From assembly GCF_037902255.1 (NCBI RefSeq), contig NZ_CP147990.1, forward strand, positions 2,430,001-2,462,000: a stretch of DNA of 32,000 nucleotides, read 5' to 3'. The notes under the pieces were generated by a model. It was not told the DNA's origin. It did not search any database and saw nothing but the letters and a program-made list of their open reading frames with translations. Both the position numbers and the translations under genes were made by a program. The stretch comes from Candidatus Electrothrix sp. GW3-4 (GTDB lineage: Bacteria; Desulfobacterota; Desulfobulbia; Desulfobulbales; Desulfobulbaceae). Numbering within the stretch: the stretch's first letter is position 1; each line of letters starts with the position of its first letter. Positions 1-32,000 of this stretch are shown one piece after another.

Positions 1-109
1 CCCGCCGCCTTGTAAAACATCTTGACAAGGAAACATCCCGGAATTACTCTGCGGAAAATTGACACCCACCTATCGGCGCAGCATCCCCCCTCAACTATTG
101 GAGCATCTC

Positions 110-1189
110 ATGGCAAAGATCCAATGGCGGCCCGAAGTAAACGTTCTCACTGTTCCCCAATCCTATAAAATTCGCTTCGTACCCCGCGACTCAGCCGGAA
201 CAGATGACCTGGCCGTTGCGATGAACGAGGAAAATTCCAACTACAGCGTCGAAGACGTTAAGACCATGCTGGCCCTTCAGGAACGGGTTGCTCAGAAGAA
301 GCTGCTCAGTGGCGATCAGGTGACCATTGACGGTATGCTCACCATCGGTTTTTCTTTCACCGGCAGATTGGATTCACCGGATGACCCATTACCACCGGTG
401 GATGAGTCACTGCATGTCAATGTGCGGGTGCTTCAGCCCTTTCTCAGGGAGATCAGGCAGCAGGCCCGTTTTGAGAAGCTGCCCATGATCGAGAAAGGCC
501 CGGTGATCGACAGTGTTGAGGATACTCGCCTCCATCTGGCCGATGTGCTCTACAGCAAGGGTGTGCTTGATCTCGGGGGCACCAACCTGTCCTTTGATCC
601 GGAGGAGGAAGGCAACGAATGCGTACTCGAAGGCGTGGGCAGCGGCCGGAAAGTTCAGGCGCAGTTCGGGCCGATTACCGATTCCGGTGTTGTCCTTGTG
701 CCGGATATCCCGAATCAGAACGAGCCGTGGAAGAATGAGTACACCCTCTCTATCTCCACCCGGCCCACCGGCCACGGCAGTCCGCATACCGGCACCTACC
801 GCAGGCGGCTGCGTTCGGTTCTGAAGATCACAGATCTGTCAGGCGAAACCGGGGCGGGCATCCTGAGCAACAGCGCGGCGGATGCACCCTATGTGACCCT
901 GAACGGCGGAGAGGTCGGCGCGGATGAGATGCTACGAGTTCAGGCGGTCTTTGATATCAGGAATGATTGGCTCCTCCTCAGTCTGCTCGGCATGACCGAG
1001 GACGGACCTGCGGGCGAGACCGTGACCGTCACGGCGGACGGTGAATACACCCTGCTGGGCTTTGCCGGATCGGCGATGAGCAGTCTTACCGTCAATGTGG
1101 CCGACTATGCCGCTCTGCTTGATCTGGTGCGGGATCAGTATTATGGGCGGATTGTGGATGTGCTGGATGTGAGGGTGGGGGGCGAGTAA
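110..1189 (+). CDS. HU-like DNA-binding domain protein with a DUF4469-like Ig-fold module (function uncertain)
   Basis: The ORF 59..1189 opens with TTG; the first ATG at 110 is preferred. The N-terminal ~100 aa (YKIRFVPRDSAGTDDLAVAM..VEDVKTMLALQERVAQKKLLSGDQVTIDGMLTIGFSFTGRL) follow the pattern of Bacteroidetes-type HU/HIG DNA-binding domains. The middle part (PVIDSVEDT..GTNLSFDPEEEGNECVL..VVLVPDIP..YTLSISTR) resembles the Ig-like DUF4469 module that usually follows them. The antisense ORFs 407..787 and 932..1198 are treated as shadows. Confidence 0.55.
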   Translation: MAKIQWRPEVNVLTVPQSYKIRFVPRDSAGTDDLAVAMNEENSNYSVEDVKTMLALQERVAQKKLLSGDQVTIDGMLTIGFSFTGRLDSPDDPLPPVDESLHVNVRVLQPFLREIRQQARFEKLPMIEKGPVIDSVEDTRLHLADVLYSKGVLDLGGTNLSFDPEEEGNECVLEGVGSGRKVQAQFGPITDSGVVLVPDIPNQNEPWKNEYTLSISTRPTGHGSPHTGTYRRRLRSVLKITDLSGETGAGILSNSAADAPYVTLNGGEVGADEMLRVQAVFDIRNDWLLLSLLGMTEDGPAGETVTVTADGEYTLLGFAGSAMSSLTVNVADYAALLDLVRDQYYGRIVDVLDVRVGGE

Positions 1190-1219
1190 GGAGGACAATT
1201 TATCTTCGAGAGAAAAGGG

Positions 1220-2248
1220 ATGACAAATAATGCTTTACAAAACAACTTGTTGCTATATGTTATTTTATTAATATCGTTAACAACGAATTCTGTCGATATT
1301 TTTGCTCAAACCAGTAATCCTGCCATTATATCAAACATCGGAGAATTACCTGAAAGCGTCGGGTATGTAACTTACAACGGTTCAACCAGCATCAATGCAG
1401 AGGTTGGTCGTTGGGATACTCCATATACTGGTGGTGGTTACCCAATGTTTGATGTTGAACCTGAAGGGAAAAGTCTTTTGTACATTGAGATTGATGTGAA
1501 TGATGGGGGAATAGCTACATTTCGATACAGTCTGTCAACCTATGATGTGGGAGCTTATGATTGGCTTGATATTTATGTTATAGATCCAGGTAGTCAATCT
1601 ATAAATATTATTACTAATCATAGTCGGCCAGGCCAATGGGACGGTACATTATGGGAGAGTCCTGAACAGTCACAAAGTATAAATCTCAGCAGATGGCGTG
1701 ACCAACGAATCAGGATAATATTTTCCGTTAATCAAGATGGATATGGCGACCAAACACGTTCTAATATTTCAAGTTTCACTCTTTCTACCTGTCAGGTTTC
1801 TCCATTAACGCCTTTGACTGACCCTGTTGCTCTTGATTTTGAAGCGGGTAACTTTATTAATACTGATCCTCAATATTTTAATTTAACAACAGAATTATCC
1901 TGTTTGCGTAATGCGGTAACGGCTCAGGGAGGTTCACATAACCTCAGATCAGCTTATCGCCCTGCTCCTTATCAGAGGCATTTACGGGAGGTGTGGGACG
2001 GCTGGCAACAAATACGAAACCGAGACGAACCCGAGTGCGCAGACTTAAAAAGTGAATATCGTGATGAATTTAATCAACATGGGATAATATACCGCCCTGC
2101 CGCCACATCGAACCACTCCAATGGTAATGCTTTTGATTTAGCAATAGATGGATTATCGGCAAGTGAAATAGATGCAGCGGCCAATTCTTGCGGTTTGTAT
2201 CGGTTTGACCCTGTAGGAGATAGGACTCACTTCAGTCCTGCACCTTAA
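1220..2248 (+). CDS. secreted two-domain protein: unknown N-terminal domain plus C-terminal LAS/peptidase M15 (VanY-like) zinc peptidase domain
   Basis: ATG at 1220 follows a purine-rich stretch (aaaaggg). The N-terminus has a signal-peptide-like hydrophobic segment (LLLYVILLISLTTNSVDIFA). The C-terminal ~140 aa carry three ordered M15/LAS motifs: SAYR (244-247), SNHSNGNAFD (297-306, matching S-x-H-x-x-G-x-A-x-D) and a terminal THF (336-338). Confidence 0.65.
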   Translation: MTNNALQNNLLLYVILLISLTTNSVDIFAQTSNPAIISNIGELPESVGYVTYNGSTSINAEVGRWDTPYTGGGYPMFDVEPEGKSLLYIEIDVNDGGIATFRYSLSTYDVGAYDWLDIYVIDPGSQSINIITNHSRPGQWDGTLWESPEQSQSINLSRWRDQRIRIIFSVNQDGYGDQTRSNISSFTLSTCQVSPLTPLTDPVALDFEAGNFINTDPQYFNLTTELSCLRNAVTAQGGSHNLRSAYRPAPYQRHLREVWDGWQQIRNRDEPECADLKSEYRDEFNQHGIIYRPAATSNHSNGNAFDLAIDGLSASEIDAAANSCGLYRFDPVGDRTHFSPAP

Positions 2249-2271
2249 TCCCTCTCCTCTGATTACTGATG

Positions 2272-2293
2272 AAAATCGAAACGATTTTTTTTT
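2272..2293 (+). terminator. weak AT-rich hairpin plus T-run after the M15-domain gene
   Basis: aaaatcg (2272-2278) pairs with cgatttt (2282-2288) around a 3-nt loop, and the T-run continues to 2293. The stem is weak (5 AT + 2 GC). Confidence 0.3.
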
Positions 2294-2325
2294 ACGTTAT
2301 TCAAAACAAGTTATAGGTGATTGAT

Positions 2326-2916
2326 ATGCTCAAAAGACTGTTAATTCTGTTAGTATGCGTTATAGTGTTCTTTCCGGTTGCTTCGCATTCCGCTTATTTC
2401 TCGGAGCATGATGCAGATATCCTTTATTGGCATGAAGAAACCAACGGGAAGCATTATTATTATTATCATGTGACTAACCTCTCTTCCGAATCAACAATTG
2501 TTGCTGTATATATTGGCTATGATTGGGAGCATGGGATACCTCTTCTTAATAGAACCCGTGCGGAGACAGCACATGTTCCCTTAAAGTTTTTTTCACCTCC
2601 CGGATGGACAGGTAAGGTGCAGTATACAGAAGAAACGCTCTATTATGATTTGGAATGGGAAACAGGAGACCCTTCTAAAAACATTAAACCGGGTGAATCC
2701 AGTTATCGTTTTGGCGTTGAACTGACAAGTCAACGTGACGATCATATTAATACCAATTTTACAGTAATCTATGGTGACTCAACAGTTGCGACCAAAGCAT
2801 TAAGTGGCAGCGAGACCGAAGCCCCGCCTAAAAACCATATATTATCTCCGCTGTACCTGTTGCTTTTATCAAAAGGAATAGATGTGAAGTTTGCACGTTT
2901 AAATTCGGCTGGCTAA
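2326..2916 (+). CDS. secreted hypothetical protein
   Basis: The ORF opens at GTG 2317, but ATG 2326 lies 5-6 nt downstream of GGTGA (2316-2320). The product has a signal-peptide-like N-terminus (MLKRLLILLVCVIVFFPVASHSA). No family was recognised. The gene is AT-rich like its upstream neighbour. Confidence 0.6.
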   Translation: MLKRLLILLVCVIVFFPVASHSAYFSEHDADILYWHEETNGKHYYYYHVTNLSSESTIVAVYIGYDWEHGIPLLNRTRAETAHVPLKFFSPPGWTGKVQYTEETLYYDLEWETGDPSKNIKPGESSYRFGVELTSQRDDHINTNFTVIYGDSTVATKALSGSETEAPPKNHILSPLYLLLLSKGIDVKFARLNSAG

Positions 2917-3353
2917 ATGTAAGCCTCAGAGGCTCCCGCTCTTATTAAGCATCCAAAGCACGTAGGTTGGGATGAGCAGACGGGATGCGGTTGCCGCACC
3001 CGTGAACGAGGTGCATGACGTGTGCGGCCTGCATGACTGTTAAGCACCTCAAGGGACATTATGCAAACAATCCCCATCCCTGATTTCGGCACACCCTAAC
3101 CCTTGCAACCATCGCCTGTGATTACAACGGCACCTAAGCAACAGACGGCGTTCTCTTACCCGGAGTGAAAGAGGCCATCAACAACATCACGGATATTGAT
3201 ATCCATGTCAAAAGGCTGATCGTAACGCTGAGGTCGTAAGCAGTGAACAATACTATCAACCGGAACAGATAGAGCTGCCTTCTGTCCGCAGATCATCAGA
3301 CCAACATCAGCAGCGAGTAGGGCTTGTGATCTGGCAAGGTCGGATAGGACAGA

Positions 3354-4982
3354 TCAACCAGTAAACCCATGCACAATGGGATAACGCCGACCGTAGCCAA
3401 AGGCCTTACTGGTCACCTTGAGTCCCAGCGGGGCCTGCTTGCGTTTATGCTCGTTAATACGGATACGACGAACGATATCCTCCACCGTAGCCTGGGCAAA
3501 ACCACGGGCCACGATTTCCTCAATGCTCAAATGTTCTTCCAGATAGGCGCTAAGGATGGGATCCAACACCTCGTAGGGCGGCAGATCATCCTGATCCGCC
3601 TGATCCGGTTTCAGCTCCGCTGAGGGTGCTCGGGTAATGATCCGCTCTGGAATCACCTCCCCTGCCCTGTTCATCCAGCGAGCCAGCTCATAGACCATGA
3701 CCTTGGGCACGTCGGCCAGCACGGCCAGCCCGCCGCTCATATCACCGTACAGGGTGCAATAGCCCACCGCCATCTCCGACTTATTGCCTGTGGTCAGCAG
3801 GAGACTGCCGAATTTATTAGACAGGGCCATGAGCAGGTTCCCCCTGATCCGGGCCTGGAGGTTCTGCTCTGTCACATCTTCCTCCCTGCCTACAAAGAGG
3901 GGGGCCAACATCGAGCCATAGGCCTCCATTGCCGAAGCAATGGGCAGCAGCTCAAAAGCACATCCCAGATTCTTGGCTAATGCAGCCGCATCATCAATGC
4001 TCATCTGGGCTGTATAAGGAGAAGGCAAGGCCACGCACAGGACGTTTTCCGGGCCCAAGGCCAAGGCTGCCAGGACAGCGGTGACTGCCGAATCTATCCC
4101 ACCAGAGAGCCCGATGACCGCCCGCTGAAAACCGGTCTTATGGAGATAATCCCGCAGGCCAAGGACCAAGGCCTGTTCCACCTGAGCAAGAGAGTCTTCA
4201 GGGAGAGGGGTACTCTCTCCGGTCTGGCCCCCCAGCTCCTCCAGATCCACAACGACCAGCTCTTCCTCGAACCCAGAGGCCGCAGCGCAGCACGCCCCTC
4301 GCCTGTTTAAAGCCAGAGAATGTCCGTCAAAGACCAGGGAGTCCTGGCCCCCAACCTGATTCACATAGAGCAGGGGCAGCTTATGCTCTCGGCACAACGT
4401 AGTCAGCAGGCGATTACGCTCAGTCAGTTTGCCGTGATGATAGGGCGAGGCCGAGATATTGATCAGGAGGTCAAGCCCCTCATGGCCTTGCAGCAGGGAG
4501 ACCACCGGATCCAAAGGATACTGGCTGGGCCAGATATCCTCACAGATGGTCAGGCCCAGGCGCAACCCCTGAAAGGAAAAGGGCCGGGAGGACGGACCAG
4601 GCTCAAAATAGCGAGACTCGTCAAAGACATCATAGGTAGGCAGGAGTTGCTTGCGCACCCGATGCAGCACCTTGCCTTGGTGGATCAGAAGGGCTGAGTT
4701 ATAGAGCGGCTTGCCCTTGCCCTGCCGTTGCTCCGGTACCCCGAGAATGACTCCGATATCGCCCACAGAACTAACAAGTTCCTCCAGCACCTCATCATGG
4801 GCACGGAGAAAGGCTGGCCGCTCAAGGAGATCCTGGGGCGGGTAACCGCACAGTGTCAATTCTGGAAAAATGATCAGGCCGCAAGCCGCCTCCTCTGCCA
4901 GCCTGATCTGCTCGGCAACCCGATCCCGATTAGAGGTAAAGTTGCCAATAATCGGGTTGATCTGCGCAAGTGCTATCTTCAT
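3354..4982 (-). CDS. nadE: glutamine-dependent NAD+ synthetase
   Basis: The N-terminal CN-hydrolase domain begins MKIALAQINPIIGNF..IIFPELTLCGYPPQDLL. The C-terminal synthetase domain carries the SGGIDS pyrophosphatase motif (GLSGGIDSAV). The start is set at internal ATG 4982 (MKIALAQ), 17 nt after the stop of the upstream gene; the longer ORF reaching 5021 would overlap that gene. Confidence 0.9.
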   Translation of the reverse strand: MKIALAQINPIIGNFTSNRDRVAEQIRLAEEAACGLIIFPELTLCGYPPQDLLERPAFLRAHDEVLEELVSSVGDIGVILGVPEQRQGKGKPLYNSALLIHQGKVLHRVRKQLLPTYDVFDESRYFEPGPSSRPFSFQGLRLGLTICEDIWPSQYPLDPVVSLLQGHEGLDLLINISASPYHHGKLTERNRLLTTLCREHKLPLLYVNQVGGQDSLVFDGHSLALNRRGACCAAASGFEEELVVVDLEELGGQTGESTPLPEDSLAQVEQALVLGLRDYLHKTGFQRAVIGLSGGIDSAVTAVLAALALGPENVLCVALPSPYTAQMSIDDAAALAKNLGCAFELLPIASAMEAYGSMLAPLFVGREEDVTEQNLQARIRGNLLMALSNKFGSLLLTTGNKSEMAVGYCTLYGDMSGGLAVLADVPKVMVYELARWMNRAGEVIPERIITRAPSAELKPDQADQDDLPPYEVLDPILSAYLEEHLSIEEIVARGFAQATVEDIVRRIRINEHKRKQAPLGLKVTSKAFGYGRRYPIVHGFTG

Positions 4983-4998
4983 ACTTTGCGATTGGACC

Positions 4999-6141
4999 TT
5001 ATTGCACCTGAACGAACGCACCTTTTTTCACCTCATACAGGGAATAACCAACCCCGATGGCGTCTCCGTTCTTATCAAACATGATCTCGCCAAAGGGGGT
5101 CGCTGTGGCCTGGCTATGGAGGGTCTTGGCGATCTGTTCCATCTCTGTGGATCCAGCCACCCGGATCGAATTGGTCAGGGCAAGGGCTGCGGCAATAGCG
5201 TTATCAAAGAATGGCCCTGGCTCGACACCGTATTTTTTCATATAGGCCTCGCGGTATTGACGGGTAATAGGGTTGGCAGAGACATCAGCAGGCCCCGTGG
5301 CATAAACGCCCTCTGCATATTTGCCAGCCACCTTGATAAAGGTATCATCCTTGACCCCATCATCGGAAATAAACAGGGTCTTCATCCGCTTCCTGCGCAT
5401 CTGGGTCACGATCTTTGATGCCTCTGGATGATAACCGCCATAGATAACCACATCAGCCCGGGTGCGTTTTACCTTTTGCACCACAGCGGAGTAATCAACC
5501 GCACCAGGGGTTATCCCCTCAAACAGGACAATCTTTGCCTTGGCATCCTGCTCAATAATGCGCCGGGCATCTTCGGCAAGCCCCTTGCCGTAATCTCCTT
5601 TGTCATGAATAATAGCGATTTTCTGCGCTTGCAATTGCCCGACCGCGAAATTAACAATAGAATATGCCTGAGCATCATTGGGGGCAATGGTTCGATAAAA
5701 GGTGGGATAGTTGCCGCTCTTGGTCAAATCGCTGTCTGTGGCTGAAGGCGACATAACAATGACGTTGGCCTCATCATAAATAGGCATGGCCGCCTTGGTG
5801 GCACTGGAGCAGATATGACCGATAACCACCTGAGCACCGGCAGAAACCAATTTCGTGGCCGTATTGGTGGCAATTTCCGGCTTACAAACATCATCCTCTA
5901 CCAGAAGTTCCACCGGGGCGCCATTGAGCCCTCCTTCGGCGTTGATCTTTCCCGCCACAAGCTCCGCTGCGCGGGCGGTGGGCAAGCCGTATGAGGCCAG
6001 ATCGCCGCTGAGAGCTCCTGCCACCCCTATTTTTATCGGCTCTTTCACCGGTTCTTCGGCTAAGGCATTCTGTAAAAAGAGCGACCCGGTACTGAGCGTT
6101 AACACGGAAAGCACGGAACAGAGTTTTCTGGAAATGTTCAT
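4999..6141 (-). CDS. periplasmic branched-chain amino acid (Leu/Ile/Val) ABC substrate-binding protein, LivJ/LivK family, orphan
   Basis: Signal peptide (LSVLTLSTGSLFLQNALA) followed by the typical IKIGVAGALSGDLASYG start of type I periplasmic binding proteins. Length is 380 aa. No cognate permease or ATPase genes are adjacent. Confidence 0.85.
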   Translation of the reverse strand: MNISRKLCSVLSVLTLSTGSLFLQNALAEEPVKEPIKIGVAGALSGDLASYGLPTARAAELVAGKINAEGGLNGAPVELLVEDDVCKPEIATNTATKLVSAGAQVVIGHICSSATKAAMPIYDEANVIVMSPSATDSDLTKSGNYPTFYRTIAPNDAQAYSIVNFAVGQLQAQKIAIIHDKGDYGKGLAEDARRIIEQDAKAKIVLFEGITPGAVDYSAVVQKVKRTRADVVIYGGYHPEASKIVTQMRRKRMKTLFISDDGVKDDTFIKVAGKYAEGVYATGPADVSANPITRQYREAYMKKYGVEPGPFFDNAIAAALALTNSIRVAGSTEMEQIAKTLHSQATATPFGEIMFDKNGDAIGVGYSLYEVKKGAFVQVQ

Positions 6142-6534
6142 GTCATCATCCTCCTTGGTACTGGTTATCTTTTTGTGCTGAGGTTATCTCTCTGTTGCTG
6201 ATAAAATCCAAGTGCTTGGGGTAAAAGAAAAGAACCTCAGGCGAGATTTTTTCTTGCGTTTGCAATCTATACTCCAACCTGCTATCTTTTTTTAATCCAT
6301 TATAAGAAAAATGCATCCAAAAATTGTTTCTTGCCCTTTTGGGGCAAGGTACTCGCCAGACTCCGTTGTTGGCCGTTCTCCGTATGAGACTCAAAAAAAA
6401 CAACGGGGCTCTATATAACGGCCATGAGCTTGCGCTCACAACAAAAGCATGAAAAATAACAGATGACTCGTCCGAGTCACCCACCATTTTCATATAAACC
6501 AGCTCAGGGTAATCCCCCTAAAAAGAACAGCAAC

Positions 6535-7584
6535 ATGACCAGAAATTTCTATTACAGCCTGGGCCGCCCATTCTCCCCGCTCTACAGCGCAGCCATGCGC
6601 GTACGAGAGTATTTTTATCAGAAAGGCACCTTTAAGAGCACGGCCTTCGAGGTTCCGGTGATCAGCGTGGGTAATCTCACCATGGGGGGGACTGGCAAGA
6701 CTCCCATGATCCAGTACCTGGCCCGCCTGCTTCAACAGCAGGGGTACCGGCCAGCGATCATCAGTCGGGGATATGGCGGCGCGACTAAAGAACGGATCAA
6801 TATTGTCTCTGACGGCAAGGATATCTTGCTCGGTGCCGATTATGTGGGTGACGAGCCAAGGATGCTTGCCGAGACCCTCCCCGGCATCTTGGTCCTCACC
6901 GGGATCGTGCGTAAGCTGCCCGCTGCCAAGGCGATAAAGATGGGTGCAGATGTCCTGCTGCTGGATGATGGCTTCCAGCACATGGCCATCCGCCGCGATC
7001 TTGATATCGTACTCTTTAATACTGATAAGCTTGCTGGCAACTCCAGGGTCTTTCCCGGAGGCGATCTGCGCGAACCAATCAATGCCCTGAAGCGATGTCA
7101 TGTCTTTATCCTGACCGGCACAGACGAACAGAATAAAAAGCGGGCGGAGAACTTCAAAGCCGTTTTGAACGAAAAATTCCCGGATAAACCGGTCTTTTTT
7201 AGCCACAATACCCCTACCGGTCTTGTTTTGCAAAAAACAGATGGAAAAAAGAGCGTGACACAGCTGGAGGAGCTCGCCGATCAGCGTTGCTTTGCCTTCT
7301 GCGGAATTGCCCGCCCGGAAGGATTCAAACAGACCCTTAATAAACTCAACATAGAACCAGTGGCCCTCCGCGCCCTTCCAGATCATTATGCCTACGCCGC
7401 CAAGACCGTTCGTCAGCTCATTACAGAAGCGCAGCAGGCCAGGGCAAGGTATTTCCTCTGTACAGAAAAGGACCTGGTCAAACTCCGCAATATCGAGCTC
7501 CCGCTCCCCCTCTACGGTGTGGTTATGGAGTCGCAGCCGGAAAAAGAGTTCAACAAGCTTATCTTACAACATAAATCTCTATGA
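6535..7584 (+). CDS. lpxK: tetraacyldisaccharide 4'-kinase
   Basis: Contains VISVGNLTMGGTGKTP (P-loop) and SRGYGG, the characteristic LpxK N-terminal motifs. The start is set at ATG 6535 (MTRNFYYSLGRPFSPLY); the ORF is open from 6463. Confidence 0.9.
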   Translation: MTRNFYYSLGRPFSPLYSAAMRVREYFYQKGTFKSTAFEVPVISVGNLTMGGTGKTPMIQYLARLLQQQGYRPAIISRGYGGATKERINIVSDGKDILLGADYVGDEPRMLAETLPGILVLTGIVRKLPAAKAIKMGADVLLLDDGFQHMAIRRDLDIVLFNTDKLAGNSRVFPGGDLREPINALKRCHVFILTGTDEQNKKRAENFKAVLNEKFPDKPVFFSHNTPTGLVLQKTDGKKSVTQLEELADQRCFAFCGIARPEGFKQTLNKLNIEPVALRALPDHYAYAAKTVRQLITEAQQARARYFLCTEKDLVKLRNIELPLPLYGVVMESQPEKEFNKLILQHKSL

Positions 7585-7632
7585 AAATTCTAAAAAAGTT
7601 CTAAATACCAATTCAGCATACAGGGCTTACAT

Positions 7633-7700
7633 GCTGTGTCAAAAAGGCAACATTCAATTTTTTGAACACGTTCTGTGTCTTTTTTGACACAGCTTTTTTC
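7633..7700 (+). terminator. long-loop hairpin followed by a T-run downstream of lpxK
   Basis: The perfect 13-nt arms gctgtgtcaaaaa (7633-7645) and tttttgacacagc (7681-7693) are followed by tttttt (7695-7700). The loop is ~35 nt, which is long for a canonical intrinsic terminator. Confidence 0.35.
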
Positions 7701-7802
7701 TTGAAACAAAACCAACTCTTTTCCTCAAAGAAGAGGGCTATCGTTTTGAATATGGGCAGCAATATGTATCCTTCCGGTGAAGGTACAAAAAAAATGACCT
7801 TC

Positions 7803-7818
7803 TGGCTATTTTTTTGCA
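7803..7818 (+). promoter_or_regulatory. sigma-54-like -24/-12 element upstream of lpxC
   Basis: TGGCTATTTTTTTGCA has the exact spacing of TGGCACG-N4-TTGCW, with GG at positions 2-3 and GC at 14-15. It lies 74 nt upstream of the lpxC ATG. Positions 5-7 deviate from consensus and the surroundings are AT-rich, so a chance match is possible. Confidence 0.3.
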
Positions 7819-7891
7819 ACTAAAAAAGAAAAAGGAAGCTGCTATGGCAGAGAAGCACATGCTTGAACAAAGATGAGGAAGAGGTAAAAGA

Positions 7892-8902
7892 ATGTCTATC
7901 AATATCAATATAAAGCCGCATCAACACACTTTGCGGCGCTCCGTCAGCTGCGACGGAATCGGTCTCCATACAGGCAGACGCGTCAAAATAACCATCAAAC
8001 CTGCTGCGGAGAATAAGGGGATCTGCTTTTATCGATCTGATGTCGCAAATAGCCCCGCTATTCCCGCCCGAATGGAGCAGATCGTTGATACCACATTGGC
8101 AACCACCATCAGTAATGGCCACGAAAAAATATCCACAACCGAGCATCTGATGGCCGCCCTGCACGGGTCAGGCATTGACAATGCAACCATTGATATTGAT
8201 TCGCACGAGGTACCCATCATGGACGGCAGCGCCGGTCCATTTATCCATCTTCTCAAAAAAGGAGGGTTGAAAAAACAACGCGCCCTCCGTAAAGTTCTCC
8301 GCATCACCAAGCCCATCTCGCTCACCGACGGTGATAAATCCATCAGGATTGAGCCCTATGCCGGGTTTAAAATCAGTGGCACCATAAAATTCGGCGACAA
8401 TGATCTTCTCAATGAACAAAGCTACAGCGCCGAACTCACCCCGGAACGTTTTATCCATGAAATAGCTGAAGCCAGGACCTTTGGTTTTGTTGAGCAGGTG
8501 GAAGAACTCTGGAAAAACGGTCTCGCCCTTGGCGGTAGCCTGAAAAACGTTATTGCCATCCATTGGAATCGTCAATCGGTCCTCAATGAAGAAGGACTTC
8601 GTTTTGACGACGAATTTATCCGTCACAAGATGCTGGACCTGATAGGTGATTTAGCCCTGCTCGGCAGCCCGGTCCTGGGGCATGTGATTGCGAATCGCTC
8701 CGGCCACAGCCTGCACCATAACCTCATGCAGACCATAGTTGATACTCCTGATTGCTGGGAATACGTCAAATTCTGTAAACGTGGTAACACAATTCAACCT
8801 GTAGTGATGGACACCAAGGCTCCCAAGAACAACAAGCAGAAACCTTCCTATCTTCCCGGGATGTTGCTGCCGCCTCTGCCCCAGCCGGTTTGTATGGCCT
8901 GA
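7892..8902 (+). CDS. lpxC: UDP-3-O-acyl-N-acetylglucosamine deacetylase
   Basis: The N-terminus HQHTLRRSVSCDGIGLHTGRRVKITIKPA is the typical LpxC start. TTEHLMAAL, HEVPIMDGSA and FVRHKMLD-like (FIRHKMLDLIGDL) motifs are present. The C-terminal tail after WEYVKF is about 43 aa. Confidence 0.92.
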   Translation: MSININIKPHQHTLRRSVSCDGIGLHTGRRVKITIKPAAENKGICFYRSDVANSPAIPARMEQIVDTTLATTISNGHEKISTTEHLMAALHGSGIDNATIDIDSHEVPIMDGSAGPFIHLLKKGGLKKQRALRKVLRITKPISLTDGDKSIRIEPYAGFKISGTIKFGDNDLLNEQSYSAELTPERFIHEIAEARTFGFVEQVEELWKNGLALGGSLKNVIAIHWNRQSVLNEEGLRFDDEFIRHKMLDLIGDLALLGSPVLGHVIANRSGHSLHHNLMQTIVDTPDCWEYVKFCKRGNTIQPVVMDTKAPKNNKQKPSYLPGMLLPPLPQPVCMA

Positions 8903-8940
8903 TTTGCAGAGGTTCTCTTGTATCTCTCCCCGTTCTTCTC

Positions 8941-8972
8941 GCGCCGATTTCATGCAGATCGGCGTTTTTTTT
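8941..8972 (+). terminator. rho-independent terminator of lpxC
   Basis: The stem cgccgat (8942-8948) / atcggcg (8958-8964) has a 9-nt loop and is followed immediately by T8 (8965-8972). Confidence 0.75.
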
Positions 8973-9111
8973 ATTTCTTTGCCCTGGCGTTTCCCGCTCC
9001 AAACAGAGGATTCCCTCTCTCTTGGACAAGAACGTTTGAAAATCGCTCCAAAAGATGGTAATGCTCAACTGAGTCAGCGTAAAAAAACGTCCTCTTAGAC
9101 AAACGCAGCGA

Positions 9112-9849
9112 ATGCCCATGCCCCTCACATCACCGCTTATTCAGCTGGAGCAAGTTTCCTTCTCATATCCCGGCAGCAGGCATATTCTCCATCAGGTTAA
9201 CCTGTCCATAGACCATCATCAACGACTGGGGCTGATCGGCCCCAATGGCAGTGGCAAGACCACCCTGCTCCATCTTATCGTGGGATTGCACCGACCGACA
9301 GGGGGCAGGCTCCTCTTTAAAGGGAGCGAAGTGAAGGGCAAAGAAGGTCTCAAAGAACTGCGCAGCAGTATCGGTCTGGTCTTTCAGGACGCCGATGACC
9401 AACTCTTCTCCCCAACCGTGATAGAGGACGTTGCCTTTGGCCCCTTAAATCTCGGTAAAGGCCCGGAAGAGGCCCTGGAGGTCGCCAACAAGACCTTAGA
9501 GGATCTGGGACTGACCCATCTGGCAGATCGAGTGACCCATCGCCTCTCTGGAGGGGAAAAAAAACTGGTCTCGCTGGCCACTGTGCTCTCCATGCAACCG
9601 GAAGCCATGCTTTTGGATGAACCAACCAATAACCTTGACCAAGAAATCCGGGCGAGGCTGATTGAGGTCCTGAACAGACTTGATATCGCCTATATGATCA
9701 TCTCCCATGATTGGGATTTTCTCAGGGCAACCTGCAAGAGCCTCTACATCATGGATCAGGGCCAGGTCCAACAGGGCGACACAGCCCACCTTCACCTCCA
9801 TCGGCATGCACATACCTGTGGCGGCCAACCCCATAACCATCAGATGTAA
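9112..9849 (+). CDS. CbiO/EcfA-like ABC transporter ATP-binding protein with a His-rich C-terminal tail
   Basis: Carries Walker A GPNGSGKTT, the signature LSGGEKK, Walker B LLDEPTNNLD and the H-loop ISHD. Length and sequence style match cobalt/nickel ECF-type ATPases. The tail is DTAHLHLHRHAHTCGGQPHNHQM. Confidence 0.8.
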   Translation: MPMPLTSPLIQLEQVSFSYPGSRHILHQVNLSIDHHQRLGLIGPNGSGKTTLLHLIVGLHRPTGGRLLFKGSEVKGKEGLKELRSSIGLVFQDADDQLFSPTVIEDVAFGPLNLGKGPEEALEVANKTLEDLGLTHLADRVTHRLSGGEKKLVSLATVLSMQPEAMLLDEPTNNLDQEIRARLIEVLNRLDIAYMIISHDWDFLRATCKSLYIMDQGQVQQGDTAHLHLHRHAHTCGGQPHNHQM

Positions 9850-9866
9850 GAGCGAACCAGAGATCC

Positions 9867-10073
9867 ATGACCACAAACACGCAGGCAACACGTCGTCGCA
9901 GGCGGAAAAAAAACAATGTCTGCCATTGTTGCAAAAAAGAACTGCCCTTCTGCTGGAGCTGTAGTTGTGGTTTTGCCATCTGCCCAGACTGTTTTAGCGA
10001 GAATAAATGGGGCATTAGCAACGGCCCCACCTGGATCTGCCCGGACTGTGAACGCATCCATATGATGGAATGA
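9867..10073 (+). CDS. small Cys-rich zinc-ribbon-like protein (68 aa) with an Arg/Lys-rich N-terminus
   Basis: Sequence is MTTNTQATRRRRRKKNNVCHCCKKELPFCWSCSCGFAICPDCFSENKWGISNGPTWICPDCERIHMME. It has 11 Cys, including several CxxC pairs. It sits 17 nt after the ATPase stop, on the same strand. No strong SD was seen. Confidence 0.5.
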   Translation: MTTNTQATRRRRRKKNNVCHCCKKELPFCWSCSCGFAICPDCFSENKWGISNGPTWICPDCERIHMME

Positions 10074-10142
10074 TCCGGCAGCAGATCTATTCTGCACTCA
10101 ACAGACTGCCAACGTAAAGGTTCATATCGCGGAGAAAAAAAC

Positions 10143-11045
10143 ATGAAAAAGGCAATACTGCAAAAAATAGTCCTTTCAGCCACAGGAGTTATCGTAGCTC
10201 TGCTGCTCTTCCTGTCTCCAGGTCTGAAAATCCCGGTTCTAGATGGGGCAACAGACAGTTATTTTCGCGAGGCAATCAGCAAAGGAGGAATTTCTTATGC
10301 CGCCTGCCGGGTGATTAATGCCTCTATTTCTATTATCAAGGAGTCAAGCCTGCATCTGGAACCAGCAGGCGTGGGGCTCTCCTTAGCCGTAGGGCAAGCC
10401 TTAGACCCCATTGATGACATGACTGAGCGGCTTTCTGATGTTCTGGTGACAGCGATAACCTCGCTAGGGGTGCAAAAACTGGCCTATGAGATCGGCATCT
10501 CCCTGGCCCCACCCGTCTTTGCAGTCTTCTTGCTTCTTCTCAGCGTCCTGGTTTGGTTTAACAGCACCAAGCTTATTTTTTTGCACAAGACCGTAACTCG
10601 CTTTGCCCTACTCATCATCATTGCCCGTTTTTTTCTCCCGCTTTCCTCAATAGCCAACGACTTCATCAATACAAACTTCTTTGCACCGCAAATTGATGAG
10701 GTAAGTAAACAACTCGCTATTGATTCAAAAGAATTTGATAAGCTCAAGGACATCTCGCTCCCTGATGGTATATTTGGAACAGCTTCTTTTCTTAAAGAAA
10801 AATCAGGGGATTTTAAAAAGGCACTTGCTGCTGTGGCAAATAATATGGGGGGGATGATTGAAAGCCTTCTTCAGCTCACCTTTCTCTATGTCGGTATTCT
10901 GATTATTCAGGTGCTGCTCCTTCCCTTGCTGGCCTTCTTTTTCCTGATAAAGATCGTTAACGCGCTGTTTGATATTCATCTGCCAGCCGAGGTCCTGCAT
11001 CACCATATGAACCATCCCAACCCGGAAAGGGAGGAAACCTGTTAG
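10143..11045 (+). CDS. polytopic membrane protein of unknown family with a His-rich C-terminus
   Basis: A good SD (ggagaaaaaaacATG) precedes the start. There are about 5 hydrophobic segments (e.g. APPVFAVFLLLLSVLVWF, LTFLYVGILIIQVLLLPLLAFFFLI). The C-terminus is AEVLHHHMNHPNPEREETC. Confidence 0.65.
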   Translation: MKKAILQKIVLSATGVIVALLLFLSPGLKIPVLDGATDSYFREAISKGGISYAACRVINASISIIKESSLHLEPAGVGLSLAVGQALDPIDDMTERLSDVLVTAITSLGVQKLAYEIGISLAPPVFAVFLLLLSVLVWFNSTKLIFLHKTVTRFALLIIIARFFLPLSSIANDFINTNFFAPQIDEVSKQLAIDSKEFDKLKDISLPDGIFGTASFLKEKSGDFKKALAAVANNMGGMIESLLQLTFLYVGILIIQVLLLPLLAFFFLIKIVNALFDIHLPAEVLHHHMNHPNPEREETC

Positions 11046-11104
11046 GGCAAAAATCCGGTAAGCTGATCCTCTTTCCACCAGCTCAAGTTGGTGGAGGGCG
11101 TTTC

Positions 11105-11133
11105 GGCAGGGTTAAAACCCGCCTATTATTATT
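11105..11133 (+). terminator. terminator-like bulged hairpin plus T-rich tail in a convergent gap
   Basis: ggcaggg (11105-11111) pairs with cccgcc (11118-11123) with one bulge and loop ttaaaa, followed by tattattatt. Weak. Confidence 0.25.
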
Positions 11134-11135
11134 CG

Positions 11136-11470
11136 CTATGGAAAAATCAACCGACTGATACCAGCGACCTCATCCCATGGTCGGCTCGTCGTTATCCCCT
11201 TCAACTCAAAGAGAAGTACCTCAAGCAGGAGATAGACCCGACTATCCCTGCGGATACAGCCAGTCAGTATTTTTCCATGCTCTCCCAGGGCACCATGCAG
11301 GTGAATCTTTGGCTCTTCACCGTCCATATGCACAGATCCACAACCGATAAGCTCACTCACCGATCCATATCCTGCCAGATGGGATCAGAAGGGACAACCG
11401 GCTCTTTGGGGCCGATGACGATCCCGGCTTTATCCAGCGCACCGATTTCTCTTGCTTCGCAATCAATGCA
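11136..11470 (-). pseudogene. decayed PPC/DUF296-domain gene (5'-truncated and frameshifted)
   Basis: The 74-aa ORF 11136..11360 encodes the C-terminal half of a PPC/DUF296 domain (DGEEPKIHLHGALGEHGKILTGCIRRDSRVYLLLEVLLFEL). The preceding part (EIGALDKAGIVIGPKEPVVPSDPI) is in a different frame that stops at 11357-11359. Joining them needs a 1-nt shift near 11357-11387. About 35 N-terminal residues expected from homologues are missing, because the frame runs into the nikR 3' end. Confidence 0.45.
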
Positions 11471-11873
11471 GATCACCGCCCGTGCTCGACATGGTCAGGT
11501 TACCAGTCTTAACCCCGCGTAAGGCGATCATTTTTTCAGCTAACTCCTGCACAGAAAAGGCATTTCCCTTGACAATGGTTACCTCTAAACAATTATGGTG
11601 ATCCATATGCACATGGGTGGTTGAGGTGATGAGTTGATAATAGTTATGCTGGAGATCTGTAATCCGCTCCTGTAACTGGGCCTGATGATGATCATACACC
11701 AAGGTGACCACCCCCACGACCTCACTGTCTTGCTGCCATTGCTCGTTGACCAGCTTCTTACGGATCAAATCACGAATCGCCTCGGATCGATTGGAATAGC
11801 CGTGCCTGGTGATATAATCATCAAATTGGTCAAGAAGATGCTCTTCTAGAGAAACAGAAAACCTTTTTAACAT
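11463..11873 (-). CDS. nikR: nickel-responsive transcriptional regulator NikR
   Basis: The N-terminal ribbon-helix-helix is RFSVSLEEHLLDQFDDYITRHGYSNRSEAIRDLIR. The C-terminal Ni-site motif is THVHMDHHNCLEV (H-x-H-x(3)-H..C, as in E. coli NikR). Confidence 0.9.
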   Translation of the reverse strand: MLKRFSVSLEEHLLDQFDDYITRHGYSNRSEAIRDLIRKKLVNEQWQQDSEVVGVVTLVYDHHQAQLQERITDLQHNYYQLITSTTHVHMDHHNCLEVTIVKGNAFSVQELAEKMIALRGVKTGNLTMSSTGGDLH

Positions 11874-11949
11874 ACGCTGCCCATCAGATCTGGTTACTGA
11901 TACCTACCGTTTTTGAAGAGGATCTCTCATTAATCACGCTCTTCGCGCC

Positions 11950-13416
11950 TTATGCATCCTCAAGCTCCTTCAGCCGTTTTAAGATGACCTTTGCCTCTTC
12001 CTGCAGTGGCCCAGGGACCTGGGGATCTTTTTCTGCCCTCCTGAGATACTGCTTTGCATATTTTATTCGTCCTTCATAGAGGTAGTACTTTGCCAGGTAA
12101 AAGGTGCTTGCGCCCCGTTCTCCCTGCCCGGATTTGACGCGTGCCAGTTCATAATAGACCTGTGAATATTCCGGTATATTTTTTGCTACCTCAAGATAAA
12201 ATGCCCCTGCCTCCTCAAGCTTTCCCTTTCTGGACATTACGTTGGCGAGTTTAAAAACGCAGTACATATCTGTAGGATCTCGCTGATACATCCTACGCAG
12301 CAAGCGTACAGCCATTTCAAGCTCACCCGAGTCAATATACAGTGCAGCAAGATCGATATCCAAGATATCTCTTCCAGGAAACTCATTCCGCACCATTGCC
12401 AGCTGCCTCTGCGCCTCTTTAAAATTATTTTCCTGGCCACTGAGCAAGGCCAGCCCATAATGAGCCATTGCCGTTTGGACGCTGTCCTCGGTTGATGCCA
12501 GGGTATTAGCGCAATGAATCCGTAAGTCTTCTGGATCCACAGATTGGCTGAGCACCCTATACTTAAAGCGAAGAAAGGGAAAAGCCCCTACATCTTCAGG
12601 AAAGGGTTTCCCCATCTTTCGTCGCTCAATCTCCAACAAAGACTGAACATAGTCCAACCGATCCTCTGGGTTGGGGTGGGTCAAGAGATACGGAGGCAGC
12701 TGTTCGGAACGATAACGGGTAATCCTGCGCATGGATTTCAACATGCTCTCCATTGCTGTCGGATTACGCCCCATGATCCTGAGCCAGCCAAACGCCAGCC
12801 GATCAGCCTGTTCCTCGTCCTGCCGGGAAAAATTCAGCCCTGCTGTCTGATTGGCCGCTAAAGCGCCACTGAAAAGCCCCTGGGTCAAGGCGGGATTACC
12901 TACGGCAAGACTGGCTAAACCAAAGATAAGGCTCGCTGCAGTAACCTTTTCCTGCTTAGCGATACGCCGGGAAAGGTGTCTACTCACAACATGCCCGACC
13001 TCATGGGCAAGCACACTGAGCAACTGATCCTCGGATTGCATGGTTTTTATCAATCCGGAATTAAAAAAGATCAGCCCCGAAGGGGCTGCAAAGGCATTAA
13101 ACTGGTCATTTTTGACCACGAAAAAATGATAATCAAAGTACTGCGGCCCAGCAATGGCAAGGACCTGCTGCCCCAGTTTGTTGATGTATTGGACGATATC
13201 AGGATCATCAAGAAGTTCAAATTCGCTTCGTACAGCAAATAATAATTGTTCTCCGATATCCCTTTCTTCTCCAATACTGAAACCCACGCAAGGGACCGGG
13301 GCAAGGCATTGGCCAGCCCATAAAAAGAAAACAACAGCAACAGTGAGATACGCTTTGCTCAAAACCGATCCACAAAAAAAACGTTGGCGAATCATAAGGT
13401 AACAATTCAGTATCAT
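11950..13416 (-). CDS. M48-family zinc metalloprotease with C-terminal TPR repeats (BepA/YfgC-like)
   Basis: Carries the HEVGHVVSRH zinc motif and a TPR-like C-terminal half. The start is uncertain: ATG 13416 follows GGTGGA with 8-nt spacing, and alternatives are 13395 or 13470. Confidence 0.85.
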   Translation of the reverse strand: MILNCYLMIRQRFFCGSVLSKAYLTVAVVFFLWAGQCLAPVPCVGFSIGEERDIGEQLLFAVRSEFELLDDPDIVQYINKLGQQVLAIAGPQYFDYHFFVVKNDQFNAFAAPSGLIFFNSGLIKTMQSEDQLLSVLAHEVGHVVSRHLSRRIAKQEKVTAASLIFGLASLAVGNPALTQGLFSGALAANQTAGLNFSRQDEEQADRLAFGWLRIMGRNPTAMESMLKSMRRITRYRSEQLPPYLLTHPNPEDRLDYVQSLLEIERRKMGKPFPEDVGAFPFLRFKYRVLSQSVDPEDLRIHCANTLASTEDSVQTAMAHYGLALLSGQENNFKEAQRQLAMVRNEFPGRDILDIDLAALYIDSGELEMAVRLLRRMYQRDPTDMYCVFKLANVMSRKGKLEEAGAFYLEVAKNIPEYSQVYYELARVKSGQGERGASTFYLAKYYLYEGRIKYAKQYLRRAEKDPQVPGPLQEEAKVILKRLKELEDA

Positions 13417-13546
13417 GAAAAAGTTCCACCCTGGAAAAAAATTACCCTGCTCCAAAGGGCAGGGCATCAAACCAAGGCATCTCTTTGTAAAATTTCCCCA
13501 AAGTCACGAGAAGACACAGGCAAGAAGAGATCAGGCCGAAATCAAC

Positions 13547-14947
13547 TCAGGCAGTCCCACTACTAATCCCATTACTAATATAGGGCGCTATTTCTTCCGG
13601 TTTCAGACTGCATTCTTCCATACCCAAGGCCCGAAGTTCCTCAAGAGAACGAGGGAGCAGGCATGAGTCTGGATCCTGCAGGATTATCTTTCCCCCATGC
13701 GTGACAACGGCTTCCATCCCCTCCTTCATATTCTGCTTCACCCCGCTGAGAAAAAGCACCGTTAATGCTGTCCCGAATATCTCGGCAGCAGAACAGAGTA
13801 AACTATCAGTATCAATCAACTGCATTCCGTCATCACTCTCTGGGCCTGTCAACACAGGAATACCGTCGTCAGAGATGATGACTTCTCTCCGCCCGTGACA
13901 ATTGCCTACCAGACATTGCCCACCCAGCAACTTATTTGTTTGAAGCGAGGTCGTGGCAGTGTACTTGGTAAAATTATCAAGGTATGCGGTCAGGTACTGC
14001 TCAATACCTGGATACATATTCTGCAAGACTAATACTGACATATCGTGTTCATACTGTAATGCAGGGATAATCTTCTGCAACTCCAGCATTCCGCCAAGGC
14101 CCCCCAGTATCAACAGCAGCTTCTCTGCTTTTTTTTCTGGCTGTTCCTTGGTTGCGGGATCAACTGGTTTCAATTTCTTGGCCCTGCTGACATTATCAAC
14201 ACAGAACTCTTTAACATTGAGAAGAAGATATTGCAGGCGCTTGCCGATCAGATCCCATGATTCTGGGCTGGTAGGCTTAGCAACCAGATCCACGCATCCA
14301 TAGCGCATAAAATCCATCATTCTCGAATAATGCTGATCATTAAAATTACTGACCAGCACCACTGGTGCTGGGGAGCGTATCATGATATGCTTCAGCGCGA
14401 CATCACCACTCATGACAGGCATAGTCATGTCCAGGGTAACAAGATCCGGGACCTGCATTTCCAAAAATTTCAGCGCCTCTCTCCCGTTTGTTGCCGTCCC
14501 AACCACCTGGGCATTGATCTGTTCTTCAAAGAGCTTAATAAATGCCTTGGTAAAAAAACGGGAATCATCCACCACCAGGACCTTCGGCAAAAGTGACTCT
14601 TCTTCAGAGGGCATTTTGCTTTTGTACTGCTCATCAATACGGCGAGCTGCCTCAAGTAACAGAAAATTCCACGAGGAATCAATGGTCCGGACATTGGTAG
14701 AGGCAAAGAGCATGCTAAAGGTGCCTGAAGGCCAGCTCATAATACGATAAAAGGCCTCTTCTCCGGTTAACTCACCAAATTCAGCATGAATAATTTCATT
14801 ATCAGAAAAATAAAGGACCCCACGATTATCTTCGCTGAGTACACTGAGCTTTCTGTCATCTCCAGCAAGGCAGGCAAACTGAACAAGATCCACTAACCCC
14901 AGCCCTTCAATCTCACCGACAAAACCGCTTCCAACAGGATGTTTCAT
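13547..14947 (-). CDS. three-domain protein: DUF4388 + receiver (REC) + degenerate CheB-methylesterase-like domain
   Basis: The N-terminus GEIEGLGLVDLVQFACL..GVLYFSDNEIIHAEFGELTGEEAFYRIMSWPSGTFSM has the DUF4388 pattern. REC is intact: VVDDS, TLDMTMP (D173), LVAKP (K224). The C-terminal region aligns to CheB but reads LGGLGG where GASTGG is expected, LQNMYP where QHMP is expected, and LSGVKQNMKEG where TGMGxDG is expected. Confidence 0.85.
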   Translation of the reverse strand: MKHPVGSGFVGEIEGLGLVDLVQFACLAGDDRKLSVLSEDNRGVLYFSDNEIIHAEFGELTGEEAFYRIMSWPSGTFSMLFASTNVRTIDSSWNFLLLEAARRIDEQYKSKMPSEEESLLPKVLVVDDSRFFTKAFIKLFEEQINAQVVGTATNGREALKFLEMQVPDLVTLDMTMPVMSGDVALKHIMIRSPAPVVLVSNFNDQHYSRMMDFMRYGCVDLVAKPTSPESWDLIGKRLQYLLLNVKEFCVDNVSRAKKLKPVDPATKEQPEKKAEKLLLILGGLGGMLELQKIIPALQYEHDMSVLVLQNMYPGIEQYLTAYLDNFTKYTATTSLQTNKLLGGQCLVGNCHGRREVIISDDGIPVLTGPESDDGMQLIDTDSLLCSAAEIFGTALTVLFLSGVKQNMKEGMEAVVTHGGKIILQDPDSCLLPRSLEELRALGMEECSLKPEEIAPYISNGISSGTA

Positions 14948-14981
14948 ATAAAGGTACTTTTTTCAACTATAGAGAATTCTC

Positions 14982-15749
14982 TTACAACGCATTAAAGGTG
15001 ACATGTGTTGCGATAAAAACCAACATAAGAACAAAGAATTCTTTAAAATGAGTTTCAGGAACCCTTTGCAGGAGCCTCGATCCCACCTGCGCACCAAGCA
15101 AAACGCCGAGAGCTCCGGGTATAACAACCCGCCATTCTATGCTCCGGCCAAACAGCACATGGACACTCAATGCTGTCACTGAAAGAATCATCATCAGCGC
15201 AATACTGGTCGAAACAGATCGAACCATGGCCAGTTTGCACCGCATATTAAAAAACGGCACCAGCCAATCCCCTACGCCTATCCCAAGAAACCCGGTCAAT
15301 ATGCTGCCAAGCAGGGTTATTAACCGTCCCCGATGCGCTGCTTCAAGATCTGCCGTATCCGAACCTGCAACAAAGAAATCATCTCCGCGAAGAAAGACAT
15401 AGGCAATAAAAAAAATCGTCAGGCCAAGAAAAAGCTCTATCCACACCGGCTGCAGGAGCAAGGAGAGCAATACCCCGAAGATAACAGCAGGGATGCCAAA
15501 AGTAACCAGCAAACGAACGAGCCGCCAATCAATCATCCCGGCTCGATTATTCGTATACGATGCACTGAGCTGACCGAAAAACTGAATCACAAGAGTACAG
15601 ATCACCGCGTCTTTCGGATCCAAGTCCGTGCTCATCAGCAATACGGGCATCCACAGAACCCCACCGCCCAAGCCGAAGAACATAGCGACAGAAGCAATTG
15701 CCACGCCGATTGGTAGCATCTGCCAAAATTCAAAGGCCCCGCCTAACAC
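14982..15749 (-). CDS. TauE/SafE (TSUP) family membrane permease
   Basis: An ~8-TM hydrophobic protein with the family-typical GLGGGVLWMPVLL motif near the N-terminus. The GTG start at 15749 overlaps the upstream stop by 7 nt (alternative ATG at 15719). Confidence 0.85.
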   Translation of the reverse strand: MLGGAFEFWQMLPIGVAIASVAMFFGLGGGVLWMPVLLMSTDLDPKDAVICTLVIQFFGQLSASYTNNRAGMIDWRLVRLLVTFGIPAVIFGVLLSLLLQPVWIELFLGLTIFFIAYVFLRGDDFFVAGSDTADLEAAHRGRLITLLGSILTGFLGIGVGDWLVPFFNMRCKLAMVRSVSTSIALMMILSVTALSVHVLFGRSIEWRVVIPGALGVLLGAQVGSRLLQRVPETHFKEFFVLMLVFIATHVTFNAL

Positions 15750-16321
15750 CGGTAAAAACTCCTGCCGAATTCAGACAAAGCATCTTCCAGCTCATCAAGG
15801 ATCTCCACAGCTTCAGCAACCTTTGTTTCCTGCTCTCCGTCGATCAGGGTCTGGCGAAGCTGCTCACTCATTCCCTTGGCCAAGAGGATCAACTCCTGCT
15901 CATTGGCATTGAGTTCATTAATATGCCGAGCCAAATCGCCGAGTTCATCTCTGCTTTGTTCCGGCAAAGTTGTGGAGAAATCACCAGCACTCATTGCCCT
16001 GGTTCCCTCGATAATGCGCTCCAGGGGAAACATGATTCTCTTGGTGAAGAGCATCATAACCAAACCAATAGCAAGGAGCAGGTTCCCGAGCATTACACGT
16101 ACTTTCAGGAGGATATACTTAACAAGGTCAGCTGACACTTCTGGTGAGGCGATATCATTGAGGGTGCCGAGAATTTTTTCCCCGTAAAGAAAGCTGTTCA
16201 TCTCCACAGCCATCGTCAAAAACACAACTCCGATAAAGACAATATAAAAAACCAACTGGCGCTGCAGCCCGCTTTTCGGCAAAAAACGTTTGAGGACCAT
16301 CTTGTCAAGTTTTTTTATCAA
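15743..16321 (-). CDS. small membrane protein with a HAMP domain and acidic coiled-coil tail (no output domain)
   Basis: Two hydrophobic segments, then a HAMP-like stretch (PLERIIEGTRAMSAGDFSTTLPEQSRDELGDLARHINEL), then ~60 aa of acidic helical tail. It overlaps the PilZ gene by 17 nt if ATG 16321 is the start. Confidence 0.7.
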   Translation of the reverse strand: MIKKLDKMVLKRFLPKSGLQRQLVFYIVFIGVVFLTMAVEMNSFLYGEKILGTLNDIASPEVSADLVKYILLKVRVMLGNLLLAIGLVMMLFTKRIMFPLERIIEGTRAMSAGDFSTTLPEQSRDELGDLARHINELNANEQELILLAKGMSEQLRQTLIDGEQETKVAEAVEILDELEDALSEFGRSFYRC

Positions 16322-16727
16322 GCATTTTCCTCAAATATTTTTTAAAAGCGTGAAGATCATCCTCATAAATATCCTTGAACTGGACCCCAACAGCATATTT
16401 TTCTTCATTGTCGGTCAACTTTTTTGACCAAACCACCTCGGCAACAGCCGTCAAGGGTTTCGACACGACCTGGGCATCAATGATTGCCGCAGTGGTTTGC
16501 AAATAATGTTGCCAGCCGATCAACTCAACAATAAGCTGCAAGATGGTTCCGTTTTTAAACAGCTCATCTGTGGTGAAGCACAGGCCAGTCTCTGAAACAT
16601 TACTGGTATACCCGCTTGTCATATTCACGTTCGTCATCGGGTATTGCAGTTTACCAACACTCAGCTTCACCTGTTTATCGAATCGCGGAGACTTCCTTCT
16701 GCATTTTCCTGTTGTTTTATCCACCAT
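16305..16727 (-). CDS. PilZ domain protein (putative c-di-GMP receptor)
   Basis: Both PilZ motifs are present: RRKSPR (RxxxR) near the N-terminus and NVSETG (D/N-x-S-x-x-G) about 30 aa later. Confidence 0.8.
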   Translation of the reverse strand: MVDKTTGKCRRKSPRFDKQVKLSVGKLQYPMTNVNMTSGYTSNVSETGLCFTTDELFKNGTILQLIVELIGWQHYLQTTAAIIDAQVVSKPLTAVAEVVWSKKLTDNEEKYAVGVQFKDIYEDDLHAFKKYLRKMLDKKT

Positions 16728-16834
16728 TGCACTCTAAGTAATCAGAACAATCCGTTGTTACTGGCCATGAGCATCCTTGCACGTCCCATCAGCCTCGTTA
16801 CTCAAAAAAGCATCTCAACGATATATTTCTCCTG

Positions 16835-17869
16835 TTATTGAAGAAGATCATCTATGGTTTCAACATGATCTGTCTTAGCCTTTTTTGCAAACTGCTGGTC
16901 CACCAGACCGTCGATCTTATTATTATCAATCAGCTTATAGCGTACCATCAAATCTGCAATCTCCTGGATTTCTTCCATTTTCGGGAGGTACTGATCATAA
17001 ATTGTACGACCTCCTGATGCATGCAAGGCATACTTCACCAAATCTACAGGCTGGGACCAATATCGGGCCGCAATCTCAGCTGCTTCATCAGGATGCCTTT
17101 CTGCCCATATGCCTGATCGAACCGCCCCATTGACAAATTTTTGGACGAGATCGGGGTCTTGTTCGATCAGGCTTTGCTTGACAATAACAAGATTGCAAAT
17201 GAATGACTTCCAAACCTCCTCAACATTAAAAAGAAGATTTGCCTTGCCGGTTTTCAAGGTCTGGACAGCAAAAGGTTCACCAACATAGTAGGCATCAAGA
17301 GCACCAGTCACTAAGGCAGAGGCCATATCAGGGGGATTGAGCTCCACAATATTGATCTCCCCACGCATATTATTTTCTTCCATCAAGCGCAACAAGCTGA
17401 GATTATGGCCTGAAAAACGCATGGGAACAGCGACCGTTTTACCAGCCAACCCCTGAATATCATGGACATTCAAATCCTTCCTTGTGACAAGGGTACTCTC
17501 ATGCCGATTACCTATATAGACGATCTTGACGTCTACTCCTTGCTGGCGAAGAACAATAGAGAGAGGAGCAATGATGAAGGCTACCTGAATCTTGTCATTC
17601 CGAAGCGCCTCCCCCATCTCAGCAAAGGAACTGAATTTTAAGGCCTTAAATCGAACATCGCTCTCGTTGGTGCTGGCATAATCAAGCAAGGGTGCCGCCA
17701 TATTAGTGATAACAGGCATATAGCCCATTTTCACAATCTGTTGGTGGCCGTGATCAAAATTCAGCCACCAGTGAAGTCCAGAGATGAGCACTCCCCAGAC
17801 AACACTCCCTAAAACAAAACTCCAGGTTCTTGACCAGGTGAACTTCTTCTTTCCATTATTAGACGGCAT
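16835..17869 (-). CDS. NitT/TauT-family (NMT1-like) ABC substrate-binding protein with an N-terminal membrane anchor
   Basis: The overall pattern matches nitrate/sulfonate/bicarbonate-type binding proteins. The N-terminus WSFVLGSVVWGVLISGLHWWL looks like an uncleaved TM anchor. The start overlaps the ATPase stop by 11 nt. Confidence 0.8.
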   Translation of the reverse strand: MPSNNGKKKFTWSRTWSFVLGSVVWGVLISGLHWWLNFDHGHQQIVKMGYMPVITNMAAPLLDYASTNESDVRFKALKFSSFAEMGEALRNDKIQVAFIIAPLSIVLRQQGVDVKIVYIGNRHESTLVTRKDLNVHDIQGLAGKTVAVPMRFSGHNLSLLRLMEENNMRGEINIVELNPPDMASALVTGALDAYYVGEPFAVQTLKTGKANLLFNVEEVWKSFICNLVIVKQSLIEQDPDLVQKFVNGAVRSGIWAERHPDEAAEIAARYWSQPVDLVKYALHASGGRTIYDQYLPKMEEIQEIADLMVRYKLIDNNKIDGLVDQQFAKKAKTDHVETIDDLLQ

Positions 17870-18653
17870 AGCTCACTCCAAGCATCAAGAAGAGTTCGTC
17901 TCGGAGTTTACTCAACTCTGTTTGTTTGTTAAAGACAATTCTCGGATGGGGAAAATCCAGCTTACGGTTCATTTTTACCTGTGAGGGGCGTTTACTGAAG
18001 ACCACCACCCGATCCCCCATGATGAGCGCATCATCGATATCATGGGTCACGATAAGAATCGTTTTCCCAAGGAACTGATGCATATTTACCACCTCTTCCC
18101 GCATTTTCATATGGGTGAGAAAGTCAAGCCCACTAAAAGGCTCATCCATGATCAGGACATCAGGGTTGACAGCCAAGGCACGGGCCAGCTCTGCCCGTCG
18201 CTGCATCCCTCCTGAGAGCTGGCGCGGATAATGGTTTTCAAAGCCATCCAACTCCACCATTTCAATATATTCCTGGATCTCTGTCTTCTTTTCGTCGGCA
18301 TTCTCCATGTGTCGCAGCCCCAGTTCCACATTCTGCCAAACGGTCATCCACGGCAAAAGGCCGCTGTGCTGAAAGACAAAGATATTATCTGAACTCGGAC
18401 CGGTAATCTCTTTGCCGTCAATAAGAATGGACCCCGAGGTCTGTTTATCAAAGCCAGCGATGATACGGAGAAGTGTCGATTTACCGCAGCCAGAAGGACC
18501 GAGCAGGCAGACCATTTCCCCTTCTTCCACTTCAATATTGACATTGTCAAGCACAGAAACCTTTTCGCCATAGGGAAGTCCATCATCCTCGCGCTTTCTC
18601 TTTCTTCGGTTGACAAACTCTCTGCTCAGATTATTGATCTGAATATGTCCCAT
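17859..18653 (-). CDS. NitT/TauT-family ABC transporter ATP-binding protein
   Basis: Carries Walker A GPSGCGKSTLLRIIAGF, the signature LSGGMQRR, Walker B LIMDEPFSGLD and the H-loop VTHD. Confidence 0.9.
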   Translation of the reverse strand: MGHIQINNLSREFVNRRKRKREDDGLPYGEKVSVLDNVNIEVEEGEMVCLLGPSGCGKSTLLRIIAGFDKQTSGSILIDGKEITGPSSDNIFVFQHSGLLPWMTVWQNVELGLRHMENADEKKTEIQEYIEMVELDGFENHYPRQLSGGMQRRAELARALAVNPDVLIMDEPFSGLDFLTHMKMREEVVNMHQFLGKTILIVTHDIDDALIMGDRVVVFSKRPSQVKMNRKLDFPHPRIVFNKQTELSKLRDELFLMLGVSYAV

Positions 18654-18665
18654 TTTTTTGCTCCC

Positions 18666-19445
18666 CTATGCCTGTCTGATGCCCCAGGATGCAGACTCAA
18701 TCCTGCCAAGACGGCGCATAATATAGTCCAAGTACAGGCCGATCAGGCCGATAACGATCATTCCGTCCATAACGTAATCCAGCCGCAGCCCGTTTCTTGA
18801 ATCAAGGATCAGATAACCCAGTCCTGACTGGACCGCGATCATCTCAGCGGCAACCACAACAATCCAGGCAATGGTGACGGTCAGGCGCAGTGCTGTAATA
18901 ATATCGGGAATGATGGCAGGAATAACTATTTTCTGAATCACCTCTTTTCTGCTGAAATTAAAATTGGCTGCAACGTAAAAATAGGTGGGATTGATCGAAT
19001 GAACAGCAACGGTCGTGGAGACGACAATAGGGAAAAAACTGGCAAGAAAAATCAGAAAGACGGCTGGTTGATCACCAATCCCAAACCAGAGCATTGCCAA
19101 GGGTATCCAGGCCAAGGGAGATATAGGGCGGAGAAAATTGATAATCGGATTCAGCAGCATGGAGGCAAGCTGGCTTTTTCCCAAAATAATTCCCAAAGGA
19201 ATACCGAGGATTGCAGCAAGATAGAATCCCCAGGTTACTCTGAATAAGCTGGCCACCGTATGCTTGAACAGAGAACCATTGGCTATCAGCTCAAGCATAC
19301 TCTCCATGACCTTGTACGGTCCGGGCAGTACATTGGTATCCCAGCCGCTGTAACGAACGGTAAGCTCCCAGAGCAAAACCAGAACTGTGAACGACAGAAC
19401 CGGGGCAATGCTTTTTGTGAGCGTAGAATGTGCTTCTGTGTTCAT
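18666..19445 (-). CDS. NitT/TauT-family ABC transporter permease
   Basis: A six-TM hydrophobic protein of the binding-protein-dependent permease type, 259 aa. It is followed after 12 nt by the ATPase gene. Confidence 0.85.
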   Translation of the reverse strand: MNTEAHSTLTKSIAPVLSFTVLVLLWELTVRYSGWDTNVLPGPYKVMESMLELIANGSLFKHTVASLFRVTWGFYLAAILGIPLGIILGKSQLASMLLNPIINFLRPISPLAWIPLAMLWFGIGDQPAVFLIFLASFFPIVVSTTVAVHSINPTYFYVAANFNFSRKEVIQKIVIPAIIPDIITALRLTVTIAWIVVVAAEMIAVQSGLGYLILDSRNGLRLDYVMDGMIVIGLIGLYLDYIMRRLGRIESASWGIRQA

Positions 19446-19468
19446 CAGTAAACTCCGTTTTCTTCTTG

Positions 19469-20380
19469 TTATCCGGCAAGCTCCCGGGCTAGGGCCTGAT
19501 ACTGCTCAGCAGATCTACTCTTTTCATCGTAGTATTGAATAGGAAGATTAACGATGTGTGACTCCTGCATCTTATCGTCGAGCTCAATAACCGTTTTACA
19601 GAGCATCGCTCCGTACTTACGATGAATCTTTTCATTGACCACCCGCTCCGATGTCTTCTTTGCATCAAACATGGTGATAAGAACCTTATATTCGACATCA
19701 TGGTCAATCCCCTTCAATACTTTAATAATGTCGCTAATTTGGGACACGCCGTGCATTGAAAGATATTCGCATGTGGTCGGCACGATAACGAGTTGTGCGG
19801 CCATCAGGGCATTTAAGGTAAAAAACTCTATCGATGGCGGAGTATCTATCAAGATATGGTCATAATTTTTTTCAATCTCCTGTAATTTGTTTCGCAGTAA
19901 ATACTCAAAATTATGCTGGCTCAAATAACGTTTTTTCAGCAACGCCATCTTACTGTTCGAGGGAAGTAAGGACAGGTTAGGATATTTCGTGTGGAGAATA
20001 ATATCACCTATCCCCTTAACCTCTTTGTTTAATAACTCATAAAAGGATCGAGTCTTTCTAAAGCCCAGCAGTATTGTCAAATTCGCCTGCACATCAAAGT
20101 CAACCAACAACACCTTCTTCCCCATGCGTGCTAAGGCCGCTGCCAAATTAAGGCAGGTGGTTGTTTTGGCAACCCCGCCTTTCTGGTTACTCACGGTAAT
20201 AATACGGTGATCATCCGGGGCTACTTCATCCTGCAGGAGGAAGGAATCATCAGCAGGGTCATTTTTGTACACCGTAAACCTATGATTACACTTGTGACAT
20301 CGCACCTTCAATGCCGGTTTATTAATTATATCGTCAGCAACCCTATACCTGGTTTTGCAATTGTCGCATGTAATAATCAT
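19469..20380 (-). CDS. ParA/MinD-family ATPase with an N-terminal MJ0042-type zinc ribbon
   Basis: The N-terminus MIITCDNCKTRYRVADD..VRCHKCNHRFTV has two CxxC pairs in the MJ0042 pattern. It is followed by the deviant Walker A ITVSNQKGGVAKTTTCLNLAAALA and LLVDFDVQANLT, typical of ParA/Soj. Confidence 0.85.
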   Translation of the reverse strand: MIITCDNCKTRYRVADDIINKPALKVRCHKCNHRFTVYKNDPADDSFLLQDEVAPDDHRIITVSNQKGGVAKTTTCLNLAAALARMGKKVLLVDFDVQANLTILLGFRKTRSFYELLNKEVKGIGDIILHTKYPNLSLLPSNSKMALLKKRYLSQHNFEYLLRNKLQEIEKNYDHILIDTPPSIEFFTLNALMAAQLVIVPTTCEYLSMHGVSQISDIIKVLKGIDHDVEYKVLITMFDAKKTSERVVNEKIHRKYGAMLCKTVIELDDKMQESHIVNLPIQYYDEKSRSAEQYQALARELAG

Positions 20381-20733
20381 AGTGTACTTCCCTAATATAT
20401 ATAATAATTATATTATCTAATCAATTTCTGTGCTTCTTCTTGATCCACAGGACAGCAAGCCCTCCTCTTCTTTCTTCACAATCTCCATCAGGTATATGCT
20501 CGCCGCTGTCGTTATCTTATTTTTTATATCTCTATCTTGTACGCAATATTAATCTTTCTTCACTCCGTCTTTACTCATTATATAAAATATTGGAATGCCA
20601 TGAGGGTAAAAGAAAAGAGCTAGTGCTACTGCAACGTTAAACTGACGGGGGCAAACAATTCATTATTCTCTCAACGTGCTCGGCCTTAGAAAACAGCAGC
20701 AAAAAGACTCGTCAACTTAACGTTGTTTGAACA

Positions 20734-21771
20734 CTAGCGGATAACTGACTCAATCACCTCAGCAAGCTTTGCTTCTTCAGTAACCAAATCCACTTTATTT
20801 CGCTTAATTGCAGTATCAGTCAGGCTGGGATACACACAGGTCTCGACACTTTGCGCTATAGTCTTACCGGATTTTTCCTGAATCGCGGCAAACCCTTCCG
20901 ATCCGTCCTCCCCGTATCCTGTGAGCAAAACACCAACGGTATTTTCCCTGAACACCTCAGCAGCTGAGCGAAAGAAGGTATCGAGCGGATTCTCCACTCG
21001 ATCACCAAGCTGAAAACAGGGGTCTCCGTTTTCGTTGAGTCCAACGGTCAGGGAAGCCATATTCGATTGAATATAGCAGACCCCCTGCTCCAGGACTGTC
21101 CCCTGACGAGCCACTTCTATTTTCCAGCGGACAAATTCGTTGAATTTGTCCGCAAAGGCAGCAAGGATTTTGGGAGAAATTTCCAGAAGAATAACAGCAG
21201 CGGCAGGCAGACCGGCATTAAGCCTGGTCATCAGACGAATAAAGGTATTGGGGCCAGTTAACGAAGTTCCTATGGCAATAAGATAGTCAAGGGGGTGAAA
21301 ACCATACAGGTCAGCAAGGCCTTCCTCCTTTTTGTGTTTATAGATCCGGACTCGGCGTATATTCTGAAAATTAACAGCTGAAGCAAGCTTGATGCGGTCA
21401 ACAATATGCTGTTTGGCTGTATGAATATCGCTCGATATTGCCCCAGAGGGTTTTGCAACAAAATCGACAACCCCAAGTCGGAGGGCTTCAAAGGTGATAG
21501 ATCCGTCACTGAAGAGCGAGCTCAGCACAACGATAGGAACCGGAGATTCAATCATGATATGGCGGACGGCCTGCAGCCCGTCCATGACCGGCATATCAAT
21601 GTCAAGCGTGATGACATCAGGATGAAGTTCCTTTATTTTTTCTAGCCCCTCCAGGCCGTTGTTTGCAACCCCAACCACTTCGATATCAGGGTCTGATTCC
21701 AGCAGATCACTGATCGCCTTGGTCATAAAGGTTGCATCGTCAACAACAAGAACCTTAAGTTTTTTATCCAT
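20734..21771 (-). CDS. REC-CheB-like protein (methylesterase domain lacking the catalytic His)
   Basis: REC is intact (VVDDATF, ITLDIDMPVMDG, DFVAKP). The C-terminal domain aligns to CheB. IGTSLTG keeps the Ser, LLEISP replaces QHMP (His to Glu), LTGYGEDG keeps the Asp, and TCVYPSLT replaces SCVVFGMP. The start is set at ATG 21771 (MDKKLKVLVVDD). Confidence 0.85.
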   Translation of the reverse strand: MDKKLKVLVVDDATFMTKAISDLLESDPDIEVVGVANNGLEGLEKIKELHPDVITLDIDMPVMDGLQAVRHIMIESPVPIVVLSSLFSDGSITFEALRLGVVDFVAKPSGAISSDIHTAKQHIVDRIKLASAVNFQNIRRVRIYKHKKEEGLADLYGFHPLDYLIAIGTSLTGPNTFIRLMTRLNAGLPAAAVILLEISPKILAAFADKFNEFVRWKIEVARQGTVLEQGVCYIQSNMASLTVGLNENGDPCFQLGDRVENPLDTFFRSAAEVFRENTVGVLLTGYGEDGSEGFAAIQEKSGKTIAQSVETCVYPSLTDTAIKRNKVDLVTEEAKLAEVIESVIR

Positions 21772-21873
21772 ACCGCAGCTTCCCCCCGTTCTGGAATCCA
21801 TCACGTAACAATATTATTTCGCTGTCGTTTTTGTCACCGGTTCTAATCTTTCCTAATCTGCCTGACAGAAAGC

Positions 21874-24800
21874 TTAATGAACCGGCTGTGGTGTCTCCGT
21901 AGCACTGCCTTTTTTCCGTTTAAAATTCAACGAACGCTGTTCCTGGCGAACGACTTGGTTTTCTTTTGCTATTTTTACAAGCTCAGGGATATCCAAAATA
22001 AGGGAAATACCACCGTCACCCAGAATAGTCGCACCGCCGAAGCCGCTTTCAACCCTCAGGTAATCGGCAAGCGGCTTAATAACCACCTCTTCCTGACCAA
22101 GAAGTTCATCAACAACGATGCCCAACTCCTGGGTTCCGGTACTCACCACGACAACAAACATCTTGTCTTCATCCTGCCCTTGGCGATCAATATTATAAAT
22201 TCTGGCAAGCTGAAAAATAGGCATTGTATTATCACGAAGATGAATAACATCAACACCTTCTATTTCGGAAATCTCATCCCGGAAGACCCTCAGGGTTTCC
22301 TCAACCGTGGTCAGAGGAATGGTAAATTTCTCCTGACCAACCCGCACCATCAAGGCCTGAATAATAGCCATGGTGAGCGGAATCTTGATGCGAAGCCGTG
22401 TTCCTTTTTCTGCCTCAGAAATAATTTCAACGGTACCGTTCAACTTCTCGATATTCTTCTTCACCACGTCCATGCCCACGCCACGGCCGGAAGTTTTGGT
22501 CGCCTTTTCAGCCGTACTGAAACCAGGCAACATAATCAGGCGCGTCAACTCCTGATCAGACATCCGCATCACTTCTTCCTTCCTGATAAGGCCTTTTTCC
22601 AGGGCCTTTGCCTTGATTCTCCTTGTATCAAGCCCCCTACCGTCATCGGTGATCTCCAGCACAATATGATCACTCTCGTGGAAGGCCTCAAGAAGGAGCG
22701 TTCCCTGAGCAGGCTTACCTACCCGCAGACGCTCCTCAACCGTTTCGATGCCGTGGTCAACAGAGTTTCTGATAATATGAATCAAGGGATCTGAGATAGA
22801 CTCAATGACCATCTTGTCAAGCTCAGTTTCCTCACCTTTGGTAACCAGCTTAACATCCTTATCCGTGTTATGGACTAAATCTCGTACCAAACGAGGATAG
22901 CGCTTAAAAAGCTGGTCAATGGGCAACATTCTGACCTTCATTACCCCTTCCTGCAGTTCATTGGATACACGGCCGAGATGAACACCTGCCTCGCTCAGAC
23001 GGAAAGAAAACTCATGAAGCGGCTTCAGTTGACTTTTTGTAACCCCCGAGGACTCAAGCAGCTGCTGCTCCAACCCTCGCATCTCATTAACAAGCTGAGC
23101 AAAGTAGGCCCTGCTTACAACCAGCTCTCCAACCTGATTCATGAGATAATCAATTTTCTCAGCATCTACCCTGATGCTGCTGCGCACAGTTGCTTTTTGG
23201 GCAGGCCCCTGCCTGTTTTCTTCCTCCTCAGCATGCTGCTTAAGGACCTCGGATTTTATAAAATCCAGTGTATCATCGGCTGAGCCAGGTACCTCGCTTT
23301 TTTCTTCAGCAACGTCCTCAGTGAGAGGTGCTTCCAGGGCATCATCATGCTGATCATCCCTGTTCTCCATTTCATCATCAGCTGCTGCCGCTTCAATCGC
23401 ATCTGCTCCATTTGAGGCCACAACCTTATCTAATAAATGACCGCCTGCCCCCAACGCAGGGGTCTCTGCTCTGTCATCAGGAGTTGCTGACTGCTCCATC
23501 CCAGCCTCTGCCCGTGCACCTTGACCATGTTCTCCTTCCTGCTCTGGAGCTTCTATAATCTCTTCTATAACGCTGTCTATGGAATCCTCTGAAACGCCAG
23601 CTGCATATTCCGACACCTCTAAGGCACTGCTGAGCTTATCAAAAAGCGCCTTTTCTTCGGAACCGCCACCATCACCATGATCAGTTTGGTCCGTGCTCCC
23701 TTCAGGAGTTCTTCTTTCTGGCTCTGGCTTATCAGCCTCTCCCTTGTCGTCTCTCTTCTCCTCGGGAACGCCCGCAACAGAGACATCATCCCCCCCTTGT
23801 GAGCTAGCAAAAGCGACCATACCCTTGTCGGCTCCAGAAAAAGTCTCATCATTTCCAAAACCTCCATTTTCTTCCCCGGAGAATTCACCGAGCTCTTGTT
23901 GCCCACCATCCCCGATAATCTGAGGATATACCCCGATGATCTTATCAACAAACTCCTGTAGCCCGGCAATGATATCCGATGCAATACCGGCGGAGACATC
24001 AGCAAGATATCCTTCAACAACACTCTGCCATAGCTCGCAAAAAGATGTCAGGCTGGCATACTCCATATAATTGGCTGACGAGGCGAGGTGTCCAATAGCA
24101 TCATGACAATTATTGAGTATTGTTTTTTTATCACCACCTGCCTGGTATTCTCCAATCCTGGCCTGGATATATTCAATATCGGTCTTTAATTTCTTCAGAA
24201 AAATAGAAATCAGCTCTTCGTCATACTCATCATCGGAAAGTTCGTTATTAAGGGAAAGGGCTTCTACGTTAGGTTCTTCCCGAAGTGAACCATCAGGATC
24301 CATTGCAGATATGGAAGCGGCCTCCTCACCTGGCATCTCACCATCCAGGCTGAGGATATCCCCCCCCTTTTCTCCAGCTTCAGACATCCTGGGGTGTTCA
24401 TCAGAAAATATCGAATCCAAGGCCCGGTCAAGATCAATACCCTGAGTTTCCCCCTCTTCTTCTGGCTGATCATCGCAGGTTCCGTCATCGAGCTCAATAA
24501 GACTCTCTGAAACAACAGCTGGCTCCTCATCGGAAAAAATGGAATTCAGGGCTGAATCAATAGAGGCTGTATCATGTTTTTCTTCTCCTGAGTTATCAGC
24601 GAGTATATCTGCATCATCCTGCGAATAGCCCTCCATTGCCTGGGGAAATGAACGGATTATCTCGTCCAGATAATCCTGCATGAATGAGAGGTTAGGCATT
24701 CTGCCACTTGAGAGCTGCTCAACCGCATTCTCAATAGCATGCTGCCAGTTGGAATAATGCTGGGTAAGCTTTTCATAGCCCATATAGTTGGCAGACGACT

Positions 24801-25446
24801 TAAGACTTTTGATGGAGTCGCTGCAGCGGTACAGAACATCCTGCTTGTCCACAGAGATAGACAGTTCAACGGTCTGGGCATAGAGAAAGGGGATGTTTTC
24901 TTTCAGCTGCTGAAGAAATATATTATACAGTTCCTCATCATACTCATCAGACATGTTTTCTTCAGCGAGAAGACCTGTCCTCACTACTTCTGGGTCCTCC
25001 TCAGGAGGCTCATCTTCTCCAGAGGCTGTGTCGTCGGGTATCCTCTCATCTTCAGCTGCCTCCGTATCGCCTTCAACAACTCGCCGTATCTGCTCTACAA
25101 GATCAGACACCTCGGTCTCCTCGGCCTGGGTACGCTCAAGTTCGTCAACCAAGAGCGTTATCCGGTCTTTACCGGCAATCAGCAGGTCCGTAATGGCCGT
25201 ATTCAGCGTAATCTCGTTGCGACGAATAAGGTCAAGCAGATTTTCCAGTTTATGAGACAGTTCAGAAACTCGCTCAATACCAACGAATTGAGCCGCTCCT
25301 TTGATGGTATGGATGGAACGAAAAATTTCATCCATCACCTCTTTATCTTCATAATCCTGTTCAAGCCGGAGAAGACTGCTTTCCATCTCTTCAAGATGTT
25401 CAGCTGCCTCAACAATAAAATCCGGTAACATTGATGAGTCTATCAT
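21874..25446 (-). CDS. cheA: chemotaxis histidine kinase CheA, unusually long (~1190 aa), with one canonical and two degenerate Hpt-like modules
   Basis: Hpt P1 is FRSIHTIKGAAQFVG (His49). P3 is IRVDAEKIDYLMNQVGELVV. P4 has DPLIHIIRNSVDHGIE, DDGRGLD and GRGVGMDVV. A C-terminal CheW-like P5 is present. About 650 aa between P1 and P3 consist of acidic linkers plus two paralogous helical modules. ATG 25446 follows GGTGGA; the ORF is open from GTG 25455. Confidence 0.92.
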   Translation of the reverse strand: MIDSSMLPDFIVEAAEHLEEMESSLLRLEQDYEDKEVMDEIFRSIHTIKGAAQFVGIERVSELSHKLENLLDLIRRNEITLNTAITDLLIAGKDRITLLVDELERTQAEETEVSDLVEQIRRVVEGDTEAAEDERIPDDTASGEDEPPEEDPEVVRTGLLAEENMSDEYDEELYNIFLQQLKENIPFLYAQTVELSISVDKQDVLYRCSDSIKSLKSSANYMGYEKLTQHYSNWQHAIENAVEQLSSGRMPNLSFMQDYLDEIIRSFPQAMEGYSQDDADILADNSGEEKHDTASIDSALNSIFSDEEPAVVSESLIELDDGTCDDQPEEEGETQGIDLDRALDSIFSDEHPRMSEAGEKGGDILSLDGEMPGEEAASISAMDPDGSLREEPNVEALSLNNELSDDEYDEELISIFLKKLKTDIEYIQARIGEYQAGGDKKTILNNCHDAIGHLASSANYMEYASLTSFCELWQSVVEGYLADVSAGIASDIIAGLQEFVDKIIGVYPQIIGDGGQQELGEFSGEENGGFGNDETFSGADKGMVAFASSQGGDDVSVAGVPEEKRDDKGEADKPEPERRTPEGSTDQTDHGDGGGSEEKALFDKLSSALEVSEYAAGVSEDSIDSVIEEIIEAPEQEGEHGQGARAEAGMEQSATPDDRAETPALGAGGHLLDKVVASNGADAIEAAAADDEMENRDDQHDDALEAPLTEDVAEEKSEVPGSADDTLDFIKSEVLKQHAEEEENRQGPAQKATVRSSIRVDAEKIDYLMNQVGELVVSRAYFAQLVNEMRGLEQQLLESSGVTKSQLKPLHEFSFRLSEAGVHLGRVSNELQEGVMKVRMLPIDQLFKRYPRLVRDLVHNTDKDVKLVTKGEETELDKMVIESISDPLIHIIRNSVDHGIETVEERLRVGKPAQGTLLLEAFHESDHIVLEITDDGRGLDTRRIKAKALEKGLIRKEEVMRMSDQELTRLIMLPGFSTAEKATKTSGRGVGMDVVKKNIEKLNGTVEIISEAEKGTRLRIKIPLTMAIIQALMVRVGQEKFTIPLTTVEETLRVFRDEISEIEGVDVIHLRDNTMPIFQLARIYNIDRQGQDEDKMFVVVVSTGTQELGIVVDELLGQEEVVIKPLADYLRVESGFGGATILGDGGISLILDIPELVKIAKENQVVRQEQRSLNFKRKKGSATETPQPVH

Positions 25447-25591
25447 ATTCTCCACCTTGTAACTCTCTGATTATTCTTATATCCAGAACACATACCAACT
25501 ATCCGGTGCCTTCCTCAGCCGTAACCAGCACGCTCTTTTTGCGTCTTTCTCACATTTTCCAGCCAATCAGCAACAAATATTTCCTTTCAGC

Positions 25592-26221
25592 TCAAGAGGT
25601 TGTTACTCCGGACTCCTGCTGGTAATCAGAAACCATTTTTTCATCTTCCAGCTTAATTTCAAAATAACTAAACGACATTACAATAGACTTGAGATCTTCA
25701 TTATTGCGATGCATTTTACTGATATCTTTTTGTATACTATTATTTATATTGAAATCGGACTGCTCCGTGTCCAATGAAAAATCCAAATCCTGGGCAATAT
25801 TCTCAAGCAGATCCCGGCTCAACTGGCTATGGTTCCATACAAAGAGTAAGACCTCCTGCATATTTATCGCCAAATCATTAATATTTTCACCGAGAGAGCC
25901 GATTTCATCTGCCCTTTTCATATGATTCAATGTTTCAAGATGGCCGTCTGCCATTAATCTGCTCGCTGCCCGTATCTCAGCTAAGGGTTTAATAATATTA
26001 GTTTTGCAATACATAATTGCGGCAACTTGAACGCTCACGAGGAAAAGCAGAATGACACAGAGTGAGGCATGAATAACTCTTGAATTCCCGCCACTGTGTC
26101 TGAAAAATAGATAGAGAAGGCCTGCTGCTGCAATCATGGTCAGCAAGAAGTTGAGTACAAAAAAAAGCTGTGCCTTTTTCTCCAAACTCACATCGTTTGC
26201 TGCCTGTAACAAAATAGACAT
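25592..26221 (-). CDS. small membrane protein with a HAMP-like domain (no output domain)
   Basis: Two hydrophobic segments (LFFVLNFLLTMIAAAGLLYLFF, ASLCVILLFLVSVQVAAIMY), then a HAMP-like stretch (IIKPLAEIRAASRLMADGHLETLNHMKRADEIGSLGENINDLAINMQ), then a ~90-aa polar tail. ATG 26221 is preferred over TTG 26230. Confidence 0.65.
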   Translation of the reverse strand: MSILLQAANDVSLEKKAQLFFVLNFLLTMIAAAGLLYLFFRHSGGNSRVIHASLCVILLFLVSVQVAAIMYCKTNIIKPLAEIRAASRLMADGHLETLNHMKRADEIGSLGENINDLAINMQEVLLFVWNHSQLSRDLLENIAQDLDFSLDTEQSDFNINNSIQKDISKMHRNNEDLKSIVMSFSYFEIKLEDEKMVSDYQQESGVTTS

Positions 26222-26460
26222 AGGCGACAAATCCGTTTTAAGATGAATTTTGTGGCGACCAGCAAAAACCGTCCCCCACTACACTGCCCGCAATTTTCTC
26301 CAAGGTCATGAGACGTTACATCTGTACCCTATCAATCTCCCCATGTTCAACATACGCTCTACGCAAGGTCTTCTTCTCTATAGAAGGTCATGAACGAAAA
26401 TACCGTAAAGACAGCTACCGTATACCCTCACAGTATACCCACGGTCCCGGTGGTCGGGAT

Positions 26461-26826
26461 CTAGTCCTCTGCTTCCGATTTCTCTATCATCTCCAAAATC
26501 TCTCTCGCCTTATGCTTGCTGGCAAAGCCCCTTGCTCCAAGGGCCTCAACTTCAGCCCGGTATATATCTTCATCAAGATTTGAAAGGAAGATGATATGGG
26601 CGTCGCTGTCATAGCGTAAAATCTCCTTTGCAGCAGCAAGGCCATCCATTTCACGCATAGTGATATCCATAGTAACGATATCGGGCTTCAGAGACTTATA
26701 TAACTCAATAGCCTCCAGGCCATTTTTCGCCTGCCCCACCACAATATGGCCCGGCGGCTGTAACAGTTTTGCGATCATCTTACGCATCATAGATGAATCA
26801 TCAACTATCAGAACTCGCTTACTCAT
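26461..26826 (-). CDS. cheY: single-domain response regulator CheY
   Basis: A 121-aa stand-alone REC with LIVDDSSMMR, VTMDITMREMDG and the receiver fold pattern. It lies 4 nt downstream of cheW. Confidence 0.9.
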   Translation of the reverse strand: MSKRVLIVDDSSMMRKMIAKLLQPPGHIVVGQAKNGLEAIELYKSLKPDIVTMDITMREMDGLAAAKEILRYDSDAHIIFLSNLDEDIYRAEVEALGARGFASKHKAREILEMIEKSEAED

Positions 26827-26830
26827 CTGG

Positions 26831-27343
26831 TTATTCTCCGTCTATTGCCTTAAGCTGCTTTAATTCATCTGCAAGGAGGATACGGTTAAAATCAAGCAGG
26901 ATCAGAAGGCTTTCACCGATATCGCAAACACCTCGTATATATTGATTGGCAAGTCCGGCCACAACAACTTCTGGTGGAGGCTCAATGGTACTTTCCACTA
27001 TTTTCAGAACCCTGGTGACAGAGTCCACAATGAATCCGGTCACCCTGCTATTAATATCCAGGATCAATATCCAGGCATCTTCGGATGCGCTGTCCTCACG
27101 AAAGAGATTCAGCCGCTTCCTCAACTCAATAACAGGAATAATATTACCGCGTAGATTAATAACACCTTCTATGAAATCAGGTGAGTTTGGTACAGATGTA
27201 ATAGGAGCTGAACGGATAATCTCCTGTACCATGAGAATATCTACCCCAAATTGTTCATTACCGATGGTAAAACCGACCAGCTGCATAAGCAGGTCTTTTT
27301 CTTCCTGGTCGGTCATTTTATCGGCTGCAAAAGTATCAGCCAT
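26831..27343 (-). CDS. cheW: chemotaxis coupling protein CheW
   Basis: A 170-aa protein with the CheW-domain pattern LVGFTIGNEQFGVDILMVQEIIR..ITSVPNSPDFIEGVINLRGNIIPVIELRKRL. Confidence 0.9.
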   Translation of the reverse strand: MADTFAADKMTDQEEKDLLMQLVGFTIGNEQFGVDILMVQEIIRSAPITSVPNSPDFIEGVINLRGNIIPVIELRKRLNLFREDSASEDAWILILDINSRVTGFIVDSVTRVLKIVESTIEPPPEVVVAGLANQYIRGVCDIGESLLILLDFNRILLADELKQLKAIDGE

Positions 27344-27447
27344 GGATTTTCTCCTTTCTTACGATTAACTGCCCTGCAGACCTTTGTTTCGCTGGCCTGC
27401 AGCAACGTACATATTTCCTGCTCTCATTCCCCGCGCCTGCAAAAGGT

Positions 27448-27489
27448 GTATCGCTCTGCGCCCCCAGGCCAGGAGACACAGAGCGATAC
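27448..27489 (-). other. 11-bp perfect-stem hairpin in the MCP-cheW intergenic region
   Basis: gtatcgctctg (27448-27458) pairs with cagagcgatac (27479-27489) around a 20-nt loop. It lies 34 nt downstream of the MCP stop on the transcribed strand. Only a short tttt follows, so it may be a partial terminator or processing/stability element. Confidence 0.4.
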
Positions 27490-27523
27490 GGCGACAGAAC
27501 AAAAAAACAGACAAAAGGTGCGC

Positions 27524-30500
27524 TTAGAGCTTAAACTGCTCAACCTGATGACGCAGTCTCTCAGAAGCAGCCTGCAACTCATCGGTAATGGACACAACCA
27601 CACCAGCGCCCTCAACCGTTTTTTGCGCTCCTTCAAAGGACTGTTGGGCAATCCTGACCGCATTCTGCGAACGCTCACCCTGAGCAGCAACCAATTCACT
27701 GAGCTGATCAGTACGACCCACAATCTCACGCATTTCAGAGTCAATGGCACTGGAACCGGCACTTGCTTCCGATACCAGGGCACTAATGATCTGAGACTGC
27801 TGAACCATAGAGGAAAGCGCTGACTCAGCTGCCTGACGACGAGCACCCTGCTCACCAGCCATCTTGGAGATCTCTTCTGCCAATTTGTTCAGTTCCTGAA
27901 CCAGGGTCTGGACGCTCTGGATATCGCCTTCAACAACCTGAGCAACCGCTGCAATCTCCTCAATGGAGCGCATATTATTACGACCGCTGGCGTCAATCTT
28001 GGAAAGAGCGTCCTGCAGTTCTTCAGAGTACCGTGTTCCTGCCTCAACGCTGGCAGCAGAATCTTTAATCAGCTGGGTAATCTCCTTGGCAGCTTCAGAG
28101 GAACGCTGCGCCAGTTTACCAACCTCGTCAGCAACAACCGCAAAACCCTTACCATGGGCACCGGCACGGGCAGCCTCAATAGCGGCGTTCAGGGCCAGCA
28201 GGTTTGTCTGCTCGGCGATTTCTGTAATAACGCCGATGATTTCAGAGATCTGACCAGAGGACTCGGCAATAGCCCGCATACCAGCAACCGTGTTTTCCAC
28301 CGCTGCCCGACCATCACTGGCTGCCTCCAGAGCCTCCTGACCCTGAGCCGTGGCAGCCTCTACCGCCTGGCCCATGTTCCGAACAGCTGCGGTAATCTCA
28401 TTCATGGATGCGGTCACCTGCATAACCATTTTACCCTGCTCATTGGAGGTGGACACAACCATGGCACCGGTTTCACCCATGGCACCCACACGATCAGTGG
28501 CGGTTTCCGCTTCCTCGGACTGTTTGATAACCGCGTCACTCACCGTATCCATGGATTGGAGCAGCTCTGCAATGGTTTGCTGAGAACGCTGCGCACTCGC
28601 CTGCTGCGCCTTGGCACCTTCAGCAACCTGACCCGCGGTCTGTCCCATGGTCTGGAGCAGCTCTCTGGTTTTCTCGGACTGCTGGGCCTCAACCTCAGCA
28701 CGATCCCTGTTCGCAGATGCACGACCAGCCACATTATCAGCGTTGGCAGCAACGGCCTGGGATACGGTCTGGACCTCGGAGAAGGCCGCGTTCAACTCAA
28801 CCAGCATATTGTTAAATTCGTCCGCCATCTGACCAATCTCATCAGTGGAGGTCGTCTCTACCTTCAGGGTGAGGTCACGTTCCGCAGCAACCTGACGAAC
28901 AACGTCAGCGATACGCACAATCGGGCGGGCAAAACCACCCCCAACAAACCAGGCAACAGCGAACACGATGACCGCAATAACAAGACCAATACCCAGGGCC
29001 TGGAGGCGCAGGGTGGTGATAGCGGCTAGGGCCTCGTCCACATCGATCTTGGCCTCAATCAACCAGTCAAAATCCGTATTCAGGGCCTTGGGCAGGTCCA
29101 GCTTAACAGCAGAGGAGAGAATAGGAACCCCCCGGTAATCCACAGATCGTTCCGTTACACCGGTATCAGAGCGGAAGGCGTCCGCAACAATGGTCGAGGT
29201 CAGTTTGGATTCAAACAGGGTCAGGCCCAGGCGGGAATCAGAGCGGGTCAGATGATCCTCACCCACGAGAAAGGACTCACCCTTCTCACCCAGACCGGCG
29301 CGCTGATCAACCAGGGCCTGGATATCGTCGTTGGTCAGACGGATCGCCACGATGGAAACCAATTGGCCCTGCTGAACAACCGGGGCCGCCACAAAGGCCA
29401 GGGGCTTATTGGCCGGGGCATAATGGGCGTAGTCCGTCATGGCTGTGCGGCGGGTCTCCTTGACCTGGCGGACCAGACGACCCAGGCCAGTGTCTTTCAG
29501 ATCCCCGGTCATGAGATTATTATGGTATTCCTGTTCCTTCTTGACCGAGTAATAGCAGTATCCGTTCGGCTCAATGAGATAGAGGTCAAAATAGTTATAG
29601 CCCTTCTGAACCTTGGTCAACAGGTCCTCGGTCTCCCCCTCATGGGTCGGGTTCATAACATCGGCCAGGGGACCGGTGGTGATCAGACCCCAGCGAAGAC
29701 CAGAAATATCCACCGTTGTATAGGTGGACAGCTCAAAGTCGCCGGTACTACCAACCTTGTACATAACGCCTGACTTGCCAGCCAAGGCCGCCTCGGAATC
29801 CTTGCCCGGTTTCAGATCACCGATCCGGCCCTCTTTGACCACGCGGTCAGAGTGCAGCTTAGGTGCGCCAGGATCACCGACCAGGTAGGACTCAAAGGTC
29901 TCAACCATCCCCTCACGCTCCTGGACAATGGCGTTGATCTCCTGGGAGGAGAGCTGGAAGGCCCCCACCCCGAGGAAGCGTCCTCCCTCCATAATCGGGG
30001 CCCCGAGAAAGAGGGACTGCTGATTATTAGACGGGGCATAGGCGCTATAATCCTCAAGAGCTGCCTTTTTCTCTACCTTGATCTTGGCAAAGAGGCGACC
30101 CAGCCCGGAATTGCGCAAGGCACCGTCCTCCACGTTCTGGCCCAGATCAGACTCACCAGCATGGGTGTAGACTACATCCCCATCGGCAGCAATGAGAAAG
30201 ACGTCGTAATAGCCATGCTCTTCGACAAAGGAGGCAAACATGGGGCCGTATTTCTCTTTATAGCCGTTCCAGAGGCTGCCGCCAACCTTGCCCCCCTCTT
30301 CATGAAGGGCCTCGCCAAACTCCTGGATGGCGTTCTGGGTACTGAGGTTTTTCGTCATCATGGTGGCGTCAGAAAAACGCTTGCCAAAATAGCGCTCCAG
30401 GGCCGCTTTCTTCAAGGCCTCAATACCCAGTGTCTTCGCAACAGCATCGGCACGAAGACCCTGAATAACCTCAGAGACCATCTCAATATCAGCATAGGCC

Positions 30501-30718
30501 TCCCCCAGGTAATCCACAATCTGTCCTTTTTTCAGGTCGCGGATACCCTCCAGCTGGTTATCAGCACGTGCCTCCAGGGCCTTGGCCGCCTGCAACTGGT
30601 CAACAAAGGCGTTGACCAGAAAGGGCAAAAGACCAACGGCGAGCATGATCGCAACCAGCTTACCGCGAAGTCCCAGACCTCCAAACCAGCCGGAAGTCGT
30701 CCTCTTCAAATTTTTCAT
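27524..30718 (-). CDS. methyl-accepting chemotaxis protein with two tandem Cache-like periplasmic modules, HAMP and a very long signalling domain
   Basis: TM1 is at ~20-38. The periplasmic region of ~535 aa holds two paralogous modules ([30 protein letters not shown] and [31 protein letters not shown]). TM2 is at ~575-596. HAMP is [28 protein letters not shown]. The conserved hairpin is [39 protein letters not shown] strong SD (GGAGGAGGGG) precedes the ATG. Confidence 0.92.
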
Positions 30719-30823
30719 ACTTTCCCCTCCTCCTGTCTGTTTTCCGATAGTACCGATGGACCGGCTGCTACTGTCCGGTACCGGGCCTCGTTCTGCCGCA
30801 CTCCAAAGAACATGCCTCCATAC

Positions 30824-30856
30824 CTCCTTATGGGCTCCTTATGGGCTCCTTATGGG
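30824..30856. repeat. three perfect tandem copies of the 11-bp unit CTCCTTATGGG (minus strand CCCATAAGGAG)
   Basis: Direct reading gives copies at 30824-30834, 30835-30845 and 30846-30856. They lie in the 207-bp gap upstream of the MCP gene. Confidence 0.95.
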
Positions 30857-30876
30857 ATTTATATTATTTCTTTAAT

Positions 30877-30905
30877 ATATATCGGTATATCTTAAATATT
30901 GCAAT
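30877..30905 (-). promoter_or_regulatory. candidate sigma-70-type promoter for the MCP-cheW-cheY unit
   Basis: On the minus strand, TTGCAA (30905-30900), a 17-nt spacer and TATATA (30882-30877). This would place the 11-bp repeats in the 5' leader. Confidence 0.3.
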
Positions 30906-30925
30906 TGGATCCGTATTTTTTTTTC

Positions 30926-32000
30926 TCAGGCAGCCATTTCCCCTGCCGAGCTCGCCAGCACGGCCTCAATACTCTTGGGAATTCCCGTATCTGCCAGCAG
31001 TTTGGCCCCAGGGCAGCGGGCTGCTACGGCCCCGGGCATCTCCCGGTACAGGCTCCCTGCCGGATCCTGGACAATCCCGGTCCCACCGACCCGCAAGACC
31101 TCCTCCATCCCCTCTCCTCCATCCTCACCCATCCCGGACAGGACAACAGCCACACTTTTCTCTTTTATTCGCTCGGCCACAGAGTAGAAGAGCATATCTA
31201 TTGACCCCCTGCGCGTGGCAAAAGGGGCTTGAGAAAGATGGAGCACCAATTCCCCCTCCAGCTCATGTACGGTCAGGTACTCATCGCCTGAGGCAAAATA
31301 GCAGACCCCGGCTTCAATCCGGGCGTTATTCTCTGCCCGCCGGATAATCAAGGGGGAAAGCCGGTTGAGATACTTAACAAAGGAATCCAGATGGCGAGAA
31401 GGGGCATAGAACATCACCAGGTATGCCACAGGAAACTGGGCAGATAAATGAGGCAGGAGCTTGAGTAAGGCCCCGTAACCGCCTTCTGCAACGCCCAGGG
31501 CGACAAGCCGTTCGCAGCGCTGACCTGCAAGGGCAAGCGCATCTTTCTTTTCCTGACTCACGGCCCGCACATATTTCACCGCCTCCAGCTCAACTTCCGC
31601 TGCCAGACGCACCTTACGCTCGATCTCGCTGGTCTGCTCCTCAAGATTTATCTCTCCGGTATTCGAGGGCTTAGCAACAAAATCCACTGCCCCGTATTTC
31701 AAGGCATCAAAGGTAACGTCAGCCCCTTCTACAGTCATTGAGCTCAACATCACGGTAGGAGTAGGGGCCTGGATCATCAGGTGTTTGATCGTTGTCAGGC
31801 CATCCATAACCGGCATTTCCACATCAAGGGTCACCACGTCTGGTTTGAGCTGGGGAATGATCTGCAACGCCTCTTCCCCGTTCTCTGCTTCGCCAACAAC
31901 TTCCACAACAGGGTTGTCTTTAAAGATATTGGCAATGACCTTTCGCATCATTCTGGAGTCATCGACAATAAATAAATTAATCTTCTGATCAGCAGCCTTT
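30926..32000 (-). CDS. REC-CheB-like protein (catalytic Ser and His both replaced); 5' end outside the window
   Basis: The reading frame stays open to the window edge (..KAADQKINLFIVDDSRMMRK), so the true start lies beyond 32000. REC is intact (IVDDS, VTLDVEMPVMDG, DFVAKP). In the CheB-like domain, GVAEGG replaces GASTGG (Ser to Ala), VMFYAP replaces QHMP (His to Tyr), and LSGMGEDG keeps the Asp. Confidence 0.85.
   Translation of the reverse strand, partial: KAADQKINLFIVDDSRMMRKVIANIFKDNPVVEVVGEAENGEEALQIIPQLKPDVVTLDVEMPVMDGLTTIKHLMIQAPTPTVMLSSMTVEGADVTFDALKYGAVDFVAKPSNTGEINLEEQTSEIERKVRLAAEVELEAVKYVRAVSQEKKDALALAGQRCERLVALGVAEGGYGALLKLLPHLSAQFPVAYLVMFYAPSRHLDSFVKYLNRLSPLIIRRAENNARIEAGVCYFASGDEYLTVHELEGELVLHLSQAPFATRRGSIDMLFYSVAERIKEKSVAVVLSGMGEDGGEGMEEVLRVGGTGIVQDPAGSLYREMPGAVAARCPGAKLLADTGIPKSIEAVLASSAGEMAA

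Follow-up and report, generated by a model that had tools for sequence, protein, structure and literature searches.

Why would a chemosensory cluster encode three proteins that join a receiver (REC) to a CheB-like domain, none of them with an intact methylesterase triad and none with a cheR gene nearby? The question is raised by a stretch of 32,000 nucleotides (hereafter the window) from the cable bacterium Candidatus Electrothrix sp. GW3-4 (GCF_037902255.1, NZ_CP147990.1, positions 2,430,001-2,462,000), in which the cluster occupies window positions 13547-32000. The best answer, to which we assign a probability of roughly 0.6, is that we are looking at the cable-bacterial version of a chemosensory cluster that is conserved and taxonomically widespread, and whose CheB homologues are kept as non-catalytic, phosphorylation-controlled pseudoenzymes without a linked CheR.

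The cluster consists of 15 minus-strand genes in an unbroken row (Table 1), identified by ORF listing and Pfam, and all genes given in a preliminary description of this DNA are present. From high to low coordinate they encode paralogue C, the chemoreceptor (MCP), CheW, CheY, a HAMP-only protein, CheA, paralogue B, a zinc-ribbon ParA, a NitT/TauT-type ABC importer, a PilZ protein, a second HAMP-only protein, a TSUP permease and paralogue A. The core of MCP, CheW, CheA and CheY is thus encoded together (Pfam MCPsignal, CheW, Hpt/H-kinase_dim/HATPase_c/CheW and Response_reg, respectively). The window stops inside the gene for paralogue C. A further contig (L001) matches window positions 20708-32000 with 100% identity and supplies 8.5 kb past the window end, which completes paralogue C to a protein of 601 aa. 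The start codon of paralogue B is probably an ATG inside the listed ORF, at position 21771 (345 aa, as in its orthologues).

Table 1. Genes of the chemosensory cluster, with coordinates in the window and supporting domain matches.
Feature	Coordinates	Strand	Evidence
Paralogue C (REC + CheB-like)	30926..32000, continues to ~32731	-	Pfam CheB_methylest 126-127 bits, REC
MCP chemoreceptor, 1064 aa	27524..30718	-	Pfam MCPsignal 136 bits, HAMP, dCache_1
CheW coupling protein, 170 aa	26831..27343	-	Pfam CheW 129 bits
CheY single-domain response regulator, 121 aa	26461..26826	-	Pfam Response_reg 83 bits
HAMP-only membrane protein 1, ~209 aa	25592..26230	-	Pfam HAMP 34 bits
CheA kinase, ~1190 aa	21874..25455	-	Pfam domains
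Paralogue B (REC + CheB-like)	20734..21804	-	Pfam CheB_methylest 124 bits
ParA/MinD-type ATPase	19469..20380	-	Pfam AAA_31 180 bits, Zn_ribbon_4 47 bits
ABC transporter permease (NitT/TauT family)	18666..19445	-	Pfam BPD_transp_1
ABC transporter ATPase	17859..18653	-	Pfam ABC_tran 124 bits
Substrate-binding protein, NMT1/SsuA-like	16835..17869	-	Pfam NMT1_2 71 bits
PilZ-domain protein, 140 aa	16305..16727	-	Pfam PilZ 42 bits
HAMP-only membrane protein 2, 192 aa	15743..16321	-	Pfam HAMP 45 bits
TSUP/TauE-family permease	14982..15749	-	Pfam TauE 147 bits
Paralogue A (PATAN/DUF4388 + REC + CheB-like)	13547..14947	-	Pfam DUF4388 57 bits, REC 62 bits, CheB_methylest 63 bits

The catalytic positions were read from HMMER (phmmer) alignments to Salmonella CheB (1A2O; Ser164-His190-Asp286) and the codons were checked in the DNA. 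Paralogue A has Leu284/Asn310/Asn406, paralogue B has Ser181/Glu208/Asp300 (codons 21262-4, 21181-3 and 20905-7; 6YMZ was aligned as well) and paralogue C has Ala415/Tyr442/Asp537 in the numbering of the 601-aa protein (codons 31487-9, 31406-8 and 31121-3). These are exactly the three patterns that had been aligned by eye in the preliminary description, and the HMMER alignment restored Ser-His-Asp in none of A, B and C. The receiver residues DD/D/S/K are present in all three paralogues (codon check), including the DD/D/K set described earlier. The CheB fold has been kept as well: all three proteins exceed the PF01339 cutoff of 24 bits, while none reaches that of NCBIfam CheB PRK00742 (293 bits; A 142.5, B 256.9, C 291.3 bits). 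For A, the most divergent of the three, an AlphaFold (AF2) model was used (pLDDT 88.4), whose top Foldseek matches are full-length CheB 6YMZ and 1A2O (TM 0.75-0.81) and the catalytic domain 3SFT (TM 0.81).

Paralogue A starts with a PATAN/DUF4388 domain (cutoff 25 bits), which was absent from the preliminary description, followed by REC. None of its 50 locus copies has an intact triad, and His occurs in one of 121 aligned sequences. Paralogue C contains an N-terminal pseudo-receiver with Asn at the phospho-Asp position (read from the sequence), followed by a borderline PATAN match (24.7 bits; cutoff 25 bits) and then by the REC and CheB-like domains. Its orthologues form a mosaic: seven keep Ser-His-Asp and the rest have lost Ser and/or His. 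In a neighbour-joining tree (without support values) SHD, AHD, SYD and AYD sequences are interspersed, with Ser and His lost several times, and catalysis in the C family therefore looks dispensable. Since the triad is intact in seven genomes, receptor modification was probably part of the ancestral system. We should note that these seven orthologues likewise have no CheR nearby, so that a missing adjacent cheR is no proof of absent modification.

Pfam scans found no CheR, CheD, CheC or CheZ domain in the cluster genes or flanking ORFs, which agrees with the earlier statement for the window; CheX, like CheZ and CheC, has no match in the cluster. A cheR just past position 32000, together with esterase activity, had been named beforehand as an argument against the non-catalytic interpretation, and the gene calls in the 8.5 kb that follow the window include neither this gene nor cheD, cheC or cheZ. 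CheR is also absent from the Pfam annotation of five loci, and when 89 related loci were searched with a CheR probe (Pfam-validated at 202 bits), both as ORFs and in six-frame translation, the best E-value was 0.015. The MCP has a dCache periplasmic domain, HAMP and a long signalling domain of ~60 heptads (~30 in each arm when counting starts at the hairpin tip, with 211 residues from the tip to the C-terminus), and it has no C-terminal pentapeptide. The cluster MCP of cable bacteria carries no strict methylation-consensus motif according to a motif scan and ortholog alignment. Three loci, two of which are close relatives, combine an MCP that could be scored with a C whose triad is intact, and each of their MCPs has two methylation-motif matches. 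CheA comprises Hpt, two sub-threshold Hpt-like repeats (24586-24975 and 23896-24255; 13-14 bits over the whole model), acidic linkers, a dimerisation domain, the ATPase and a CheW-like domain.

The cluster is conserved in 80 species-level genomes of Desulfobulbales, Desulfobacterales, Methylococcales and Competibacteraceae, with the common order C-MCP-CheW-CheY-(HAMP)-CheA-(A)-B-ParA-(HAMP-TSUP)-ABC-SBP-(PilZ). The CheB-like genes, ParA, the ABC importer, HAMP and PilZ thus co-occur far beyond cable bacteria, which is the opposite of a gene order confined to this genome, the result that would have counted against the earlier interpretation. No earlier account of such an architecture was found in the literature that could be searched. 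ParA, with an N-terminal MJ0042-type zinc ribbon (NCBIfam MJ0042_CXXC) and a deviant Walker A (KGGVAKT), lies immediately behind B in the majority of the 80 loci. In many Thermodesulfobacteriota loci, the gene for HAMP-only protein 1 separates those for CheY and CheA, and the pair of HAMP-only protein 2 and TSUP recurs in many loci. The best NCBIfam matches of the ABC permease (SaoP, NtrB, TauC) are all under cutoff. The substrate-binding protein, kept in the cluster across two phyla, has a hydrophobic N-terminal segment and scores 136 bits with SsuA_fam, under the cutoff of 163. In some related loci, MglA/MglB-like and PilB-like genes adjoin the cluster.

The catalytic His is missing from B in all 120 closest database homologues and all 89 locus copies; an acidic residue is essentially invariant in its place, as is the catalytic Asp. 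The nucleophile position holds Ser or Thr in 118/120 homologues and 80/89 locus copies, the two swapping freely, and Asn, Gln, Asp or Gly in some orthologues. The CheB-like domain of B has a mean identity of 62.5% across two phyla, and 57 of its 178 columns are at least 90% conserved, including the old active-site motifs GT[ST]LxGPN, EISPK and LLTGxGxDG. REC reaches a mean identity of 83%, and its DD/D/S/K residues are 100% conserved among the 120 homologues. When the CheB-like domain of B was compared with a library of 1.8 billion proteins, its 150 nearest representatives (50%-identity level) included 111 aligned rows with Ser-His-Asp. Given these rows, and degenerate states that are kept in orthologues, the degenerate pattern is no chance event. 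Judged from the same alignments, the CheB fold in the cluster is under purifying selection, and we infer that esterase activity has been lost in A, B and C.

The Ser/Thr-Glu-Asp set of B could conceivably form a non-canonical hydrolase. At least B would then still be an enzyme, whose Ser/Thr-Glu/Asp-Asp triad deamidates or demethylates receptors, with CheR (or deamidation only) coming from elsewhere in the genome. Ser-Glu-Asp triads occur in other hydrolases, e.g., sedolisins, and the near-invariant acidic residue and Asp, the prevalence of Ser/Thr and the highly conserved cleft motifs would suit an enzyme, as would the intact C orthologues, which speak for a system that once used catalysis. 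We nevertheless consider it unlikely, since free Ser/Thr exchange and the occasional other residues are unusual for a true nucleophile, no CheR was found in 89 neighbourhoods, strict modification motifs are missing from the MCP of cable bacteria, and A and C here cannot use such a triad. It is rather improbable that the proteins are mainly phosphate sinks, in which receivers drain phosphoryl groups from CheA and shape CheY~P kinetics while the CheB-like domains are inert passengers. The fully conserved receiver residues, the receivers being the most conserved part and the lack of a CheZ, CheC or CheX phosphatase in the cluster all agree with sinks. However, an inert domain would not hold so many conserved columns across two phyla, the family-specific replacements at the old active site have been kept, a confidently predicted CheB fold persists even in A, and single-domain receivers would suffice. 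That the CheB-like genes are functionless, decaying relics in a chemotaxis cluster being lost is hardly credible: catalytic residues have gone in all three, stepwise across lineages in C, but intact frames, high identity in 80 species of two phyla, invariant receivers and conserved synteny already contradict decay.

If the CheB homologues are indeed pseudoenzymes, the dCache chemoreceptor would control CheA via CheW, possibly aided by the NitT/TauT-type binding protein and transporter, and CheA~P would phosphorylate CheY as well as the intact receiver of each paralogue. Phosphorylation would free the receiver from the CheB-like cleft, as in real CheB, and the freed cleft may bind the old substrate region of the receptor, or another partner, without hydrolysis, a reversible feedback replacing methylation-based adaptation. 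The N-terminal PATAN of A and C may relay the signal to a type IV pilus or gliding machinery, array positioning may fall to the ParA-like ATPase, and a c-di-GMP input may come in through the PilZ protein. The interpretation in the preliminary description therefore stands in part: triad loss with a retained fold, intact receivers, no CheR nearby and conserved order hold (HMMER, Pfam, 80 genomes), while receptor binding, feedback, pilus output and the roles of ParA, PilZ and the ABC transporter are what we infer. In Synechocystis, PatA-type regulators bind PilB1/PilC through PATAN, their output domain, in chemosensory systems that also have no CheR/CheB, and such binding of pilus motor proteins PilB/PilC is known for Synechocystis only (10.1101/2021.06.11.447907). 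By analogy, the PATAN domains of two paralogues hint at a type IV pilus output and not only at the positioning or c-di-GMP functions suggested earlier. The sole hint of a c-di-GMP link lies in the PilZ motifs RRKSPR (RxxxR) and NVSETG (NxSxxG), read from the sequence, which match the [D/N]xSxxG/RxxxR pattern of c-di-GMP receptors. Overall, the conservation of the cluster suggests a chemotaxis pathway in which CheB has been redeployed as a signalling component without enzymatic function.

The paralogues share with canonical CheB (Salmonella 1A2O, Pectobacterium 6YMZ) the combination of REC and CheB fold, an intact phospho-acceptor and genes beside those for CheA, CheW and MCP. They differ in that the triad is incomplete and the NCBIfam cutoff is missed in all three, no CheR is nearby, and two paralogues have an extra N-terminal PATAN or pseudo-receiver. 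The cyanobacterial Tax/Pix type IV pilus systems resemble the cluster in their MCP-CheW-CheA core, one plain CheY, PATAN-REC (PatA-type) regulators, no encoded CheR-based adaptation and organisms that use surface motility instead of flagella; A has the PatA-type layout of an N-terminal PATAN followed by a receiver and C is borderline. In contrast to Tax/Pix, the PATAN-REC proteins here end in a CheB-fold domain and are accompanied by a third REC-CheB-like protein without PATAN, CheA lacks a C-terminal receiver, and ParA and an ABC importer are embedded.

Array-positioning ParA-like ATPases are encoded in other che clusters (Vibrio ParC, Rhodobacter PpfA), and these too are of the ParA/MinD type and have a deviant Walker A. 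The ATPase described here differs by its zinc ribbon, no ParP-like partner was recognised in the cluster, and its positioning role is putative. CheV is a receiver-containing adaptor giving methylation-independent feedback. As in CheV, feedback could arise without CheR/CheB chemistry from a receiver that can be phosphorylated and is linked to a domain binding the receptor or the array, with the difference that the candidate binding domain here has a CheB fold and not a CheW-like fold.

The chemosensory cluster consists of fifteen minus-strand genes in an unbroken series (window 13547-32000), whose families were assigned with Pfam. Three of them encode the CheB-like response regulators A, B and C, and the others include an MCP, CheW, CheY and CheA. 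The CheA protein contains two inner repeats with full-length but sub-threshold similarity to Hpt domains, in which the phospho-His seems to be missing as judged by eye, with long acidic low-complexity linkers in between. Orthologues of this CheA from Gammaproteobacteria are shorter by about 350 aa. The window before 13547 holds housekeeping or unrelated genes (M48 peptidase-TPR, NikR, LpxC, LpxK, NAD synthase, and others). The nickel-responsive repressor NikR is encoded downstream of the cluster, with only the M48-TPR peptidase gene between NikR and A; M48 is also the next gene after A in three loci of Electrothrix (L003, L010, and L011), in L003 again with NikR alongside. For three ORFs at the start of the window, Pfam gave either no match or only a sub-threshold hit of 25.7 bits to an HU-like DNA-binding domain. 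No Rfam match was found in the window, and the promoter and terminator scan gave a signal at background level, which is uninformative on operon structure.

Positions of the cluster genes and of neighboring features (L numbers denote related loci; L001 is the contig identical to window 20708-32000)
Feature	Position	Strand	Remark
C: REC + CheB_methylest	30926 to >32000	-	Pfam; first in transcription order
MCP: dCache + HAMP + MCPsignal	27524-30718	-	Pfam
CheW	26831-27343	-	Pfam
CheY	26461-26826	-	Pfam
HAMP-only membrane protein, first of two	25592-26230	-	Pfam
CheA	21874-25455	-	Pfam
CheA inner repeats, Hpt-like	24586-24975 and 23896-24255	-	13-14 bits
B: REC + CheB_methylest	20734-21804	-	Pfam
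ParA/MinD ATPase, N-terminal zinc ribbon	19469-20380	-	Pfam
ABC permease, ATPase, NMT1/SsuA-like binding protein	16835-19445	-	Pfam
PilZ	16305-16727	-	Pfam
HAMP-only protein, second	15743-16321	-	Pfam
TSUP/TauE permease	14982-15749	-	Pfam
A: PATAN/DUF4388 + REC + CheB_methylest	13547-14947	-	Pfam; last in transcription order
NikR	11463-11873	-	NikR_C, 115 bits
Three ORFs	59-2916	+	199-376 aa
C, N-terminal receiver-like domain	L001:7813-8250 (~32294-32731, past window end)		Pfam REC, 34 bits
cNMP-binding + PATAN, adjacent pair	L001:675-2927		5-8 kb past window end
MglA-like (Arf/Ras) and MglB-like (Roadblock)	L008:1460-6642; L009:1639-6745; L034, L038, L042, L049, L054, L062, L066, L070		beside cluster

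Catalytic triads were read from phmmer alignments to the CheB proteins of Salmonella (1A2O) and Pectobacterium (6YMZ), and the codons were verified. At the positions of CheB Ser164, His190, and Asp286, B has Ser181, Glu208, and Asp300, C has Ala415, Tyr442, and Asp537, and A has Leu284, Asn310, and Asn406. The alignments thus reproduce all three patterns that the preliminary description had read by eye, and the receiver residues (DD, D, S/T, and K), of which it had likewise considered DD, D, and K retained, are found in A, B, and C alike. The CheB fold is kept in the three proteins, with Pfam scores far over the threshold, and all of them score under the cutoff of the NCBIfam CheB model (142, 257, and 291 bits for A, B, and C, respectively; cutoff 293 bits). 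For A, the paralogue that diverges most, the top structural matches of an AlphaFold model (mean pLDDT 88.4) are full-length CheB (6YMZ and 1A2O, target TM 0.75-0.81) and 3SFT, a catalytic domain on its own (TM 0.81). Both domains superpose jointly on full-length CheB, which is weak evidence for gating by the receiver since the structure is a prediction.

The complete sequence of C was obtained from L001, a public contig with 100% identity to window 20708-32000 that reaches 8.5 kb past the window end. C is 601 aa long and contains, from the N-terminus, a receiver-like domain, a weak PATAN match, a normal receiver and the CheB-like domain. The N-terminal receiver-like domain apparently has an Asn in place of the phospho-acceptor Asp (VLVLNLNAEN, read from the sequence), and C would therefore unite a pseudo-receiver and a pseudo-CheB domain. 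Upstream of C, the contig encodes a NAD-metabolism gene, a HEAT-repeat protein, a ferritin, a ketoacyl synthase, and two cNMP-binding-PATAN proteins, the latter being a second class of PATAN protein near the cluster in the same organism.

The degenerate active sites of B and A are shared by their homologues. B is 91-95% identical to Candidatus Electrothrix proteins, which assigns the window to a marine cable bacterium, and its closest 120 homologues (61-94% identity) belong to Thermodesulfobacteriota and gammaproteobacterial Competibacteraceae. None of these 120 has a His at the triad position (the pattern being S/T/N, E/D, D), and the receiver residues are invariant among them. The closest 120 homologues of A (38-90% identity) have the PATAN-REC-CheB-like architecture whenever they are full length; their Ser position is taken by a non-nucleophile, and all but one have N, D, or Q in place of the His. 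In the B family, which spans two phyla, the CheB-like domain has a mean identity of 62.5% to the window protein (minimum 51%), and conservation reaches at least 90% in 57 of 178 columns; among the invariant positions are the remodeled active-site motifs GT[S/T]LxGPN, EISPK, and LLTGxGxDG. The A family is looser (mean 51% identity), with constraint still clear. When the CheB-like domain of B was searched against 1.8 billion representatives, only six matches fell below 1e-30. Among the best 150 matches, 111 aligned rows are canonical Ser-His-Asp and the remaining rows fall into a few degenerate types, including [S/T]-E-D (B type) and [A/G/S]-Y-D (C type). In the databases, these genes are annotated as plain CheB or response regulator.

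A census of the related loci gave the same result for B (His in 0 of 89) and A (intact triad in 0 of 50). C is a mosaic, with Ala/Tyr/Asp in 29 copies, Ala/His/Asp in 12, Ser/His/Asp in seven, Ser/Tyr/Asp in four, and a few other patterns. All cable bacteria have Ala/Tyr/Asp, and the C protein of Desulfonema limicola is among the seven intact copies. Intact, half-lost, and fully lost triads are interspersed in a neighbor-joining tree of the family (no support values), which suggests an active ancestor and several losses of catalytic residues in a protein that was itself retained. The C family thus shows the transition under way inside one orthologous group, and its variants offer experimenters ready-made natural controls.

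Each arm of the cluster MCP spans about 30 heptads. No C-terminal pentapeptide was found in the protein, and the strict methylation consensus [ASTG][ASTG]xx[EQ][EQ]xx[ASTG][ASTG] has zero matches, with one partial site at 735. The scorable MCPs from loci with a Ser-His-Asp C (L047, L064, and L089) have two strict matches each, while most MCPs encoded alongside a degenerate C, and all cable-bacterial ones, have none. This pattern fits enzyme and substrate sites degenerating together, and we take it only as a hint because it comes from three loci, two being close relatives.

The preliminary description had noted that CheR is missing from the window. This holds at the cluster, in the 8.5 kb beyond the window (ruling out a CheR gene just past the window end), and in 89 related loci. 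CheR is absent from all Pfam-annotated loci. We also probed the 89 loci with an E. coli CheR sequence, confirmed as CheR by Pfam (202 bits), searching all of their ORFs with filters off and their DNA by tblastn. The best E-value was 0.015, and the best matches fall in receiver regions. In the seven loci where C is intact, Pfam likewise recognized no CheR among the ORFs left unassigned. CheR may be encoded elsewhere in these genomes, outside the cluster neighborhoods, and a distant CheR is certainly plausible in flagellated Desulfobacterales and methanotrophs.

Candidatus Electrothrix scaldis has the same 15-gene order, and every cable-bacterium locus recovered (Electrothrix and Electronema) has the cluster. 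A species-level scan (one genome each) found 80 loci with 53-95% identity to B in Electrothrix, Electronema, Desulfocapsa, many Desulfobacterales (including Desulfonema limicola and Desulfatitalea), Methylococcales, and Contendobacter. Annotated with the window proteins, these loci have the consensus order C-MCP-CheW-CheY-(HAMP)-CheA-(A)-B-ParA-(HAMP-TSUP)-ABC permease-ATPase-binding protein-(PilZ). In a genome of the Competibacteraceae, and in a metagenome contig related to it, the gene order is a PatA-like regulator, a C-like protein (Ala/Tyr/Asp), MCP, CheW, CheY, CheA, a B-like protein (Thr/Glu/Asp), ABC permease, ATPase, binding protein, and PilZ. Co-occurrence of ParA, HAMP, and PilZ with the CheB-like trio, raised in the preliminary description, is thus borne out by a strongly conserved order in relatives, of which ParA, the ABC importer, HAMP, and PilZ are a part. 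Dissulfurirhabdus thermomarina and another Thermodesulfobacteriota genome have three REC-CheB-like genes in tandem, adjoining CheY and CheA and near MglA-like, MglB-like, and PilB-like (MshEN) genes; His is missing in all six proteins.

MglA/MglB-like genes also follow the cluster in several Desulfobacterales, and the loci with such genes listed in the table belong to Thermodesulfobacteriota. A PilB-like ATPase adjoins the cluster in L008, L009, and L026, with an MshEN domain in the first two, where an extra gene of about 570 aa without an assigned family lies between the MglA/MglB/PilB-like genes. Several of the other loci have a second ParA. Desulfococcaceae bacterium HSG9 (L055) has the CheA-A-B-ParA stretch twice in inverted orientation on a single contig. 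A gammaproteobacterial-type cluster (62% identity to B) on a 9.7-kb contig (L031), in a MAG labeled Synechococcaceae cyanobacterium, is probably a binning error, not a cyanobacterial occurrence.

The most economical reading of these sequences is that A, B, and C are pseudoenzymes that have given up hydrolysis. The serious rival is that B is still catalytic through Ser/Thr-Glu/Asp-Asp, which is favored by the invariant acidic residue at the His position; however, Ser and Thr swap freely, and some orthologues have Asn, Gln, Asp, or Gly at the nucleophile position. Decay into pseudogenes is ruled out by the invariant receivers of the B homologues and the constrained CheB-like domains, whose conservation also argues against an inert passenger domain. 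If the proteins were pure phosphate sinks, the conserved C-terminal domains would be left unexplained.

As pseudoenzymes, A, B, and C would still be phosphorylated by CheA on their receivers, and the receiver presumably still gates the conserved CheB-like cleft. By clamping onto the receptor in a phosphorylation-dependent manner, they could then provide feedback without methylation, with the PATAN domains of A and C as a plausible output route. In the PatA-type regulators of Synechocystis, PATAN binds PilB1 and PilC and suffices to switch the phototactic direction, and the chemosensory systems concerned are also without CheR and CheB (10.1101/2021.06.11.447907). Cable bacteria show gliding and oxygen chemotaxis (PMC7873302; PMC12449579), and we found no account of their control in the full-text literature, which makes the cluster a concrete candidate control system. 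A more far-reaching reading is a widespread, as yet unclassified chemosensory pathway in which non-catalytic, phosphorylation-gated pseudo-CheBs would clamp on the receptor array and so provide feedback or adaptation in place of methylation, PATAN-tagged pseudo-CheBs would physically couple the array to a type IV pilus or gliding motor, and gliding guided by oxygen and sulfide would be steered by this pathway in flagellum-less cable bacteria. We give it a probability of roughly one in four.

Both the binding protein and the ABC transporter fall within the NitT/TauT group and score under every substrate-specific NCBIfam cutoff; their strict co-conservation suggests a possible role in sensing or effector transport. 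Reading the PilZ sequence showed that both motifs for c-di-GMP binding are present. The ParA protein has a deviant Walker A motif and may position the array, by analogy with the ParA-like proteins ParC and PpfA.

Full-text literature searches yielded no account of CheB families with degenerate catalytic sites, of the present cluster, or of che genes in cable bacteria (an earlier description may exist in the subscription literature), and a Geobacter che comparison and a CheW-domain preprint contain nothing on an inactive CheB. Judging from sequence, the cluster appears to encode a chemosensory pathway centered on response regulators of the pseudo-CheB kind. In the textbook memory mechanism of bacterial chemotaxis, CheR methylates and CheB demethylates the receptors. 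Across at least 80 species from two phyla, strong selection maintains two or three response regulators with the CheB fold in this cluster, while their catalytic residues and any linked CheR have been discarded, and this suggests a second, non-enzymatic signaling use of the CheB fold.

Follow-up and report, generated by a model that had tools for sequence, protein, structure and literature searches.

CheB is among the best-understood signalling enzymes, and FrzF/FrzG of the Frz system form an active CheR/CheB pair. In Myxococcus xanthus, the response regulators of the Frz/RomR pathway act on the MglA/MglB polarity switch and on placement of the pilus ATPase (PMC4316618). PATAN genes have been found near mglA/mglB (PMC4316618). 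Regulators of the PatA type are linked to type IV pilus motility, and the PATAN domain of PixE from Synechocystis binds PilB1 and PilC and is alone sufficient for output (bioRxiv 10.1101/2021.06.11.447907). Such binding to the pilus motor is known only for PixE. Here, a cable-bacterium gene that joins a PATAN domain to a receiver and a CheB-like domain, encoded within a 32-kb stretch of DNA (the window), was compared with these systems.

Domain architecture and distribution of the family

Pfam annotation placed three domains in the encoded protein, all with matches exceeding the gathering scores:

13547..14947, reverse strand: PATAN-REC-pseudoCheB gene, 466 aa (ORF with ATG start; Pfam; orthologues at 90–26% identity)
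14627..14917, reverse strand: DUF4388/PATAN domain, residues 11–107 (Pfam PF14332, 57 bits, E 2e-15)
14261..14581, reverse strand: receiver domain, residues 123–229 (Pfam PF00072 Response_reg, 62 bits, E 8e-17)
13577..14110, reverse strand: CheB-like domain, residues 280–457 (Pfam PF01339 CheB_methylest, 63 bits, E 3e-17)

The fusion of DUF4388, REC and CheB-like domains proposed in a preliminary description of this DNA was thereby recovered, and the CheB_methylest match, which had been placed at residues ~275–460, proved significant and spanned profile positions 3–174 of 174. The PATAN domain is of a short form, 97 residues against the 122 positions of the profile, and for this reason it may not behave like that of PixE. 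Directly C-terminal to it lies the receiver, with its conserved Asp, followed by the CheB-like domain of 190 residues, so that the protein exceeds the two-domain PATAN-REC architecture. The REC and CheB part aligns end to end with the NCBIfam CheB models but scores far under their cut-offs (residues 122–431, 142.5 bits versus 293; 122.9 versus 342).

A total of 80 species-level homologues were found, all from Desulfobacterota and down to 26% identity. One relative is a natural CheA-PATAN-REC-CheB fusion (P0193). The family is widely conserved in relatives of sulfate reducers and fairly common within one phylum. The preliminary description had raised the prospect of an architecture both common and already characterised; the first part holds within this phylum, but in the literature searched no published characterisation of the PATAN-REC-CheB architecture or of any dead CheB was found. 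Literature on PATAN together with CheB turned up only general PATAN and MglA papers, and a paper on Geobacter che clusters made no mention of PATAN or PilZ.

Catalytic triad and fold of the CheB-like domain

Triad positions were assigned by alignment to CheB of S. typhimurium (1A2O; Ser164/His190/Asp286). The counterparts are Gly283 in LGGLGG (codon 14099–14101), Asn310 in LQNMYP (codon 14018–14020) and Asn406 in LSGVKQNMKEG (codon 13730–13732). All three catalytic boxes are degenerate, as had been described before, and the Asn that had been located at about 14018–14020 is encoded exactly there. The Ser-to-Gly change is family-wide, with Gly found at this position in about 70 of the 80 genome homologues, which rules out the degenerate triad as an accident of one lineage. 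The Asp-to-Asn change is confined to the target and the proteins nearest to it; in most of the family the position retains Asp or is occupied by a different residue. An intact Ser/His/Asp triad was present in 0 of 80 species-level homologues.

As the Ser nucleophile and the His are gone in nearly all members examined, the CheB-like domain cannot be a serine hydrolase. It could still be a hydrolase or deamidase that employs different catalytic residues, given that polar residues are conserved (E289 and Q424, along with near-invariant K292, Y322, S401 and E451) and that the triad His is kept in a few relatives (P0108 and L050). This is nevertheless very improbable, as Gly occupies the place of the nucleophile almost throughout the family, no conserved Ser/Cys and His pair that could substitute was found among the family members aligned, and the His and Asp positions are free to vary (N/D/Q/E/S/T and D/N/S/G/Q, respectively). 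CheR, the source of methyl-ester substrates, is moreover not encoded nearby. Homologues are currently annotated as "chemotaxis response regulator CheB" or "protein-glutamate methylesterase". These labels are misleading, and whether methylation-based adaptation is present or absent in Desulfobacterota should not be inferred from them.

Four of the six invariant residues of the CheB-like domain fall in loops that form the active site in CheB, i.e. G283 and G285 (nucleophile elbow), G402 (LTG loop) and Q424 (AQ(N/D) motif). The AF2 model of the protein (pLDDT 89.8, pTM 0.75) can be superposed on the full-length CheB structures 6YMZ/1A2O, with TM 0.75–0.80 and a Foldseek E of 1e-24. Among the 50 matches listed by Foldseek against the PDB, all of them CheB and receiver structures, the PATAN part was unmatched.

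Conservation of the receiver and selection on the three domains

The receiver residues D127, D128, D173, S200 and K224 are canonical, the phospho-acceptor Asp173 being encoded at 14429–14431. A canonical D-D-D-S-K receiver was observed in the 120 database and 80 genome homologues, a few of which have Glu at the first acidic position. Omega (dN/dS) spanned 0.01–0.08 for PATAN, 0.004–0.04 for REC and 0.04–0.15 for the CheB-like domain, with dS close to saturation in several pairs. The CheB-like domain evolves about 5–10 times faster than PATAN and REC, and its role may on this account be minor or only structural. It is under purifying selection, with omega about 0.1.

These values bear on two alternative explanations. 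If the CheB-like domain were a functionless, decaying remnant of a once-active CheB, loss of every catalytic residue and faster evolution than in the neighbouring domains would be accounted for. An omega of about 0.1 rather than about 1 argues against this, as do the full length of the domain relative to the Pfam profile, its confidently modelled fold and its retention across Desulfobacterota down to 26% identity, and a relic is accordingly extremely improbable. Alternatively, only the receiver might matter, as a phosphate sink that draws phosphoryl groups off CheA and in this way shapes signalling through CheY, while its flanks only position it near the kinase. Conservation of the receiver residues across the family, the several receiver proteins per cluster and the CheA fusion P0193 are consistent with such a sink. 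On the other hand, PATAN and the receiver are equally constrained, and a conserved CheB fold of 190 residues is unnecessary for a sink; elsewhere, CheY proteins of a single domain are sufficient as sinks. We consider this explanation improbable.

Genomic context

The target gene lies downstream of three closely spaced genes on the same strand:

16305..16727, reverse strand: PilZ protein with RxxxR (RKSPR) and NxSxxG (NVSETG) motifs (Pfam; in all cable-bacteria loci)
15743..16321, reverse strand: membrane-anchored HAMP-only protein, 192 aa (Pfam; in 31 of 91 loci)
14982..15749, reverse strand: TauE/TSUP membrane protein (Pfam; in 30 of 91 loci, Desulfosarcina included)
13443..13466, reverse strand: terminator-like hairpin and T-run downstream of the target's stop codon

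The PilZ and HAMP genes overlap by 17 nt and the HAMP and TauE genes by 7 nt, and a gap of 34 nt separates TauE from the target, which bears out the linkage to PilZ, HAMP and TSUP genes reported in the preliminary description. HAMP and TauE are kept with the gene out to Desulfosarcina, at about 32% identity, and the PilZ neighbour is mainly limited to the cable-bacteria clade. As the hairpin and T-run come after its stop codon, the target is the last gene of the unit. Beyond this unit, the window holds a chemosensory cluster:

16835..19445, reverse strand: NitT/TauT-type ABC transporter (Pfam; conserved in the cluster), consisting of NMT1-like binding protein (16835–17869), ATPase (17859–18653) and permease (18666–19445)
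19469..20380, reverse strand: Zn-ribbon and ParA/MinD-type ATPase (Pfam; in 42 of 91 loci)
20734..21804, reverse strand: REC-CheB-like paralogue a, triad Ser/Glu/Asp (His lost)
21874..25455, reverse strand: CheA, 1193 aa, the likely cognate kinase (Pfam)
25592..27343, reverse strand: HAMP protein (25592–26230), CheY (26461–26826) and CheW (26831–27343) (Pfam)
27524..30718, reverse strand: MCP, dCache-HAMP-MCPsignal, C-terminus ending in EQFKL
30926..32000, reverse strand: REC-CheB-like paralogue b, triad Ala/Tyr/Asp (ORF crosses the window edge)

The target is one of three REC-CheB genes in the window, the other two of which are also catalytically degenerate, and every cluster examined contained two or three such dead-CheB paralogues, their receivers intact. 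Since the dead CheB domain is also present in the two paralogues that lack PATAN, it must have a function that is independent of PATAN. The family gene was invariably found in one type of chemosensory cluster, with a CheA kinase domain in most sufficiently long loci. This cluster type shares CheA, 1–2 further REC-pseudoCheB paralogues, the Zn-ribbon ParA, the HAMP membrane protein, TauE and the ABC transporter. In Desulfosarcina the target's orthologue directly follows cheA and the ABC permease is 64–72% identical. That the ABC, HAMP and TauE genes were inserted by chance between the target and the che genes was also considered, and was rejected on account of the same set being kept, reordered, in Desulfosarcina. 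Based on Pfam annotation, CheR was found neither in the 32-kb window nor, in the annotated loci, at distances of up to 10 kb. The degenerate state of paralogues a and b, the local absence of CheR and the family-wide tie to CheA had been missed in the preliminary description.

That description put forward the pseudo-CheB module as a candidate adaptor docking to the receptor array, which is plausible. Extended to feedback, the idea states that a dead CheB still recognises the adaptation region of receptors and that its phosphorylation-gated, stoichiometric binding tunes the kinase, resulting in adaptation without methylation; the three paralogues would act alike and PATAN would merely localise one of them. 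Invariant residues in the former active-site loops, the 2–3 dead-CheB paralogues with intact receivers per cluster in which CheR is not nearby, and purifying selection on the CheB-like domain all favour such an adaptor. The conserved glycine loops are however also required for the fold and for contact with the receiver, constraint on the CheB-like domain is far weaker than on PATAN and REC, and an NWETF-type pentapeptide tether is absent from the C-terminus of the cluster MCP. We hold this extended form to be unlikely.

A connection to polarity and motility regulators, which had been suggested for DUF4388-REC proteins, was substantiated by the neighbourhood of distant members of the family. 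In clusters of type I, MglB, MglA and a TPR-MshEN-T2SSE (PilB-like) ATPase are encoded divergently beside the family gene as conserved neighbours; MglA/MglB are often near family genes, Desulfosarcina included, and the PilB-like ATPase occurs in one cluster type. Within this 32-kb window there are no mglA, mglB or pilB-like genes.

Proposed mechanism and significance

On balance, the protein appears to be a response regulator without enzymatic activity, in a chemosensory pathway that is specific to Desulfobacterota and whose clusters are without CheR. The architecture, the loss of the triad, purifying selection and location in the CheA cluster were observed; phosphotransfer, gating, the target of PATAN and the resulting behaviour are inferred. 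CheA would phosphorylate Asp173 of the CheB-type receiver, as suggested by the intact receiver, the adjacency of cheA and the natural CheA fusion. Because the model matches full-length CheB, the receiver is predicted to pack on the former active-site face of the C-terminal, CheB-like domain, and phosphorylation would free that face. The C-terminal domain, having kept the CheB fold and glycine-rich loops, would in this way constitute a receiver-gated binding or regulatory module, with the receptor or CheA as candidate partners. By analogy with cyanobacterial PatA-type regulators, the N-terminal PATAN probably delivers the output, acting on pilus or polarity machinery, and may relay the phosphorylation state to MglA/MglB polarity components or to the motor of type IV pili. 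In filamentous cable bacteria, this output would bias or reverse gliding.

A more far-reaching version, which we regard as doubtful, is that Desulfobacterota, cable bacteria included, have replaced methylation-based adaptation by 2–3 dead, phosphorylation-gated CheBs that bind receptors or CheA stoichiometrically. The PATAN paralogue would then bridge the array to the type IV pilus/MglA and control the reversal of gliding by centimetre-long filaments in gradients of oxygen and sulfide.

We know of no mechanism by which cable bacteria steer their gliding, and the proposed regulator would, if true, provide a molecular handle on it. A conserved and selected dead-CheB family with CheR not nearby would represent a new route to feedback or output in a chemotaxis-like pathway.

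Comparison with known systems

The target resembles CheB (PF01339; 1A2O, 6YMZ) in having a CheB-type receiver, a linker and the alpha/beta CheB fold in identical order, in its modelled domain arrangement and in being encoded beside CheA, CheW and MCP genes. It differs from CheB in its Gly/Asn/Asn instead of Ser/His/Asp triad, in the extra N-terminal PATAN, in a cluster without CheR and in scoring 142 bits against the 293-bit NCBIfam CheB cut-off. With the PatA-type regulators (PixG, PixE and PilG of Synechocystis; PatA of Anabaena) it shares an N-terminal PATAN followed by a receiver, as well as location in chemotaxis-like clusters without CheR. These regulators are however cyanobacterial whereas the target family belongs to Desulfobacterota, and the target adds a third, CheB-like domain, a CheB-type receiver and a short-form PATAN.

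In comparison with the Frz/RomR/MglA-MglB system, mglA and mglB are conserved neighbours of the target family, but Frz has no PATAN-REC-CheB protein and the target's own window lacks mglA/mglB. CheV (CheW-REC) has non-receiver parts that are unrelated in sequence, and the domain order is reversed in the target. The two are alike in concept, in that each combines a receiver with a module that stems from a core protein of chemotaxis, and the target, like CheV, could couple phosphorylation to putative array binding and to methylation-free adaptation.

Domain architecture and catalytic residues

The target gene encodes a PATAN (DUF4388) domain, a receiver (REC) and a CheB-like domain. This three-domain architecture had been proposed in the preliminary description and was recovered by a Pfam scan, with every domain well above its gathering threshold.

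13547-14947, minus strand, target ORF, ATG start, 466 aa
Residues 11-107, DUF4388/PATAN, Pfam 57 bits
Residues 123-229, Response_reg, Pfam 62 bits
Residues 280-457, CheB_methylest, Pfam 63 bits, profile positions 3-174 of 174

The last match lies where a CheB domain had been anticipated, at residues ~275-460. NCBIfam CheB models scored residues 122-431 at 142 and 123 bits, under cut-offs of 293 and 342, so the receiver and C-terminal part are CheB-like and no bona fide CheB. Alignment with S. typhimurium CheB (1A2O), using phmmer and MAFFT, paired Ser164 with Gly283 (in LGGLGG), His190 with Asn310 (in LQNMYP) and Asp286 with Asn406 (in LSGVKQNMKEG). The reported loss of all three catalytic boxes is thereby borne out, down to the Asn codon at 14018-14020. 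All five receiver signature residues (D127, D128, D173, S200 and K224) are kept. Judged from these substitutions, the serine-hydrolase mechanism is closed to this CheB-derived protein.

Family distribution and maintenance of the degenerate domain

The closest homologues, at 90-66% identity, were found in Candidatus Electrothrix and Electronema, which places the window in a cable bacterium, and the same three Pfam domains occurred in every full-length cluster among the 120 database clusters listed, down to 38% identity. When a single genome was scanned for each species, 80 homologous loci were recovered. Nearly all align with the query between residues ~5 and ~455, and every named taxon among them belongs to the Desulfobacterota.

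Carriers among the 80 loci
Electrothrix, Electronema, Desulfobulbus
Thermodesulfatator, Dissulfuribacterales
Desulfosarcina alkanivorans, D. widdelii, D. cetonica
Desulfonema limicola, Desulfococcus
Syntrophobacteraceae

Profile search of a 50%-identity representative library gave a single contiguous match over the three domains in at least 67 representatives among the best 150. Based on the loci and representative counts, the architecture is moderately common inside one phylum. The preliminary description had allowed that it might prove common and already characterised; the former holds to this extent and the latter does not, as no description of a PATAN-REC-CheB protein or of a catalytically dead CheB was found in the literature, most subscription journals lying outside the search. 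Database names, where any exist, are "chemotaxis response regulator CheB", "protein-glutamate methylesterase" or "response regulator". A frequent variant of ~600 aa has a further receiver at its N-terminus (REC-PATAN-REC-CheB), and one library protein (P0193, 1809 aa) is a putative fusion of CheA (Hpt, dimerisation, HATPase, CheW) to PATAN-REC-pseudo-CheB, pseudo-CheB denoting a CheB-like domain without a working triad. Two further proteins, P0254 (823 aa) and P0258 (999 aa), show an unusual CheB-domain architecture with an N-terminal Ser/Thr protein kinase, CheB_methylest and two receivers.

Among the 120 database homologues listed, the Ser164 position is Gly throughout and the His190 position is N, D, Q or E, with a lone His in P0108. 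None of the 80 genome loci holds the Ser/His/Asp triad; Gly occupies the nucleophile position in about 70 of them, the His position is N, D, Q, E, S or T, and the Asp position is D, N, S, G, Q or E, the Asp to Asn change being confined to the target and its closest relatives. That the protein is a cryptic enzyme is thus very improbable, the nucleophile being Gly and a conserved substitute pair being absent. The receiver DDDSK signature is present in nearly all 80 loci, a few having Glu at the first acidic position. Six positions of the CheB-like domain are invariant (G283, G285, E289, G402, Q424 and L430), four of which lie in CheB active-site loops, i.e. the nucleophile elbow, the LTG loop and the AQ(N/D) motif. 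Across these alignments, active-site loss is seen as a trait of the whole family, in which the domain itself is maintained.

A confident AlphaFold2 model of the target (63-sequence alignment, mean pLDDT 89.8, pTM 0.75) dropped in confidence solely at its two ends and across the linker between PATAN and REC, at about residues 108-121. Its REC and CheB-like part matched full-length CheB structures 6YMZ and 1A2O (E 1e-24, 21% identity, target-normalised TM 0.75-0.80). Nei-Gojobori dN/dS between cable-bacteria orthologues, approximate since several pairs are near dS saturation, was 0.01-0.08 in PATAN, 0.004-0.04 in REC and 0.04-0.15 in the CheB-like domain. Though faster-evolving than PATAN and REC, the pseudo-enzyme domain is clearly under purifying selection; all three domains are under selection. 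A decaying relic is scarcely credible given an omega of ~0.1 and phylum-wide retention. A role as phosphate sink is unlikely as well, as PATAN is strongly constrained and the full CheB fold is retained.

The chemosensory cluster and its conservation

Minus-strand genes of the window in transcription order, from paralogue 'b' to the target (Pfam annotation); 'a' and 'b' are the other two REC-CheB-like genes of the cluster
30926 to beyond 32000, minus, REC-CheB-like paralogue 'b'
27524-30718, minus, MCP (dCache-HAMP)
26831-27343, minus, CheW
26461-26826, minus, CheY
25592-26230, minus, HAMP protein
21874-25455, minus, CheA, 1193 aa
20734-21804, minus, REC-CheB-like paralogue 'a'
19469-20380, minus, Zn-ribbon ParA
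16835-19445, minus, ABC permease, ATPase and NMT1-type binding protein
16305-16727, minus, PilZ
15743-16321, minus, HAMP membrane protein
14982-15749, minus, TauE

The close spacing noticed beforehand between the target and the PilZ, HAMP and TSUP genes was measured as a 17-nt overlap (PilZ/HAMP), a 7-nt overlap (HAMP/TauE) and a 34-nt gap from TauE to the target. A GC-rich hairpin and T-run (13466-13443, minus) follow the target stop codon, which makes the target the final gene of the transcription unit. The listed TTG start of an M48-TPR peptidase ORF (11950-13470, minus) overlaps this hairpin, so its real start is probably further downstream. Elsewhere in the window, an ABC ATPase gene is followed downstream by a Cys-rich, zinc-ribbon-like 68-aa ORF (9867-10073, plus) with several CxxC pairs.

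Both paralogues are catalytically degenerate, with Ser/Glu/Asp ('a') and Ala/Tyr/Asp ('b') at the Ser164/His190/Asp286 positions; their triads are degenerate in five distant clusters too (L001, L005-L008). Pfam annotation revealed no CheR in the window, nor within 10 kb in the homologous loci with precomputed Pfam annotation, and the MCP ends in ...EQFKL, without an NWETF-type pentapeptide. Recurrence of the dead domain without PATAN and the local absence of CheR make a docking or feedback adaptor attractive, in which binding of dead CheB to receptors would be the main function of all three paralogues and adaptation would be methylation-free. This extends to the whole set the docking role that the preliminary description suggested for the target; we consider this a minority possibility, if a real one.

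The ORF of 'b' extends upstream out of the window (...INLFIVDDSRMMRK). The proteins most closely related to it, at 11400-13160 in L010 and 7712-9574 in L011, are 586-620 aa long and the L011 protein is REC-PATAN-REC-CheB, so the first gene of the cluster may hold a second PATAN outside the window. The CheA is unusually long, with ~650 residues free of Pfam matches between Hpt (9-107) and the dimerisation domain (759-841); the shortest of its relatives has about 890 aa and the longest at least 1578. The PilZ protein, mainly confined to the cable-bacteria clade, has intact c-di-GMP-binding motifs, RxxxR (RKSPR) and NxSxxG (NVSETG).

The run of ten genes that begins with CheA and ends with the target is kept in Electronema (L009), in a 57%-identity relative (L010) and in every sufficiently long cable-bacteria locus. 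Tblastn co-occurrence over 91 loci resolved two cluster types. Type I (Dissulfurirhabdus, Thermodesulfatator and related MAGs) has MglB, MglA, a hypothetical gene and a TPR-MshEN-T2SSE (PilB-like) ATPase on one arm and, on a divergent arm, HDOD-HD, REC-pseudo-CheB 'a' and 'b', PATAN-REC-pseudo-CheB, CheY and CheA; all three pseudo-CheB paralogues combine degenerate triads with intact receivers. In type II (cable bacteria, Desulfobulbaceae and Desulfosarcina) the companions are Zn-ribbon ParA, HAMP protein, TauE and ABC transporter. The complete genomes of D. alkanivorans and D. widdelii hold MCP, pseudo-CheB 'b', CheW, further genes, CheA and PATAN-REC-pseudo-CheB, followed by ZnParA, HAMP, TauE and ABC transporter, with MglA and MglB on the opposite strand. 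In one type of CheA-centred chemosensory cluster, PATAN-REC-pseudo-CheB is an integral and ancient part.

The NitT/TauT-type ABC transporter, TauE/TSUP and HAMP-only genes (14982-19445, minus; 12418-16403 in L045 from Desulfosarcina) are conserved within this cluster across Desulfobacterota, the permeases of cable bacteria and Desulfosarcina sharing 64-72% identity. The ParA/MinD ATPase, whose zinc ribbon is N-terminal, accompanies the cluster in 42 of the 91 loci and, by analogy with ParC-type ATPases, may position the chemosensory array. Type I clusters hold the HDOD-HD protein and MshEN-domain ATPase where cable-bacteria clusters have PilZ, which suggests c-di-GMP input there too. All type I clusters also encode a conserved 530-577 aa protein with no Pfam match (L001 3844-5577, minus, and equivalents in L005-L008), its gene flanked by mglA and by that of the PilB-like ATPase.

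Proposed function

The target keeps a phosphorylatable receiver, its signature residues being intact, and CheA would phosphorylate Asp173. As happens in CheB, the receiver would in turn gate the C-terminal domain, the model matching inactive CheB in its arrangement. PATAN would be the output domain, since in Synechocystis the PixE PATAN domain binds both PilB1 and PilC and is by itself enough to reverse phototaxis (bioRxiv 10.1101/2021.06.11.447907), and since mglA/mglB are known to have PATAN genes nearby (PMC4316618). The present family reproduces that proximity and adds a PilB-like ATPase to it. Gliding and oxygen taxis are both seen in cable bacteria, and type IV pili are suspected of taking part (PMC12163305, PMC7873302). 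A phospho-switch passing CheA activity to the pilus/polarity machinery is the most economical reading and one we favour by a little. The least certain step concerns the dead CheB domain, which could bind receptors or CheA, or be no more than an autoinhibitory partner for the receiver.

Comparison with known systems

On purely comparative evidence, what appears new is a conserved family of PATAN-fused pseudo-CheBs, in a chemosensory system that has two or three predicted dead CheBs and lacks a CheR nearby. That CheB catalysis is lost systematically while the domain is retained would surprise a specialist, and it offers a testable entry point to motility control in cable bacteria. The target would work as a cross between CheB and PatA-type regulators and is a strict member of neither: it fails both the catalytic triad and the NCBIfam cut-off of CheB, and exceeds the two domains that define PatA-type regulators. 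In concept it resembles CheV, in which a receiver is likewise fused to a chemotaxis-derived module.

Follow-up and report, generated by a model that had tools for sequence, protein, structure and literature searches.

The CheA kinase encoded at positions 21874..25446 (minus strand) of the window, by which we mean the whole 32,000-nucleotide stretch of Candidatus Electrothrix sp. GW3-4 DNA analyzed here, carries two P1-derived pseudo-Hpt domains, X1 and X2, between its phosphotransfer domain P1 and its dimerization domain P3. Both are members of a domain family that is widespread and conserved, is tied to P1 as a cassette, and has lost the phosphotransfer chemistry of P1. We tentatively favor the reading that X is a docking module that handles receivers in place of P2.

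Gene start, domain order, and linkers

The cheA open reading frame is a single minus-strand frame (21874..25455) that opens at GTG 25455. A Shine-Dalgarno-like site, GGTGGAG, ends 3 nt 5′ of ATG 25446, and cheA orthologues start with MIDSSMLPDF. Together, these features place the true start at ATG 25446 rather than at GTG 25455, which gives a protein of 1190 aa with His46 as the phospho-His. The nucleotide coordinates of the first-pass annotation stand, but its residue numbers (His49 and H456) carry an offset of +3, having been counted from the GTG.

All core CheA features are present, in the domain order P1(Hpt)-X1-X2-P3-P4-P5. NCBIfam CheA models match the core at E=2.8e-131, and Pfam places Hpt at residues 6-104, H-kinase_dim at 756-838, HATPase_c at 886-1025, and CheW at 1030-1158. 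P1 (25111..25446; Pfam Hpt E=7.9e-21) is the one canonical Hpt domain, as had been proposed, with phospho-His46 (SIHTIKGAAQFVG) inside SIHTIKG and a partner Glu (KLEN). It matches CheA P1 structures in the PDB (2LD6, E=1.3e-19; E. coli 8C5V, E=3e-16), and AF2 models it as five helices with pLDDT of at least 95. The core continues with P3 (22933..23181; H-kinase_dim E=1.3e-15), the kinase domain P4 (22372..22791; HATPase_c E=5.6e-16), whose N, G1, F, and G2 boxes read HIIRNSVDHG, DDGRGLD, PGFST, and GRGVGMD in translation, and the CheW-like P5 (21973..22359; CheW E=4e-26), all on the minus strand.

The interval from P1 to P3 measures 643 aa, close to the ~650 aa of acidic linker described at first, but 240 aa of it consist of the two folded modules. 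What remains are three true linkers, in which Asp+Glu make up 27-36% and hydrophobic residues 17-23%, all encoded on the minus strand. L0 (24970..25110; 47 aa, 36% Asp+Glu) is predicted to be disordered on the basis of its composition and an AF2 pLDDT below 50 at residues 130-156. L1 (24256..24609; 118 aa) is acidic and variable with islands of conservation, including two copies of the motif [IL]DxALxSIFSDE (nt 24526-24564 and 24397-24441), and gave no Pfam or PDB domain match. L2 (23182..23895; 238 aa) is likewise acidic and, by its conservation profile, variable, and it contains two short motifs that have stayed conserved, ALFDKLSSALE (nt 23617-23649) and DSIDSVIEEIIEAP (nt 23545-23586). The more general pattern L[FLIVM]xxLxxA[LF][DENS] occurs in 37/71 species, with 39 matches against 0.02 expected. 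Across 19 orthologues, no conservation island in the linkers exceeds ~35 aa. Pfam matched no P2 or CheY-binding domain in CheA even at E≤10, and P2 chains were absent from the PDB phmmer matches of either linker, so the earlier impression that P2 is unrecognizable holds.

The flanking genes share the orientation of cheA. The cheY (26461-26826) and cheW (26831-27343) reading frames lie 5′ of it on the minus strand, and locus BLAST found both to be syntenic with X-bearing cheA genes in most of 77 related loci. Directly 3′ lies cheB (20734-21804, minus strand), which encodes a REC domain and a methylesterase, as assigned from its translation and its consistent CheB_dn pairing in the locus BLAST. 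It is followed by a gene for a zinc-ribbon-ParA/MinD-type ATPase (19469-20380, minus strand; Pfam). The positions of cheB and of the zinc-ribbon-ParA gene are also kept in most of the 77 loci.

A conserved family of His-less P1-like domains

With bounds set by the HMM, X1 covers residues 163-282 and X2 residues 401-520 in GTG numbering, corresponding to 24610..24969 and 23896..24255 on the minus strand; the module ranges drawn at first pass fall inside these bounds. X1 reads DEYDEELYNIF...SIKSLKSSANYMGY...W...FPQ and X2 reads DEYDEELISIF...AIGHLASSANYMEY...W...YPQ. The modules had been called Hpt-like paralogues, and both parts of that description are borne out. In BLASTP, X1 and X2 are identical at 59/169 positions (35%; E=3e-25). 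The X profile matches the T. maritima CheA P1 structures over their full length (2LD6, E=4.9e-6; 1TQG, E=1.8e-5), and when 255 X domains were compared by HHalign with 195 P1 domains of the same family, the probability was 97.0% (E=9.9e-11, 105 aligned columns). Searched singly, the two modules match nearly the whole Pfam Hpt model weakly (E=0.068 and 0.044) and score 13.9 and 14.5 bits, below the gathering score of 24.6 for PF01627.

Structure prediction, which had been suggested as a check, covered X1 alone and P1-L0-X1 and confidently returned a four-helix bundle for X1. The model of X1 alone (pLDDT 83.9, pTM 0.77) has helices at 16-41, 47-68, 71-92, and 100-117. With a deeper alignment, helices were placed at residues 171-197, 201-222, 225-246, and 254-271, followed by a short one at 276-285, with pLDDT of at least 95 within the domain. 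The best PDB match of the X1 model in Foldseek was again 1TQG, at an E value (0.13) that is not significant alone. We class both modules as pseudo-Hpt domains derived from P1, each a four-helix bundle to which a short fifth helix is added.

The residues of phosphotransfer have been replaced. At the phospho-His column, which in canonical Hpt lies on helix B within the motif H-T/S-h-K-G, X1 has Lys and X2 has Gly with a His at +1, exactly as first described. Among the 255 X domains, this column is variable (E40 G37 D35 K26 N26 S22), with His in 2. The +1 column holds His in 5/255, no column exceeds 19% His, and in close orthologues the +1 His of X2 is kept in 1/20, with Arg in 16/20. X column 81 corresponds to the activating Glu of helix C (E. 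coli Glu70), the hydrogen-bond partner of the His, and reads I50 L47 Q35 E17, whereas 190/195 P1 domains of the same proteins have Glu there. Because the phospho-His and the activating Glu are both lost, X1 and X2 cannot be Hpt phosphodonors. P1 and X still share other features: the residue at His+3 is basic, those at His+4 and His+5 are small, and the B-C turn contains a Gly.

X has a signature of its own: helix A opens with EEYDEELFxIF, LxSSANYMGY covers the end of helix B together with the B-C turn, helix C contains Y..W, and FPQ comes after helix D. The signature hardly varies between Desulfobacterota and Gammaproteobacteria, and 19 columns are nearly invariant across phyla, among them Y67 (253/255 domains) and M68 (254/255). 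In 19 orthologues of the cable bacterium clade, X1 equals P1 and the kinase core in conservation, and X2, which is conserved less than X1 among cable bacteria, retains the signature. At E thresholds of 1e-3, 1e-10, and 1e-30, X matched 505, 238, and 115 cluster representatives, respectively, and no fewer than 238 protein clusters contain the family.

X directly follows every P1 in 75/77 species-level gene clusters. The architectures at these loci are P1-X (21), P1-X-X (33), (P1-X)2 (12), (P1-X)3 (6), and P1-X-X-X (2). None of the X-bearing CheAs of the species-level loci has a P2 or a C-terminal REC, and no Response_reg domain was matched in this CheA or in 11 scanned relatives. The family to which X1 and X2 belong is widespread and conserved, and it forms a cassette with P1. 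The family signature, the P1-X cassette, and the short linker motifs had been overlooked in the first-pass annotation.

Possible roles of X

We infer the function of X, including its binding partner and its effect on phosphotransfer, from sequence comparison. The reading that we tentatively favor, at a little short of an even chance, is that X is a nonphosphorylatable docking and handling module in place of P2. X keeps an invariant face made up of helix A, helix B, and the B-C loop, which canonical P1 uses for receiver docking. Held beside P1 on linkers that are flexible and acidic, each X would briefly keep a receiver (CheY or one of the CheB-type proteins of neighboring genes) near P1~P. X would thereby replace P2 as a docking and sorting element and would carry no phosphate itself.

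The crystal structure of R. sphaeroides CheA3P1 with CheY6 shows a pocket for the receiver that is formed by Ile11, Leu14, and Tyr15 of helix A, Asn56, Val59, and Leu60 of helix B, and the B-C loop (PMC2817712). By alignment, with gap-free offsets assumed and no superposition, these residues map to X columns L19, I22, F23, S64, Y67, and M68. These X columns are near-invariant signature residues and vary less than their counterparts in the P1 domains of the family. Several of them also belong to the bundle core, so structural constraint could explain part of this conservation. The docking face of P1 probably also touches the P4 kinase domain, and thus a P4-directed role of X would fit the same conservation. 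In most loci, cheY and REC-containing cheB-type genes flank the X-bearing cheA. Against docking, the copy number of X (1-3) does not follow how many REC-encoding genes a cluster has (3-4). A further counterpoint is a divergent subgroup (L035, L046, L048, and L054), whose X-bearing cheA adjoins an MCP gene and the zinc-ribbon-ParA gene but neither cheY nor cheW. The AF2 model of P1-L0-X1 contains no confident P1-X packing (pTM 0.52), which is neutral for docking.

Receiver docking could also end a signal. X might dock CheY~P or other REC~P proteins through its Hpt face and speed or scaffold their dephosphorylation, replacing CheZ, CheC, or CheX; we consider this unlikely. In R. sphaeroides, CheA3 acts as a phosphatase specific for CheY6~P, an activity that its isolated P1 lacks (PMC3591291, PMC2924250), and the interval between the P1 and P5 of CheA3 holds two His-less Hpt domains (PMC10782961). 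In X, the His+4 (Ser, 72%) and His+7 (Asn, 85%) columns share a helical face with the lost His, and the His+7 residue of CheA3P1, Arg58, hydrogen-bonds CheY6 Ser83 at the interface (PMC2817712). A specific version, that X docks phosphorylated CheY/CheB-type receivers and promotes their dephosphorylation via Asn66, possibly with Ser63 and Asp16/Glu18, has a similarly small chance. Neither the DxxxQ motif of CheZ nor the ExxN motif of CheC/CheX nor the H-E/D-x-x-T/N motif of HisKA phosphatases occurs in X, however, and the residues 3-4 positions before Asn66 are Ser and Arg/Lys. CheZ, CheC, and CheX were unmatched among the window reading frames scanned with Pfam, but phosphatase genes may sit elsewhere in the genome. 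If a terminating role were true, this CheA would combine kinase and phosphatase in one protein, and the dephosphorylation of CheY6~P by R. sphaeroides CheA3, long unexplained, would gain a structural basis.

With its retained Hpt fold and the surface surrounding the missing His, X could act as a pseudosubstrate or decoy that rivals P1 for the P4 site, or P1~P for receivers, and so dampens or shapes kinase output. The two X domains per P1 in cable bacteria would provide a high local concentration of such a competitor. The plant two-component literature recognizes a class of pseudo-HPt proteins without the conserved His, and one of them, AHP6 (His to Asn), reportedly inhibits the cytokinin phosphorelay. 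Yet the 1:1 co-duplication of P1 and X is more easily explained by X assisting P1 than by X inhibiting it, and AF2 showed no confident intramolecular contacts in P1-L0-X1. A decoy role is improbable, to about the same degree as a terminating one.

X and the linker motifs could instead form a scaffold for a partner that is not a receiver, such as the zinc-ribbon-ParA ATPase, a HAMP-only membrane protein, or the receptor array, much as CheA of Vibrio binds ParP when arrays are positioned in dependence on ParC. In most of the 77 loci, a zinc-ribbon-ParA gene comes after cheA-cheB, and in the divergent subgroup it is the sole conserved neighbor besides the MCP gene. Strong enrichment was seen for the linker motif LFxxLxxA[LF][DE] (the 39 matches against 0.02 expected), which is missing from all Competibacteraceae loci, where the cluster ParA gene is missing as well. 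The Competibacteraceae CheAs nevertheless carry X with neither a ParA nor a HAMP-only gene in the cluster, so X itself is independent of both. The ParA gene covaries with the motif, not with X, and this covariation rests essentially on one clade. A scaffold role for X is rather unlikely.

The first-pass suggestion that the modules are alternative phospho-sites fares poorly. A nearby His or the conserved Ser63, Ser64, Tyr67, Tyr70, or Asp16 would accept phosphate, and the relay would branch as in the Spt/Tpt proposal for ChpA of P. aeruginosa, whose receiver domain was suggested to perhaps supply phosphoryl groups to two His-less domains (PMC10782961). This is very improbable given the rarity of the His beside the canonical site and of His in any X column, the loss of the activating Glu, the alignment of Ser63/Ser64 with the small Gly52/Ala53 of canonical Hpt (which suggests packing rather than chemistry), and the observation that the His-less domains of ChpA are not phosphorylated in vitro (PMC10782961). 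The equally remote idea that X domains are decaying P1 duplicates, now mere spacers, recalls other duplicated Hpt domains that lost their His and the extra CheA3 domains judged largely nonfunctional (PMC10782961) and fits the lower conservation of X2, but it is already disfavored by the conservation data, in which X1 is conserved like the kinase core, Y67 and M68 exceed 99% across Desulfobacterota and Gammaproteobacteria, and the flanking linkers evolve freely, unlike X. Judged from these alignments, X is not a relic.

Comparison with known systems

The closest structural relative of X is P1 itself (T. maritima 1TQG/2LD6; R. sphaeroides CheA3P1 3KYI/3KYJ), to which X is homologous over its whole length and with which it shares the helical-bundle fold. 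X differs in lacking the phospho-His and partner Glu and in having its own signature (EEYDEELFxIF, SSANYMGY, W, FPQ). Compared with the classical P2 domain, X sits in the same slot, between P1 and P3 on flexible linkers, and would do the same proposed job near P1. The folds are unrelated (an alpha/beta domain of about 70-80 aa versus a helical bundle), with no sequence match. P2 is lacking in over half of all CheAs (PMC10782961).

His-less Hpt domains have been documented in multi-Hpt CheAs, including the Spt, Tpt, and one newly found domain of P. aeruginosa ChpA and Hpt2/Hpt3 of R. sphaeroides CheA3, with a role stated to be undetermined (PMC10782961). X is likewise an Hpt-fold domain in a CheA that lacks the conserved His. 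The Spt and Tpt domains of ChpA have Ser or Thr in place of the His, whereas the phospho-His column of X is variable. The CheA3 copies were judged degenerate; by these descriptions, X is set apart as a strongly conserved, P1-paired family. The surveyed multi-Hpt CheAs are mostly of the Tfp or ACF class, and >90% have a C-terminal REC (PMC10782961), which this CheA lacks. His-less Hpt domains in CheAs were thus already documented, and the conserved P1-paired X family is what is added here.

The likeness to class F4 of the Wuichet-Zhulin scheme is circumstantial. F4 systems have been reported in Desulfobacterota (PMC12926219), and F4 CheAs all have three Hpt domains according to Berry et al.; P1-X-X would read as three Hpt domains in a sensitive profile search. 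The F4 descriptions consulted do not mention that two of the three Hpt domains lack the His or have a common signature, and the MCP arms of the cluster (~210 aa) are unlike those of the 40-heptad receptor subgroup linked to F4 (PMC12926219). Plant AHP6 also has an HPt fold without the phospho-His, but it is a eukaryotic stand-alone protein rather than part of a kinase, and the analogy is functional only. Among these systems, X1 and X2 of the cable bacterium CheA offer a clean natural case for asking what "dead" phosphotransfer domains do.

The cheA gene and two paralogous Hpt-like domains

The cheA gene is a single ORF on the minus strand (21874..25455, including a GTG start). Because the GTG at 25455 lies inside a Shine-Dalgarno-like GGTGGAG, which ends 3 nt before an ATG at 25446, and because all 19 recovered orthologues share the N-terminus MIDSSMLPDF, the start was placed at ATG 25446, giving a protein of 1190 aa whose phospho-His is His46. 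The nucleotide coordinates of the first-pass annotation stand, and its residue numbers His49 and H456 start at the GTG and so exceed the true ones by three. Pfam detected the canonical Hpt domain P1 (residues 6 to 104), H-kinase_dim (756 to 838), HATPase_c (886 to 1025), and CheW (1030 to 1158), with no further domain even at E ≤ 10. Since the N, G1, F, and G2 boxes of the kinase are also legible in the translation, the protein is a complete CheA. Its closest relatives are Candidatus Electrothrix proteins, which places the window in a cable bacterium.

Between P1 and the dimerization domain P3 lie two modules with HMM-defined bounds on the minus strand, here called X1 (nt 24610-24969; aa 163-282 in GTG numbering) and X2 (nt 23896-24255; aa 401-520 in GTG numbering). 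They are paralogues, as had been proposed from the sequence: BLASTP of residues 121-330 against 331-760 returned 35% identity over 169 residues (E = 3e-25). Individually, each module gave a weak Pfam Hpt match spanning almost all of the model (E = 0.068 and 0.044; 13.9 and 14.5 bits, below the threshold of 24.6). A profile of 21 module sequences from relatives matched the P1 structures of Thermotoga maritima CheA at full length (2LD6, E = 4.9e-6; 1TQG, E = 1.8e-5), and HHalign of 255 X instances against 195 canonical P1 domains of their host proteins gave 97.0% probability (E = 9.9e-11, 105 columns). AlphaFold2 predicted a four-helix bundle for X1 (pLDDT 83.9, pTM 0.77); with a deeper alignment, this domain reached a pLDDT of at least 95 and showed an extra short fifth helix. 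Foldseek against the PDB placed 1TQG first, at E = 0.13, and many Hpt proteins next; that E-value is not significant for so simple a fold, so the homology of X to P1 was rested on the profile results. Together, the profile, HHalign, and AlphaFold2 results bear out the Hpt similarity noted earlier and indicate a helical-bundle fold.

The prediction for P1-linker-X1 consisted of two confident bundles joined by a disordered linker (pTM 0.52) and gave no support for an intramolecular P1-X1 complex. The Pfam family PF27543 was considered as a model of X and rejected, as it is precomputed on one X-bearing relative (P0010) but absent from the others P0009, P0016-P0018, P0020-P0022, P0024, and P0025.

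A conserved domain family without the phospho-His

An exhaustive profile search for X over 1.84 billion cluster representatives retrieved 505, 238, and 115 representative proteins at E ≤ 1e-3, 1e-10, and 1e-30, respectively, and nearly all of the 150 best matches listed are long CheAs. X has no model in Pfam (2025 copy) or in NCBIfam (June 2026). The family carries the ordered signature EEYDEELFxIF, LxSSANYMGYxxL, Y..W, and FPQ, with near-invariant alignment columns D16 (251/255), E18 (250), I22 (247), Y67 (253), and M68 (254). In the cable-bacterium clade, conservation of X1 matches that of P1 and the kinase core and that of X2 is moderate, while the linkers vary freely. X forms a conserved family rather than a relic.

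Scanning one genome per species yielded 77 X-bearing loci in Electrothrix, Electronema, other Desulfobulbaceae, Desulfobacterales (including Desulfonema magnum and Desulfatitalea), and Gammaproteobacteria such as Competibacteraceae; D. magnum and Desulfatitalea alkaliphila are cultured. The CheA architectures at these loci were P1-X (21), P1-X-X (33), (P1-X)2 (12), (P1-X)3 (6), and P1-X-X-X (2), and X follows every P1 in 75 of the 77. Exceptions among the 150 best cluster representatives were P1-X-X-P1 (five) and P1-P1-X (two). No P2, the usual CheY-docking domain, and no C-terminal receiver was found in any X-bearing relative scanned.

In all alignments, the residue opposite the phospho-His is Lys in X1 and Gly in X2, as first read. 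The His one position later in X2 occurs in this genome only among 20 orthologues, 16 of which have Arg. Across the 255 X domains, the phospho-His column is occupied mainly by E (40), G (37), D (35), K (26), N (26), and S (22), with His in two; the +1 column has His in five, and His reaches at most 19% in any column. The column equivalent to Escherichia coli Glu70 holds Ile, Leu, or Gln in X and Glu in 190/195 neighboring P1 domains. At His+3, X still has a basic residue, and the residues at His+4 and His+5 are still small. With the catalytic residues lost, X is very probably a pseudo-Hpt domain, judging from these alignments. The earlier idea of alternative phospho-sites finds no support, given the rarity of the +1 His, the lack of any His-rich column, and the missing Glu partner.

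Linkers and the chemosensory gene cluster

The absence of a recognizable P2, noted in the first-pass annotation, was upheld by three approaches: the Pfam P2 and CheY-binding models had no match at E ≤ 10, phmmer against the PDB returned no P2 chain with either long linker, and the linkers of 19 orthologues contain no conservation island longer than ∼35 aa. The linkers consist of 27 to 36% Asp+Glu and 17 to 23% hydrophobic residues. Matches of the X1-X2 linker to designed TIM barrels included no passing stretch and were attributed to compositional noise. This case shows that the long P1-to-P3 regions described as "unstructured" in P2-less CheAs can conceal folded domains and short conserved motifs that standard models overlook.

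Several short motifs stand out in these otherwise freely evolving acidic linkers. Two copies of [IL]DxALxSIFSDE in the X1-X2 linker (24526-24564 and 24397-24441) and the island DSIDSVIEEIIEAP (23545-23586) are kept across Electrothrix and Electronema; the former bears a loose resemblance to the CheY-binding peptides of CheZ and FliM, which are amphipathic and acidic. A further motif, L[FLIVM]xxLxxA[LF][DENS], occurs 75 to 180 aa upstream of P3 in the X-family CheAs of 37/71 species (39 hits versus 0.02 expected from shuffled linkers), and its window copy, ALFDKLSSALE, lies in the X2-to-P3 linker (23617-23649). It is missing from all Competibacteraceae loci, which likewise have no zinc-ribbon-ParA gene in the cluster, and may be a docking peptide for ParA or CheY.

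The gene order [PATAN-REC-CheB]-MCP-CheW-CheY-[HAMP-only membrane protein]-CheA-[PATAN-REC-CheB]-CheB-zinc-ribbon-ParA is kept across the phyla of these loci. The window CheA is the central kinase of a conserved cable-bacterium chemosensory cluster, which, we infer, plausibly steers gliding in oxygen-sulfide gradients. Three genes are of the CheB type: an ordinary cheB (20734-21804) and two minus-strand PATAN/DUF4388-REC-methylesterase genes (13547-14947 and 30926-32000). The frame of the latter is open to the window edge, where it runs off, and its orthologue at locus L001 is a 596-aa PATAN-REC-REC-CheB. No CheR was found among the window ORFs scanned. Directly downstream of cheA-cheB lies a gene for a ParA/MinD-type ATPase with an N-terminal zinc ribbon (19469-20380, minus strand); most of the 77 loci have this gene at the same place, pointing to ParA-based positioning of the chemosensory array.

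HAMP-only small proteins and a PilZ-domain gene occupy 25592-26230, 15743-16321, and 16305-16727 on the minus strand. Two small proteins combine a HAMP domain with a hydrophobic N-terminal stretch, a putative membrane segment in the translation; one is encoded between cheY and cheA, the other overlaps the PilZ-domain gene, and both are syntenic across cable bacteria. The MCP (27524-30718, minus strand; 1064 aa, dCache and HAMP) has unusually long signaling arms that extend ∼210 aa to either side of the hairpin tip, which would be near 58 to 64 heptads versus the common 36 to 44. Four Desulfobulbaceae loci (L035, L046, L048, and L054) encode a divergent second type of X-bearing CheA (up to 1664 aa; kinase core 35 to 45% identical). 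The cluster there is a minimal MCP-CheA-zinc-ribbon-ParA set without adjacent cheW, cheY, or cheB. At the window start, plus-strand ORFs 59-1189, 1220-2248, and 2317-2916 have no Pfam match, and the latter two lie in lower G+C (0.42 to 0.44 in window 1001-3000, versus ∼0.50 elsewhere).

Receiver docking, its alternatives, and known CheAs

In the CheA3P1-CheY6 crystal structure, the receiver docks against Ile11, Leu14, and Tyr15 of helix A, against Asn56, Val59, and Leu60 in the C-terminal portion of helix B, and against the B-C loop; Arg58 (His+7) touches CheY6 Ser83 at the interface (PMC2817712). Mapped by alignment offsets rather than superposition, the interface positions fall on X columns L19, I22, F23, S64, Y67, M68, and N66, which are family-invariant and more so than the equivalent positions in the family's own P1; some of them are core positions. 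This mapping, the place of X in the P2 slot, the P1-X cassette, and the REC-rich neighborhood jointly favor a reading in which X would be a non-phosphorylatable pseudo-Hpt module that docks or handles receivers in place of P2, a proposal whose full form we consider nearly evenly balanced, leaning slightly against. Across the 77 loci, X copy number did not follow the count of REC genes per cluster, and the same face may serve P4.

The most interesting alternative, an unlikely one, is a phosphatase role: CheA3 dephosphorylates CheY6∼P, an activity that its P1 lacks in isolation (PMC3591291, PMC2924250), its interdomain region contains two His-less Hpt domains (PMC10782961), and the face of X that has lost its His also carries Ser63 and Asn66, but X matches no known phosphatase motif. 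By analogy with AHP6, X could instead act as a pseudosubstrate or decoy, which seems about equally improbable, and a scaffold for the ParA-like ATPase or the array is slightly less probable again. The conservation data make both alternative phosphorylation of X and a mere relic very improbable.

The X family can be set against described CheAs. More than half of these lack P2, and ∼18% have multiple Hpt domains, 93% of these being of the Tfp or ACF class and mostly bearing a C-terminal receiver (PMC10782961). Every class F4 CheA is stated to contain three Hpt domains (PMC10782961), and F4 systems are present in Desulfobacterota (PMC12926219); by this analogy, the X family may be class F4, already counted as "three Hpt," although the long-armed MCP is no obvious fit. 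The part of Table S2 of PMC10782961 that precedes class F4 has no Desulfobulbales, Desulfosarcinaceae, or Competibacteraceae rows. What appears to be new is the recognition of the extra domains as a single conserved His-less family marked by a signature of its own, its pairing with P1, and its seeming retention of a receiver-docking face. His-less Hpt domains have been recorded in ChpA and CheA3, with a role "yet to be determined" (PMC10782961), where they either stand amid numerous other Hpt domains or have a degenerate look, whereas X is a single, clearly delimited domain whose signature is near-invariant, which is under selection matching that on the kinase core, and which adjoins a canonical P1 in simple P1-X or P1-X-X arrangements. 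Its definition, strong conservation, simple architectures, and cultured carriers make X easy to test directly, and it offers a cleaner case than ChpA or CheA3 for the role of His-less Hpt domains.
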